In this document: one piece after another, positions 1-64,000 of the stretch | Layout of the letters: each line of letters starts with the position of its first letter | How positions within the stretch are numbered: the first letter of the stretch is position 1 | DNA from: Elsinoe ampelina | Taxonomy: Eukaryota | DNA length: 64,000 nucleotides | Assembly: GCA_010093995.1 (NCBI GenBank) | Contig: ML992507.1 | Location: forward strand, 488,673-552,672 | Reading direction: 5' to 3' | Position numbers and translations under genes: made by a program | The notes under the pieces: model-generated | Told to the model about the DNA's origin: nothing | The model's database searches: none | The model's input: only the letters and a program-made list of their open reading frames with translations

Positions 1-714
1 TTAAATTGTTATTAAGGACTAATATAAATTAACTAGACAATATTACTATAGTACTAAGCTATAGTAATAATAACTACTCTAAATTAGAGAGAGAGAAAGT
101 ATAAGGAGGTTAATAGTATCCTAGTAAAAAGCGTTAGTAGATTTACTAGCTAGATTATATTTATACTTCTAGTATAATTTGTATATTTTACTTACTACCT
201 TCCCTTATATAATAAAGTAGCGTAATAAAGTTAGGCCTAAAAATTTGTAAGGTATAGTAACGCGCTAAGCTATAGAGTAAGCGCTTTAACTACTAACTCG
301 TTAGGTACTATTAGGCAGGTACTAGGTTAGGTACCCCCCCCTAAGGGCGACACTACAACTATATACTAACTCTACCTACCTTAGTATAGTACCTAACCTA
401 GAGTAACCTCTCTCTACTAAGCTTTTATACCTAACCTCTACCTAACGTAGTGCTATATCTACCTAAAAACTACTCTATAAAGGGGAATAGAGGTTTAGTA
501 AAACAGGTAGTGTAGTAAAGTTATTACCTTAGTTAAAACTAAACTATATAGTATATACCGTAGAGAAGGTACTACTGGCTACGTAATACCTTAGCTAGAT
601 ACATCGAGTATCGACATAGTGCCTAGTAGTCGCTATACTATATATTTTGTCCTAAGCGGAATAGTTACTTCTATTGTCCTCTATAACGATATAGACTCTT
701 ATACTTGCTTCTAG
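1..714. repeat. RIP-mutated AT-rich repeat relic, class unidentified
   Basis: TpA-rich, CpA/TpG-poor, no ORFs. Contains a 13-bp inverted repeat ctaggttaggtac (322-334) / gtacctaacctag (389-401). Confidence 0.55.
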
Positions 715-929
715 AGGCGCGTTTAGTGGAGCTTAAAAACGATCTCTTTTAGTGTAATTTAAGGCTAGTAGATTAAAAAAGAGGCTATACGTTTAGTAGA
801 GACTCTTTTTTAGTACTAACTCTTTAAAAAAGAGATGCCTCTTTACGTAATTACTCTTATCTAGTATAGCTAGCCTCTTTCTTAAGTGTTTACTCTAACT
901 CTTCTTTTTTAAGAGAGGCTATACTCTCT

Positions 930-2140
930 ATGCTCTCTATGCTCTTATAAACTATCTTATCTATAGATAAATAACTCCTTTAAGCTGTAATTAAAGGTGC
1001 TAGTGCTACTACTACTACTACTAGTAATTAGTATAATAACTGCCGGCTTTCTAGAGTAAAGCTAGAAGGATCTATTACCTCTATTAATAGTAAAAGATTA
1101 ACGAAGAAGGTATTACTAGATGCTTGCTAATTATACTACTTAACTCAATTATAGCCTTTAAGCTTTATGCCTTTAGTAGAGAAGTTATAAAGAGATAAGC
1201 TACTAAAGGCTAGCTATAATATCTTAGTAGAGTAGAAGCTCTTAATCTTCTTAAAGATATATAGCTATAGTGCCTTCTTTAGTAATATATAAGACTAGTT
1301 TTATTACTCTAAGGCTACTATCTCCGCTGTCTTCTACTAAGTGCTAGAGGCACTAATTTTAATCTACTAAGAGATTATTACTTTACTAGAAGATAAAGGC
1401 GATCTCTAGCTAGAGAAGATTAAAGGCAAATATCGTTAATTTGCTAGCTATATAGGAGCACTAGATAGATCTTATATCTACGCTTATATACTTAGTAAGT
1501 TACAAGCTTAGAGAAATTAAAAAGGCTAGCTATCTTAGAACGTGCTAGCGGTGTACGATTTTAATAGCAATTTTACCTATATATTAGCTAGATAGGAGAG
1601 CTCTATTTACAATAGTTAAGTACTTACCTTTACACGAGAAGTTAACAGTTTTAGAGCGCTAGAAGGCTATTACTTCCTTAGTAATACTAGATATTTAAAC
1701 ATGCTAGATCTCCTTATACCTTATCGAGGTGTAAGGTACTACCTCTAAGACTAATATAAAGCAGTAAATAAGCTAGAGAACTCTAAGGAGCTATTTAATC
1801 TAAGGCACTTAGCCTTATATAATGTTATTAAAAGAACCTTTAGAGTTTTTAAGAGGTAGTAGCAAATATTTAATACTATAAAAGAATTTAGTATATATAC
1901 TTAAGTTAAGCTAGTATATACACTTACTAGCCTTTATAATTAGATTAATCTTTATAGTAGCCTCGAGGAGCTTAATCTCTCTAAGGAGACTTTAAGGACA
2001 ATAGTAGTTACTATAGAAGATAGTAATAATACTATTAAGAGGAATAATAATCTAGCAATAATAAAGAAGCGTAATATAATAGCTGCGTAGATATAGCGTA
2101 ATTATTAAGAAGAGGTAAAGAGGAGAGGAGGTTAATATTA
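930..2140 (+). pseudogene. Harbinger DDE (HARBI1/DDE_Tnp_4-like) transposase relic
   Basis: After reversing RIP it reads GALDGSHI, KGQLSQNVLAVCDFDGNFTYVLAGWEGS.HD, YFLGDAGY, LLVPYRGVRYHL and KELFNLRHSALRNVIERTFGVFKRRW (about 1455-1865). Outer ends approximate. Confidence 0.9.
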
Positions 2141-2279
2141 AATATACACTAGCCTAATATAGTAATTAGAGCTAGTATAGGCTTAAAGATATTAGAGGAG
2201 AGTAAAAAATACTACCGATAGTATAGAATAGATATAGAGATATTTTTCTTTCTTAAAGAGTATCCCTTTATATATTTCT

Positions 2280-3366
2280 CTATTAATTTCTATCTCTAGC
2301 TTTAGTTAGTAGTACTACAAATTTTAACCTCCTCCTTAACCTTAACCTTAACTTCTTCTACCTTAATTTTACCTCTATCTAGCTAGTCTAGTAGCTTCTT
2401 ATCGATTAGTAGTTCTTGTTTCTAAAGCGCTTACTTTATAATAGCTACGCGCTACTACTTTAAGGCTATAGAAAAGAGCCTAGCCTTTACTAGAGTCTCT
2501 AGTAACTTAGTAACTATAATAGTGTAATTAGTAGTAAGATATTTAAACTTAGTAAATAGTAGATTAATCGCTCCCTTACTAACTATAGTAGCACTACTTT
2601 ACTCTAAATAGTTATTTATCTAGCTTAACTACTTAGCTACCTTTTTAACACTACTTGCTACCTTATTAGTACTATTTAATCTCCGCTAGATTCTACTTAG
2701 TATTAAATTACAAACCTTACTTATACGCTTCCTTATCGATTATATAGGCGTACTAGCCCTTAAAGAAGCTAGAGATAGAGAGGGAAAAGGAGAGTTAGCT
2801 AAATAATCTAACAATTAAGAGTTAATAGTAATATCTTAAACACTTTAAGTAAATACTCTAGTAGTAGTAACATTACTAAAGATAGTACTAAGGAGGTTAT
2901 AATAAGGTATTAGCCTATACCTAAACATCTTTACCTCCTTATAAGCTTTAAAATAGTTATCTATAACTTTAGAGTTAGCTATTATAAGGCTAGCTTTAGT
3001 CTTCTCCTATCTAGAGTTATTCTCTAGTATTTGCTAGTACCTTAAGGCATTCTTATAAGTGTTAATTTTAAGCTTTAATTTGCTTTTATTAAGCCTCTTA
3101 GCTTAAGTACTAGTAACCTCCTTTACTACCTTAGTTACTCTAGTCTAAGCCTCTAGCCGAAAGACTCCTCTAGCATAGCTACTAGTGTTAAAAGAGTTAA
3201 GGAGGGAGTATAGAGCAACCTCTACCATTTCTTTAGTCTAATTAATGTTAGTAGGCTACTTTCCCTTTACTAGTAATTAAGATAGAGAAGGTATCTAAAG
3301 CACCTCTAATTAAGTTAGTATAGCAGTAGCAATCTCTGCTGCTTTATTAAGGGTGTTAGAGGCTAT
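2280..3366 (-). pseudogene. Harbinger ORF2, Myb/SANT-like DNA-binding protein relic
   Basis: After reversing RIP it reads INWTKEMVEVAL...FRPEAWTRV...NNSGWEK...PIPHYDLLGTIFGDVTATG, typical of Harbinger Myb/SANT partners. 3' end approximate. Confidence 0.75.
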
Positions 3367-5337
3367 AATAGTAAGTAATTAGATATAGAGTTTATGTATG
3401 TTAATAATCTTTAAGTAAAATTATAACTCCTCTGCGCACAGCTACCTTCTAAAAGAGGTAGCCTCTTTTTAATCTACTAAACGCGCTATCGAAGAGCCTC
3501 TTTTATAATAGCAACCTCTTAAATCAACGCTAAAAAAGCCAAATCGGCCTCTTTTCAAAAGAGCAACCTCCTCCAACCGAACGCGCCCCAGACCATACGT
3601 AATACTATAAACTTCAGATTCATTTCCTGCTTCTGAAAAGTAATCGGTCACGCTAACGCAGGATGAGTCAACATCCCATCCTCTTCATCGCCATAACGCA
3701 GGCACTCTACCTTATCCTGCGCTGCATGCATCAGTACCTCTCGGTGTAATGTCGCCGCTCCTTCGCTTGTACGTATCAATTGAAGTTGCACTGTTCCTCA
3801 TGAGTCGGAGGGCAAGCGAAGACTTACCCAGACCCATGGAAACATCAATCCGTTCGTGCACAGCTCCGTGGAAACATCCTACCAGAACCCTGGCATGACG
3901 AGGTGGCGGTCGCCGCTCTACATCACCTGCCCACCGCATCAGACACCGTGCATCAAACTCCACCCCCCAGCGCCGTGACAGTCCATATCGTCCCGTGCCC
4001 TTGGCCAGTCTCTCCCCGTCAGCAGACATGACAGTCGTTCCCCGTGGCAGAACGCCATGCACCCTCCCCTTGTCCGTTGGGATATCCTGCAGGGACTGCT
4101 GCAGGAACGAGTCGAGTGCCTAGGAGAAGAGCGACGTAGATCGGGGTTGCGGGCGAGGGGCCGGGGTATACTTGCAGGTACGTAGCTTCGTCGAGGCAGA
4201 GCCGCATCTGGAGAGGCTTGCGAGGATTGCGTCGTCGTAGCGAGGCGTCGGCACATAGATTTTGATGGTGTACCGGCCTGTGGCCTGGGACATGATGGGC
4301 TTGAGCTGCAGAGAACGGGGTATGAGCCATTGGATCATCGTCCATGCTAGGTCTTCTAGTTTCTGTACTTGCGTATGTGCGTGTTATGTTGGCGGTGGGT
4401 TGGCTGAGGCACTTGTTGTCCTAATCACAGTACCATACTACGTAATGCCGCCGTGGCCCTCCTAAAGGCATCCGCCATATGTCGGATATTCTCGACCCGG
4501 TTTGGCATCTGGTAGGATCTGATGTGAAAATCCTACCAGAGCCCGCGTTGCGCAGAGCAACTTGCCAACTTGCGTGTACGAAGCGTCACGTTCAGGATGA
4601 TTTCGAGTAGTAAAGCCTCCAGACCAGGTAATAATGGCAGGTACTACCAGACATAGTATCTACAGCCTCTGTGTTTCCTACTGTATGGTACACTACCTGC
4701 TGAATTACTACCAGATTCGAGGACGGTACCGTACATGTCAGAAAGTGCCTGTCTCCTCAAATACGCTGAAAGTGTTGGTGATGGGTGCCTCTTCTTCTGC
4801 CTAGAGCATGAGGTTGTGAAGCCAGGGGCAAGGGGGCACGTGTACGCTGATCAACGATGACGTCGTAATATATCAACGCTCTTCGACCTCAACTCCATAG
4901 GACGTGGTTCTACTTATAGACATTTTGATCAACAGTCTCGACCATGGCTGCTATTGTTGTCAAAGGTACGTGTATTCCGCATGTCTTCTAAACAGATCTC
5001 TTCGCTGCTTCAACATCCTGGGATGAGGCCAATGTCCCCTATAGTTTGGCAGGGTGAATCCCATTCTCTGTGTGGTGTTTTTTTTGGGAAACGGAAGCCC
5101 TTCAGTAATCGAGTCAATATTCGCTTCATTCTCTGCTTGTACGCGGCTTCTATCTCTGAACCGATACCACGCTGGTAGTTGTGCAATATCAACTACCACA
5201 CCGGAGAAAGCCACTCACCGGTCAAGATGCCAGGACACGCTTACCACGCCGCGACCCACAGCTGACTGTGCTCTGGGTACTCTGAGCCTTCAACTCTGCG
5301 AACTACTTCACGATTCTGTCACAATACTCACTGACCC

Positions 5338-6621
5338 ATGCCCATAGGCGTTCGCCCGACCAAACTCGCAGAGACGCCACCACCATACTACCTCACCTCC
5401 ACCACCGGCCCGCCTCCCGCCTACTGCTACACATGTGGCCGTCTCGTCGGCTCGCGCAAGATCCGCAATGCCAAAAGTTCCGCAACCCCATCGCGGTACT
5501 GCTCAGATCGATGTAAAGCCCACAAACCGTCTCCGTCCTCTACTGGCATCTCGAGCTCGGCATCATCATCCTTCTCCTTAGACAGAGTCATAGAAGACGC
5601 CCTCTTCCTCCTTCTCTCGGACAAAGACATCCCCGACGTAGTCGCCTCCCTTCCCCCGAAAGTACGAGACCATCACCCCACCCATTCACCCGACTCCACC
5701 TCTCCCCTCGCCCCCAACCATGACCCCGCCCCCATCTCCTCCCCACCATCCCTCCCCCCAGCCCAAACCCCAACCATAGAAGACACCCGCAAACGCTCCT
5801 CCCGCAAAGGCGACCACCGCCTCCTCATCCCCTGCAGCCTCGTCGAAACCGTCGTCTTCGGCCGCGCAAGCAACGTCTCCCGCGGCCAAGGCCGACGCCG
5901 CCGCGCCCGCGACGCCAAAGAAGGGCAGCACCACGACCGCTCGAACCCGCAAGGCAAAGGGATCGAAGACGAGTACGACGAGGCGCAACTCCTCGCCACA
6001 CTCGGCCGACTCAGGACCAGCAACGGCCGACTTCCGACCAAGACCACGCCCGCGGCCCCGAGGAAAGGCGAGGGGACCGACACCAGCGCCTCAAGCGACG
6101 ACGAAACCGACACCGACGACGACACCGAGGCACCGGACCCGGGCAGGTCCGAGGGGGCCAAAATCCCCGCCACGCAGGAGGAGTTGGACGAGAAGCGGAA
6201 AGAAGGGCAGAAGCGCGCCGAGCAGCGCGAGCGCGTCCGAAATGCTTGCCGTCGTGCCGTCGTCTTCGGTTTGCGTGAGCCGGGCTCTTCTACGTCCGTC
6301 TCCGTCTCCGATCCCGTGACTCCCAAGGCTAAGGGGCATGGTAAGACCACCGACGCTGATTTCGTCGCAAAGGAGAAGAGTATGGACGACTGGACCTCTT
6401 CTGACTCCGGTGGGGGTGGGCGCAAGGGGAAGAAAGGGCGGAAAACCAAGGGGTCCGCAGGGAAGGCGAATGGTGGGGTACAAGGGGGTAAGGGTAGTGA
6501 GGGTTTTGCTATGGTGGATGGGGAGAGGAGGAAGTTGTGCGAGGCTGTCATGAGGGGAGAGATTGTGGAGCCGAGCTTTGCGAAGGGGGAGTGGGGGGTG
6601 AGGTGGCGGGAGACGACGTGA
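5338..6621 (+). CDS. Hypothetical protein with N-terminal CxxC...YCSxxC (DUF2256-like) and C-terminal DUF3253-like segments
   Basis: 427-aa ORF with CYTCGR...RYCSDRCK at the N-terminus and RERVRNACRRAV...GEIVEPSFAKGEWGVRW at the C-terminus. Confidence 0.7.
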   Translation: MPIGVRPTKLAETPPPYYLTSTTGPPPAYCYTCGRLVGSRKIRNAKSSATPSRYCSDRCKAHKPSPSSTGISSSASSSFSLDRVIEDALFLLLSDKDIPDVVASLPPKVRDHHPTHSPDSTSPLAPNHDPAPISSPPSLPPAQTPTIEDTRKRSSRKGDHRLLIPCSLVETVVFGRASNVSRGQGRRRRARDAKEGQHHDRSNPQGKGIEDEYDEAQLLATLGRLRTSNGRLPTKTTPAAPRKGEGTDTSASSDDETDTDDDTEAPDPGRSEGAKIPATQEELDEKRKEGQKRAEQRERVRNACRRAVVFGLREPGSSTSVSVSDPVTPKAKGHGKTTDADFVAKEKSMDDWTSSDSGGGGRKGKKGRKTKGSAGKANGGVQGGKGSEGFAMVDGERRKLCEAVMRGEIVEPSFAKGEWGVRWRETT

Positions 6622-6817
6622 GGGGGCCATTCATCAAGGACTGAGAGCAGGATGGAGAGGACAGAGTGGGTGAATGAATTGAATTGACCATCGCCGTAGT
6701 GGGGGACTGCTCTATCCGTCTGCCCTTGTCTGCATCAACGCCTCGCTAATCCCACCTGACCCGCTCCCTTCCCAGAGAACGCTGCTTTGTATCCAGCCTT
6801 GTCCATTCTGATTGCCA

Positions 6818-7891
6818 TCATAGACCATACATTTGCATCAACCTGCACCGTCCACACCTGTGCTCCATTGGCTCTCCGTTGACGAGTCGCTCCATTGCAT
6901 TTCTGACCACGTCTTCCTTGGTGTCTGCGAGCTCTGCACACTCTTCGTCGAGGACATACCACATGTGTACCAGGTTGTAACGGATCTCGCAATTCACCGC
7001 GCCGGAGAAAGCTTGGCGTAGAGTAGCAATTAGTGTAGGTGGAGGAGGAGTACCGTCTAGGTCGTGTATTTGGCGTGCGTCCATTTGGGAGACTTCGGTC
7101 TTGAGAGCTCTGTCCTGAGTCAGCACATCCAATGTCTGCTACGGGGTCGTCCAACTTACTCTATTGCGCTGCGTTCATGCATCAGCAGGCCGAGAAGGAA
7201 CATGGGACCATCGCGTAGAAGAAGCTCTTCACAGGCCAGCTCAATGTCGGATCGAGTCTCCTCTGTGAAGGGCGGATCAGTCCAGTAGAGCACCATCTGA
7301 GGTCCGATAGCCCTCAGCAGATGCACAGAAACCATGAGGGTGAAGAGTATGACGGCGAGTGATCCCTTTGGTAAACTCCGGATTAGCTTTGCCTTTTCTT
7401 CAGCGGATCCTGTTTGTGTTGTCAGTTGATTCTCTCTGCTCTTGTGAATCTCGTCTCGTACCCGAGTCTGCCAACCTGTACAGGATAAGGAGGCCGGTGT
7501 GGTGGAATGTGAGAGCTCTGCAGGTTGTCCAGGCCGAATGCTCGCTGTTACCCTCCCGAATGACCTTGCATCTGCTCTTGATGTTGCTCAAAACAGCAGT
7601 CCTGTGAAAGATAGCTGCCAACTCCCTCCAGCCAGGTGCCTTGCCAGACTGCTTGCTCTTCTCAAAAAGTCCAGGGAATTGTCTTGGCGCCCATGAGAAT
7701 TGGCTGTTGAGTATGTTGCTGGCGATGCAGTGCTGGTAATTGTCGGTCACTTGCTGGAAACGCTTGCTGACTAGTCGTAGGTTGGACTCGAGGGTAGGGT
7801 CATAATCGACTTCGGAGAGGATGTCGAGCAGGATCTCGTTAGGGAGGCCGTCCAGGCTTGCTGATAGGAGAACCTCTGGGTTGGGAGACAT
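6818..7891 (-). CDS. F-box domain protein (3 exons)
   Basis: N-terminal LDGLPNEILLDILSEV...LRLVSKRF F-box pattern. GT-AG introns at 7410-7461 and 7110-7159 have ctgac branch sites and keep the frame. Confidence 0.75.
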
Positions 7892-8822
7892 GGTGCTTGT
7901 GTATGGTTGCGGAAAGCCTTGTTGAGAGTGTGCAGTGGATGTCTCTTGACAGCACTGGGAGGGATACTGATATGAATAGAAAGGTTATAGATACTGCCTA
8001 CCTTGATGGAGAACCCTGCTGGTGCCAATGGACAAATTTCGATCGGGACTGACGTTAGACACAAATAGATCTGGCAGCATCATTGGCGGCGAGTGAGCAG
8101 TCGCTCCCCAGGACGGTGGGGTTTCGGAGGGAAGGTATGGTGGGAAGCTACCCTGATGGCTGTTCATCGCGTCATTCTCCCGAGCTCGCACGCGCGCACG
8201 ATATAGATGGGAGCCTCGTAGATGCGGTGCCCATCGAAGTCATATCCTTTTGGACTTATCATTGAAGCCTTGCAAACAGCGTGAAAGCTTTCCGAGAGTC
8301 TTTGTTCAAATACAAGGCCTTCGCCATCATCTTGTGTAGCGTGGTGAGAAGTGTAGCCGTGGAGCGGAGTGATTACTACTGTATCGTCCTAGAGGAGGCT
8401 CGCGGGCAATGATGCGGGCGAGCTTTGAATGCTATCGACAAGAGTCGCGGCGTGAACATGGAGTCGAAAGTGAAGGTGAAAAAGGGCTCATCAGTGAAGA
8501 AAGGTGTGTGACACCTCCGAGCTCTTCTTCGCCGCATCTCGGGTGCCGCGGGGCAAACAGCTCGACAAACATTGGAACTTGAACACTTTGCTTCTTGTCA
8601 CATGTTCCTCCTCAACCCGACCAATCCAGTTTGCTGATCCAGCAGCAAACTCGTGCATCCGATTAATAGTACGCGACCAGTCCTCGATCAGCCAGCTTTG
8701 TGCAAGGTCATGGTTTCACGTCCTTAAGCTTCCTCAAACAGCCCGATCAAAGGCACCACCATACACAGGCAACATCTCCGGCAGCCTACTGAAGACACCA
8801 CGTGCCGCCTCTCTTATCCATC

Positions 8823-9359
8823 ATGGACGAAATTCAAGGTTAGCCTCGAGCTTCATACGCCATTCATCAAAACCTGACAGAAGCAGAACACATTACCTCT
8901 CTCTACTCACTCTACAACACTCACTCGTCCACCATATCCACCTTCACCAAGTATGTCTCGCGCCTTAACCACTTCCTGCAGGCCAACATCCTGCCATTCT
9001 TCATGCGGATCACCGAAAAGCCCGACCTGGCCTCTCTGGCGCTGCTCCTCATCCTCTTGTTCATATCTCTCAAAGTCCTCAATCTTCTCTACCAGGCTGT
9101 CATGTGGTGGGTCAGGCTCTTCTTCCGTCTGGTCTTCTGGGGTGCTATCATAGCAGTTGTGACGTGGTTCATTAGTAGGGGGCCGGATGGTGTCGTTGAA
9201 GATGCGGGACGGTTGGTCGACATATGGAAGGGCGAATACGGATACTGGAGAGCAAGAGAGCAAGAAGCGCGATACTTCAAAGATGGCCAGCCGGGATATG
9301 CTGGTGGAGCAGGTCACGGAGGAGGCTACAGAGCATATGGCAGGGGACGAGCATGGTGA
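8823..9359 (+). CDS. APQ12: Apq12-family nuclear envelope / nuclear pore biogenesis membrane protein
   Basis: ATG at 8823 and intron about 8839-8886 join the 9003 ORF in frame. PDLASLALLLILLFISLKVLNLLYQAVMWWVRLFFRLVFWG fits the two-transmembrane Apq12 pattern. Confidence 0.75.
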
Positions 9360-9718
9360 AGAAGGTTGCACATCAGACGCACATACAGGGAGTTTGATAA
9401 TTAGCGTAGGCGTCTTGGAGTCGGATTTTGCAACCAGCATGGCACCATGATTTGTCTCCTGAAAAGATATACAGACGGCACCTGGGAATCACTGCCTGCC
9501 CCGTTAGTAGTTTGATGTACTTTTGCCGTGCTCCTGAATACGCCATGTGATCAAACGCGCCTCACAATTTCGCGTTGACAAGCGCTTTCGCAACTCTGTG
9601 ATCGACCACCACGTCGACCTCAGCAAAAGAACTTCCAATCCGGCAAGTGTACATTAGTACGGGCAAGACTCGGTCACAGGGATCTTCAAATCAATCATGT
9701 CTGCCGGCACGGTCAACT

Positions 9719-12700
9719 ATGACATCAAACGAGTCTCGTCTGAACGAAGACCAGGACTTTCAAGTCCTATGGGCTCAGGCGTTAGATCGATACCACTCTC
9801 TCACTGGACATGTCTTGAGAATAGAAGACGACGTAGTCAGGACAGCCTCCCTAGAGACACTTGAAAGACTCGCCGAGCAGAAGTCAAAAGACTTCGACCG
9901 CAAACGAGACAGGCACAAAAGCCTCTGCGCGCCACTCAAGTCTTGCCTGCATTTCTTCCGGCTCGCATTGAACTCAAGTCATGCTATCTCCAATATCACC
10001 GCCTTCCCGGCTGCTGGTATCATTGTAGGTGCGGCGTCGAACCTGCTCAAAGCATGCCAGAACCTCTCCCTAGCATACGATGAACTGGAGAAGCTCTTCC
10101 TTCGGATAGGATACATCACCGAGAGATTGTCCGTGTATAACATTCGCCGGCTCGACAAACGCCTCCATAATGCCATCATTCGGATCTTTACTGCCATACT
10201 GGTAGTATTGGGTACCGCAGAGAAGCTGACTACCAGAAGTCGGGCCAAGGCATTTGCTCGCATGGTTTTCATCGGCGATGACGAGGTAGATGAGACCATT
10301 CATCAGCTTGACCAAGCTGTGGAAGCTGAACAGCATCTTCTGGCTAGTCTGAACCATGAGACGCTCGCCGATGTGCACAATCGTGTCGAGACACTGAGCT
10401 TTGAAGTCCACCGCAACAGTGAGAACTATCATAGTGGACACACAGAAGCCAGCGTGGCCAAGCTATTGACCTATGATCTGGACGATAGGAATACGTAGAC
10501 ACACATGAACCACTTCAGAGAAACTGCAAAAGATACTGCAGAGTGGCTCAGGGACGACACTGTCTTCCTCAAGTGGAAGCAAGGAACTTCCCCTCTACTT
10601 TGGATATTTGGACGACCTGGTATGGGCAAATCAGTCCTAGCATCACGCACCATCAGCTTGCTCCAATCAGAGCACTCGGCTCATGCTAGTAATCTTGCTA
10701 TGGTGGCCTACATGTACTTCAAGTCGAACGTTGTCACACAACAGACCTGCCAGCAGATGGTCAAGTCGGTCATGAGCCAGTACATGGAGCAGAACCAGCG
10801 CTTCAAGAAGGTGTTGCTGGAGAAGCTACAGGGTAAGCATGCCGTCTTACAAGATCCTGTCCGAGCATGGGAGGAATTTATTCTCCATTCCATGGTCGCC
10901 CATGATTCCGCTACTTATCTGCATGCTAGAGCTTATCTCATCATCGATGGTCTGGACGAGATCTCAATTGAAGAACGCAACAAGGTCTTGGACTGCCTCC
11001 ATCTTCTTGGTAACAGTTCACACCTGCGAGTTGCCGTCTTTTGTCGACCACATGTCTCTGCTGGCACGCGGTGGGAGGGGTCTCGTCTTTTTACGAACCA
11101 CATGTCTCGGACCATCAGGATGACTTCCGAGCAAAACCTCTTCGAGATTGAAGCTTTCGCAGTGGATCGACTAGAGTATGTCAGTATTCTCAATAGTGGC
11201 CACCCAGACGATGTCGACGCATTGGCTGGTAGGATCTTTCAGACTGTAGTCACAGGATCCGACGGCATGTTCCTCTGGGCCAAGCTCATGTTCGATCGCA
11301 TCTCGTCTTTATCTTCGATAGAAGACGTCGAGGAGTGCTTGCAGAAACTACCACAGGGCTTGGATGCCATGCTATTGAAGACCTTTCAGAGACTGGGTGA
11401 CAACGAGACCGCTGAGTTGTCTTACCTTGCTGACATGGCTTCAACTCTTTTATGTATTGAACGGCCTCTGAGCACTGCCGAGTTGGCAGTCTTGCTTTTC
11501 AAACTTCGAGGACGACACTACCAGGCCCTAGAGAAAGATATCCGAGTGCGTTACGCTTCAATACTGCAAGTCGGTGGCCCGCTACCTGACTTGTATGCAG
11601 GCAAGCCTGCGAATGATGAGAAAGGTCCTTCGGGTCGCTTCAACTTTCTGCGGCACAAATCAACTACCAGGGCCACGGGTAACACGCTCGACACTAAATC
11701 TAGGACGATACCGCAACGAAGCCTGCATCATCATTCCAAGGTAACCACTGCAGCTACATCAGCATTCTCCAATACGACGAACGGTCGCACGTCCTTGAGC
11801 AAGAGGGCTATACCCAGTCACTGGTCGAAGCAGACTGTAGCTTTTGGACATGCTACAATACGAGAATTTCTTCTTTCATGTGGCGATCACGACCATGCAG
11901 GTAATCTCAAATGTGATACGATCACGGAAGACCTGAATGCATTCCGCCTTCGACTGGTGGTGGCCTTTTTGAGTCTCTTGCGCGAAACTTCTGTATCCGA
12001 GGACGAGACCCCAGGGCTGAGCGAATACGCGGAGACTCATTGGATTCAGCTACTTAGTGAGGTACAGTTCGATGTACTACCAGAAGCGTTACAGCTGCGA
12101 GCTGCAAGAGCGATTGCTGCATTCTTCCTCGATGAGACTCGATCCCAAAGAATGCTTGAGCGGATAGATAGTCATTTCTGGGAGACGTGGTTCTTGACTA
12201 CCAAGTATCGGCATATTGTCAGGGACATCCTCGCCGCACACCTTGACCATCTAGATTCCACAATTCAGACATGGGCACGCAGAGTCGCGGGATCTACGAG
12301 AGTACTGTTCGAGCCAATGTGCATTTACGCCGCTAGACACTGGCTCGAGTCCGAAAAGTGGAACGAGGACTGGCACTTCTCGAGAGGTCAAGTCGAGCTG
12401 TCACTTTTGATATGCTGCAACAAGCTTGATACTCCTGCTGAAAAGACTATGAAGACAGCGAATCGTTGGAGCAGCATGGCCCGTTTTGAGATGGCCGATA
12501 TCGAGCAAGCCGCCAAGATCCTTCCCATCACCCGCAACGCACGGTGGTATGTTGGCGTAGGCTGGATGCTGATCAATGCTGCCCGCGCTTCAGATAGCGA
12601 ACGTCGCGAACGTGCTCACACCTACTTTGAACGAGCACGACTCGACGATCCAACTGATTGGCAGAGCTATGAAGGCCTCGCGCGATGCTACGGAGACACG

Positions 12701-14227
12701 GGGGAAAACTACCAGAAAGCCAATGCTTTTATGCAGCAAGCCATCGAACGGCTGCCTCAGGGTCACAAGGCACTGTACTCTCTCAAGCTGCAGGTTGCCT
12801 CCTGGGCCCGCAGTGCAGGACCTCCTACCCTGGCCCTCGAGACCGCCAGGGAAGCATATACCGTAGCCCCTCGGGTCTCTGCACTATCACTGTACCTCCA
12901 CTCCTTGTTTAGCACAAAGCGTTACGATGAGTACCTCTCTGTACTCCTGACACACAACTCCAAGGCTTGCGGAGGTCGCTTTAAAGACCTATACCACTTC
13001 TTCCGCTTCCGCTACCGTTCACCTGGTAGTTCCAAGCTGATCACCCAGCTCGAGCACATCGCTCTGAACCACGACCGTTTAGTCGTCGCCCAAGTACTCA
13101 GAGAACAAGTCGCACCCTTCTTCCTAGCACTCCCCATGAAGGACAGGGACATCGCCGATCTCCGGACAGGTCTAGCAATCGCACACCTCCTCTGGCGCTA
13201 CGACGACGGCGACGCGCTCGCCGTATGCGAACCCCTCTACTCCGCCCTCCTCGACAGCATCGACTCCCATCCAGACCAAGACTCCCCTGAGCTAATTGCC
13301 CAGTGGTCCTCCGCCGCGCAAGTCCTCGCTCACCTCCACCTTGACGCTGCCCTCACCCTTCCCCGTGAAGGAGAACTGCACCACCACCTGCAGATCCTCT
13401 CCTCCCTCTCCTCCCGCTCCCCTCCCCCGGACCACGACCCGAACCTCCCCTCCCCCTCCGACCGACCACGAACAACCTACCCCACCCTCGCACTAGGCTA
13501 CCTCAAACGAACCCTCCCCCCCCTCCGAGGACTGCAAGAAGGAGACTGGAAACCCCTCTTCCACCCGACCATCCATCGCGCCCTCGCCCTCCTTTCGACA
13601 GCTGATCTTCGAACGATCACCAGCACCCAAACGAAAAGGGACGCGTACGACGACCTCGCCCGCGCCCTCGCTCTGGCAGGCGAGACGGGAGACGCGAGGA
13701 AGGCGTGGGCGGAAGCGATAGCGTTAGCGCCGTCGCGGGGTAAGTATCCCAGGGGAAGAGTGGAGGTGGGAATGCTCTGCAAGGGGTCGTGCAGCGTTAC
13801 TGTTGGCGGGCGAGGAGGGCGAAAGAGAAGGAAGGAAGGGAAGGGTGGTATGGGTGCGAACGGGGCGAGGAGCGCGTGTGGTGGCGAGGGGGAGAGGGGG
13901 GCGGGCGAGGGAGGCGAGGGACGGGCAGGGAGAGGCAAGTGGTGCGTAGGGAAGGGTGAGGAGGAGGGAGCGGTGCTGTGGGCTTGTGGAGTCTGTCCTG
14001 ACGTGATGCTCTGCGGGGGGTGTAGGATCTTGGTCTCGACGGGGCAGCTGGGGTGGAGGATTTGTGGGGGGCACCATGAGATGGTGAGGGTTTGGCCTTT
14101 GGAGCATGAGGGGGCGGGAGTTGGGGAGGGAAGTGGAGAGGGAGAGGGAGGAGGCGAGCCAGGAGCGGTGGGGGGCGAGCAGGTGGAAAAGTGGTTGGGG
14201 CACTTGACGAGGCGGTGGGTGGGGTGA
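9719..14227 (+). CDS. Fungal NLR-like STAND protein (Goodbye-like N-terminus, NACHT, TPR-like, ZZ-like zinc finger), interrupted by an in-frame TAG at 10496-10498; possible pseudogene
   Basis: DFQVLWAQALDRY N-terminus; Walker A GRPGMGKS; Walker B YLIIDGLDE; DGMFLWAKL; helical repeats; C-terminal CKGSC...CGVC.DVMLCGGC...CGGHH. ORFs 9647-10498 and 10505-14227 share one frame. Confidence 0.85.
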
Positions 14228-14439
14228 TGACTGGGTGATAGGAGATGGGTAGATAACAGGAGATGACTCGGCAGGGTGAGGCGTAAAGGGCGGTGGAGCG
14301 AGGGGACAGGCATTTTCCACGTGTGAATGTCTCACCTCACGCCCAAATGTGCGACTCAGTCACAATTACCAAAGACGAATTCCTGATGGCAACACAAGTT
14401 CGCGCGGAGATTCATGATATATTCACAGGACCCCCTCAC

Positions 14440-16886
14440 CTAACCCCCAAATTCCTCCTCAATCTCCTGATCCGTCATGGTCCCAACAAAAGCTCTCTGC
14501 AAAAACGCATGCCAGACCTTGTTCATCTTTCCCTTCTTGACCTTGTTCTTGCGCTGCTTATTCTTCTCCCCTTTGCCCTTTCCTTTACCCTTTCCTTTAC
14601 CCTTTCCTTTACCCNNNNNNNNNNNNNNNNNNNNNNNNNNNNNNNNNNNNNNNNNNNNNNNNNNNNNNNNNNNNNNNNNNNNNNCCCTTTCCTTTACCCT
14701 TTCCTTTACCCTTTCCTTTACCCCTCCCCTTACCTTTGCCTTTCCCCTTCCCCTTTTTCCCATTCACCTCCTCTTTCCCCTTCTTCAGCACATCCACATC
14801 CCCTTGCCCATCCTGCTGCACAGCCTGCACCCCAGTACTCATCCTCTGCGCCAACTCGACATAATTCCTCACCGTCAGATCCTTGACCTTGTACACCGTA
14901 TCATTCATCGTATCATACAACACCTCAAACTTGAACTTTTTCGGGTCCGGCTTCCCATCTTGGCGCGGTTTCTTCCCGTTGTGGTGCCCGTGCTTGCCGT
15001 CTTTCCAGCCGCCGCTGTAGATCGCTTTGCCGGACTGGGCGTCTGAGGATTTGAAGTCGTTGTTGATGTGGGTCAGGTTGGCGTACCATTGGGTGTAGCC
15101 TAGGAGGCTGAGGGTTTGGGGGCTGTAGGCCGGTCCAGGTGGGGTGCCTCGTGGGGGTGGTTCGGGGACGGTGAAGCGTCGCTTTTTGTTGCTTTTCTTC
15201 TTTTTCTTTTTCATGGCTTCGAGGTCGCTGGAACCGAGGCCGAGGGCGTCCCAGTCCATCTTTGGGCGGGCGACGTCCATGGTTGGAGGTCGGTAGTCGA
15301 CGCCGGTGATGTTGTATTCGTAGATGCGGAAGGTTGGGTAGTAATTCGGTATCACGGATGGTGAAACGAACGAGACGGAGAAGCGTTCTGCGTAGTCGCC
15401 ACCGATCGCGCGAAGGTAGTTCTTCTCTCTACCGTGGCGGTCTTTGGGTCGCTTCTTCTTGTCCTTCTTGCCCTTTTTTCCTTTCTTGCCCTTATTGCCC
15501 TTTCCGCCTTTCTTTACGAGTGCATCAATTTCCCAGTCTGGTCGGGCGTCATCGGACATGTCGCTCACTGCATGAGCCGGCTTGTCAAGGTTCGGATGTG
15601 AACGCTCAAGAGTGGCAAGAGTGGTGTCGCTCTTCATCGACTTTGGCTTCTTCGGCAGCTGTGCCCACCACGATCGAAGCTCGGCGATGTAGCTGCTTGC
15701 ACTCTTGACCTCAACCTCGCCGTTTGCCTCCTTCTGCTTTGTGATCTCCCATTGCTTCTTCTTGTTCTCGAGTCCAAACTCTTCGATTCCTACACCATCT
15801 TCCAGACTGTCATTGATGTCATCAAAGTCCTGGACGATAAAATGGTCGATATTCATATGTCCGTAGAAAGTGCCAACCACAACATCTCTGTATTGCCGCA
15901 TCCAGAGAGCATACTTTTGCCAACATGTCTCGTCCCAGTTGATCTTGCCCTCGGTCCTGGCTGGCGGTACGTGTCCGATGATCATGGCTTTCATGCCCCG
16001 GATCCGCAGGAACTGTAGTTGTACCCTCAGCCACTCCATCTGCCTGTATCCAGGCTCTGACCGAAGACTGCATCCATCCACGGCGGCATTCTTGTCATAG
16101 AAGTACAGCGTGTTGAGGCTGAAGACGGTCAGGTAATTCGGGATCACGTCGACCGCATACCACCCCGACTGATCAAACTCATGGCGCTCCTCTTCCGGAA
16201 TGAAAGACTTCCAAAGGTCGAGATACGTCCGAGTCCACTCGTTCGGGCCGAGGTCGAAGATGTTATGCGGAAGAATATCATTGTTTCCAAGATTCGGTGC
16301 GATTGGTACAGTGTAGTCATCATACGGATCATCATTGTCTCGTTCTCGACCAAATACCTCCTCAAACTTGGCCACAATCAAAGCATTCAAGTCCTTGATC
16401 TGCTTGTTGTTACGAGGCAGCTCTTCGTCATTGTCGTGCCGCGCCGAGTCGCCGGTCCAGATTATAAAGTCAATCTCGTCTTTTACATGCTCAGCCAGCC
16501 AATCGAAGGTAGCATTTACCAGTGTGACGGGAGAGTCGCAGTCGGTCGTCTCGGCGCCGTAGTATCCTGCTGAGCCTGAAGATCGGTGGCAGGCTGAGTC
16601 TTCGCCTGTGGAGGAGTAGGTCTTGTAGAAGCGATCGGGGTGGAAGTCTAGTAAACAGTCAGCTGAGTTAGGGCGAAGAACTGACTCGATACTTGCCTGT
16701 GACGTGCATGAAGCGGCCATGGAGGTGGCCTGGCGATCGTGTCCGTACATCGTACACGATTGGCTTTTGTGCTTGTAATTGTGCTGGCTCGACTGTAGGA
16801 AATGGTGTTGCTAGGATGCTGGTTGGTAGAGCTGCGAGCAAAATCGCGACTACTGCCCACTGCGGGCCAGAAATGAGAGTTCTCAT
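14440..16886 (-). CDS. PPN1: Endopolyphosphatase Ppn1 (calcineurin-like metallophosphoesterase)
   Basis: Hydrophobic N-terminus; HVTDFHPD, WTGDSARHD, GNND, GHVPP, YGHMNIDHF, SPSVIPNYYPTFR. GC-AG intron at 16648-16696. The C-terminus KVWHAFLQRAFVGT lies beyond the N-gap. Confidence 0.93.
14570..14745. repeat. 12-bp coding tandem repeat (ccctttccttta)n encoding poly(GK), spanning assembly gap 14615-14684
   Basis: Repeat visible on both sides of the 70 N run. Confidence 0.9.
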
Positions 16887-17005
16887 GCTTGTTGTGACTC
16901 GATCATGACCGTCGTAATGTCATTAGGTATGCGCCCGTCGTTTGATCAGGAAGAATAGGTTGAAGCAAAATAACTGCCCGAACGAAGCTGTTCTGGCTGG
17001 ACAAG

Positions 17006-17264
17006 TGTTGAATTGTGTAGGGGAGGAAAAAGGATTGATTACTGCCTGAACCACCAAAATGAGGTGGATTGTAACTACATAAATACTCAACCTGGTATAC
17101 TGAAAGATAGCTAAATTAAAAGAACTCCTTAATAGCAGCAGATTAAGACAATAATCATCTAATTTGATTATGGATTAGTAAAATGGTAAGATAGTGTTTA
17201 GTTTAACCTTAGGATAAACTAAATTAGGGTCTTCTTAGCGCTCTAGCTTATGCCTCGGTTAATA
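17006..17264 (-). repeat. copia 3' LTR (259 bp)
   Basis: Collinear with 45899-46157; the differences seen are C>T/G>A transitions. Confidence 0.95.
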
Positions 17265-18296
17265 CACTCCTTTACTAAGTAGCTATAACTCTATAATAGC
17301 TAGTTAGTAGACTACTAACTCGAGGGATAGCTATTATAAGAAGGCCTTATACCTCCTAGGTAGTAATAATTTAGTAAATCTATTAGCTAGTGTATCTACT
17401 AATAGTATCTATGTGACTAAGATAGGACTAGATAGATCTCTAGCTTGATTAATCTCTTGTTTTAGCTAATAATAATAAATATTAACATAGCGAAGGCGTG
17501 TAGTTAGCTTCTTAATTAGAGTAGTAATAAGACTAATAGTTTACTAATTATTATACTAAATACTAACATGTTTAAGAGGATAGATAAAGGCTATTAGCCT
17601 CCTCTACTATATAGCTTGCTTAGTGGTCTCTATAAGAGCAAGTAGCTTAGCCTCTATAGTTAATATTATAACTATTAGTTGCTTTATAGCCTTCTAGTTA
17701 ATTAATCCTTAAAACATCTTAAAGAGATAGCCTTAAAGGCTCTTCCTTGTTAGGTAGCTACTAAAGCTAGCATCTAATAAAGCTTAGAAGATTAGTAGTA
17801 GTATTAAGCTATTAAAGGTAAGAGCTAAATTCTTAGTTTTATAGAGATATTAGATTACTCTATTTNNNNNNNNNNNNNNNNNNNNNNNNNNNNNNNNNNN
17901 NNNNNNNNNNNNNNNNNNNNNNNNNNNNNNNNNNNNNNNNNNNNNNNNNNNNNNNNNNNNNNNNNNNNNNNNNNNNNNNNNNNNNNNNNNNNNNNNNNNN
18001 NNNNNNNNNNNNNNNNNNNNNNNNNNNNNNNNNNNNNNNNNNNNNNNNNNNNNNNNNNNNNNNNNNNNNNNNNNNTACTAGGCTTAGCTAAGCTAGAGTC
18101 TCTTTATTAGTCTATCCCTTATAACTTAGATAGCTAGAAACTAGCTTAGATCTCTAAGCACCTTTATCTTATATTTAGTATAGAGGGCTATAATAATAGT
18201 ATTAGCTTTCTCCTCGTTACGAAAGTCCTAAGCGTAGAGAGTTAGAATATTAGGTTTCTCCGTATTAAACTAAGTTTAACTATATTAGGTCGCTAT

Positions 18297-18362
18297 AAAC
18301 GCACCGCACCTACCTAAATTTAGTTAAACGCACCGTACCTACCTAATTTTAGTTAAACGCAC
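18297..18362. repeat. Subterminal 29-bp tandem repeat (aaacgcaccgcacctacctaaatttagtt, about 2.3 copies)
   Basis: Directly visible about 80 bp inside the left TIR. Confidence 0.8.
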
Positions 18363-20599
18363 TATACGTGCCTTAGATTAGATAAATACTCTACTTGCCG
18401 CGACTAGAATAGATATAGAAATTAACAAGCATCTTCCGGAGAGAGCTCTCTAAGCTAGTGTAATTATAGATCTTATCTACTAGATAGAGAGGAAGTATAT
18501 ACTCTATATTATTAAAGCTTAGTATAGAAGCGCTTTTGCTATAATAGGAAAGTAGACATTATACGCCTTGTTCTCTAGCTTGTAACATAAAACCCTAAAC
18601 TAATATATACTTATTCTAACTCTATTTTATTGTCTCTACTTAGTTGTCTATTAAGGTGTTAGATGTCTCTAAAGACAAGCACTTTCGCGTAACTATATAG
18701 CTAGCAACAAAGGTTAATACTAACGAAAAGCGCCTCTATTGCCCTATAGCCTATAAGTTCTGCTATCTAGTAGCCTATATTGTTAATAATATAAAATAAG
18801 CTTATAGAGGGGCATTTATAACTTAGGCTTATAGATATAAGGAAGCTTTTCCTAAGAAGGACTTAATTATTATAGCTAAGTATAGTTATAACATCGAGTA
18901 TAAATACCTATAGACCTATTCTAGTACTTAGAAGTCGTTAGTAACGTAGGAAGAGAATAATAATAGAAGCTAGATATACTACGTTAATAGTGGCTATAGT
19001 AGCGAGGCTATAGCCTATTCTAAGAAGATTAACACTAATATAGACAGGTACGGGAAATGTAATAGATATTTAGTTTAGGCTAAGCTAATTCCTCGTCTAC
19101 TAACACGGAATAGTATACCTACTAGAAGGATAATTCTAGGGCTATAAAAGACTACCTAGAAAAGTAAGGTCCGACGAATATTAGTATAGTGTCTAAGTAG
19201 CCCTAGAGATAGTACTAAGGACATAGCAGTCTAAACGACAGCTTAAAGGCAGTTATAGCGGAGAAGTAAATACTCTTTCTAGGAAGTTTAAGATTTACCT
19301 TAACTATCTATCTACAAGGTCATCGGCAAGGAAGTAATTAGTAATAATAAGAGGCTCCTTCTACTTCTTACTCTTCTTCTCTGCCTTGCCGAGCTTAATA
19401 CTAGCATAGCTATAGACACTAGCGAAGATAGAGGTAGTACGCTTCTTACCTTACTAGCTCTCGGCGCTAGTTATAGTAGTCGTCGGAGAGGTAATAGAGG
19501 TAGTGTCTAGGTTAAGATCGCGGCACTTTATTGCTATATGTTAAAGATAAGGTTACCTCGACGCGTACTAAGCTTCTAGTAATAACTCGCAGTTGTAGCC
19601 GTATATAAGCAACAGTAGTTATAGAGGGAGCAGTAGTAGTAGCTTCGGTTACGGTGTACCTTACTATAGTAGAGAGCAAGGAGAAAGGTATAGAGAAGGA
19701 AGGGAGTATCTCTCTCTCGGAGGTAGGTATAATAACACTTTTTCCTACTATATCCCGCCGCTCTACTATTACTACTACTAAGTAGTAGTTGTAGTAATAG
19801 CGCGTGTAGGATAATCTAGTATATAATCTTATAGACAGAATTTGTCGTATATATATTATACACTAATAATCTTACGAGGAAATACTTACAACCTACGTAG
19901 ATATAGAGGAGACTTTAAAGGACAAGGAAGAGGCTACTCGCTATACTAAAGGGTAACTTCTTCTTCGACTCGTTTTCTGCGTATAGTATATATATAAAGA
20001 TTAATAAGAATGTTCCCTAGCGAGTCTTCTAAGCTAGTGTTATTATAGATCTTATCCGTTAGATAGAAAGGAATAAGTCCTTAGCAACTACTCTAGTAGT
20101 ATCGAGTAGATCTCTATGATGTAATAGCGAATAGAGTAAAGCGCTATTATCTATATCGGAGTCTTATTAGTAAACTTATTATAGAGAATAAACTTTCCTC
20201 TTAGACTGCCGACTCTATTAGTAAAACTAACCTAAAGATAACTTACTAACCTAAGCCTTTTACCACTATTGCTAAATACTTAGGGTATGTCTTAAGTATC
20301 TTAAAGACTAACTTCTATAACGCCTTACTATAATTTCCTAAGCTATTGTAATTAGTAAAGAAATAGACTAACTCTTTAGCGTAAAAACTATATAAGGCAC
20401 CTTAGGCTACGAACTCTATATAGTTTAGAGACTAACCTAATAATACACAGGTGTAAACTAACTAGTTAGAGTAATACCTACGGAAGTTATTACAACTCGC
20501 CTACCTAATATAGTTTAGTAGTTAACCTAAGTATACCTAAGCGTTAGGCCGTCGACGTAAGAGACGATTATTCTAGCTACGAAAGGAGTACTCTAGCTT

Positions 20600-23500
20600 C
20601 GTTAATACCTACTACGCTTACTAACTATGCCTAGGGATCTTAACCTCTCTTGTTTCGAAGCCTTAGCTAAGTAGAGCTATTTAGACTCCTATAACTTATT
20701 CTATAGCATATTATATATGTTAAAGTCGGCTATGTTATTAATGTATATCCGGCTATATAGCCTTATTTTATCTACCGGCACGACGTAGATACTATAGTAG
20801 ATTTACGAGGTAGAGTAGACACGTCTACTAGTAAGAGTGTTCCGTCTAGCTCGCGCGCGTCGATTTGTCTAAGGCTTAATTAGTGTTATGCTATGCTCTC
20901 GATTAGCTACTCTATTTAGCTAAGTAGGCTAATATAGATCTACTAGCGCTCCCGTGTAGTATAGGCGTTAACGCTAGCCTAATCTACTAGACTAGAAGCT
21001 ATTCTCTATAGTTATTATAAACATAATACGAGCTAGTAACTTACCTTATAGGCTATTAGGTAATGCTCCGTTAGTGCCTTTATCGTTCGTTATCTATTCT
21101 TATACCTAGAGCTAGTCTTGCCTCTTATTGCTACGTATCCTCTACTATTTAGTTATACACTAGATAAAGTCTTATTTGTCCGTATTAGGATTATTAGGAT
21201 TATAGTTAGATAGTTTTCTATACTTTAAAGAATAGTAGAACTTAACGTAGAGGTTACTTACCTAGGAAGAATCTAGTTTAAGTCTATCGGGATCTAGTTC
21301 GGCGTTAAACTAATTAGAGTATTTAGTTCTCGAGTTAGAGCCTATATCGGCTATACCTTAACGAGCCTCGCGGACAAATACCGCTATTACTTGCTATAGT
21401 AATAGCCTAGGTAGCATATTAATAAGCGCCTCTAGTTCTCTTACTATACGCTATATAGCCCCCCCCTTAGCGCTAGGCTAGCCGAACTAAGAAGTAACGT
21501 TTACTATATCGCTTACGCCGACTAGCGTACTCTAGATCTTAATTAGTTTAGTAGCTAATAGCCTAACTAACTTCGAGGGGTCGTTAAATACTACTAACAT
21601 GTTTACTAGTTTAGTGTTATAAGTAGTAACCTAGTCTTTCTATCTAGCCTTCTTATTCGTGAGTTTAAAGGCGTCCTTAATAAAGCATATATAATTATAC
21701 TCTAAATAATTAGAATCGAGGCTAGTAACTACTTCGAAATTATAGATAGCCTTTAAAAAATATATTATTAAGTACTATTTCGGAAAGTTAAAGTTACTCT
21801 CTTCTTTCCTATTACTATAATAGGCCTAGAAGGTTTCTTTATACTTGTTTATCCTAAAGAGCGCAAGGTTAATATACTAGAGTATATCGTCGTTATAGGT
21901 CTTATAGTTTACTAGTAATATAAAGTCAACTAGTGCGCGTATAAACTTAATAGCTTAAGGCGCCTTAACCTTCTTAAGTAGTAGTATAAATACTAGAAGC
22001 ATCTAGCGTATAATACTCTTCTACTCTTAACCTGTCTATTGCTTAATAGCTAAGTAGTGCAAGAAGTATTAGATGCCGGGAAACACTAGTATACTATCGA
22101 AACGCTTGTTAATAATATTAAGTATAATCTTCTTTGCCGAGCGCTAGTGGCCTATTCGCTATATAGTCTCTCTAGCCTTTATATACCGCAGTAATCTCTA
22201 TATAGGTATTAAATCCTAGAGCAATTTTTAAGTCTAGCGTAAGATGTGTATTAAAACGCCTTTAAGAAGTTAGTATAGAATATCTAGTACTATTACGTAG
22301 TAAATATTAGTATACGGAAGATCCTATATAAAGTAACTAACCGTATAAACCTAAGAGCTTATATCTATCTTCTTGCCCTGCTACTAACTCTCGTATACTT
22401 CTCTCTATAAGCGCTATTATCGCTACGTAGAGTAGTAAGTTCGGAATAGTATAGTAACTACTAGGTTCTCCCTTTCGTCCTTGCTAATTAGGCAACTTAT
22501 ATAATAATATAGTGACTTTACACTAGTTATAGTAACCTATTTAGCGTAATTCGTAGGTATAGCAGCAAGTATAGAGAAGTACCTCTGCCTCTTTCTATCT
22601 ATATAGAAGATTGTTTTACTCTCTCTCGAGTAGTAATTAATAATAGTATTAAAGATTTTCTTTATATAAGCGTAGTAGGTCTTCTCCTTAACGACATTGC
22701 TACTATCTTTAATAATAGAAAGTAAGCTAATTAGTAACTACCCCGGCCGGTAGTTGCTATTACGTACTTCTACCTTTAGGTTACCTAATAATAGATAGAT
22801 AGCGTATACTATAAGATCTCCTTAATAGTTTATTACCTAGGTCTAATTACTCGCGACGATTAATAGAATAATAGTAGCCCCTAGTATTCTAAGTCGCTTT
22901 TGTATGTTCTACTACTAGTTGCTACTTACTATTTTAGTGTATACTTATTATAGTAGCTTACTCTCGATAGCTTCTATAAAGACTCTATATAGGCTATAGT
23001 CTATATCTACTACGAAACTATAATAGCTAAGTAAGAAGCGTATCGCTATAAGAATATCTAGATGCTAGAACGTATGTCTTTTAGGCCTACAATTAGTGTT
23101 TAGTATAAAGCTCGAGGTCTACTAGCCGTTAATACCCCCGCCCGTATCTAAATTCTCTATCTTCTCTATTAGTTTATTCGTAGTTCGCTAACTAAGGCTC
23201 TCTACTAGAGGTTATATACGTAGGCCTTTAAGTAATTACGTAATTATAGCTCTACTAAGTTTCTCCTTTATAAGCTACTAGGTAAGACCTACGTCTATAC
23301 CGCTAATAAAGGCTTCCTTTAGTTAAGTCTTGCCTAACTAATTGTAATTTAGTTCATCGTCGGTGTTAGTGTATATATTATAGACTTAGGGAGATCTAGA
23401 CAAGATTAGTCGACGCGAACTAAGGATAAACTATATCTATAACTAACTCTTCGCTGCCGGCCGGTATACTAGTAGCTATCTCGAACATAGTATAATCGGA

Positions 23501-23737
23501 TATAGCTCTACTAGATAAGGACAACCTCCTAGTACTCCGCCCTATAGATATACTACTAGTTGTGCTTACTATAATTACTTACTCTTCCTCGTGCGTGCCT
23601 TCTATTGTAACCTCGTCTATACTCTCCTCTTTCTCGTGTACGTCGCTATTAAGCCTACTATTACTATTACTGTCTGTTTTACGTGCTAGAGGTTAAGGGT
23701 TAAGGTCGGTAAAGAGACTAAGAGAATTATCCGCTAT
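20600..23737 (-). pseudogene. Plavaka-family transposase relic
   Basis: De-RIP: PGATIIPLIVASDQTQ...YAIYLSLGNL (about 22780-22885), CADGKRQRCFPVLAAMPADYAEQ (about 22540-22610), DLPYADIHHVMVPDILHQLLKG (about 22260-22325), IDKRFDSVPVFPGIRHF, QWTGQEQK, VRALVDF, FNFPKWH, KDAFKLTNKK. Ends approximate. Confidence 0.88.
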
Positions 23738-23885
23738 GCTATACTATATAGTAGGCAAAGGGGGAAGGATACTCTCTACCGGCTATAGACTTTCGTTTCT
23801 ACCCTAGTGTTTAGTTCAATTCTTAATTACTATTATTCGTAGCGGAGTAAAGTAGACTAGCGAGTTATTCGGCGTTAGCGGACTA
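23373..23885. repeat. Internal direct repeat A, copy 1 (transposase 5' end plus upstream region)
   Basis: Near-identical to 30726-31238 (offset 7353). Confidence 0.9.
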
Positions 23886-24349
23886 TATTATATATTACTA
23901 GTAATACTACCTCGTTAGCCTTTATTAGATAGTAAGCGCTCTCTCTTATTAAACAAGCAGGAATTGTTACTAGCGTTGTCTCTACGTAGATATCTATTGC
24001 TACGTTACTCTAGTAAGACTTACGCTATATTACTTATTAGTAGCTCTCTTCTCTAGTAATATAGTAGATGTTAGATAAGGCCTCTACTAGATTATATAAT
24101 CTTCCTACAGGCCGAGCATTTACTAATTCGCCTTAGTATATCTATATTTGTCGCTTAAGATCTAAATTTGTAGTTAGAGTTAGCTAGCTAAATTTTAGCG
24201 ATAGTAGAAAGTAGGAAACGTTTAGATACTATATTATATTAGGTAACCTAAAAGATAGTTTAACATATATAGAGAACTAAATTAGTCCGCTAAACTAAAG
24301 AATTGCATTTTTAGGTGATATAGTTAGACTATTATCTAGTAATCTTAAT

Positions 24350-27300
24350 TATTATCTATAACAATTGTGTTCTTCTTCGCCGTAGCTTATTAAAGTTTCT
24401 AGATCTTCGCCCTCTACTTCTCTATTTCCTCGTAGATAACCTTCTATATTATTAATAGCCTACTCTATCTACTATTAAGCTATTCTAGAGGCCTATAGAA
24501 CGGAGCTATTAGCTTTATTATAAACGCCTCTATGTAGTTAGCTTTCTAAGACTTAATGTTCCTATAGACCTAAGCTAGACACTAAAGGACGAATCGTAAC
24601 ACTAACGCTATATCGAGCAAGATTATAGTATCGAAGTAGTTTAGATTAAGACTAGTCTTAATAGCTCTACCCTAGGCAATTAAGATCCTTAAGCCTTCCG
24701 GCCTATTAGGTTTAATAAATGTATCGTTAGATATAGCTACGTTAACAATGTCTATATAGGTAGGTATAGATATTATTCTATAGTAGATAATAACTACATT
24801 AGCATTCTTATCGATCCCGATTGCTTTGCTGTCTAGGTGCTTCTCGAGCCATTTTAGATACTATGCCCTTATTAGTAATAACCTAAATAGACTAAATAGA
24901 CTAAACTAACTATTGTAGCAACTACTAGTACTAATAGTGTAAACGCATAGATAATTACTTACCTCTTTAGCTCCTTCGAATAGGAGACGTTCTACTTAAT
25001 AATCTCGGAAATAACACTATAAAGGACCTTTATCTAAGGACTAGCGTAGATCTTGTCTATATGCTACTATAGCGCTATCTCCGAGGAGTTATATATAATT
25101 TCGTAGACAAACTTAATAGTAAAGTCGCCGAACTCTTCTATAACTATAGGATCGTCCTAGAATATATCTATAAGAGTAAGAAACATAGAGAAAAGTAGTA
25201 GCGGCGTAACTAGGCTTAGTATTTGCTCCTTAGTCTTCTTATTAAGGATCGTCTCTAATGTTACTTCGGGCTTATCGGATTTATCCTTTTACCTATCGAT
25301 TATCTCTTATATACTCTTATCTATATCCCGTTCGATCTTCTTCTATATATTTATAAGACTATAAAGATACTTATCCTTAATAGTAATCTCTAGATCGAAG
25401 GTAGAATATAGTAGAGCTCTAATAGCTAGTAGACTAGGAGTAGTATTAAAAGGTTTCTAGATGTAGTCTATATTTATCTTAATAAGAATATTCGTAAGGA
25501 TAGTACTCTATTTACTAACCGTTGCTATAATCTCTTCTATAAACTATATACTTCTCTTTTTGTTAAACTTACTAGAGTTGTTATTCGCCTTATACTATTT
25601 ATTAATTACAAAGGCATAGTCTAATACTATTTAGAAGTTAAGCTTATTAGTAATAGCTTATTAAGTCTTATCTAGTGTTATCTTTAGTGTTACTTAACAT
25701 TTATTATTCTTAGCCTTAGTTAGCTTCTACTTAGATTTATAGATATAGTTCTTGTTAAATTCTCCTATTCTACTTCTATTCGTATTAAGCTTTTCTAATC
25801 TAAAGTTCTTATACATAGTCGCTATTAAGAACGCTACTACGTTTAAGCACTTAACAAATAGCGTCCTACTTATACCTAGTATAAAAGGCCTCTCTAGTAG
25901 CATTCCTAAATAACACTAGGTCTGCGTCTTCTAGCTAGTGACCTAATAGAACTTATTAAAGATGATAGTAGCCTAGTTTATAGGCGTAGACCCTAGCTTT
26001 CTCTCTTGTCCCTTAGGAACAAAGTTCTAATCCTTGGCGTTTATGTTGTTCTTACTAAGGAAGCGGTAGATTATAGTATTACGAGTAGTAAAGAAGAATT
26101 AATTATTTATCTATAAGGTCTAGGGGTATTACTTACGTATATCGACTAGTTATAAGACTATAATAGTGTTAATAGGCTTACTAGACTTATCTATTAGCTA
26201 AGACTCTTATTAGTAGTAGCCTATAGGTAGATTCTCTTTGCAAATTAAAGTGTCTATATTATATACGTCGCTATACTTATATTCTTATATAGCTTAGAAT
26301 ATTCTCCCCTAGCATAGGACAACCTTTATATTAGGTATAAACTTCCGTATCTCCTACGCCTATTGTTTTATTATATTTAATCTACTAACAATTAGATTAT
26401 AGCTAATAGTATCTATAGAAGCAATATCTAGCTATAGCTCGTTAACTAGTATCTTTACCTTCTAGTACTTGCTCTACTTATCCTTAGGTATAGTAGTATA
26501 GTTAGTATCCTAAATAACCTTTTTGTTTAAGTTCCGAATTAGTAAGAGAAAAAAGAGTTTTATTAGAGTCTTCCTAAATTCTATCTTATATACGAACATA
26601 AATACTAGGTAGCCTTCGAGGTATTTCTTAAGTGTAATAAGCGCTAAGTATATCTATGCTACCTCGACTAGATACTTCTTGTTCTAACTAAAACACTATA
26701 CACTAGCGTTCGGTAAGTAGATGTCTTTCTTAAAGCCTATAAAGTTATAGACTCTCTCCTAGAACTCTTTAGACTAGTAATCGATTCTAGTGCCTATAGG
26801 GATAAAGCTTTAGTTAGCTAGATTATTACTAGTTTACTCGTCGTCGTTGTCGTTTATAGTATAAAGTTTAATAAAGTCTAAGCTACTAAGAGTCTTATTA
26901 AATATACAAGTTATAAGCGCTAGAATAGGTATAGATAGCGTCTTAGAGACTAACGAAATATAGTACCTTACTTGCTTCTTACTAGGTATAATTATAAAGG
27001 GATACTAATTACTATCTCGGCATTACTTATAGTATTTGTCTTCTATTACCCGAGTAGAACGATAGTCGATAGTAGTATTATTCTTGTTAGGTAGTAGAGG
27101 GCTAGGTTGCTTCTTAGGGGTAGATTTACGTAGTAGTAGGCGCTTAGCTAGAGATAGAGGGGCTAGAGGTTCCTCTTTCTCTTCCTTCTAGACTAGAGTC
27201 GATAGCTTCTAACTATTATAATACTAAAGAGAGTTAACTAAGTATGTTAGTATATACCTAAGTCAAACTAAGTATTAAACTTATAAAGTACTTCTTTAGG

Positions 27301-28326
27301 GAGCTTCTTAACTAGATTCGTGCTAGGCGTAAGATAGACGAAAATTATATTACTACCTTTAACTAGGGAGTTAATATAGTTAATTATAGCGGCACGTAGG
27401 TTATAGTTGTCTAAGATAGATAGGATATTATATAGCTCTATATAATCTATCTATATAAGGATAATGTTATTACTAACTAACTTCTTCTCCTTTAGGAATA
27501 GCCTAATATTATTAAGGCTATATACGTTCGAATTATAATCCCCTAGATATAACCTTAAAATTCTTAGACTAAACGCCTATAGACGACATAAATATCCTTT
27601 CTTTATAATTATGCCTAGGCTAATGTCTAATTACTTAACAATTATAAAGTTAATAATAGTTTTGTCGATAATACTCTAGACTAGACGAGATATATCCTCT
27701 AGTATTTGCTACTAACGTATAGGCTAACTAGTGCGGTGATTAATATCTATACCTACGAGTCCGCTACTAAGTATAGAAGTCTCTAATCTTTTAGAGAGTC
27801 TACTATCGGACTAGGTAGTAGAGGGGCGCTTTCTAATATGCTTCTTAGGATAAGCCTTCTTATCTACTTTAGTCTAATTCTTCTTATTCCTAAGCTCTTA
27901 CGCCTTAATAGTAAGGACGAAATCTTTAATAACATTATAACTAGATATATTATTATAGTTTTTAACGTTCCTCTTAAACTAGTCTTAGTCTTAATAGTGT
28001 AGTCTTTAAAAGAAGATCTTCGTATAGTTATCCTAAGAGTATTATAGAGAAGTTTTAATATTGTCTATAATCGTAGTTATATTAACGTTACTATCCTAAG
28101 GTTCCTTATATTTAAGTCCTAGAACTATATAGACATTCTTATATTCTTCCTACGCTCTTACATATACGGCGGCGTACTAGTCGTTGTCCTAGTTAAAGAA
28201 TTCAAGGAAGAATCTCTTAATCTTAAGGTTTTTATCGAGCTATACTTAAATTTCTATAGGAGGTCTTTCGTAGAGTAGAATGTTATTAGTGGCTATACTA
28301 GCGCCGTTAGGCTAATTCTTAGACAT
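24350..28326 (-). pseudogene. SNF2-family (SF2) ATPase/helicase-like gene relic, cargo of the giant element
   Basis: De-RIP motifs in canonical order: I FAHEMGFGKT (about 26567-26596), Ia LIVS..VVKQWAQEIRKFVPDMKVVL (about 26320-26400), II WATIIFDEFHQV (about 25940-25978), III LGMSGTPF (about 25855-25885), V ILIAQGGAIKTGLNLNCFDTVILLD and VI QCLARVHR (about 24560-24690). Ends approximate. Confidence 0.85.
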
Positions 28327-29280
28327 ATTACGTACGTCCGTAAGCTTAGTATATACTATAAATAAAGCTTAGAATAATATCTAGTAAACAGGTTAAGTAG
28401 GTATAGTAGATATTAAAGAAAAGATCTCGTAAAGGTATTACGTATTTATAAGTTTAGAAGAATTAAGAAGAGGATTTATTAACGTAGTAGGTCTATATAC
28501 TTTGTAATATATGCCTAACTAAGACTTAACTAAAGAGGAGATATTTAAGTAAAGAGCGCTTAAAAGAGAGGTTAAAGAGGTTAAAGAAATACTAGAGAGC
28601 TACATAAGTTATTTATTTATATATAAGAGAGTATAAACAAAGGTAAACTAAAGCAATTAAGGAGAGAAGTAACCTAAATTTAGTCGACTTAGGTCGGGCC
28701 CCGAACTAAGCACGTAGTAGTATACTAGATATAGTATATATATAATAGTAAATTACTTAGTTTAGACACTAAACTAAGAGTAACTATAGTCTATGTACTT
28801 AGTTACCTTTTATTTTACATGCCGTATGTACTAAGGATACTATTATTGTATTTAGGGTAGATCTTAAGGGATAATAGTCTAATAAATAGAGGGAATATAG
28901 TAGTAGTTAACATAAAATAATTAAACAATATTTTAATAGCGAAACTAGTATTCGTATACGAAGGACAATAGTAATAGAACATAAATAGAAGGTAGTTAGT
29001 AGCCTATAGCGGTATAAAGGGCATAGTATATATAGCGTATAGTATAGCTTATAGATACTAGTAAAGGAACAAAGAAAGTAATATACTACTATTTAATTAT
29101 CTAGACTTTACAATTGCCGTATATAGAATTAAGTAGTAGAGTAGAGTAAAGGCTATATATTCCGCGGAATAGGCAGTTAATAGTATATTCTACATAATTA
29201 TAAATACGCTTTATTCCTCGCCTAGCCCTACTAGGAAGGCAATAGCGAGAGAGGACGCTACTAGTATAGCTTTACCTACG

Positions 29281-30025
29281 ACGCTCTCTATAGTAAGCTA
29301 CTGTCTAGTAGGAGGTAGTAGATATATCTTTACCCGCGATATTCCTCTATCTCTTTCTCTTTGTTATACCGGTTGTTCCTTTACAATTCTCCCCTTAACA
29401 TCCTTATACTATAAGGCAGGTAATCCCTAGTAGACACTAGCTTCTTTACCCTCTTTACGTATGCTAGAACCCCTAGTAGCGCTATCTATAAGATCGAGAG
29501 ATACTCCGCGATAGATTCGCTTAGTCGTAGCTACTAGGTAGAGACAGTAGCTAGTCCTACTAATAATACGTAGCTAGTATAAAGAAAGCTATAGAGAGTA
29601 GTAGTAGCAGAAGAGAGAGAAAGAGGTATCGGAGTCTCCTTATACACTCTTAAGCCTATAGTAGCGTAGTAGGCAAGATAGAGAGGTATACTATAATAGA
29701 TTTGCTCCGGCGTAACTACTAGGTACTAGCGGTAGTTAATTCTATAAACACAATATAGCCGGTATAGAGAATACTATTAGAAGTAGTAGCGACAGCGATA
29801 TAGGAGTAAATGTTAGAGTCGCTATTATATATATAGTAATAGATAATTATAGTGTACTAGGCGGGGGATCCGCTATAATAGATAGCTAGCTATTATTAAG
29901 GTCGAATAGAGAGAAGAGAAAAGGTTATACTAGAGACGCTAACGCCTATATTTAGGTCGGTATAAGTAGAGGGTGCAAACTAAGGCGTTATAGTAAATCG
30001 TATCTATAATATAGTTATGTCGCTA
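29281..30025. repeat. Internal direct repeat B, copy 1 (contains a small Pro-rich minus-strand ORF relic)
   Basis: Near-identical to 36454-37198 (offset 7173). Confidence 0.9.
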
Positions 30026-30152
30026 TAAACAGAGTTTATAACACATTTATAATACTATAAAGATTATAAGTCTCTAAACACACGATACTTAACTTTAGAG
30101 AAGAATACAATTAGATAGTATTACGTAATTAAGTTCCGAGGAGTACTTAATC

Positions 30153-30350
30153 TAGTTAGGTCAAAATTTTAGGTTATTCTTAAACTTCGAGAGAGGGAAC
30201 TAAGAAATTGTTAGTTCGACGTAATAAACTACTAGCTGTCCTCTACTAGCTATAGTTAGGTCGAAATTTTAGGTTATCTTTAAACTTCGAGAGAGGGAAC
30301 TAAGAAATTGTTAGTTCGACGTAATAAACTACTAGCTGTCCCCTACCGGC
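30153..30350. repeat. 100-bp tandem duplication
   Basis: tagttaggtc(a/g)aaattttaggtt...aactactagctgtcc begins at both 30153 and 30253. Confidence 0.9.
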
Positions 30351-30725
30351 TGCCCTCTACTACCGCTATATATAACATGCTAGAGATAGAGTAAAGTAAC
30401 AATTTATACTACTAAATTTAAGCCGAGTAAGCTTTCTACTAGTAAATACTGTTTTACTATTAGTTAGACTACTATAGCCTTTACATGTGCAACTTAGACG
30501 TATCTTTAGTACCCTTATATAGGTAGAAGTAGATTTGTTAGAACATTATATAGGGGCTAGTAGTCTATAGCGAGTGTATTCTACTAGAAGGCGCTTCTAC
30601 TACGACGACCTAACTCGAATTAAAATTATCTATCTAAGTTAGTAGCTTACCTTTTATTAAACGTTAGAGCGCTAAGCTAAGGGTCCCTAGCTAAGCTATA
30701 TCTTGTTAATCGCTTAGGGCGAAGG

Positions 30726-31238
30726 ATATATTATAGACTTAGGGAGATCTAGATAAGATTAGTTAACGCGAACTAAGAATAAACTATATCTATTACTAAC
30801 TCCTCGCTACTAGCTAGTATACTAGTTACTATCTCGAACATAGTACGATCGGATATAGCTCTACTAAATAAGGACAACCTCCTAGCACTCTGCCCTATAG
30901 ACATGCCGCTAGTTATACTTGCTGTAATTACTTACTCTTCCTCGTGCGTGCCTTCTATTATAACCTTATCTATGCTCTTCTCTTCCTCGTGTACGTCGCT
31001 ATCGAGCCTACTATTACTATTACTATCTATTCTACGTGCTAGAGGTCGAGGGTTAAGGTTAGTAAAGAGACTAAAAGGATTATCTACTATACTATACTAT
31101 ATAGTAGGCAAAGGGGGAAGGACACTCTACGCTAGCTATAGGCTATTATTTCTACCTCGTTACTTAGTTTAGTTCTTATTTACTATAATTCGTAGTAGAG
31201 CTAATAGGACTAAGCTATTATATAGCATCGGCGGACTA
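30726..31238. repeat. Internal direct repeat A, copy 2 (truncated copy of the transposase 5' end)
   Basis: Matches 23373-23885; similarity stops abruptly at 30726. Confidence 0.9.
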
Positions 31239-31739
31239 AAGCTAAAATTGTATCTACGCTATAGTACTAGACACGTTAAGACAGAGTTTACTCTAATATA
31301 TCTAAGCGACAGAGTTTGTCGGCCGTCCCTTACTTAAGAACAATATTAAATGCTATACTTAATTAGCTATTGTCGCGCTATTGTCCTTAGTAGAGGCTTT
31401 TATAGCAATTATAAAACAGAGAGTACCGCGTAGGTATAATAATTTTAGCTAGTAAACGATTTATAGCTCTTGCTATCTTATGTCTTAACTTGTCGCTAGT
31501 ATTATAATAAGTTAGTTATAAATAGCCTCTACGAAAAAATAGTAATAGCGATATATAAAGACGCCTTAGCTATATAACATTAGGTCGTTTATGCCTATAG
31601 TTAATCTGTTAGGGGTGGTTAATTAGTTTACTAAACTAAAACTAGCACTTTTTAGGTAAAAATTGCAAGCGTTCCCTTAACCGATCTTAACAAGGATAAA
31701 CTAATAATTTGCTATTACTCCTCTATTAGTTTAAACAAC

Positions 31740-34700
31740 TATGCTTTTAGTTTGTCCGCTTCGCTATATTGTCTTATATAACTTTCTATATCATCGTTAG
31801 TGTATCGTAGCTATAGTTAACTTACTTCTTTAGCTAATAGGATAGTATAGTTAGCTTAAGTGTAAACGCTGTTATTATATCTACGCTAGCGAATATTATA
31901 TTCTCTAAGGCACTATCGGAAGCCTACTATAATAATTAGATCTATATACTAACTTTATGTTAAGCAAAGTTATACTATTAAGGCGGAAGTACTAGTACTC
32001 TACTCGTTATAGAACTATATACTATTCCTAGTTATAAACTAACTAGCGTAGCCTTCTCGAAGTAAGTTTACTTTAATATAGCTACCCTAATAATGCCTAC
32101 GTAGCTTACTATAGACTTCTCTCTATAATTAATAATAACAACTTTAGTGCCCTTACTAATCCTAATAGCTTAGCTATTCGGAATTCTCTTAAGTTATTAT
32201 AGATATAGCTCTCTTATTAGTAATAACCGAACTAGACTAACTAAGTCGAACTAACTACTATAGCTACTACTAGCGCTATAGAGTTATACGTACAAATAAT
32301 CCCTCGCTGCCTCTTAGTCTTCTAACTATAGGCTTTCTATTCTATAATCTCGAGGATAATAACATAAAGGCCCTATATTTCTAATCTAGCGTAGCGCTAG
32401 CTATATACTTATCTACTACTTCGGCTCGGGGTATAAAGTCTAAGGAGTGTCTATAGCCCCTACTATAATGTCGGTCGATGTTATTACTCTTCCTATACTA
32501 GCGGGGCGGTAGAGTAAATAAAGTAAGCTTACGACAATATCTAGCATAATTACCTCTAGGTTCCTTTTGCTTGTCGAATATAGATATTATCCCGTACTAC
32601 TCTCTCCTATATAGCATCTTTATAATTGTAGTTAAGGTATACTCCCCTATACGCGAAGCGATTTATATATATAGTACTACTAAAGAAATAAGATATCTAT
32701 CCTTAATTAAAACTTTAAAGTCCTAGTTAGAAATATCTTAAACCTAATAAGATATAAAAGTAGATATAGCTGCTAGATGTTTTATAATTAGGTTAAGATA
32801 CATGTCGAGAGGAATAAATAGAAGTCTAGCTATCTATATAGGGACTAATACGAAGATTTCGAACTAGAAACGAGAAGTAACTATTATATTTACAAAAAGG
32901 AGACTGTAATAGGCTTTAACTATTCTTATATTACCTTCGTATAGGCGGAGAGCTACCTCTTATTATATTATATAGCAATATTAAGTTAAATCGTGTCTAG
33001 TTTATCCTCTCTTATTCTTTGCGATAGATACGTCTTTACCGCCTATAGATAGAGACTAGCTCTACTATATCGAAGCTACCTTTGTTAAGTAGTAGGCATC
33101 TAATCTCTTTCTCTTAGTGTAATTAACCTTATATTAAATATTAAGCTTAATACTAAACCTACATATACGGTCGGTAGAGCTATACTAATACCGAGTAGTA
33201 ATTACCTAACAAGGAGAGGTATAAGATAGCTAGGCATTATAGCGTTCCCTTAAAGGACTTATCTACCCTAATATAAAATAAGTTTATCTCTAGTTTTAGG
33301 CCAACTAAACTAACTTAAGTTTATACTTAGTTAGGAGGCGCGACCTGACTTAAAGCGTCTCTACTATTTATTAGGAGGTAGTAGCTAGAACTAATAATAG
33401 TCGGCGGGAATTCTTTATTAACTTCTAAGTATACTACGTATAAACCTCGCTAGTATACGAGAGTAAAGCCTAATAACTGTATTAGTAGTAACGCCTACGC
33501 GCTTCTTTATAGCACTATACTATTCTTATTTAATTTAGTTAACTCTAAGTTCGGTATAGAACTAAAACTTATACTATTACTTCTACTATAATAGGGGACA
33601 AGATTCTATCCTACTAACTTGTTTTACTTATTATTAAACGCCCTAGTCTGTTATATCTATAGTAGTATCGCTTCGTTTCTATTGTTAATAATATTAAGAA
33701 CATATTACTTTTTTAATGCTAATGTTAATCTCGTGTTAGTAGAAGTAAGTCGTTATCTTCTCGGACTTGCTCTCTTTACTCTAATACGTTATAGCGTGCT
33801 AGGCAGGCTATAGAAAGTCACTAGTAACAAAGTAAAACTTAGAAGAGGTATTAGAGAGCTCCGAGAGATCGCGTTTATCTAGATAGATAGCCGGCCTTAG
33901 GTGTATAGTAGCTTATATAATATTCTTTAAGCTATTAAAGCAGTAGAAATATAGATAGCGCCTCGGCGGCATATGCTATAGTCTAAATAGGCTATATTCT
34001 TCTAGCGGGGAAGAAGGAGCTATATTCTCCTAAAACTATATAAAGTAAGACTATACTCTAAACTAAGTCGCTAGGTCGGTTAGAATCCGTCTAGCTATAG
34101 TTATAGGACTATCGAGCAAGTTTACTTCTAATAACAATAACGGAAATTCTAGAATTTATAGAAGCTATAGCCTCTTAGGGGTAGAACGAGCTAAATAAAA
34201 CTTTATTAGTTAAGAACTAAACAGTTTTATAAATAACGTAATAGCAAATAAAATATAGTAGTATTACCGCTCTTGCCTTTAGCGGTTTAGTCGCTATCGC
34301 AGGTATTAAACGTTCTATATTATAATATTCTCTTTCTACTAATCTCCTTTACGCTTCTTATTAGTGTTAATATCTATAAAGCAAAGCTTCTTAGGAGTAA
34401 GAAACACTTCTAAGTTCTCTTCTATAGTAGCCTTAGCTATAGGAAGTAGTCGCTAGCTACTATAATATCGATAAGAGTTGTCTATAAGTGTTAGTATATA
34501 TAGATAAATAGAGAAGAGGTAAACTTACTTCGTATAAAGTCGGAAAGATCTTTAATAGATACTATAGAAGGAGTAAGATAGAGAAAGATCTTATAGGCAC
34601 TAGAGATAAGGGTCGTAATATACTTAGTAATAGCAGCGTCTAGATCGAAAGAGTCTTTAATAGTAAAGACTTATACGGAGTTATATATGTTAAGCTAGTA

Positions 34701-35600
34701 GAGTTAGAGGTAATTACCTCTAATGTTAAGGATCTACCTAAGCTTACTAATGTAGTAATTAACGTAACGATTCTTGTCCTTGCTAGTACTAGGCTTTCTT
34801 AAGTTATAGACGCGAATATTCTTTCTTAATGTTAGATACAAGATAGTGTCCGCTTCGATAACCTCTATAATCTAGATCGTGGCAAATTTAATGTCGATCT
34901 AGACACAATTAGACGCTAGCCCCTAGTTAAAGCTAAACATTCTATAACGAGGCTATATATATAAATCTAATCTCTTATCGCCTATCTTTATACGAGTTAT
35001 ATGTCTCTCCGAGGATAGTGTTCTTACTTAGGAGAGCGTTAGTGTCTATATAGACGAGGTAGCTAAAGAATATAAACTCTAGGTACCTTCTTTGCCTAGC
35101 GATATTGTCTTTTCCCTTTTAACCGACGGGAGATTTGCCCTTATTAATTATATAGTATTTCGGAATAATCGCTATATAGCTTTTATCTTGTCGATATTAA
35201 CTATAGTCTATAAGTTCTCCTTAAACTAGTCTAGATCTTTCCGATCTAGTTAGTCGACAAAGAGCTAGAAATCGTTAGGCGTGCTATTTAGCAGCCTAGT
35301 TTTAATTTTAAAGCGTGCTTTAAGCACCTTAGGATTACGTAACTTACTTCTATCTTGTTTCTCAATTTTAATATTAGATTCTATAAAGACTTTTAAGATT
35401 GTTTCCTTTATTCTCGCAAACGCGGTAGAGTATTACTAGTTGTCTTAATTAAAGAAGAATTAGATAGATTTCTTACTAACATTATTATTGCGAAGTATAT
35501 TCTTAATAAGAGCTAGTATAAGGTTATTAAGTAGAATCTTTTCTATAGGTTTAGTAGCGACCTTTAGCTTCTTCGTCTTCGGCGGTATAGTGCTATTATA
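31740..35600 (-). pseudogene. Diverged paralogue of the cargo SNF2 gene with degenerate ATPase motifs
   Basis: Shares N-terminal FFNQDN.QY and DLDWFKEN (copy 1: DQDWFKRN) and C-terminal DSVTLLDM (copy 1: DTVILLDM). Also shares nucleotide similarity (24880-24920 versus 32220-32270). No GKT or DExH found at the aligned positions. Confidence 0.65.
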
Positions 35601-36453
35601 TATATTTAATAAGTATAAGAATATCTACTAGTAAAGGCGTTATATAAGGCAAGTAAGGTTAGAGGAGTCGAGATTATATAGCTAGGAACTAAGCGTAGTA
35701 AGTTAAGCGCTATAGAGTAAACAGCAGTAATTATAAATACCTACTACCTAGTATAATATTAAAATACTACGCGGAAAGTAGGTAGTAACTTCTTAAATAT
35801 AATAAAATTTGTATTTAAGATAGTATACTAAAGTAAGTAGTACACTTGTAACTAAGATCTAGTTTAGGCCTCGACCTAAAAGTAAACTAGGTTAACTAAG
35901 TCTATGTTTCGTATGTACTAATAGTAACACGTAATAATTACTAATATTAGATTAATACTAGAACTAAAAGTAAATAAGTTAGTTTACTACTAACAAATAT
36001 TATAGAGTATAAATTAGGTAAGCAAACAAAACGTAGCTATTAGAGAATATTATAAGTGCTAATTATTATAGAAAATTAGTGTCGAAGTAATTAACTATAC
36101 TAAACGCTCGTATATTAGTGCTATATACGAAGTTATATATGCTCTAAACAGCTAGCGGACTATTTAATAAAGAGTATTATCGTATAAAGTAACAACCTTA
36201 ATATCTTTATAGTAGATAGGAGACAAGACGAATAACAAGGAATAAAGAAAGATATATAGTATACTTATACGTATTAGACAAGGAGATTTTGTTTACTAGT
36301 TAGAGAAGGGGAATTAAAGCGATAGGTATATAATCTACGTAGAAAGAAGTATATCGCTAACGCGAGAAAGTTATAATAAAGCGCTATTAATAATAAAACC
36401 CCGCTATAAAAGTAATTATAAAAGAGAATACTACTAATATAGCTCCGCCTATA

Positions 36454-37198
36454 ACGCCCTCTATAGTAAGCTACTGTCTAGTAGGAGGTAGTAGACGTAT
36501 CTTTGCCTACGATATACCTCTATCTCTTCCTCTTTGTTATACTAGTTATTCCTCTATAATTATCCCCTCGATATTCTTATACTATAAGGTAGGTAATCCC
36601 TAGTAGACGCTAGCTTCTCTACTCTCTTTATATACGCTAGAACCCCTAGTAGCGCTATCTATAAGATCGGGAGATACTCCGTAATAGATTTGCTTAGTCG
36701 TAGCTACTAGGTAGAGATAGTAGCTAATTCTACTAATAATACATAGCTAGTGTAAAGGAAGCTATAGAGGGCAGTAGTAGCGGGGAGAGAGAAAGAGGTA
36801 TCGGAGTCTCCTTATACACTCTTAAGCCTATAGCGGCGTAGTAAGTAAGATAGAGAGGTATACTATAATAGATTTACTCCGGCGTAACTACTAGGTACTA
36901 GTAGTAGTTAATCCTATAAATATAACATAGCTAGTGTAGAGAATACTATTAGAAGTAGTAGTAATAGCAAGGCAGGAGTAAATGTTAGAGTCGCTATAGT
37001 ATATATAACAATTGATAATTGTAGTATACTAGGCGCGGGAATCTACTATAATAGATAGCTAGCTATTATTAAGGTTGGATAGAGAGGAGAGAAAAGGTTA
37101 TACTAGGGACGCTAACGCCTACGTTTAGGTCGGTGTAAGTAGAGAGTGCAAACTAAGACGTTATTACAAATTATATTTATAATATAGTTATATCGCTA
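36454..37198. repeat. Internal direct repeat B, copy 2
   Basis: Matches 29281-30025. Confidence 0.9.
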
Positions 37199-40100
37199 CG
37201 TAATAAGTATATAATAAAACCGAGAGGAGATAAAGTTTAGCGCGTTAAACTTTATAGTTCTACGAGTGTTAGTTTAGGCTAACTAATTATAACTAAGCAC
37301 AATTCTAGTATGTCTCTCTCGTAAGTAAACTAAGATCTAAGGCTTATCTATCGCAAGTAACACTTACACCGAATTGCTACCTATACCGCTACCCTTTTAC
37401 TCCTACCTCTCTTTTCCCCTTCGTAGCTATACCTATATCTACTTCTTATTAACTAGTAATATACTTAATCGAAGCTATTAAGTAAGCCCTTGCTCTTAAT
37501 AATAAAGGCTATAGAGACTTATATAGTCTCTTAGAGAATATTATAATAGGTAAAGGCATAGTTAGAAGAATATTTAGGTCAATTTCTAATAGGAGAAGAT
37601 TAGAGAAGAAGGTGCTTCTAGCGGCACTAGATAGTAATAACATTCGGTACACGTTTCGGCGTACAATAGAGCTCTTAGAGAGTAGCGATAGTTAAGCTGC
37701 CTTCCGTACTCTTATCTATAAGATAAGTACTAATTTTAGACGTTAGTAGGTATAGTTACACTTAAGATTATATAAGCCTAGAGAAGCGTAGAATAGTGCT
37801 AATACGCTTACCTCGAACAAATCCTTAGATTGCTAATTATAATTATAAGCGCCTTTACTCTTTAATCGACTAGACGATATACTATTAGTAGTTTATAAGG
37901 ATAGAGAGATACGTTCTATCTACTTAATTAGAGATCTCCTACTTATATGTTATAAAGCTATAACTACTATGTCTAAGAAGAATATAGATATTAAGTTTAA
38001 TTAGCTAAGAGTAATATTAATTATAATAGACTACTATATATATAATAAGTAAAGCAATGTTATAGGTTAGAAGGACAATAGAACGCTATATTTCGCTATA
38101 ATAGAGAATACTATCTAGTTTAAGGCTGTTATCTTATCTAAGATATTATATAGTTTACCTCTTTATATCCTAATAAGGCAACGAGATTAAGGAAAGTATC
38201 TAGCCGAAGCAAGTATAAAGGAGAATAGTCCGGTAGTAGACTAAGTCGAACTAAAAAGTAGTAGGGTAATCTACGCTAAGCCGTACCTACTACTAAACTC
38301 TAGAGTTTTAGTTTATTTACTATGCTTTATCCTTCCTTACCTTTTAACTAAATCGCTCTTTAGAATTACTTATCTATCCTTCTACTATTAATCTGTTAGG
38401 TCTATTAGTATCTTTTAGCTAGGCTTCTAAGTATAGATATTAATTGTACCGACCTTGTTTCTCTAGCGGCTAACATCTAGACTATAGGATTAAGTATATA
38501 GGCTCCTCTTATCTGTTTAGGTGTTAAAGTATAGTCTTCTAATAGTCTCCCTAACTAGCTAGAGGCTTAAATTAGAAGCTCTCTACTATATACGTACGAA
38601 GAAGAGTATAATTACGTTAGTAGCTAGCAAAAGCGACATAGGACCTAGTAGCCTAAATAGCTTAATAGATAGTAACTCCTAGAGGAAGACATTGCACTTA
38701 TTTAGTAGGAAGTAGGCTAATTACAATTAATGGCGGAGGAGAATATAAGCTTAATCGAACAACTCTAGCGAGAGAATAATATACTTAGAGAGTATATTAG
38801 TAAAGCTTTTTACGCGTTTAGTATCGCCTCTACGGACCTTACTAGTAGAGTGTTAAGGGGCTTATTTAGATTAAATAAGGGTATATAACGTTATACTAAT
38901 AGTGCTACTCTACTATTACTATATATAGTTACTAATAGCTAATTAACGCTCGCCCTCTATTACGACATAATTAGTAGAAGATAAGCTACTCTATCTAGCG
39001 TGTCTTATTCGGACACCCTAGACAGCGAGATAGTAAGCGATTAATACTTTTAGCACTTAGAAGATATACTACTTAGCAAAGGGGGGACTACTAATGTAAT
39101 TAATAAGGGAGCTACTATATAAATTGTACTACCTGTCTATATATATAATAGCTAGTTCCTATAGTCTTTCGAATCAGTATATAATTGCTTAGTCTAAGTT
39201 TAATCTATAATTTCTCTCTATATATTTCTACTCTAATTGTTACTTAACCTAATAACAAATACTATATTTAGTTTAAGTATTTAGTCCGAGTAAGTTTAAG
39301 TAGCTTTCTTTTTTAGTTTAGCTTCTAGTAATTAGTACTCTACGAGTTAGACCTAGCTATAAGTCTAATTTAATACCCTTACTAGTTAAGATTACTTTAA
39401 GGTATAGGTAGATATAACTAATTCTAATTAGAAGAAAGTTACGCACTCTAAACACCTAACTAAGCTATTATCTAACTTAAACTAACGCTAAATTACTATA
39501 ACACATACAAGATAACTATCTATCCCCCTTATAGTATATATTATTCCGGCCTGCCTTGCTAACTCTCTTATACCTATATACCTCTTTATTAGAACTATTG
39601 CGAACTAAGATATCTTAGGCACGTTAGTACCTACATAGCTTAGACTATAAGACCGATAAGTATTCCGAAGATAACAATTTAGGTTATTTTAACTAGGATA
39701 AAGCAGAGTAAGGCTTTAGCATTAAGGGAGACTAAGCTAACTATATAGGCTATAAATATAATATCGAAGATAAAGGAGAAGGCATAAATTAGACATTGCT
39801 ACTCTTAATCCGAGTTTAAGAGAGCTATAACCCGACAAGAATAGCCTAACGTTAGCCTCTATACTAGTTAAGATAGTAAAGCGGAGGTAATAGAACGTAC
39901 TAAACTAGTATCTCGACATTTTCGAGGCGGTGCGTAATAATCTATATATAAGTATAGCTATCGGAGTAGATTATAATACAATGTTACTAACATTAGACAA
40001 TTAATAGCTACTCCTATAAATTATATAGTACTAGCGCTCGGTCCGTAACTAGCTACTAGTACTTTATCTATAGAGGACTATAGGTAAATACTCTTCCGCG

Positions 40101-43100
40101 GTTATAGCTAGTAAGGTAGGTTACGTAGCTAAAGCTAATTACTTATTAATATACGTATAGCTCCGAGAGGCGCTCTACTATAGTCGTAATAACATTACAC
40201 GAATAGTAAGTAAGATACTCTACTACGAATAGCTAGCTAAGAGGCTAGAGAATAGCGAGCTACTAAATTAGGTACGTAGGCTACTAGAGGAAAGAAAGTA
40301 CTAATACAAGGACGGCGATTTAGTACGCGCTAGATATACTTATTAATTAATTACTTATATATAGCAGCGTAAATGCTTTAGGAGTCCTTTAATATATAAA
40401 GCCTTCTAAGTAGCCTTTATCGGACGTGTAGGCTTAGCTATAATAGCTAGTACTTACTATTACTTTAATAAACTAATACTCTTTCTTATTTCCTCTCTCC
40501 TAGCAACGATTTATATACTCTTAGTTAAGTAAGTAGACGGGGTTAAGTCCTACTTACCTAAGGGAATACTAGTATTTAAACGTATAGAACCTTTAGAACT
40601 CGATTATGTCTAACTAAGTATTTAGAATAACTTCCTAGCGTAGATTAGCCCGAGATAGGTTCTTATCCTTCGTTAGCTAAAACTTAGCTTTACTAAGTGC
40701 GTTAAGAGGAATAGACTTACTATCGTAGTAGTAGTATTAAACATATCTCTTTACGCTAACACTATAGAGGGACTATTAGATAGAGAAAATACAAGGGAAA
40801 GGTACATATATACCTTCTTATTTTAGTTTAGCCTACCTAACTTTAAACTAACTTATAGAGAAGTTAGGTATATAATAACGGGCCTAACAGCGGGGGTAAT
40901 AGCTATTATATAGCACCGGTACGAAATGCTTCTACTAAGTACCTTTTAAGAGGTAAGCTTAATTCTTCTATCGGCTTCTTAAGTTTGATACTAATAGATC
41001 GAAAAGAGTATCTAATTAAGGCTAAACGCTCTATTACGGTGTATTAAGGTACTACTTAGTTCGCGTATAGGAGCGAAGTACTAAATTGCTCTATAGCGAC
41101 TTCTACGATAGAAGCACAGCCGGCGTAGATGCCTAATATAGATAGTAACCTTGTCGTAACTTTAACTACTACTAAACTAAGTTAGGTCGTAGTTAGTACA
41201 TACAAGGATTAATAGACTTAATAGCAATATTCACCTAGGCTACTCGATTATACGCGTACTATACTATCCTAAGACGGACAACTTAATAGCAATTTACTAG
41301 CGGTTAAGGCGTAGTAGAAGGATTTCTTAGGTACATAGACGTAGATAAACTTTTTATCCTTTATATATAAGAAGTTTAGAGGTCTACTACGTAAACTAGT
41401 CTTATAGTACCGAATCGGCCTAAAGTATAGTAGTAGTATCTTAGACATTAAGGAGAATAGACATCCGCTAGATAGAGATACTTTTATAGAACTAAGGGAT
41501 AAGGATATAGAATTACAAGAAGATAGTATATATATCGTTATTAAGAGTAGTATTAGGTAGAATATAAAGCAATATATATATTCTAGCGACCTTATATAAT
41601 TTTCTAGACGTAGTAGATAAATTACAAGGTCTATATAATATATAGATATATATAATATATACTACGAGGTAAGCTACCTAATAGAATGTTTCTATAATCG
41701 ATATTGTCGAGCTTATAGAGTAGACACGAACTAATTACTTCGCGAACTAAGAAACGCTTAAACTAAGATAAGAGATACACGTAGTATACTATCTACTATT
41801 AGGCCGTCTCTGTTTGCTACGCATTAAGGGTTTTTGGATTTCTACGGGGAAAAACTATATTACTTCTAAGTAGGACCTAGAGGTAACTAGGGAATTATAT
41901 TAAACTAAGTTAAACTAAGTTAGTTACTTAGAAGTAGTCTAACGTAGCTCCCTAGCGTTAGGGATTTCGTAACGCTTGTACTTCTTAAGATATATAATAG
42001 TAATGTTATCTATAAAGAAGAAGATTATTACTTTAGGTATTATCTAGAGGTATAGAGCCTTAGGGGCTTAGGTAAATCTAATACCCTTTAGAGTAGTAGT
42101 GAATTTAGTATACTAGAGAGCTAGAGCTTATTTAAGACTATATAAGGCCTTATTAAGCAAAAGGATTGTATCTAATAGAGCAATGCTAGGATAGTCCTTT
42201 ATAAGATCCTCTATAACTAGCTTAAATCTAGTAGAGAGAGTGTAGTAGGTAGTCTTATTAATAGGACTATTAATATAGGCATTAATAACATCTATTTAGA
42301 TAGCCTCTATATCTTTATAAGCAAGTAATACTATAAGCATTCTAAAGATCTTAGCTGCTAGAGTTACTATATAAGTCTTAGATTCTGTTAATTAGAGATT
42401 ACCTCTTATATAGACTTTTACTTTATACTTTATAACCTCTCCTTTGTTATTAACTTTATAGGTAAATATCTATATTAAAGAGACAGGCTTGCTAGTAGCT
42501 TAAGCTACTAGTATAATAGTCTATATGTGTTTTAAGTATAAAGTGAGTAATTTAACCTTTATAGCCTCTTAAAATTGCTTCTTATAAGAATAAGCCTTAA
42601 GTTCTCTAATATTAGCTAGTAGTAGTAGAAGATTGTCCCTTAATTCTAGCTTATACTAAGTTAGTGTTATTAATAGATAAGCATTAAAGGCTTAGTAATA
42701 TCTAGGAGCCTTATTAATTTATACAAGAGTAGTAATATAAACTTACCTTCTTAGTTTTCTTATTCTTCTTATTATAAGAATATATTTAGGAAGAAGGTTA
42801 GCTAACCTTATAGCAATTCTTTAAGGGGGTTACTTAGGCTAAGCTTTAACTACCCCTTTAGTCTAAACTTCTATCTTATCTCCTTTAGCTTTATCTCCTC
42901 CTAGTAGTAGAGAAGATAGCTATACTACTATAGATAGTAGTAAGGCTAGAGCATTAAAGAACTATTTATTTAGTAAAGATTCCTAGATCTAAGCTAGGTT
43001 TAGATCTAGAATAGCCTTATCTAATTAGTCTAATAGAGGTAGTAACTAATCTAGTATAACAGAGTAACCCTTATCTAGCTACTAAGATAAACTTAGCCCT

Positions 43101-43149
43101 TAATCTAGATTACTCTAACTTAGAGTCTAAGATAGTATCTAGTTCGGCT

Positions 43150-43247
43150 ACTAAACTAGATTCTAAACTAGATTCTAAACTAGATACTAAACTAGATGCT
43201 AAACTAGATTCTAAACTAGATTCTAAACTAGATTCTAAACTAGATTT
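43150..43247. repeat. 12-bp tandem repeat (aaactagattct)n in the copia integrase-RT linker
   Basis: About 8 copies visible; the 12-bp period preserves frame. Confidence 0.85.
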
Positions 43248-45898
43248 AGTTTAGTTATTTCCTCTACTTTATACACCCCTTTAGATTCATTAACCTCCTA
43301 TAGGAGCCTTAGTAGATTAAGTAATCTAATTAGTTTTAGCTAAGGTTATTCCTCTAGCTTATAGAACTAAGTTTTATTAAATCTAACATCTCTTATTCTA
43401 ATAACCTTCTTAGAGGCTAGTATAAAGATCCTAAAGATGTTAGTTAAGTTATAGCTAACTAGATAGCTAATGTAAGCCCTTAGTATAAGCTTGTTACTAT
43501 TTATAATAAGCTTATCTAAAGTATAAGCTTTATATCTAAGTAGCCTAAGATAAGCAACTAATAGAGGGCATCTATAAACTAGCTTAAAAGGAGTCTTCTA
43601 GTCTAGCTTCTTAAGAGGTGTTCTATTAATTAGATAGGCTACTAATCTATATAGTTTAGAGTGCAATTCCCTTAGTAGATTAGCAAAGATAGCAATTGCT
43701 CTTACTCTCCTTAATAGCATAGCTCCTATCCTTTTATTATAACTATTCTAAGCTTAAGTATAGGGAGTAGATAGCTTATAATAGATTCCTTTACTGTCTA
43801 GGAAGATAGTAAATTTAAGGCTAAAGGCCCTCTTATTATTACTCCTAAGGAATCTAATTTTAAAGCTAAGATTGCTTTTAATATAAGTAATTATCTTAAT
43901 ATAGATTTTATTAATCTTATATCTATAAGTATAGGTAGTAACTAGTTAATAGTTAGTAGTTCTATAAGTAAAGTAGCTTATATATCTTACCTTATTATAG
44001 CTAGTAAATCTATTAATAATAATATTAAAGGTAGTTCTCTTAAATAGCTTTAATATAGCAAGTTTATTATTAGAACTCCTTAATATAATTTACTAAGTAT
44101 TTAATAGTTTATAAGTCTAATATAGAGACCTAAGATAAATTAGTTAAGCTAAACTAGGCTTAGTTAGAGTTAGTTTACTACTAACTATAGTAGTTAGAAG
44201 GTAATTAATAGACTCTAGGCTTAGATAGCCTATAACTTTATACTAAGATTAATTAGTCCTTATAGTAACTATAGTAAATACTAATAGTAGACAATTATTA
44301 TTATCCCTTAATACTATAGTAGTAACATTAGAAGCTTTAAAGTTATCCTTAAGAATATATTAGTTATGCTTTAGTATAACTAAGAAGAGCACTTTTCCTT
44401 TATAGCTAATCTCTATAGTTTAAGTGTTCTAGTAGACTCTACTATTAATAAACCTCCTAAGGCTAACTAGATTAGTTATAATTAATAGTATATAGGCTAC
44501 CTTTATAAGATAGATAGTTATAGACTTTCCTTTGTAAAGAGCTATAATATTAATAGTTCTCTAACTCTTAATACTAAGTAAGGTATTACTATAGAATAGC
44601 TTCTTATAAGGTTCTATAATTCTAGTAACCTTATATCTGTCCTTTATAGTGTAATTATAGATATAATTAGTTGCTCTAGAATCTAGTATCTATAAGCTTA
44701 AGATATTAGTAGTAGCTAAGATAAATACTAAGTATAATCTAACAGTAATAGCTATATTAATTAACACTAGTAGAGTTAACCCCTTCTAATATTATACTTC
44801 CTTAGTAATAGAAGTCTTAATTCTCTCTTTAAGAGTCTTATTATTTAGCCTTTGTTTAATCTCCTTTATAGTCTACTAGTTTAGTGTCTATCCTTCTAGC
44901 CTTAGATGCTTATTTAAGTAATAGCACTTAATCTACTTATGCCGGCCTTAGTATATATATTTAGGCTCCCTAGGGGGACTAGGTTTCTTATAAAGAATAT
45001 CCTTAGTAGCTATAGAGAAGGCTATAGCTCCCTTACTAGCCTTTATAGTGCTATATAGCTTATAGAGTTTATAAAACTGTCTAAACTTAGTAATTAGTTT
45101 AAGCATAGTTAGTAGAGTTAGTAAATCTAGATTAATAAGGTACTTATTAGTAAATGCTAGTTTAGCCTTTAAGATAGAAAGCAAGAAGTCTCTCTATAGC
45201 CTTAAGCCTTAAGCTTCTAGTAGATTATAGTTCCTAGCCTTATCAATAACCTCTTCCTATTGCTAAAGCTAATAGTCTATATTCTATAAGGAAGAGCTAG
45301 ATAGCTACTTCCTCTAGAGTGCTTTAACCTTAAGCTATATAGCTATATTAGATAGAGCAAATCTGTTCTTTAATGCCCTAAGGATAGCCTATAGATAAGG
45401 ATTCCCTTCTAGTTACTAAATAATAGTAAGAACTTATAGTACAATTAATAACTAAATAAGGCTAGCTAAATTAGCTAAGGCCTTATACTACTTGTTATAT
45501 TATGCTTATTCCTCCTTATATATCTAGAAGAGTGCTAAGAAGTTAGTATTTGCTACCTCTAGCCTCTAAGGCTTAGGGAGCCCCTCTAGCTTAATAGTCT
45601 TCTAGGGATTAATAAGGTTCTATATCTTAGTGTTTAAAGCTCTTATCTTAATAATATATAGCTAGCTAGCCTATTTAGCTGATATAGCAAGAATAATAGG
45701 TGTTCTAGCTATTAAGGTGTTTGTATCTATAGTTGTTTATCTCTTTATTAACACCTAAATCCTATAGTTATAATTAAGGCAGTTCTTAATAGATTCTAAT
45801 ACTTAAAAAGTAAGATAATAGAGGATTAACTAATAGATAGAGTAGGAAAGTAACTAAGTAATCTACTTGTGTAGGGGTAGTTATACCGGGCTTATAAC

Positions 45899-46157
45899 TA
45901 TTAAATTGTATAGGGGAGGAAAAAGGATTAATTACTACCTAAACTACTAAAATAAGGTAGATTATAACTACATAAATACTTAACCTAGTGTACTAAAAGA
46001 TAGCTAAATTAAAAGAACTCCTTAATAGTAGCAGATTAAGACAATAATTATCCAATTTGATCATGGATTAGTGAAATGGTAAGATAGTGTTCAGTTCAAC
46101 CTTGGGATGAACTGAATCAGGGTCTTCTCGGCGCTCCAGCTTATGCCTCGGTTGACA
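45899..46157 (-). repeat. copia 5' LTR (259 bp)
   Basis: Matches 17006-17264; followed by TSD ACAAG. Confidence 0.95.
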
Positions 46158-46669
46158 ACAAGGCCTGATCACTGGTCGTGCGGCTGCAGCCCCCCCGGAC
46201 GATCAGCGTCACTTTTTCAATTTCGGCGCAGGAACAAGGTCAAGTCGGAGTGGAGCCAGCCAGGCAGGTGGAATTGCGTGACTCGCGCCCTGTCATAGAT
46301 ACTGTAGCCTGCTGAGCGGCTGTCCTTTGAAAGGTGTGCAGGAGTTGTATTTGCAGATATCGAAAGACGACATGTAGTCAATGTCGCGTGCTCTCCATGA
46401 CAAGTCCCTGTCACACGCTCTGTCATCAGACAAGAAGTCATAAGGCTCTACGCAGCTTGATCGTGAGCTTCACCATGACCAATAATTCGCACTTTATGAG
46501 GCACGTGTGGATCTGACGCGAGAAAGCCTCCCACGCAAAGCTGAGGCGACCACAAAACCAAACCCGAGGAACGACCGAAGCCATCAGGGTACAGCTGTCT
46601 GTCTTTCGAGCTCACTTTTCGCACCTTTGGTGAATTACCAGTCACGTGTTGACAGTATACATTCTGTAT

Positions 46670-48329
46670 TTACAAATCCTTTGTCCGCTCTTCACTCTCC
46701 TTGATCCACTTGTCCACAGCCTTCTGGTCTCTAATCTTGATGCCAATCTTGAATGGCTTTGGGTCCATAGTCAGACCAGTCGGGACTGCATTGGCATCCA
46801 AACAATCGAGGATCGGCTCATCCTCCTTCCTCTTCGGCGGTGTGAGCTCGAATGCGAGAATGACTCTCAGAAAGGCAGTATAGAGTTCTCTGTTAGCCAG
46901 ATGACTACCCACGCACATCCTGCTACCAGCACCGTATCCGTAGTGCGGTGTCCCTGAGACAGAGCTCGAAGTGTCGCCCAGATATCGGTCTGGGTTGAAG
47001 TCGAAAGGCTGCTTGAAGTGATCTTCATCATAGTCGGCACCGTATGCGTTCATGTAGAACGTGGTGCCGGATGGGATGACTGTGTCGCCGTATGGAATAT
47101 CCTTGATGCTGACTCTCGGCAGGCAGATGGGAATGACGGTCCAGAAGCGGAGTACTTCCTTGACCAGAGCTGTGATGTAGGGGATCTTTTCTTCATGTAG
47201 ACAGCGCTCCCATGCATCTCCATTGGGATAAACCTCGTTGATCTCACGGAGTGCCCTCTTCTGAATGTCCTGTCCATGAGGCGAAGCGAGGTATGCCAGA
47301 CACATTACCAGATTGCCTGGTACAGTATCGAGGCCGGCTGAAACCATGGTGAGGCAGATGGACATGATCTCGGCTGGTAGGATATCAGGACAAGTCAACA
47401 GCTTCACAGTGAGTGCTACTTACCATCATTTAGCTTGGCTTCGGGATCTTTTAGGATGTTGCCAGTGATGCAGGGTTTGTCAGTCCCGTCCGCTATCCTG
47501 TCCTTCAGCATCTGCAGAAGCTTGCTCATGTAAGCGCCACGTCTCTTTTTGTACTCGAGCGGCTTTGTGTTTTGACTTGGCCACAGTCTCATCAAGGGAA
47601 TGTAATCCTGCCAGTTATGAGAAGTGCTTCGGAAGTTGCTGATCTCTCGCTCCACATGTGTAATCTCCCGCAACATGTCGTCATCCACATTTCCTTCAAT
47701 TTTGATCCCATAGTTGAGAGTAAGAGATGTGCTGAGGGCGTACCGCTGGAAGTATGGATTCGGATCGATGTCAATCTGGCCATTCTGCGAGTCCTTGATC
47801 ATGTCCTTGATCGACCGCATGGATTCATAGTCGATGAACGGCATGTATGATTGGACCGCGGGCTTGTTCAACGCTGTTGCTGCAGCCTTCCGCCTCGCCT
47901 TACATGATTCGTCCCATGGCGAGGTACCGATGGTGAAGCCCTCAGAGGACGACACTACAGTGTGGAAGGTATGCAGAGTCGGTCTAGAGATCAGGGCTGA
48001 TTGATGTGTGATCCAGATATGTCGTACAGAATCGAACGTGTTGGCAAATACTATTCGCTGAAAGATAAATTAGTCGAGGACGCATGGCTACATGGTTGAG
48101 TGTATGCTACCTTATTACCAAGCCTGGTCTGGAAGACGGGTCCAAACTTCTTCGCCCACTCTCGAGCAACTTTGGCATGTGAGTCTCCCAGCTGCAACAG
48201 ATTACCGAAGATCGGTACACCAGGTATTTCAGGCAAGCCCTTGATCTTCGGGGTGTCTGTGCTGGTGAGAAATCTCCAGAGAAAGTATAGTGCTGAGAGG
48301 ACACCGAAGAGGACCACTGGAGAAGCCAT
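46670..48329 (-). CDS. phacA: Cytochrome P450 phenylacetate 2-hydroxylase (CYP504A-like), 3 exons
   Basis: PKIKGLPEIPGVPIFGNL; GFTIGTSPWDESCK; AGLDT; EVLR; heme motif YGAGSRMCVG. Introns at 48058-48110 and 47374-47423. Confidence 0.9.
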
Positions 48330-48701
48330 GGTATAGGTTGCTACGAAGATTGCTGAAGTCGAGCTCGTAGGGAAAAGGGACCACGGGTACGTATCGAGCG
48401 TTTATTATACTAAGCTTACGGACATGCGAATCGTTCGGGAATAAGCATCAGGCGGTTCGACTCCGCTTGATGGGCCCAATACTGTGCAGAGACGAAGATG
48501 GAGAAAGACATGAACAGACTTCATCCGACCGTATGTATCGTGTCGCAAACCCCGAGGCCCCGCTTGACTGTGACGTCCACGGCCGCGGAATGATGCCGCG
48601 TTCTTAGGGCTGGTCATGGGTTTTTTGCTGTATCAACGTGTTTGTCTCCCTCCATCCACCAGAAACAGAGATCGTCATGAAAGACATTTCATTAGTTTGC
48701 A

Positions 48702-50000
48702 CTAGAATTTGAGGTCTAGTGCAGGCAAGATGGTACCTTCACAGTCACCGAACCCTACCAAGCCGTTCTCTTCTGTTCCGCAGACTCCGCGGATGTTGAT
48801 TGAGTCACCGTCTTCCAAGAACTTCCGCTCCTCACCATCGACAGAAATTGGCTTCTTGCCATTGTCGGTCTGTTCCAGAAGGGATCCTCGCGCTGATGTC
48901 TCGACGCCAGAGATGGTACCCGATCCAAGCAAATCGCCAGTGTTCATGGGACAGCCACCAATTGAATGATGGGCCAGCATCTGAGGGAACGAGAACAGCA
49001 AATTGTTACTCTTGACTTTGCTGATTATCCCTGTCTTTCCTGAAGACGTCTTCAGGTCGACTTCAAGGTTGATGTCGTAAAAGGTTTTTGCTCCACCTTC
49101 CTGGAGATATGGGAGCACTTCTGTATCGTTCTTGAGGCCATTCGACCGGAAAGGCTCAAGAGCATCCGTCAACACTACCCACGGACTAATGGTGGACCCA
49201 AAATTCTTGCCATTGAACGGTCCCAGCGGTACATACTCCCAAGCTTGAATGTCTCGCGCCGACCAGTCGTTCAAGAGAACGATGCCAAAGATATGATCTT
49301 CTGCTTCTGAAATTGGGACAATTTGACCCATTTCATTGCCTTTGCAGAGAAAGGCACCAAGCTCGAGTTCAATGTCAAGCTTCTTGCATTGGCTAAAGAC
49401 GGGCGCCTTCTTTGCTGCCGCTGGGTTCTCCAGAATTTGTCCATTTGGTCTTCGAATCGGAGTGCCTGACACCACGATGCTCGAGGCTCTTCCGTGGTAC
49501 CCCACCGGGATATGCTTGTAATTCGGTTGAAGCGCGTTGTCTGCACCGCGAAACAGTACACCGACGTTGAATGCATGGTTCAGACCAGCGTAGAAGTCGG
49601 TGTAATCTCCAATCTGCATGGGTAGGTGCATCTTGACATCCTTAAGTGGTATCAGTGCTTGTTGCTGAAGATCCTTGTTGTCCTTGAGTACTTTGGGAAA
49701 TGGGGTCGAGTCGAGCAGAATGGACTGGATGTATTTGCGCACGGCAGAGTGGATTGGCTTTCCAAGAGCGGCAAAGGCATTCAATGTTGGAGTCGAGAAG
49801 ACTGCTTGGTGGGGTTGTATCGTCGACAGACCGGAGAATCCATTCTGTGCAGCAAAGATCTCCAAATCCAACGCGTAATCGCCAATTGCTATGGCAGAGT
49901 GTGGAGTACTAGCCTTTGCATGACTGATGATGCCAAAAGGTATGTTTGCCAGTGAGAAGTGCGACTTTGGTGATATCGACAGCCAACTTTTGAGAGCCAT
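48702..50000 (-). CDS. fahA: Fumarylacetoacetase
   Basis: HFSLANIPFG, GDYTDFY, PVGYHGRASS, LDIELE, NDWSARDIQAWEYVPLGPF, GDLLGSGTISG. Confidence 0.96.
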   Translation of the reverse strand: MALKSWLSISPKSHFSLANIPFGIISHAKASTPHSAIAIGDYALDLEIFAAQNGFSGLSTIQPHQAVFSTPTLNAFAALGKPIHSAVRKYIQSILLDSTPFPKVLKDNKDLQQQALIPLKDVKMHLPMQIGDYTDFYAGLNHAFNVGVLFRGADNALQPNYKHIPVGYHGRASSIVVSGTPIRRPNGQILENPAAAKKAPVFSQCKKLDIELELGAFLCKGNEMGQIVPISEAEDHIFGIVLLNDWSARDIQAWEYVPLGPFNGKNFGSTISPWVVLTDALEPFRSNGLKNDTEVLPYLQEGGAKTFYDINLEVDLKTSSGKTGIISKVKSNNLLFSFPQMLAHHSIGGCPMNTGDLLGSGTISGVETSARGSLLEQTDNGKKPISVDGEERKFLEDGDSINIRGVCGTEENGLVGFGDCEGTILPALDLKF

Positions 50001-50396
50001 GTTTGCCAGGTGAGGGGCAATTCAAGCTTGCCACAACCTTCTGGGAACTGTCGTAGATGAAGGGTGACGCTGCTCTCCTGTCAAATCTTTTGGTCGGATA
50101 TCGCAGGATACTCGGGGCTGTATCTTGAGAGACACCCGGGACAATGCAATTGTATGATCAAAGGCACCGTAATGCGCCGACAATTGGAAGCAGCTCTTTG
50201 AGTAGGCGGAATGTAGTCCGCGGTTAATAGCGGCATTGCCCCGCCATGTGCCCCGACGTCTCGTCTGCGGGCGACGAGTTCGGCTTTGCACCCGACCGGA
50301 GCCGTGATCGAACAAAACCTTTGGTCCATTTAGGCATTTTATTGTCTTCGAACTCGTTTTGGATCCAGTATCAAAAGATTTCGAACAATTGCCAAC
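50001..50396. promoter_or_regulatory. Divergent fahA/hmgA promoter with clustered CGG/CCG triplets
   Basis: Head-to-head genes about 400 bp apart; ccgcggttaatagcgg and cggctttgcacccgaccggagccg. A Zn2Cys6 binding role is inferred. Confidence 0.5.
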
Positions 50397-51867
50397 ATGC
50401 CTGTCACAGACTTCTCGACGCCTGAAAAGTACAAGTACCAGAATGGCTTTGGCAGCTACCACGAGTAAGTGCATACCAGCTCGGCTCAAGATGGCGGGGC
50501 TGACCTCAAGCAGGACAGAAGCTGTCGAGGGTGCGCTTCCAATAGCCGCAAACTCGCCGCAGAAGCCGCCATATGGTCTCTATGCAGAGAAGCTCTCTGG
50601 CACAGCATTCACTGCTCCACGACACGAGAATTTGCAGACATGGCTTTACCGGATATTGCCAGCCTCAGCACACTCGCCGTTCGTTCCACGAGAGTCTAAT
50701 ACCTACAACACAAATCCAGAAGGCAATAAGCTTCACCAAATCCCCAATCAACTACGATGGGATCCCTTCGATCTGGATGAGACAGTGGATTGGGTCCATT
50801 CCCTCAAGCTCGTCGCCGGCGCTGGTGATCCCACCATGAAGACCGGACTGGGCATGTTCATCTTCGCCGCTGGCAAGGACATGGACCCTCATGAAGCCTT
50901 CTACTCCGCCGACGGCGACTTCCTCATCGTTCTCCAACACGGTGTCCTCGACATCCAGACAGAGCTCGGCCGCCTCCTCATCCGCCAGAACGAGATCTGC
51001 GTGATCCCTCGCGGCATCCGCTACCGCGTCACCCTCCCCTCCGGCCCCGTCAGAGGCTACATCCTCGAACTCTACCAGGGCCACCTCCAACTCCCCGAAC
51101 TCGGTCCCATCGGGTCCAACTGCCTCGCCAACGCCCGCGACTTCCAAGCCCCCGTCGCCTCCTTCGACGAAGACACCTCCACCCCGTGGACCCTGACCGC
51201 CAAATTCGCCGGCCACCTCCACTCCGCCAAGCAGAACCACACCCCCTTCGACGTCGTCGCCTGGCACGGCCTCTACTACCCCTACAAATACGACCTCGGC
51301 CGCTTCAACGCCATGGGCAGCGTCTCCTACGACCACCCGGACCCGAGCATCTACACCGTCCTCACCGCCCAATCCGACCACCCCGGCACCGCCGTCGCCG
51401 ACTTTGTCATCTTCCCCCCCCGCTGGCTGGTCGGCGAAGACACCTTCCGACCCCCCTGGTACCACCGCAACACAATGTCCGAATTCATGGGTTTGATATG
51501 CGGGCAATACGACGCAAAGACCGGCGGCGGCTTCCAGCCCGCCGGCGCATCCCTGCACAACGTCATGTCGGCCCACGGTCCCGACGCCGTGACGCACGAG
51601 AAGGCGAGTAACGCCGAGTTGAAGCCCATGAAGGTCGCCGAGGGGAGTATGGCGTTTATGTTTGAGAGTTGTCTGATGGTGGGCGTGACCGAGTGGGGGC
51701 TGAACAAGTGTAGGAAGGTGCAGGAGGATTATAACGCCGAGAGCTGGGAGCCGTTGAGGCCGCATTTTGTGCTGGGCAAGGGAAAGAGGATCAGTAATGC
51801 AGTGGAGACGAATGGGGTTGAGGGGGTGGTTGGGGACAAGGGGCAGGTGCCGCAGTGGACTTCTTAG
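50397..51867 (+). CDS. hmgA: Homogentisate 1,2-dioxygenase
   Basis: True start [23 protein letters not shown] at 50397, intron 50465-50513; [58 protein letters not shown]. Confidence 0.96.
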
Positions 51868-52053
51868 GGATGTGCTACGCGATATGAAATGGCTTTCTGT
51901 TGTGTATTCTGTTTTTCTTGCCTGTCTGTCGATTTGTGAACTGCTCTGCCTGTCTGGCTTTACCTGCTCAAGCATATCCGCGTCTGCCGTACATCCGCCT
52001 TATGCACCACGGTATCCTCTCCTGTTTCTGTCTCCTGTTTCGCTGGCTTTTGT

Positions 52054-52472
52054 CTAGAGCTTCGACTTCCCACCCTTGGCACCCAGATCGTTATCCGTAG
52101 GGTGACTATCACTCTTCTCCGCCTTCAATGACACCGGGTCGCCCAATGCGCTGGGGTTGGTCTTGAGCTTTTCCTCGGCTATCTGCTTGAGGGTCTTCTT
52201 GTTGCCGGACCTACAAGGTATCAGCTGCTGATGTCCTCAAGTATTGTCATACATCATTCCCAGATAGCTGCTCGGGTATTGGAGCGACATGAAGAATGGT
52301 ATGAAGGACGTACTGCTTGTTCGGCCTATCCTTGTCCGTGGGTTCGTTGTCGCTCTTCTCTGCTTTGAGGGAGACGGGGTCGCCGAGGGCGGTGGGGTTG
52401 GATTTGAGGTCTTTCTAGGTATCATCAGCAGAGGGCTCGTGCATGGAAAGAGGGCTCATTTACTGGTGCCAT
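52054..52472 (-). CDS. Small (about 88 aa) hydrophilic two-repeat protein with C-terminal SKL (PTS1)
   Basis: Exons 52472-52464, 52414-52314 and 52210-52054 joined at GT-AG sites give MAPKDLKSNPTALGDPVSLKAEKSDNEPTDKDRPNKQSGNKKTLKQIAEEKLKTNPSALGDPVSLKAEKSDSHPTDNDLGAKGGKSKL*. Confidence 0.8.
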
Positions 52473-52862
52473 TTTGCTGGATGTGATGGTGGTCCTCGGG
52501 ATTGACTTCAGGGATGCGGATGATCGATTGCGGGGCAATGTTGATGCTCAAGTCGTCGACAGAAGACGGCCGGTGAAGGATATTTCTGGTGTGGTGTATG
52601 AGGGCAAAGAGGAGATGAGCATGGCTGCATCAGACATTGTCCTGCACGTGTCCCGTTGCATTTTGTTCCTCGGCTCATTCTCAGATGCAGCTCGAGGTGA
52701 GGAAAGGTGACGGCATCGTGTCGATCTTCGATCTGGAATCCGATTGGGGACGTGCGCAGATCTGCAAGATCTCGGTGCGTGCGGGGGCAGGGACATGGGG
52801 ATGTTCCTGAGATTTGCATGTGATTATGCCATCTCTGATCTTAGACCTCGTATCTTTGTGCG

Positions 52863-54733
52863 TCAGCTCTCAGCAACTACATCGACTAACGCAGTAGTAT
52901 CCTCTGTCGTGTCGGTCGGGGCATCCGGGATGAGAAGGTCAGCTTCTTCCCCGGCACTTTCTGGGCTGACCACAACTTGACCCGATGCAAAGTCGAGGTT
53001 CGGCTCCTCGTCTGTATTGTAGCAGATCCCTTCCCAGCCCTCGCCTATCAGGCATGTCTCTCGACTGTCCAGGTCTGCGATGACCATGCCTTCAATGCTG
53101 ACTACGCCGACGCCGAGTGCTTGCACCTTCATCGATACTTCATAGCATGCTCCAGGCTGCATTGTTCCCAATCTAACCTCCGGATCAAGGGTGACAATCT
53201 CGGCTTTTTGTCCTGCTATTCGACTGTTTGATGTTCCGAGCTTCTTTGATTGTTTCGCACCTGAAATCTGGCTCTGTAGCTCACGCGAATCAGTGACAGC
53301 GCTTGCTATACTCTCTTTAACAGGTTGACCTTTAGCGGGCTTGCTGGCCCGGCTGACTACCCAAGAGCTTCGATTGGCTCCTTTGCTTGGGACAGGACTC
53401 GCTGGGCCAAGTATTGATAATCGTCTTTTACGTCCACCATTGTTGATCACGAAAAAGTGGATATTGAAGATGGTCCCGATTTTGATGTTGTTTGGCGCGT
53501 TGATGGTGATCTTCAAACCTTTCTTGGCGCCATCATGTGCATCTCTGGGTCCTGCGATACTGCTTGAAGGACGTGACGAGCCTTTTGGTACCGACCAGTA
53601 TTTGATTCGTTCTCGGGTTGGGACTTTGGCCCCGGCTGGAGCATTGAGGTTTCGCCGAATGACCAGATTGATTTTGGTGCCTTGAGATGCTGTCAACGAC
53701 GCAGTCAGTCGATATTGAGCAATGCTAGCGCCGGCTTGAGCCTGCGTCTGGAAGATGAACGTTGTCCGATCCCCAGGCTTGAGCGTTGCTGGCAGTGATG
53801 TTGTAGACAAAGCTTTTACTGTCGACGAGGGTAGCCTGGCTTCAGCCGCCTCGAGCTTGACTGCAGATCGTGCGTACATGGGCACCTGCGTATCCACGCT
53901 GAGGTAGACTTGGTCGGGAAAGAGCGTACGAGATGTTCTCAACAGCAGCGATGGAGCGATCGGATGTTGACCGGTAGCACCTCGAATCGGCTTGTTTTCT
54001 ACGGGTGGCGCAGCAGAGAAGGGTATTACTCTGTCTAGCCTCGAGGCCGAGAGATTGACGTCTTTACCTGCAAAAGCCGGTGAAGATAACAGCGGCGATA
54101 GGATATTGGCAGGTAGTGGTATACCAGAAGGCAGATAGTCGTCAAGTGGGTCTACTGCTGACTGCCTTGGAATGTCGAAATGCATGGAAGCCGCAAAGTA
54201 GATGCTAGGTCTGAAACTTTGGCGTTCTGGATGATGTAGATGCAGCTCGCCAGCAAAAATGGCGACGGACTCTTCCGTGCTGATGCTATGGACGTGGTTG
54301 GGCGTCGCTGCACTGTTAGAGAATGAGCCCAGTATGATCTTGATCGTCGGATCCTGTTTGGCGCCCGATGGATTCTGCTCTTGTTGTGGTGACAATGCTT
54401 GCAGATGAGCGGATACGGACAGGTGTGAATGTTGAAGGCATGACCTGAAAGACAGCTCTGATAGACGAGAACGAAATGTGATCACAACAGGAAGGATTTC
54501 ATCTGAGACTACTCAGCCAGATGTCCAGGAAGAGCATGTCGCAAAGCCTCTCATCAGTCTTTGTGACTTATCATGCACCAACCGTAAAAGTAGTGAGACC
54601 TTTGCGACTTGCGCAGCGTGTCAACGTCGTCGTAAGAAATGTTCTCAAGCTGCGCTGCCCCTTGCCCACCAGGCGTGATGATCTCAAGCTTTGAGCGGGC
54701 ATATTCGTCCCATTCAGCAGGCGACGGAGACAT
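52863..54733 (-). CDS. TRS65: TRAPPII-specific subunit Trs65-like
   Basis: ATG at 54733, intron 54503-54582 (QRSHYFY/DE); C-terminal GLKITINAP..IKIG..F...FFVIN and RLGTMQPGACYEVSMK...GVVSIEG..IADL. Confidence 0.72.
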
Positions 54734-55057
54734 GTCTTGTTCAGGTATCCACGTCAATTCTCTGTATTCGTACCATTTCGGACACGATCCGCTATGTCGA
54801 GAGATGAGGTTGTGATGGAAGAGCTTCTTTCCCCAAGATCAGATCAGCCTGCTCGGTATTTTCTCGGCAATTCGATCCCCGTGACGTCGGCTCGGTCTCT
54901 GCGTCCCGAGTCTCCGCGTTCACTTTGGACATGTTCAATTGGCGGAGCGCGTTTTTGGAGAGAAGACGGAGCTCGTCCCTGATTATCCTTCCACGACACC
55001 ACCTCTTAGTCAAGCTCTTCAAAAGCTCAGATTCCTGATCGCAAGCTCTCTGCGACT

Positions 55058-56653
55058 ATGGCAGTCCCACAGCATATAGCAATCGCTGAGACGATTCGGT
55101 CCATGAAGCTGGCACTCAAGCGCAAAGCAGACGGTCCGTTGCGACAGACAAAACTGAACAGCACAGCGAGTAGCTGACAAACCATCGCAGAATCAGACTC
55201 GGACGAAGAGATACGGCAGCACTCGAATAGAGGGAACAAGCTCAAGAGAAAGGCGCACAACGTCAGGGAAGGAAGACTCGATACTAGTGGTGGGCAGTCC
55301 TACCGTCGGGTGAGCAGCAACCGCAACCTATATAACAGGATCGAGCACTGATGGGCGTCTTGCAGCAAATCAATCATGCCGGCTACCAGCGCTATATAAT
55401 ACATGAGAATCCTATCCTTTACGATCACGATGGCGATGTGGTAGATCCGGATGATGACTACGACGAGGACAATACATCTCCCGTGGAGGACAACCCGTTT
55501 GAGGAGACGCTCCTCGAGAGTAAGCTGGACGACACAGTAATTCAATCTAGGGAGACTGAAATTCGCAGATATCCTCATGCCGCTCACTTCTCCAGCCGAG
55601 CTTGCAGACCACCCTGCTCTTTCTGCGCCCTACACAACAAGGCACATCACAGAAATGGCCGAAAATGCTCAAGAGATGCTGCACAGGGAGCGAGAGACCT
55701 TGGCTCAACTTAAAGCGCTACTGGAGACATTCCGCGGGGATGAGCGTTGGGTACCCTTGGAAGCCACGGAGACGGCTCATGATCCCCTCCTACTCGAAGG
55801 AGACGGTGTGGACCCATTTCATGAGGACAAATCGGTCAACCACTCTTTGACGACTCTGGACCCTTCAGCAGACGGTTCTGTAGACGGAATCTCCCCCATG
55901 GTAGGACACCACAGCAAGCTCAACGGCACAGGGAGCAACATGCTGGGGATCCAGATCCAAGCCAACACTGCAAACGGGGTGGAAGCAGTCGATATGGCGA
56001 GGGAGAAGAGTACAATAAAGACGAACGGCAACACTACAGGATCAACACAGAAGGACGCCGCCCCAACTAATGGTATACACAAGCCAGACCAAACCTCAGA
56101 AACGAATGGCGACGCCATGGACACCGACGACGTACTCAAGCAGACCAACGGCGACGACCCCCACAACCCTGACTTCGACCCTGACACCCAACCCTCCCAC
56201 GCCATGACGACCCGCGCCAAAGCCCGCACCCCGCCCCCAGACGAAGCCCCCCACTCCATCCTATCTGACACCTCCTCGCACGCCATCTCCGCCTTCTTCC
56301 TCCCCCCCACCAGCGCCCTCCCAGACCAAACCCTCGGCCTCCCCCTGTCCGAAGCCGACGAGACCAAACGCGCCCTCCTCCTCTACGTCCAAAAACAAGA
56401 AGAAGTAATCCGCGGCATCGAACAATTGCTCTTCGGCCTTCTCAAAGCCGACCGCATGCGCAAGGAGGTGATGAAGTGGTGCAAAGCGGACGGGCACGTG
56501 GGGGAGCTGAGCGATGGGGAAGATTGGTATGACAAGGACGAGTGGGGTCTGGTGGAGGACTTGGTCAAGGGGAAAGAGGAGGAGGAGGTCGAGGATGAAG
56601 GGAAGAGGAGGGGGAGGAGGAGGGAGGGCAAGGGGAGGAATACGGGCGCTTAG
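55058..56653 (+). CDS. RXT2: Rpd3L histone deacetylase complex subunit Rxt2-like (multi-exon)
   Basis: IAETIRSMKLALKR, SNRGNKLKRKA, PLTSPAELADHP, GHVGELSDGEDWYD, LVKGKEE; GT-AG introns upstream of the 55577 ORF. Confidence 0.85.
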
Positions 56654-56855
56654 TCGGCGATGAAGGGGAGAGGGAAGACGTCGGTGTCGTCTGCCGGGAG
56701 GTCACAGGGACGGAAGGGGAGGAGCAAGAGCAGATGCACGGACCAGAGCATGAGCATGAGCATGACTGTGACATTGTTCACAACAGGATAAATACCCTCG
56801 TCCCTAGCCACCCCCTGACTACCCAACCCACCCCCATCCTTCCTCCAACGATGCA

Positions 56856-59523
56856 TCACGTCGTCCCCATCCTCCCGACCAACTCCTTATAAATCCTCTT
56901 CATCTCCCCCAAATCCCCCCTCAACTCCAGCACCTCCTCCTCCCTCTCCCCCAGCATCTCAAGGCAAGCCTCGTACCTCTCCCCCAACCGCCCCATCTCG
57001 TTCTTCACCTGCTCCACCTCCCTCTCCACCCCCCGCCTCCCCTCCACCTCCCGCATCAACCTCACCATCTCGTCCCTCGCCTCGTCGCGCTGGGACTGCA
57101 GCCGCGCCATCTCGTCTTTGTGCGCGGCTTTTTCGGCTTCGAGCCGGCGGATGGACGAGGACATGCGTTCTACGAGTTGGACTGAAGGACCCGTGTGCAC
57201 GGTTGATGCGGAGATGACGTCGGCTGCTGTGCCGCGGGGGCTGCTGTGGCGGGAAAAGTCCTCGTCTGCGGCTTCGGTGGTGATGCTGGGGGTTGGGGGG
57301 AGGTCGGTCGGGGTGGGCAGAGGGGAGTGGGAGGTCGGGTAGGATGAGGTGCCGTTGAGTTGGGCGAGGGAGAGTTGGGAGTGTTTCCTCGAGATGGTCG
57401 TGGGGGACGGGAGATAGTCGCGGCTTAGGTCGGAGGGTAGGGCCGAGGGGCGGCGTGAGGAGTGGATGTGGTTGAGAGAGGTCGAGGAGTCGTTGGTGCG
57501 GCTGGGTTTACGGAAGGTGGTGGAGAGGATGGCGTCGGCTGCTGAGGTCTTGCGGATGGAATTAGGGGATGGTGTTCGTTTTGAGCGGCCGTGGGTGCTG
57601 ATGCTGTTGGAGGCACGACGGGATCGTTCTTCTTCAATGCGGGCAGAGAGTGAGGCTTCTAGTGTCTGTCGCTGCTGCTCAAAGTCCTGCCGAGCCTCCT
57701 CGAGGCTCTTCTCCGATGTGTCTAGGCGGGATTGAAGCTTCTGCACCAGTGCTTTTTGCTCGGCTAGCTCGTTGATCAGATTGGAGCTCTTGTCAGAGTC
57801 GGTGTCCCGCTCTTCTTCGAGTCGGCGGACCTTGACTCCCAGATCTCGAGCTTTCTTCCGCACATCTCCTTCCCGCTTGACGGTTTCGTCACGCTCCTTT
57901 TCTACAGCGGTCAATCGAGCATTCAGCGATCCCTCAATGGTCCGCCAATTCTCCGCGGCGAGCGAATACTGTGTCTGTAGTGTCTCAATCTGCCGGAGCA
58001 ACTTGGCTTGGCCATCGCCTGTCTGATCTGACGACGCTTCCTCAGCCCGCAGTCGGAGAGTCTCCATGCGTGCCTCCAAGTTCTGTGACTAGTCAGGAGT
58101 TGTAGTACCACTTCAATTGAAATCGACGTACGATGATCTCTGTCTGGTGCTCAAGCATTGAAGCCTGAGCACGATCCTTTTGCTGGTCAACTTCAGCCTT
58201 GAGTCTCTGGATCTCAGACTTCGTTCGATCCTCGACTAGCTTCTTCTCGATCTTTGCGTTGGACAACTCCTCCTCCAGGTCTCCTATTCGTCGTGTATCA
58301 GCAACTAGTGATGCTGCCTGAGACCCTGACTTCAGCCTTTCTAGCTTCTTTTCGGTGTCTTCAAGTCGCCTTTTTAGAGCTGTAATGGCATTCTCCTTGG
58401 ACGTAAGGTCGTACTTGAGAGAAGTGATCTGAGATTCAAGCTGTGAGGATTTCGCCGCCTTTGCTGCACTCTCCTTCTCCGACTGCTCTAGTCGGGCCAT
58501 TCGACCTTTCAGTACAGATTCAGCTTGTCTCAATCTGGATACCTCCTTCTTGAGCTCCGCAGAAACCTTGGTCTCAACCGACATTTGTGCGGTCAGCTTT
58601 CGAAGATTGGTGAGCTGCCGCATCTCAGTCTTGCTCAGCTTCTGGCCCTCCTCCATCAATAGGGCAATTTTCTCGTCCTTCTCGGCAAGCTTCTTCTCGA
58701 GACTGCCCTTGTCCGCTTGCGCGTTGGCCTCCTTGGCCGCAGCCACAGTCTCTTTTGCCAGATATTGCAGCTTGGATTGTAAAGCATCGATGCGCTCCAA
58801 CACAGTCTCCATATCTTCTTGCTTTTGCTTGTCCAATTCTTCCTGGTCTGCGCGCATCTGGACAAGTTCCGCCTCAAGCTCAGCAGTCGACTTCCTAGGC
58901 AAATCCAACTCCATACTGCTTTTAGACATGTCAAGCGCGAACGTCTCGTCTGCGAGATTGCTTGTGGCGGATGTGCTATCTTCGGAATGCCGAGCAGGGT
59001 TGATTGGTAGAGTGGAAGAGAGGAGAGTCTGCGGGACATCGTTAGGTGCGGTCGTTGCTTCAGTGTCTGCGTTTGATGCGACATCCTGCCTGAGCTCCGT
59101 CTCATCTGCACCAGAAACGACAGGCCTCGTTACTTCAATGGAAGGCCGAGAGTCGAGACTTGTCCGAGGACTCTCCAGATCCAGGCTCGAGCCAGCCTGC
59201 AGTCGCGGACTTGAGACCTCAGAGCCTGCTTGTGAAGCTGACTTGGACGCCAGGGCTTTTGCCAGCCGTTCTTGTAATCTATCATTTGGCTTGCTTCGTG
59301 AAGGACTTCGGGAGACACCTCGCGCCTGAACGTGAAGTGATGTATCCTGCTTCGTCTGTGCCGACGCTGCCTTCTCTTCCGCTTCTGCTTGTCTGCTTTT
59401 CGCTGAGGCTTCACTATCATCCGTCAAGATCGTATCGAGTCGCGACTCCAAGCCAGCTACTGCGCCTGAGAGTAAAGATCCCCATCGTGAGCCTTGCTTG
59501 GCCTTTTGCTGATTCGAGGTCAT
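56856..59523 (-). CDS. SGM1: TMF1/Sgm1 coiled-coil golgin
   Basis: WGSLLSGAVAGLESRLDTIL; KDEKIALLMEEGQKLS; GPSVQLVERMSSSIRRLE; RYEACLEMLGEREEEV. Intron 58083-58131. Confidence 0.9.
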
Positions 59524-60189
59524 TTCGGTGTGGCCGTATACATGCTGAGCAGCCTGGTTGAGCTGTAGCTAGTGGCTTCACAGCAGTCGCATCGCGGGAA
59601 AAGAAATTGCATCCATTGCAAGTGGACAGATTTCGCAAAATACCATGGCCCTGGACAAGACAAGGGCTCAAGGGCTCAAGGGCTCCAGCTCACGCACGAC
59701 AGATGTGTACGCGGCCGGCTCCACTTTCCCGTCTAGCCGGCCGCCGATTTGACACTTCGGCTAAACATCCCTGTAAGTGATCTTACCTCATTTCCGATTG
59801 CACCTTATATGAGGCACTTGGCGTCTGATATCTCACATCTACACAAGTGCTCTCTCTATCCAGATTGCCAACGAGTGGGCATGCTCTTGTCGTCTAAATA
59901 CTTGCTTCAGATACCTCAAGAGCCCATGGCTGTTTGACCACGTCAGAGCAACGTCTCACCTGTCTCGGCAGGAAGCGACCCGTGCAGTGACCACTACGAA
60001 GTACACCTTTCAACGATTTGCTAGGCAAGTCTCCAATATCAAACGGTATAGTCATCTTGTCGTACGTCACAGAGACGATCTCCTGTGGTTGTTTTCTCGC
60101 GGGGAACGATACAAATAATTGCTGCCCTTCCTCATCGAATTGCTCCTGCAATTTTAGTGAGCTGCTCTGCCAATTCCTGCTTCGCCACC

Positions 60190-61138
60190 ATGGTCCTCGC
60201 TGTAAGTAGCTGCTGGGACATTGGACGATGATTCACTAATATCTCCAGGCCGTAGGTCAGATCTGCTCGACTGCAAACATAAGCCACAACCTGGGTCAAT
60301 GCAGAACAATCATTCAGAAAGCAGTGACGGCGGGAGCCAAGGTGAGCTTCCATACGTCTGTGTCCCTCGCAAAGCATCTGACATGTCCATCCTACAGGTG
60401 CTCTTCCTACCCGAAGCATCTGACTATATCGGGTCGTCTCCGTCCGAGTCATTGTCCCTCTGCAAGCCTGTAACATCATCTCCCTTTGTGCTTGGTCTGC
60501 AAGAAGAAGCCAGTCGCCACCGCCTTCCAATCAACGTCGGTATCCATGAACCAGGCAACGACCCCAGAAAGCTCCGCAACACCCTCGTCCACATCTCAGA
60601 AGAAGGAAAGATCACCCAACGGTACCAGAAACTGCACTTGTTCGACATGAACAAGAGCGACGGCCCAAAGATGAAAGAAAGCGACTCCGCCGAACGAGGA
60701 TCCAGCATCGTCCCTCCCTTCGACTCACCCGTCGGCAAAATCGGTATGGCCATCTGCTTCGATCTCAGATTCCCAGAGATGGGCCTGGCTCTGAAACGAC
60801 AAAAGGCCGACATCATCTTGTACCCCGCCGCATTCGCTCTCGACACAGGCAAACTCCACTGGCACGCCCTGTTGAAAGCGCGAGCCATCGAGACACAATG
60901 CTACGTCATCGCTGCTGCACAGAACGGAGCTCACAACGAGAAGCGAAGCAGCTACGGCCACAGTATCGTCATCAGTCCTTGGGGTGAGGTTGTGAAGGAA
61001 CTATCTGGCTGTGAAGGCAAGGAGCGGGAAGCTGGAGAACCGGAGATCATGGTCGTTGACATTGACCATGATTACCTTTCAAGAATACGCACCGAGGTGC
61101 CTCTGATGAGAAGGACAGATGTGTACGCTGAAGTGTAG
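60190..61138 (+). CDS. NIT2: Carbon-nitrogen hydrolase, Nit1/yeast Nit2-type (deaminated glutathione amidase-like)
   Basis: Spliced start MVLA/AVGQICSTANI...GAK/VLFLPEASDYI; YQKLHLFD; ICFDLRFPE; ARAIETQCYVIAAAQ; SYGHS..ISPWG. Confidence 0.85.
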
Positions 61139-61982
61139 AAGCCGCGTGGCATAAATGCATGGGGGTGGACCTTGTTTTCGTCGGCGCAGAGTTCTTACCC
61201 GGAAGCATGAGTAGAGCAAGCCATTGATATTTGCAATGCATTTTCATTACCTCCAATCGCTTCCATCGCAGCTTCGGTCGATATCATTAAGGGAGGGCTC
61301 AGTCGTATCACTCGAACTCATTCTGTACTAGATTTTGACTGTACGTGTGTCCGAACGTAAGCAGAGCTGAGGCACATGTTCGCCGTCGAGTCGTACCAAG
61401 GTCGAGAGCGGAGGGTCTCATCGTCTGGTAGTATTCATCAGGTGTCGCACTCGGTCTCACTGCTTTATGTTTGCCGCTTTCTGGCACAAGGGAGACCAAA
61501 GCGGAGGCTGCAGGTGGGAGTCCGGTGATACAAAAAACATTCTGCATGATTGGCTCGATCAACACACATCCGGGGTGCTCGGATAATCTGGCCTGCCACG
61601 GTGTTCGCTCGAGCTAACATCAGAGACACATGGTAGTGCAGCTCGATAGTTCCGAGGGGAATCCGACGGCAAGGTGGAAGGCATGAGCTTGACGGATCCT
61701 ATGTACGTGTGATCTACTCATCGCTCGTTTCCCTTCCTAATCATGCTCATAAGCTTGGAAATCACAGGGGCGGTTCGAGTGCCCCTGTATATCGTCCCAC
61801 ACCAGGTACAAACGTGCACCCGCCGATGACCTTCCAGCCCTATACACGGCGTTTTGAGCGTCTCTCGAATCTTCTTGTCCGCCACGCCATGTGGCATTGC
61901 CCGTCCATTCTCATAGACCTGTCTGTCGTGGCCAATCTGCATGCGCTGAGACATGTTTGTCCGGTGCGAGGAAGCGACGGTC

Positions 61983-64000
61983 TCAGTTCCACAGACGTAT
62001 CGTGCCATCCGCTCCAGCACTGACCAGCCAAGGCTGGCTCGGATGCCAGTCCAGATCCAGCACACCCAGCTCGCTTGTAACCTTGTGTCCCTTGAGCACC
62101 TTGAGCGGCACAATCGTCGCATTCTCCAAGCTGTCGTTTACCACCTTTCCGTGGAAGACCTGTATGCTGCCGTCATCACTTGCATCGGCGAACAATGGAT
62201 ATTGTCCTGAGCTGGGATGGTACTTCACACTTCTGATCGCCTTCTCATGGTATCGTAAGGTCTTGTAGGGAGTCGCTCCCAGGTCGAGATCATGCCATAG
62301 TAATCGACGATCGTATGATCCCACGAGTAGATTGTCACCACCTGCATGAACATCGATCGAGCTGATCCACCGAGCACCAGGCTTGAGCTCCTTCTCGAGC
62401 TTCTGCTCTTGCAGGTCGTACACCCGGATGGATTGACGGGTTGCGACGAAAAAGAGTGGGCGGGTCGGATGGAACGAGCATGTCTGTGCCAGTCCACGGA
62501 GTCTCCGGAAGGGATGTTGAGTAAGGTGCTTCGATAGCGTGTGGATACTGACTGCCTGCGAAGCGCCGGCAGGTGACACAGTGCTGAAGTAGTCGCCCCG
62601 CCTGTGCCAATTGATCACCTTGACGGCCGATCTGACTGTACACGAAAGAAGGATACCCCGCTCGACGAGTTTCGGCAGAGGACGAGCCCAGACTGCTGGC
62701 TTCGGCTTGGTTGTGTCTTGGACTGTGGTGCTTTGTGTGGTGGCGTACCCGAACCCTGCATCCAGCGCATCTCGGCTTGCCTCTTCTACCTCGGGAGCAC
62801 AGAGTGGTGCAGGTACGGCAAAGAAGACTGTCTCGCCCACTGCAGCCGACAGGATAAGGGTATCACGACTGGGACGCCATCGGACTGTATTGACTGTCTC
62901 TTCGGTCGAAAGTCGCGCGCTCCACAGCTGTCGTCCTGTGAGCAGTTCCCAAACACGGATAGTGCCATCATCACCGCCACTTGCAAGGAACAAGCCAGAT
63001 GGGTCAATGCATACGCTTCGTACCCGACCTTCATGACCGCGATAAAGAGTGGCACAGACGGTTGGGAAAGGTCGAAGTTCGTCTGGTGACGGCAATTTCG
63101 GCAGCAACGATTCCGGATCAATGTTGAGCTTGGAACGCCGTACTCGTGGAGCCAGATAGAGATCCAAACATCGCTCGAACTTTTCCTTGATGAATCTTGC
63201 GTATCCCGGGACCTTCCGGAGTGCTGTGTGATCTGTAGGAAGATACTCCTTGTCGCGGTCCTCTTCATCTGCGTCTTCCCAAGCCTTCCTCTCTTGCTGG
63301 TCCGGAAGATACTCAGGCGGAGGGTGATATGATTCTTCGTAGCCGGGAGGGGGGAGCTTTGGAGCGGGTATGTTCATGATGTGATCTGGTCGTGGTTGCT
63401 CATCAGCCCAGATGTCATAGGTCTTGTAATCCGCCTCTTTCTCCTCGTCTCTCTCTTCAGGTTCCTTGTAAGGCTTAATCCGCCCCTCCCTAATTGCTCT
63501 GACCATCTTCATAACCCGTTTTTGCTCGTGCTTGCTCGGAATGAATCTTCGCTTGGGCTCAGGCGCCGCGCTCAGCGGCATAATTTCTTCGTGACTTGTG
63601 AACCATTCCACCATGTCGGGGTAGGGGTCGTAACCTTCACCGGGTGCCTCATTCCTGGTCAAGCGTTTCAAGAGATCCAGCTCTTCAGTACTGAGCGCCA
63701 GAGGCTTCCCAGTAGCTGGGTCTGTCAGTCCCGTCCATCCTTCAGGTATGTCGATGCTGTCTAACAATGCGTCCAGCGCTTCGCCCTTGGCAGGTCTCTG
63801 GATCTTCTTCCCGTTGATGTCATAGCCGATGTGCGGATATGCGTCGTAGAAGGACAGAGGTATATTGCCAATCGTGTTTGTAGTCTGAGGCGCATCTGAG
63901 TCGTCGGAATCGTATTCAGGCTCGATCTCTGGATACAGGTATCGAATGTTGCCATTGGCGTCCACAGTCTCTTCCAGCTCGATGTCTTTCTCCTCGTCAT
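61983..64000 (-). CDS. ERB1: Ribosome biogenesis protein Erb1/BOP1 (5' end lies beyond the window)
   Basis: [57 protein letters not shown]40 repeats ending [12 protein letters not shown]. Confidence 0.97.

Follow-up and report, generated by a model that had tools for sequence, protein, structure and literature searches.

A RIP-degraded 23.76-kb Plavaka-type transposon delimited to the base within a Ty1/copia element

The window analyzed here, a stretch of 64,000 nt of ascomycete DNA, contains a Plavaka-type terminal-inverted-repeat (TIR) DNA transposon of 23.76 kb inserted in the reverse transcriptase of a Ty1/copia element. The assignment to Plavaka, of the CMCT clade, follows from the enclosed RIP-wrecked gene, which matches both the Pfam Plavaka family and Dothideomycete hypothetical proteins. 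We favor a reading—at a probability of about 70%—in which a Plavaka transposon, since killed by RIP, entered the copia element in one piece with an 18.7-kb interior that is part of its family's mobile unit. The window provides a base-exact Plavaka insertion in a RIP-active ascomycete, with both ends, the 2-bp duplication, and an empty site that the protein spacing validates. For annotation, what looks like an AT-rich "desert" of 29 kb proves to consist of two elements, one nested in the other and both fully delimited.

The ends of the transposon and their immediate surroundings comprise the following features:

18213–18214: target-site duplication CT, left copy, read directly
18215–41974: transposon in copia, 23.76 kb, delimited by TIRs, CT/CT duplication, and restored copia frame
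18215–18244, plus strand: left TIR, 30 nt, 5'-CGTTACGAAAGTCC...
18296–18386, plus strand: left subterminal tandem repeat, 29-nt unit ×3.1
41900–41922, plus strand: right subterminal repeat, 10-nt unit TTAAACTAAG ×2.3
41945–41974, minus strand: right TIR, 30 nt
41975–41976: target-site duplication CT, right copy, read directly

The TIR arms are complementary at 23 of 30 positions (77%) and exact over the first 10 nt, CGTTACGAAA; the termini read CGTTACGAAA...TTTCGTAACG, that is, 5'-CGT..ACG-3'. Among 2,000,000 random position pairs from the same AT-rich block, none reached 23/30, exact terminal runs of at least 10 occurred in 26, and a single pair combined such a run with identical 2-bp flanks. 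A transition-tolerant 20-mer scan of the window for the terminal sequence returned 0 mismatches at the two true ends only, with no internal or further copies. The 29-nt subterminal unit is confined to the left end, and all four exact occurrences of TTAAACTAAG in the 64-kb window (18265, 41758, 41900, and 41910) lie within 220 nt of the element ends. Imperfect TIRs of about 30 bp, a 2-bp CT duplication, and subterminal tandem repeats had all been proposed in an earlier sequence-only reading, and each is recovered here. Both ends together are known from one copy; the CT/CT duplication is likewise seen in one copy, its site being validated by continuity of the interrupted reverse transcriptase.

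That reverse transcriptase belongs to a 5.39-kb Ty1/copia element on the minus strand:

17001–17005: copia 5-bp target duplication ACAAG, left copy, read directly; TGTTG follows at 17006
17006–17264, minus strand: copia 3' LTR, 89% identical to 45901–46153
17265–18212, minus strand: copia interior on the downstream side of the break (remainder of reverse transcriptase, RNase H)
41996–42496, minus strand: copia reverse transcriptase (RVT_2, PF07727), truncated by the insertion
43361–43558, minus strand: copia integrase C-terminal SH3-like domain (PF25597, weak)
45899–46157, minus strand: copia 5' LTR, ends read directly
46158–46162: copia 5-bp target duplication ACAAG, right copy, read directly

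The Ty1/copia assignment rests on the LTR pair, the 5-bp duplication, the placement of integrase ahead of RVT_2, and colinearity with the copia polyprotein P0159, the best homolog of the rejoined reverse transcriptase. Residues 709–852 of P0159 align to 43789–43361, residues 1042–1189 to 42469–41987, and residues 1327–1492 to 17849–17340, downstream of the break, where a run of N at 17866–18075 conceals part of the reverse transcriptase. The integrase match, to SH3_retrovirus, is weak (E = 5.5e-5; 23.4 bits, under the curated cut-off of 27). The RVT_2 match (E = 9.1e-8) spans profile positions 12–173 of 244, and the domain therefore stops at the break.

Excising 18215–41974 together with one CT restores the copia reverse transcriptase with the exact residue spacing of its homolog. 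The rejoined minus-strand frame runs ...FFFIDNITIIYLKKY (ending at 41978), passes through a codon assembled from 41977, 18214, and 18213 (AAG, K), and continues from 18212 downward as EKANTIIIALYTKYKIKVLRDLSXFLAI.... On P0159, residue 1192 is the last of the upstream piece, the K is residue 1193, and the downstream piece begins at 1194; the YVDD-to-FLG distance is 28 residues in the rejoined copia and in P0159 alike. The empty site is thus validated at the level of protein spacing by P0159, and the earlier claim of an in-frame rejoining holds to the residue.

Between these ends lie a single recognizable gene and a long, partly duplicated interior:

20611–23310, minus strand: Plavaka transposase pseudogene, about 900 codons (tblastn, HMMER)
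22243–23094, minus strand: Plavaka domain PF18759 (Pfam)
23333–30043: internal unit U1, 6.7 kb, adjoining the transposase start on its upstream side; 0 Pfam families
30044–30685: spacer between U1 and U2, holding a 100-nt tandem repeat ×1.9 at 30153–30346
30686–37216: internal unit U2, 6.5 kb, a copy of U1, colinear and diverged
37217–41944: right arm, 4.7 kb; 0 Pfam families

The transposase gene lies 2.4 kb from the left element end and is directed toward it. Run on the RIP-mutated frame with stops read as X, the Pfam Plavaka HMM matches at E = 1.7e-22 (80.5 bits against a cut-off of 26.3; profile positions 38–321 of 325); with the ends and the duplication, this match upholds the earlier placement of a base-exact TIR transposon in the Plavaka group. 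By tblastn, the region matches residues 1–893 of 905 in one relative (P0005) and 19–954 of 963 in another (P0003), in one frame with 67–71 in-frame stops and no frameshift. HMMER returned 722 relatives (best E = 3e-90), 15 with E ≤ 1e-30; a word-indexed protein search with the RIP-read transposase gave no match, and finding relatives needed full HMMER. No second Plavaka-like region was found in the window by tblastn. The DDE triad and the C(2)C and H(3–4)H motifs are RIP-mutated, recognizable by position and not intact: ASDKT, DLLHQL, and FHAITHY of P0005 appear in the pseudogene as ASN*T, DILY*L, and *YLIIYF.

RIP after the insertion mutated the entire nest, and the present copy can neither move nor make protein. 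Across 17001–46153 the TpA/ApT index is 1.8–2.1 versus 0.5–0.8 in the flanks, the (CpA+TpG)/(ApC+GpT) index is 0.21–0.50 versus 1.2–1.3, and the nest as a whole (17.0–46.2 kb) has about 32% GC. In-frame stops stand opposite W, Q, or R in 30/67 cases against P0005, 34/71 against P0003, and 28/46 against P0002, the pattern expected from C-to-T and G-to-A changes. Within the transposase region, no minus-strand frame stays free of stops for more than 66 aa; ORF finders miss the transposon because of this degradation, as the sequence-only reading had anticipated. A separate AT-rich block at 1–3000 is unrelated to the element.

U1 and U2 are homologous at six patches of U2 (30686–31238, 31540–31875, 32061–32409, 34393–34687, 35357–35456, and 36397–37216), with offsets of 7173–7353 and scores above controls. 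The best block is 777 nt long and 87.5% identical, its differences being nearly all transitions. We considered this repeat pair as LTRs and rejected the idea, the homology being colinear over the entire units.

The same interior had been described as multi-gene cargo, a description that the present searches do not sustain. Pfam on frames of about 2000 residues found nothing but Plavaka; because the copia RVT_2 was itself missed in a 1407-residue frame and detected in a 250-residue piece, we redid the scan on 126 shorter pieces, each about 300 residues long, from the 21 kb outside the transposase, again with 0 Pfam families and, in particular, without any match to a reverse transcriptase, integrase, helicase, or further transposase. 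Six-frame pieces of the same DNA gave 0 tblastn matches to 80 loci carrying related transposases, flanks included (positive control 80/80). By Pfam and the 80-locus comparison, the transposase is the only detectable gene in the element, with the proviso that RIP may hide genes.

Contigs from two sequencing runs bear on whether the long interior is peculiar to this copy. At 80% likeness or more, 13,355 contigs (run X1) and 10,107 (run X2) were placed on 18076–38075, covering 30/30 bins; summed contig depth, which is no copy number, is 7.8k–12.9k per bin beyond the first bin versus 150–400 for single listed contigs. X1 variants are almost only transitions (A>G 331, C>T 420, G>A 434, T>C 301; at most 5 per type of transversion), and among the 40 rows listed the alternative letters are borne by 1–22 distinct contigs, alike in left arm, U1, and U2. 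This many-fold, transition-only variant cover suggests that this interior is the property of a multi-copy family and not the result of nesting in the present copy alone. The comparison spans the interior 18076–38075, leaving out the last 3.9 kb (38076–41974) and the junctions; none of the 12 of 649 rows listed has a loose contig end at 18215. Four contig joints skip 7.18–7.37 kb and may represent copies with a single unit, or chimeric mapping. Runs X1 and X2 come from one sample, probably the window's own source, and do not constitute independent support. The 23.76-kb size is real for the present copy and probably for its family as well.

A single piece of DNA inserted into the reverse-transcriptase coding region of the 5.39-kb Ty1/copia element, duplicating the dinucleotide CT, and RIP afterwards brought the nest down to about 32% GC and introduced the 67–71 stops into the transposase. 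Under the favored reading, a live DDE-type transposase would have bound to the inverted repeats together with the subterminal motifs, cut the element out, and inserted it anew through a staggered cut of 2 bp. Upstream of the transposase, 18.7 kb made up of the two diverged colinear units (6.6 kb each), the spacer between them, and the 4.7-kb right arm would have traveled as part of the family's mobile unit, not as later nesting in the present copy. The 2-bp duplication agrees with the published Plavaka values in the accessible parts of two accounts (PMC12730594, PMC12581995). Counting against this reading, CGT..ACG matches none of the termini given there (TGT..ACA, CATCA..TGATG, CATAC), the nearest un-mutated relative that retains both flanks looks compact, and the 21 kb of non-transposase DNA holds nothing recognizable.

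Those last two observations are also what a history of accretion would leave, in which a compact Plavaka of a few kilobases grew through later nested, unclassified repeats and local tandem duplication; its 23.8-kb size would then be uninformative on what Plavaka can mobilize. The 777-nt direct repeat, spaced by 7,173 nt, resembles an LTR pair, and Pfam is insensitive enough on RIP DNA for the reverse transcriptases of nested elements to be missed. Yet U1 and U2 are colinear at no fewer than six patches over 6.6 kb, well beyond the 777-nt block, which fits duplication rather than an LTR pair; the 126 short pieces yielded none of the enzymes that nested elements might have brought; and summed depth and variant-contig numbers are similar throughout 18076–38075, which is unexpected for independent repeat families. 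We regard accretion as unlikely, though still a serious competitor. Much less credible is that the TIRs belong to another element, or are the outer ends of two elements forming a macrotransposon, with the Plavaka gene a mere passenger. The termini do differ from all Plavaka termini in the published portions at hand, and only one copy is seen; against this, Plavaka is the sole transposase detected between the ends, the 2-bp duplication is the value published for Plavaka, as far as those portions go, and no internal copy of the terminal sequence appears in the transition-tolerant scan. A Starship or other recombinase-driven giant element, which a size above 20 kb in an ascomycete might bring to mind, is hardly conceivable here: Its inverted repeats are clear, it has a 2-bp duplication and a transposase of the DDE type, and Pfam searches in six frames, of a sensitivity limited by RIP, returned no tyrosine-recombinase or DUF3435-type match and no other Starship hallmark. 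The separation of the element from Starships, already drawn from the sequence, is supported.

If the one-piece, family-level reading is right, a length of about 24 kb is within reach of a Plavaka transposase. A bolder extension, which we put forward tentatively and think doubtful as it stands, is a Dothideomycete lineage of giant Plavaka elements of about 24 kb, at tens of copies per genome, whose members would carry about 18 kb of passenger DNA, a 6.6-kb module in duplicate among it, as one unit between CGTTAC termini, making the lineage a DDE counterpart of Starships; two related, un-mutated metagenome loci (L006 and L007) suggest helicase genes in such units. The element itself shows no gene cargo and opens no long-standing question.

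L002, at 48% identity the nearest un-mutated relative that retains both flanks, has subterminal repeats about 4.6 kb apart and inverted subterminal motifs, with no clean terminus alignable in a de novo inverted-repeat search; another locus (L058) has a 28-nt inverted repeat beginning CATC, whose arms lie 5.4 kb apart and show no obvious 2-bp duplication. Across the 80 metagenome loci, CGTTACGAAA had no terminal-looking match, exact or with one mismatch, and pairwise comparison of the loci for element edges gave just blocks of about 3 kb around genes. L006 and L007, whose transposases are 32–33% identical to that of the element, each have this Plavaka gene in a long stretch together with other genes. 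In L006, a 10-nt motif (AGAATGCGAC and its complement) forms arrays at 70–195 and 18125–19340, about 18–19 kb apart; the neighbors in both loci include a zinc-knuckle SF1 helicase (AAA_11/AAA_12/zf-CCHC), 74% conserved between them, and an SNF2-like helicase. When L006 ORFs were compared with the window, the transposase was the sole match, with no helicase counterpart in the element.

Starships share with the element a large size and a filamentous ascomycete setting; they use a tyrosine recombinase, in contrast to its DDE transposase and inverted repeats. CACTA/En-Spm elements (CMC supergroup) share a distantly related DDE transposase, subterminal motifs near both ends, a short duplication, and a large size range. 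Their CACTA termini and 3-bp duplication differ from CGTTA and 2 bp, and no counterpart of their second, TnpA-like gene was detected here.

The sequence-only reading had taken ascomycete Plavaka ends and duplications as not known to be well described, a view that recent work, as far as its accessible parts show, has overtaken. Complete Plavaka elements in print come mostly from mushrooms, plus Tuber, and inverted-repeat motifs have been characterized in Marasmius (PMC8290104). In the available parts of the December 2025 definitions, a Kojima-type classification (Biology 2025;14:1741, PMC12730594), PlavakaA has a 2-bp duplication and 5'-TGT..ACA-3' termini, and PlavakaB a 2- to 3-bp duplication and 5'-CATCA..TGATG-3' termini. 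Consensus sequences from the white truffle Tuber, an ascomycete, have 2-bp duplications and the inverted-repeat motif 5'-CATAC-3', and automatic tools easily misclassify them, according to the sections at hand (Genome Res 2025;35:2601, PMC12581995); they share with the element its ascomycete host, 2-bp duplication, and inverted repeats, and differ in that motif. PlavakaA, as so described, shares the Plavaka-domain transposase, the 2-bp duplication, TIRs, and a YGT..ACR-like end, whereas its families were rebuilt from Agaricomycotina and the present host is a Dothideomycete-like ascomycete. Its TGT..ACA differs from CGT..ACG in a way that RIP did not make, since C-to-T change is unable to turn TGT into CGT. 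Because Plavaka ends and 2-bp duplications are already published, the element is a new, unusually large Plavaka of a known kind; its 5'-CGT..ACG-3' termini are new relative to the published descriptions available to us.

The 23.8-kb element at 18215-41974, whose ends are exact, is a transposon of Plavaka type that repeat-induced point mutation (RIP) has killed. With stops read as X, a Pfam scan of 18215-24214 returned Plavaka (PF18759, 80.5 bits) as its sole family, which confirms on the RIP-read translation the identity proposed by the sequence-only reading. A word-indexed protein search with the RIP-read transposase found no relatives; full HMMER retrieved 722, 15 of them at E ≤ 1e-30. By tblastn, the transposase occupies a single unbroken frame (23310 -> 20611) spanning residues 1-893 of 905 in one relative (P0005) and 19-954 of 963 in another (P0003), and the window holds no further Plavaka-like stretch. 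The frame carries 67-71 stops, which stand opposite W, Q or R of the relatives at 30/67, 34/71, and 28/46 positions in three alignments. Among named relatives, the best matches come from two Dothideomycetes, Polychaeton citri and Aureobasidium pullulans, and are annotated as hypothetical proteins.

The element lies in an AT-rich block (17.0-46.2 kb) with a GC fraction of about 0.32, against about 0.52 in the surrounding DNA of the window. Throughout the block, TpA/ApT is 1.8-2.1 and (CpA+TpG)/(ApC+GpT) 0.21-0.50, compared with 0.5-0.8 and 1.2-1.3 in the flanks; by customary thresholds, we take these indices to mark RIP, which makes the host a filamentous ascomycete. Another AT-rich block of RIP type occupies the left edge of the window (1-3000; GC 0.31, TpA/ApT 2.2), and is not meaningfully similar to either the copia or the Plavaka element, the one match being 70 nt of the copia at 70%.

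The insertion's host is a minus-strand Ty1/copia element, whose LTRs were recognized from a direct repeat (17008-17260/45901-46153, 89% identity). The LTRs start TGTTG and end CA, or TATTA and TA in the RIP-changed copy. The 5-bp duplication ACAAG stands on either side, copia and duplications together covering 17001-46162, and the copia measures 5,390 bp without its insert. Because the copia is fully delimited and lies in GC-normal DNA, the entire AT-rich block amounts to two nested elements. The 1503-aa copia polyprotein homolog P0159 (E = 2e-29) is colinear with 43789-43361, 42469-41987, and 17849-17340, and Pfam added a weak integrase SH3-like match. Within the copia coding region, a 12-nt tandem repeat (CTAAACTAGATT, x8, 43151-43246) translates, when read in frame with the polyprotein, as LVXN repeated.

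Features of the host copia and sequence gaps (window positions)
17006-17264 and 45899-46157, minus strand: copia LTRs, ends read from sequence
41996-42496, minus strand: RVT_2 (Pfam, E = 9e-8, covering 12-173 of the 244 profile positions)
14615-14684: run of N
17866-18075: run of N, 210 nt of the copia reverse transcriptase/RNase H region missing just past the insertion site

The interrupted reverse transcriptase fixes the insertion site. Its frame loses sense at 41977 and picks up again at 18212. With the two flanks each aligned to P0159 separately rather than as joined sequence, the upstream piece ends at residue 1192 and the downstream piece starts at 1194, while the junction codon (41977+18214+18213) reads AAG, the lysine at residue 1193. 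The YVDD-to-FLG spacing is 28 residues in both P0159 and the rejoined copia. The protein is therefore restored, 0 residues being lost or gained, when 18215-41974 and a single CT are deleted, as the sequence-only reading had claimed in giving exact boundaries and an in-frame rejoining.

The ends themselves agree with that reading's imperfect inverted repeats of about 30 bp, CT duplication, and subterminal repeats. The arms (18215-18244/41945-41974) are complementary at 23/30 positions, the first ten bases exactly, and CT is present beside both ends. Of 2,000,000 random position pairs drawn within the 17.0-46.2 kb block, 26 matched exactly over their terminal 10 or more bases, 0 reached 23/30, and 1 had both such a run and 2-bp flanks that were identical; a chance origin is excluded because the reverse transcriptase independently fixes the site to within one codon. 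The subterminal repeats are a 29-nt unit (x3.1), 81 nt in from the left end, and TTAAACTAAG (x2.3), 52 nt in from the right; all four exact copies of this decamer in the window fall within 220 nt of an element end. The left arm also contains a 90-nt direct repeat (18405-18494/19984-20073, 80%), and in one contig the 1,588 nt separating its copies are skipped at a joint.

The description of the element as cargo-carrying and multi-gene is unproven. Pfam found no family in long frames of 24000-41974. RVT_2 was missed by hmmscan in a 1407-residue, X-laden copia frame and recovered (E = 9e-8) once 250 residues of that frame were scanned as a separate piece; long RIP-read frames thus yield false negatives, and the interior scan was therefore redone in short pieces. 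These 60 + 66 pieces of ~300 residues across 23311-41974 (126 in all) likewise gave no family. Six-frame pieces of the non-transposase DNA had 0 tblastn matches in 80 metagenome loci encoding transposase relatives, the transposase, as positive control in the same set, matching 80/80.

Two internal units, 23333-30043 (unit 1, starting at the transposase gene start) and 30686-37216 (unit 2), match above controls at six colinear patches with offsets of 7173-7353, the remaining tiles scoring at control level. The strongest match between them, 777 nt long (87.5%), differs almost only by transitions. Judged from these alignments, the units are a diverged tandem duplication; an LTR pair was rejected, the homology being colinear across the units.

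Whether the interior belongs to the family or is nested in this copy alone bears on the element's size. The stretch is contained in two DNA runs made from a single sample, which is probably the source of the window, and their short contigs were mapped on 18076-38075 at ≥80% likeness. Matching contigs numbered 13,355 and 10,107 and covered 30/30 bins, with summed depth of 7.8k-12.9k per bin after the first (listed single contigs, 150-400), a sum that does not equal copy number. Changes were almost exclusively transitions, and each alternative letter was borne by 1-22 distinct contigs among the matches listed, a range similar across the left arm and both units. We take this pattern to mean that the whole stretch exists in many copies diverged by RIP, which favors the interior being part of the family's unit rather than nested in this copy alone. 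Four contig joints skip 7.18-7.37 kb and could be one-unit copies or mapping artefacts. The element is large, and the multi-copy family to which it probably belongs is large as well.

Metagenome relatives vary in architecture. Locus L002 (transposase 48% identical to the window's) carries five copies of a 13-nt motif upstream of the gene and inverted ones downstream, ~4.6 kb apart; its element looks compact, and a search around the gene found no clean terminus. In L006 (32%), the 10-nt motif AGAATGCGAC and its complement form long arrays (70-195 and 18125-19340, ~18-19 kb apart) around the Plavaka gene. Also between the arrays are a gene of SNF2-like type and an SF1 helicase of 1311 residues that has a zinc knuckle; this stretch may be a multi-gene Plavaka unit.

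SF1 helicase with zinc knuckle, regions in two metagenome loci
13064-16996: L006
5812-9570: L007

Because this helicase is 74% conserved in L007, where it adjoins the Plavaka gene, and other neighbor genes recur in L005, L009, L011, and L029, multi-gene Plavaka units probably exist. None of the relatives' neighbor genes was detectable in the window's element.

The sequence-only reading had treated the ends and duplication of an ascomycete Plavaka element as not known to be well described; two sources already report Plavaka ends and duplications (PMC12730594, PMC12581995). One of them reconstructs families from Agaricomycotina, places Plavaka in a "CMCT" clade, and defines PlavakaA by a 2-bp duplication and TGT..ACA (PMC12730594). 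Consensus sequences from Tuber have 2-bp duplications and a CATAC motif (PMC12581995), and inverted-repeat motifs were characterized in Marasmius (PMC8290104). A literature search on giant fungal elements that have inverted repeats and cargo (including PMC12810828) brought up Starships and CMC elements and no giant Plavaka; how unusual a length of 23.8 kb and CGT..ACG termini are would depend on the family lengths and terminus figures of the published elements. Around a more distant Plavaka gene, L058 bears a 28-nt inverted repeat (6985-7012/12318-12345, 89%, 5.4 kb apart) with no clear 2-bp duplication seen; its start, CATC, resembles the terminus of PlavakaB, defined by a 2-3 bp duplication and CATCA..TGATG (PMC12730594).

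Follow-up and report, generated by a model that had tools for sequence, protein, structure and literature searches.

A RIP-degraded gene beside a Plavaka-type transposase in Elsinoe ampelina reads as an SNF2-family ATPase

A cut-and-paste transposon usually has genes for just one or two proteins. In the window analysed here, a 64,000-nucleotide stretch of the Elsinoe ampelina genome, an AT-rich block carries the relic of a Plavaka-type transposase with a second degraded gene directly upstream of it. The locus raises two questions: did this second gene encode an SNF2-family ATPase, and did it belong to the transposon? The original prediction had read SNF2 motifs in the gene after reversal of G-to-A and C-to-T changes, and had suggested that it could be a remodeller encoded by the element itself.

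The SNF2 gene relic and its RIP-aware reading

The gene (copy A) and the six motif strings named in the original prediction all lie on the minus strand:

24350..28326, minus strand: copy A, read as an SNF2-family ATPase gene decayed by RIP (71.6-87.2 bits in the RIP-aware profile alignment)
26567..26590, minus strand: motif I (Walker A), YKIEFRKT, de-RIP HEMGFGKT, 8/8 codons, aligns to DEMGLGKT
26339..26365, minus strand: motif Ia block, Q*A*EIRKF, de-RIP QWAQEIRKF, 9/9 codons
25946..25966, minus strand: motif II (DExH box), IIFNKFY, de-RIP IIFDEFH, 7/7 codons
25859..25870, minus strand: motif III, SRTL, de-RIP SGTP, 4/4 codons, aligns to TGTP
24612..24653, minus strand: motif V, SLNLNYFDTIILLD, de-RIP GLNL..DTVILLD
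24561..24584, minus strand: motif VI, *CLA*VYR, de-RIP QCLARVHR

Copy A starts with an ATG at 28326 and ends at about 24350. Some 500 N-terminal codons, in which neither Pfam nor the RIP-aware alignment finds a recognisable domain, precede a helicase core that spans about 26810 to 24561. Stops interrupt every minus frame 143-152 times in about 1366 codons, the longest open frame overlapping 22-34 kb has at most 89 amino acids, and the reading frame shifts at four or more places, perhaps through introns or indels. With RIP-aware reading, motifs I, Ia, II, III, IV, V and VI follow one another in SNF2 order, as in cellular SNF2 remodellers (SNF2-rel_dom plus Helicase_C). The predicted strings stood up to codon-level inspection, as all 50 codons of the six motifs, including the 22 of motifs V and VI (24561..24653), can be reversed through T from C and A from G alone. 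Motifs I-III share one frame and motifs V-VI another. Between motifs III and IV, copy A has some 145 residues more than the prokaryotic consensus, and this interval contains no recognisable domain.

The SNF2-core profile comprised 505 columns and was built from 51 of 120 prokaryotic ORFs gathered by a motif-I pattern; all three members checked carry PF00176 and PF00271. Scoring was done with a purpose-built RIP-aware scorer that sums over the possible pre-RIP codons and has no curated threshold. Copy A scored 71.6 bits (p=0.4) or 78.7 bits (p=0.2), compared with 19.7 bits for its opposite strand, 21.6 bits for its reversed sequence, 16.6-27.6 bits for both strands of 29 other 4-kb windows of the region, and means of 24-27 bits with a maximum of 38.3 for 180 shuffles (Gumbel-extrapolated P of about 1e-7 to 4e-7). 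A context-aware RIP model gave 76-87 bits (up to 87.2) versus 20-34 bits in controls (real windows at most 34.1). Split-half profiles made from disjoint references scored 80.3 and 73.3 bits, and each placed the six motifs on the matching consensus. The alignment is split into 19 blocks, of which Ia (26395-26306; 29.3 bits) and V-VI (28.7 bits) score best, and 44 of the 60 most informative profile columns are positive. Stricter gap costs shrink the margin (36.3 versus a null maximum of 22.8; 32.3 versus 27.2 bits). Copy A is the only SNF2 core detected by RIP-aware scoring of both strands in 15-49 kb.

Single-sequence profiles of Escherichia coli RapA and RecG had no power here (34-39 bits versus null means of about 37), so that SNF2 is preferred over other SF2 families on the strength of the Ia and V-VI blocks, which are typical of SNF2. 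With scores of 71.6-87.2 bits set against at most 38.3 in controls, and with the motifs and both half-profiles in agreement, the predicted family is confirmed at the level of the sequence: copy A reads as the relic of an SNF2-family ATPase gene.

Standard searches, for which the queries were translations with X at the stops, returned nothing of the kind. Pfam found no family at E<=1 in the three minus and three plus frames, and unlike cellular SNF2 remodellers, copy A stays below any Pfam cut-off, including the gathering cut-offs for SNF2-rel_dom (PF00176) and Helicase_C (PF00271). PADLOC and PHROGs gave no SNF2 match, phmmer against the PDB gave one chance match for each query (E 1.4 and 0.83, in both cases to a protein outside the SNF2 family), a homologous-protein search yielded none of 7998 candidates at E<=10, and phmmer against 1.84 billion protein representatives had no match. 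Because neither Pfam at E<=1 nor phmmer recognises it, the DNA of copy A is today a pseudogene and not a family member; SNF2 membership applies to the pre-RIP gene only. RIP-aware alignment brought out a domain to which Pfam, phmmer and the PDB searches were all blind.

What does this silence mean? When RIP heavier than that seen here was simulated on six held-out prokaryotic SNF2 genes, ordinary hmmsearch still gave 70-388 bits, whereas copy A reaches about 1 bit, its two best weak matches falling, each in the frame expected, on the Ia and V blocks. Since the simulated genes remain detectable, RIP alone is insufficient to explain the silence of copy A, and therefore either the ancestral SNF2 must itself have been divergent or copy A must have decayed further.

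As predicted, the SNF2 gene is as heavily RIP-mutated as its surroundings. Its indices (TpA/ApT 1.80; (CpA+TpG)/(ApC+GpT) 0.25; GC 0.32) equal those of the transposase and of the remaining block, unlike those of the flanks (0.53-0.71, 1.18-1.30 and 0.54, respectively). By these indices and by the differences among contig variants, which are overwhelmingly transitions, the AT-rich block is a RIP-mutated repeat.

The transposase, the second copy and the enclosing retrotransposon

The surroundings of copy A contain the following features:

21649..23310, minus strand: Plavaka-type DDE transposase relic, core (PF18759 and RIP-aware alignment)
23373..23842: segment X1, lying after the SNF2 stop and ahead of the transposase core; twin X2 at 30726-31195
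29250..30030: segment Y1, 0.9-1.7 kb upstream of the SNF2 start; twin Y2 at 36423-37203
31759..35537, minus strand: copy B, a further and more heavily decayed version of the SNF2 gene region (blastp, copy A versus copy B)
17006..17264: left LTR; 5-base flank 17001-17005, ACAAG
45899..46157: right LTR; 5-base flank 46158-46162, ACAAG; Copia-type relic beside it

The transposase core lies about 1 kb downstream of copy A on the same strand, bearing out the predicted co-orientation. Pfam recognises it as Plavaka (PF18759; 23094-22243, minus strand; E 2.4e-22, 80 bits against a cut-off of 26.3), and RIP-aware alignment over 23310-21649 gives 161.9 bits versus 36 and 30 in controls. Its best protein matches are three Mycena Plavaka proteins (E 1.6e-12 to 1.3e-9), and only Agaricomycetes appear among the best 120 of 1557 relatives in the Plavaka profile search. 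It is the sole transposase core detected on either strand in 15-49 kb. Position 158 of the transposase profile falls at 23310, and the N-terminal ~157 residues are expected where segment X1 sits. A RIP-tolerant search for terminal inverted repeats, a target duplication and a shared 3' end gave nothing above control scores; an assembly gap lies at 17866-18075. As no terminal repeats or target duplication were found, the placement of the SNF2 gene between the transposon's own ends is putative.

Copy B lies 7.3 kb from copy A and shares its flanks X and Y. With stops written as X, the translations of the two copies matched in blastp with 77.8 bits in the N-terminal part and 93.6 bits in the C-terminal part, compared with 29.3 bits for the best of 21 unrelated RIP frames. 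The SNF2 profile gives only background on copy B (18.3-29.8 bits), and no transposase core lies behind it. X1 and X2 are identical at a fraction of 0.86 (transitions 0.13, transversions 0.01), and Y1 and Y2 differ almost only by transitions, their homology breaking off sharply at 30030-30044 and 37203-37217.

A simple tandem duplication of recent date was also considered as the source of copies A and B. This was rejected because their interiors contain many indels and 15-43% transversions at fixed offsets, versus 1% transversions in the X and Y twins. This mosaic, with diverged interiors between segments that differ by transitions only, is a point against the origin proposed below.

The whole AT-rich block is bounded by 259-bp LTRs with an identical 5-bp target duplication, ACAAG. 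Lying within this LTR pair, the DNA that carries the SNF2 gene entered a retroelement by insertion, and the gene itself, located inside an LTR retrotransposon, is therefore no resident host gene. Two DNA runs of a single sample, labelled as the same organism, yielded short contigs that matched 18100-38000 at >=80% identity (13269 and 10036 contigs), and the differing places in one run comprise 1477 transitions and 21 transversions. Among the variant places listed within the SNF2 part there are 5-24 distinct transition-only contig variants, as elsewhere in the stretch; at the listed places in the SNF2 gene, 9-18 distinct contigs were counted, and summed contig depth is flat across all 30 bins. 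Four runs presumed to be RNA contained almost none of the sampled sequence words. Copy B with its shared flanks and these contig variants support the view that the gene was multicopy; together with its nesting in a retrotransposon, this speaks against a trapped single-copy host gene, as the original prediction had it.

Relation to known elements

SNF2 genes in transposons have been announced before. Entons and Intons are described, in the available part of a meeting report (PMC3520738), as fungal elements with five to six conserved proteins, derived from En/Spm and IS3EU. Entons were presented by Kapitonov at the 2012 Asilomar TE meeting and mentioned by Bao & Jurka (2013), in the passage at hand as En/Spm-derived elements with an SNF2 helicase; a full-text literature search returned two passing mentions only and no fuller description. 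The precedent invoked earlier for an element-borne helicase holds as far as this passage goes, which names the RecQ helicase of Academ besides the SNF2 helicase of Entons.

The present locus resembles Entons, as these sources portray them, in its fungal host, En/Spm-related (CMCT) transposase, SNF2-type helicase gene and size exceeding that of a one-gene cut-and-paste element. It differs in that only two of the reported five to six conserved proteins are detectable and in that the present copy is dead. The comparison is by description only, the transposase here matching the Pfam Plavaka model whereas Entons are given as En/Spm-derived. Taking Plavaka as En/Spm-type, the Enton pairing of an En/Spm-derived transposase with an SNF2 helicase in a fungal element is present. 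The two genes are the only recognisable ones in the nested DNA (~17.3-41 kb), and Pfam found no further domain there on the minus strand of 15-47 kb or the plus strand of 18.1-21.7, 24.3-28.4 and 37.2-41.2 kb; RIP may hide further Enton proteins.

Plavaka transposons of Agaricomycetes were reportedly described by Iyer et al. in 2014. These elements (PlavakaA/B) share the transposase domain PF18759 with the locus, whose best matches are Mycena Plavaka proteins, but the accessory gene described for fungal Plavaka, in the accessible part of PMC12730594, is a TET/JBP dioxygenase and not SNF2, and neither 'SNF2' nor 'helicase' occurs in the one supplement of that paper available. The same partial source gives Plavaka/CMCT termini as TGT..ACA, CATCA..TGATG or CAC..GTG with a 2-3 bp target duplication; the agaricomycete termini TGT..ACA or CATCA..TGATG are not identifiable here. 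The expectation that intact SNF2 homologues would sit beside Plavaka genes was not borne out in 80 agaricomycete-type metagenomic Plavaka loci (553 kb), none of which had an SNF2 match; 33 of these loci have at least 3 kb of upstream sequence and 17 at least 4 kb. The scan bears on agaricomycete-type elements only and shows only that these lack SNF2.

Two other groups are similar in being cut-and-paste transposons with an extra enzyme beside the transposase, as far as the sources at hand describe them. In Academ/AcademH, this nucleic-acid enzyme is a RecQ helicase, from another branch of the helicase superfamily, instead of SNF2. The giant red-algal Plavaka with PAG1-3 encodes nucleic-acid or chromatin enzymes too, but its accessory proteins are SET/methylase and 2OG oxygenase-like, without SNF2.

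Origin of the gene pair and its significance

We consider it probable that copy A is the RIP-destroyed SNF2-family ATPase gene of a multi-gene Plavaka/EnSpm (CMCT) cut-and-paste transposon of the kind reported as 'Enton'. The active element would have carried, on one strand, an upstream region (Y), the SNF2 gene, a short spacer (X) and the DDE transposase, and its family would have reached many copies in the genome. Two of these, A complete through the transposase core and B without it, would have inserted into a Copia-type retrotransposon, and RIP would then have replaced C by T and G by A all through the block. As a result of this conversion, nothing in the block is functional now. In the living element, the SNF2 protein may have been a dsDNA-translocating motor that aided the transposase on chromatin; it may have cleared or slid nucleosomes at the element ends or the target, or else taken apart the post-cleavage complex. 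A role in transposition or against silencing is purely what we infer. Against this overall reading stand the blank standard searches, the simulated RIP that left other SNF2 genes detectable, the fragmented alignment with its smaller margin under strict gap costs, the absence of a profile match on copy B, the failure to find element ends, the mosaic of copies A and B, the 80 Plavaka loci without SNF2, and the detection of only two Enton-type proteins.

Other origins deserve weighing. The SNF2 gene could be host-derived, a gene or fragment accidentally captured by Plavaka or through segmental duplication and then co-amplified as a passenger with no part in transposition. Gene capture by DNA transposons is common, which counts for such an origin, as do the open structure, in which no element ends were found, and the agaricomycete-type Plavaka without SNF2 (0/80 loci). 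A 'SNF2 helicase-like protein' is also listed, in the available part of PMC11152077, among insertion-polymorphic orphan sequences of Fusarium graminearum. We nevertheless regard a passenger as unlikely, given that the SNF2 gene, X and Y were kept together in two copies with anciently diverged interiors, that nothing of the gene is missing between the Q-motif region and motif VI and it has the orientation of the transposase, and that Entons are reported, in the partial accounts at hand, to have retained the SNF2 helicase within their conserved protein set over more than 100 million years. It is likewise quite improbable that Y, SNF2 and X form a separate repeat unit that just adjoins a Plavaka insertion of independent origin, so that the two genes never moved together. 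Copy B does consist of Y, gene and X without a transposase core, the A/B homology stops at about 23180-23300, near the start of the transposase profile at 23310, and equal depth is no proof of one element, as all parts of the AT block are repeated. Yet X (23373-23842) occupies the expected place of the transposase N-terminal ~157 residues, no further transposase, integrase or replicase turned up for such a unit in the intervals scanned on either strand, and literature precedent, known from partial sources, couples SNF2 with En/Spm-type transposases.

Hardly credible, finally, is a locus with no SNF2 relic at all, in which the motifs would be chance products of a permissive de-RIP reading of AT-rich DNA. 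This would fit the blank result of every standard search, the failure of simulated RIP to erase canonical SNF2 genes, and the way in which de-RIP reading multiplies the possible residues per codon. However, the same scoring never exceeded 38.3 bits on the 29 windows, the opposite strand, the reversed sequence and the 180 shuffles, versus 71.6 for copy A; the six motifs are colinear and fall on the right consensus with two independent half-profiles; and ordinary hmmsearch, weak as its matches are, puts the best two on Ia and V in the frames expected.

If copy A did belong to a multi-gene transposon, what is known already is that SNF2-bearing Entons, barely documented, exist; what is new is a dead member with a Plavaka-type transposase. 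Because it is dead, copy A can guide the search for intact relatives but cannot reveal function. A high-copy family that combines SNF2 with a Plavaka-type transposase is useful as a pointer to where such elements can be studied, since Entons, announced in 2012, are only mentioned in passing in the literature searched. Rather more doubtfully, Plavaka-lineage transposons of RIP-competent ascomycetes might constitute an essentially undescribed Enton-like multi-gene class in which a strongly divergent SNF2 motor of their own is an obligatory cofactor of transposition in chromatin. If true, this would be a eukaryotic DNA transposon supplying its own remodeller, and the divergence of its SNF2 would explain why standard profiles miss it even when RIP is allowed for. 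Elements with their own chromatin or DNA motor bear on how transposases gain access to ends and targets in chromatin, and on how the complexity of mobile elements grows.

The AT-rich block and its enclosing retrotransposon

The SNF2-like gene (copy A) is situated within an AT-rich block of ~29 kb, at about 17.0-46.2 kb of the window, with a GC content of 0.29-0.39; the gene-like flanks on either side have 0.50-0.60. Between 18100 and 46000, TpA/ApT is 1.91 and (CpA+TpG)/(ApC+GpT) is 0.26, versus 0.53-0.71 and 1.18-1.30 in the flanks. This is the dinucleotide pattern of repeat-induced point mutation (RIP).

Features of the block and its surroundings (window positions)
17006-17264 and 45899-46157: LTRs, 259-bp direct repeats enclosing the whole AT-rich block
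41996-43558, minus strand: Copia-type relic adjoining the right LTR, with SH3_retrovirus and RVT_2 matches
23310-21649, minus strand: Plavaka transposase relic, ~1 kb downstream of the SNF2-like gene, from RIP-aware profile alignment
14615-14684 and 17866-18075: assembly gaps (runs of N), the second inside the block near the possible 3' end of the DNA transposon

The two LTRs differ by transitions only and have TG..CA ends once RIP is reversed, and the 5-bp flanks outside them, ACAAG, are identical (17001-17264 and 45899-46162 including flanks). The whole block is a single LTR-retrotransposon insertion of 29.2 kb with ~23 kb of nested DNA, which includes the transposase and both copies of the SNF2-like gene. 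Since this DNA is nested in a retroelement it must have come by insertion, which excludes a resident single-copy host gene, as the original prediction had suggested. In the Copia-type relic, the matches to SH3_retrovirus (43361-43558, minus strand, E 1.2e-4) and RVT_2 (41996-42496, minus strand, E 1.3e-5) are both below the Pfam cut-off, and their order fits a retrotransposon whose 5' LTR is the right one. At 43115-43246 a 12-base unit with a consensus of about CTAAACTAGATT forms an array in the Copia-like region. Just right of the LTR, the GC-rich flank contains the C-terminal part of a cytochrome P450 gene (46751-46999, minus strand; PF00067, E 4.5e-8).

Motifs and RIP-aware detection of the SNF2-like gene

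Copy A begins with an ATG at 28326 and extends along the minus strand to about 24350, with 143-152 stops in each minus frame of ~1366 codons; ORFs overlapping 22-34 kb do not exceed 89 aa. Six SNF2 motif strings had been read here by reversing RIP; all are present in SNF2 order, and the claimed residue is reachable in 50 of 50 motif codons by reversing C>T or G>A alone. Motifs I (26590-26567), Ia (26365-26339), II (25966-25946) and III (25870-25859) lie in one frame, and a second frame holds motifs V (24653-24612) and VI (24584-24561); the core contains at least four frame changes, which are introns or indels. No domain is recognisable in the ~500 N-terminal codons, nor in the III-IV interval, which is ~145 residues longer than in the prokaryotic consensus.

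Standard searches with copy A translations carrying X at each stop were blank: neither strand had a Pfam family at E<=1, PADLOC and PHROGs gave no match, phmmer against the PDB gave one chance match per query, none of 7998 candidates from a word-indexed protein search reached E<=10, and phmmer run in full against 1.84 billion protein representatives returned no matches. Read naively, this is the outcome that the original prediction had itself named as refuting it, no SF2 profile match, and it called for a test with RIP built into the model. Of the ORFs in 120 prokaryotic stretches with the motif-I pattern, the 51 that extend 430 residues or more past the motif were made into a profile of 505 columns, in whose consensus the Q-motif region and all motifs from I to VI can be seen; PF00176 and PF00271 were found in all three members tested. 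A purpose-written local aligner scored each codon against each column as a sum over every codon from which C>T/G>A changes could have produced it, with frameshifts and jumps permitted.

With the RIP rate set to 0.4, the minus strand of copy A scores 71.6 bits (78.7 at 0.2, 60.6 at 0.6 and 49.6 without the RIP term), above the plus strand (19.7) and the reversed sequence (21.6). When scan intervals were slid along 15-49 kb of both strands, the three that overlap copy A gave 34.4, 71.6 and 47.2 bits, and the other 29 gave 16.6-27.6. Ninety codon shuffles average 26.8 bits (maximum 38.3; Gumbel-extrapolated P about 4e-7) and 90 first-order Markov shuffles 24.3 (maximum 33.3; P about 1e-7, likewise extrapolated). 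When the RIP rates were made context-dependent, high at CpA/TpG, copy A reached 76-87 bits versus 20-34 for controls. Profiles from disjoint halves of the reference set score 80.3 and 73.3 bits, and both place all six motifs on the proper consensus (DEMGLGKT, NWEREIEK in half 0 or NWQREIEK in half 1, I/VLDEAQR, TGTPIENR, GLNLTAAD and QAIDRAHR). The top-scoring blocks, Ia (29.3 bits) and V-VI (28.7 bits), are both SNF2-typical, and 44 of the 60 most informative columns score positively. The alignment is fragmented into 19 blocks, and stricter gap costs narrow the margin (36.3 vs a null maximum of 22.8; 32.3 vs 27.2). From these alignments we conclude that copy A probably derives from an SNF2-family ATPase gene; single-sequence RapA and RecG profiles, tried as a comparison with other SF2 families, were without power.

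Six held-out prokaryotic SNF2 genes subjected to simulated RIP, including harsher RIP than here, still reach 70-388 bits in plain hmmsearch, where copy A gets about 1 bit, with two weak matches on the Ia and V blocks. RIP alone thus does not account for the blank searches, and either the ancestor of copy A was a divergent SNF2 or copy A has decayed further.

The transposase, the second copy and copy number

The SNF2-like gene was indeed found directly upstream of a transposase on the same strand. The relic matches PF18759 at 23094-22243 (E 2.4e-22, 80 bits) and three Mycena Plavaka proteins (E 1.6e-12 to 1.3e-9). Aligned in the RIP-aware manner to a profile built from half (60) of 120 Plavaka proteins, it scores 161.9 bits over 23310-21649, versus 36 for the opposite strand and 30 for the reversed sequence. 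It is the sole transposase core found in the AT-rich block. Terminal repeats and a target duplication of the DNA transposon were looked for and none found, and the gap at 17866-18075 may hide one of its ends. Downstream of the transposase lies a 100-base direct repeat (18395-18494 and 19974-20073; 78-80% identity, 1.6 kb apart), which may represent subterminal repeats.

A second, more decayed copy of the SNF2-like region (copy B, 31759-35537) lies 7.2-7.35 kb to the right. Translations of the two with X at stops match at 77.8 bits (N-terminal part) and 93.6 bits (C-terminal part); the best of 21 unrelated RIP frames reaches 29.3. In copy B no transposase core was found and the SNF2 profile gave no detection; no 3' region common to both copies was found. 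The twin segments flanking the gene (23373-23842 and 30726-31195 on one side, 29250-30030 and 36423-37203 on the other) differ almost only by transitions, with transversions at 1%, whereas the 5.3-kb interiors between them show 15-43% transversions plus indels. This mosaic could have arisen from gene conversion or from recombination between subfamilies. The 0.6-kb junction between the truncated end of copy B and the upstream segment of copy A contains two tandem repeats of a 100-bp unit (30144-30343; 92-96% identity).

Copy number was assessed with contigs of two DNA runs from one sample, labeled organism A, aligned at >=80% identity. On 18100-38000 there are 13269 and 10036 short contigs. In run X1, 3665 are at >=99% identity, 3861 at 95-99%, 4394 at 90-95% and 1349 below 90%, and the differing places comprise 1477 transitions vs 21 transversions. 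At the variant places listed within the SNF2-like gene there are 9-18 distinct contigs. Summed depth stays flat, at ~8-13 thousand, in 29 of 30 bins and is 21-22 thousand in the first (18100-18763), with single-contig depths of 150-400; these depths should not be taken as copy numbers, and the window may itself have been assembled from this sample. Plainly, the SNF2 part is repeated as much as the transposase part, which supports the proposal that the gene was multicopy.

Relatives of the element

Fungal transposons of the En/Spm-related kind with an SNF2 gene, the Entons, have been reported before but are scarcely documented, and full-text searching for Entons and Intons gave no other relevant paper. 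A meeting report (PMC3520738) describes Entons and Intons as fungal elements with 5-6 conserved proteins, derived from En/Spm and IS3EU. Only two of these Enton proteins are recognisable here. In the full texts searched, Plavaka and SNF2 occur together in one paper, as an unrelated co-mention. The accessory gene named for fungal Plavaka elements is TET/JBP, and no helicase accessory is mentioned in the searched passages and supplement of a 2025 Plavaka survey (PMC12730594). SNF2 homologues beside Plavaka genes elsewhere, which the original prediction proposed to look for, were not encountered: an agaricomycete Plavaka alignment retrieved 80 metagenomic loci (553 kb; at least 3 kb upstream in 33, at least 4 kb in 17), and 0 of 80 had an SNF2 match, so the linkage is not a general Plavaka trait. 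Among sequences in strain-specific insertions of Fusarium graminearum, a structural-variant study (PMC11152077) lists a 'SNF2 helicase-like protein', as would be expected if SNF2 genes are also mobile elsewhere in the Pezizomycotina.

The observation behind the original prediction is confirmed, and its interpretation is partly supported. Copy A most likely belongs to an Enton-like family of high-copy transposons in which an SNF2 gene is paired with a Plavaka-type transposase, and RIP has inactivated it. Judging by what SNF2 ATPases do, the motor might have aided the transposase on chromatin. Enton-like elements were known beforehand but poorly described, and copy A adds a member.
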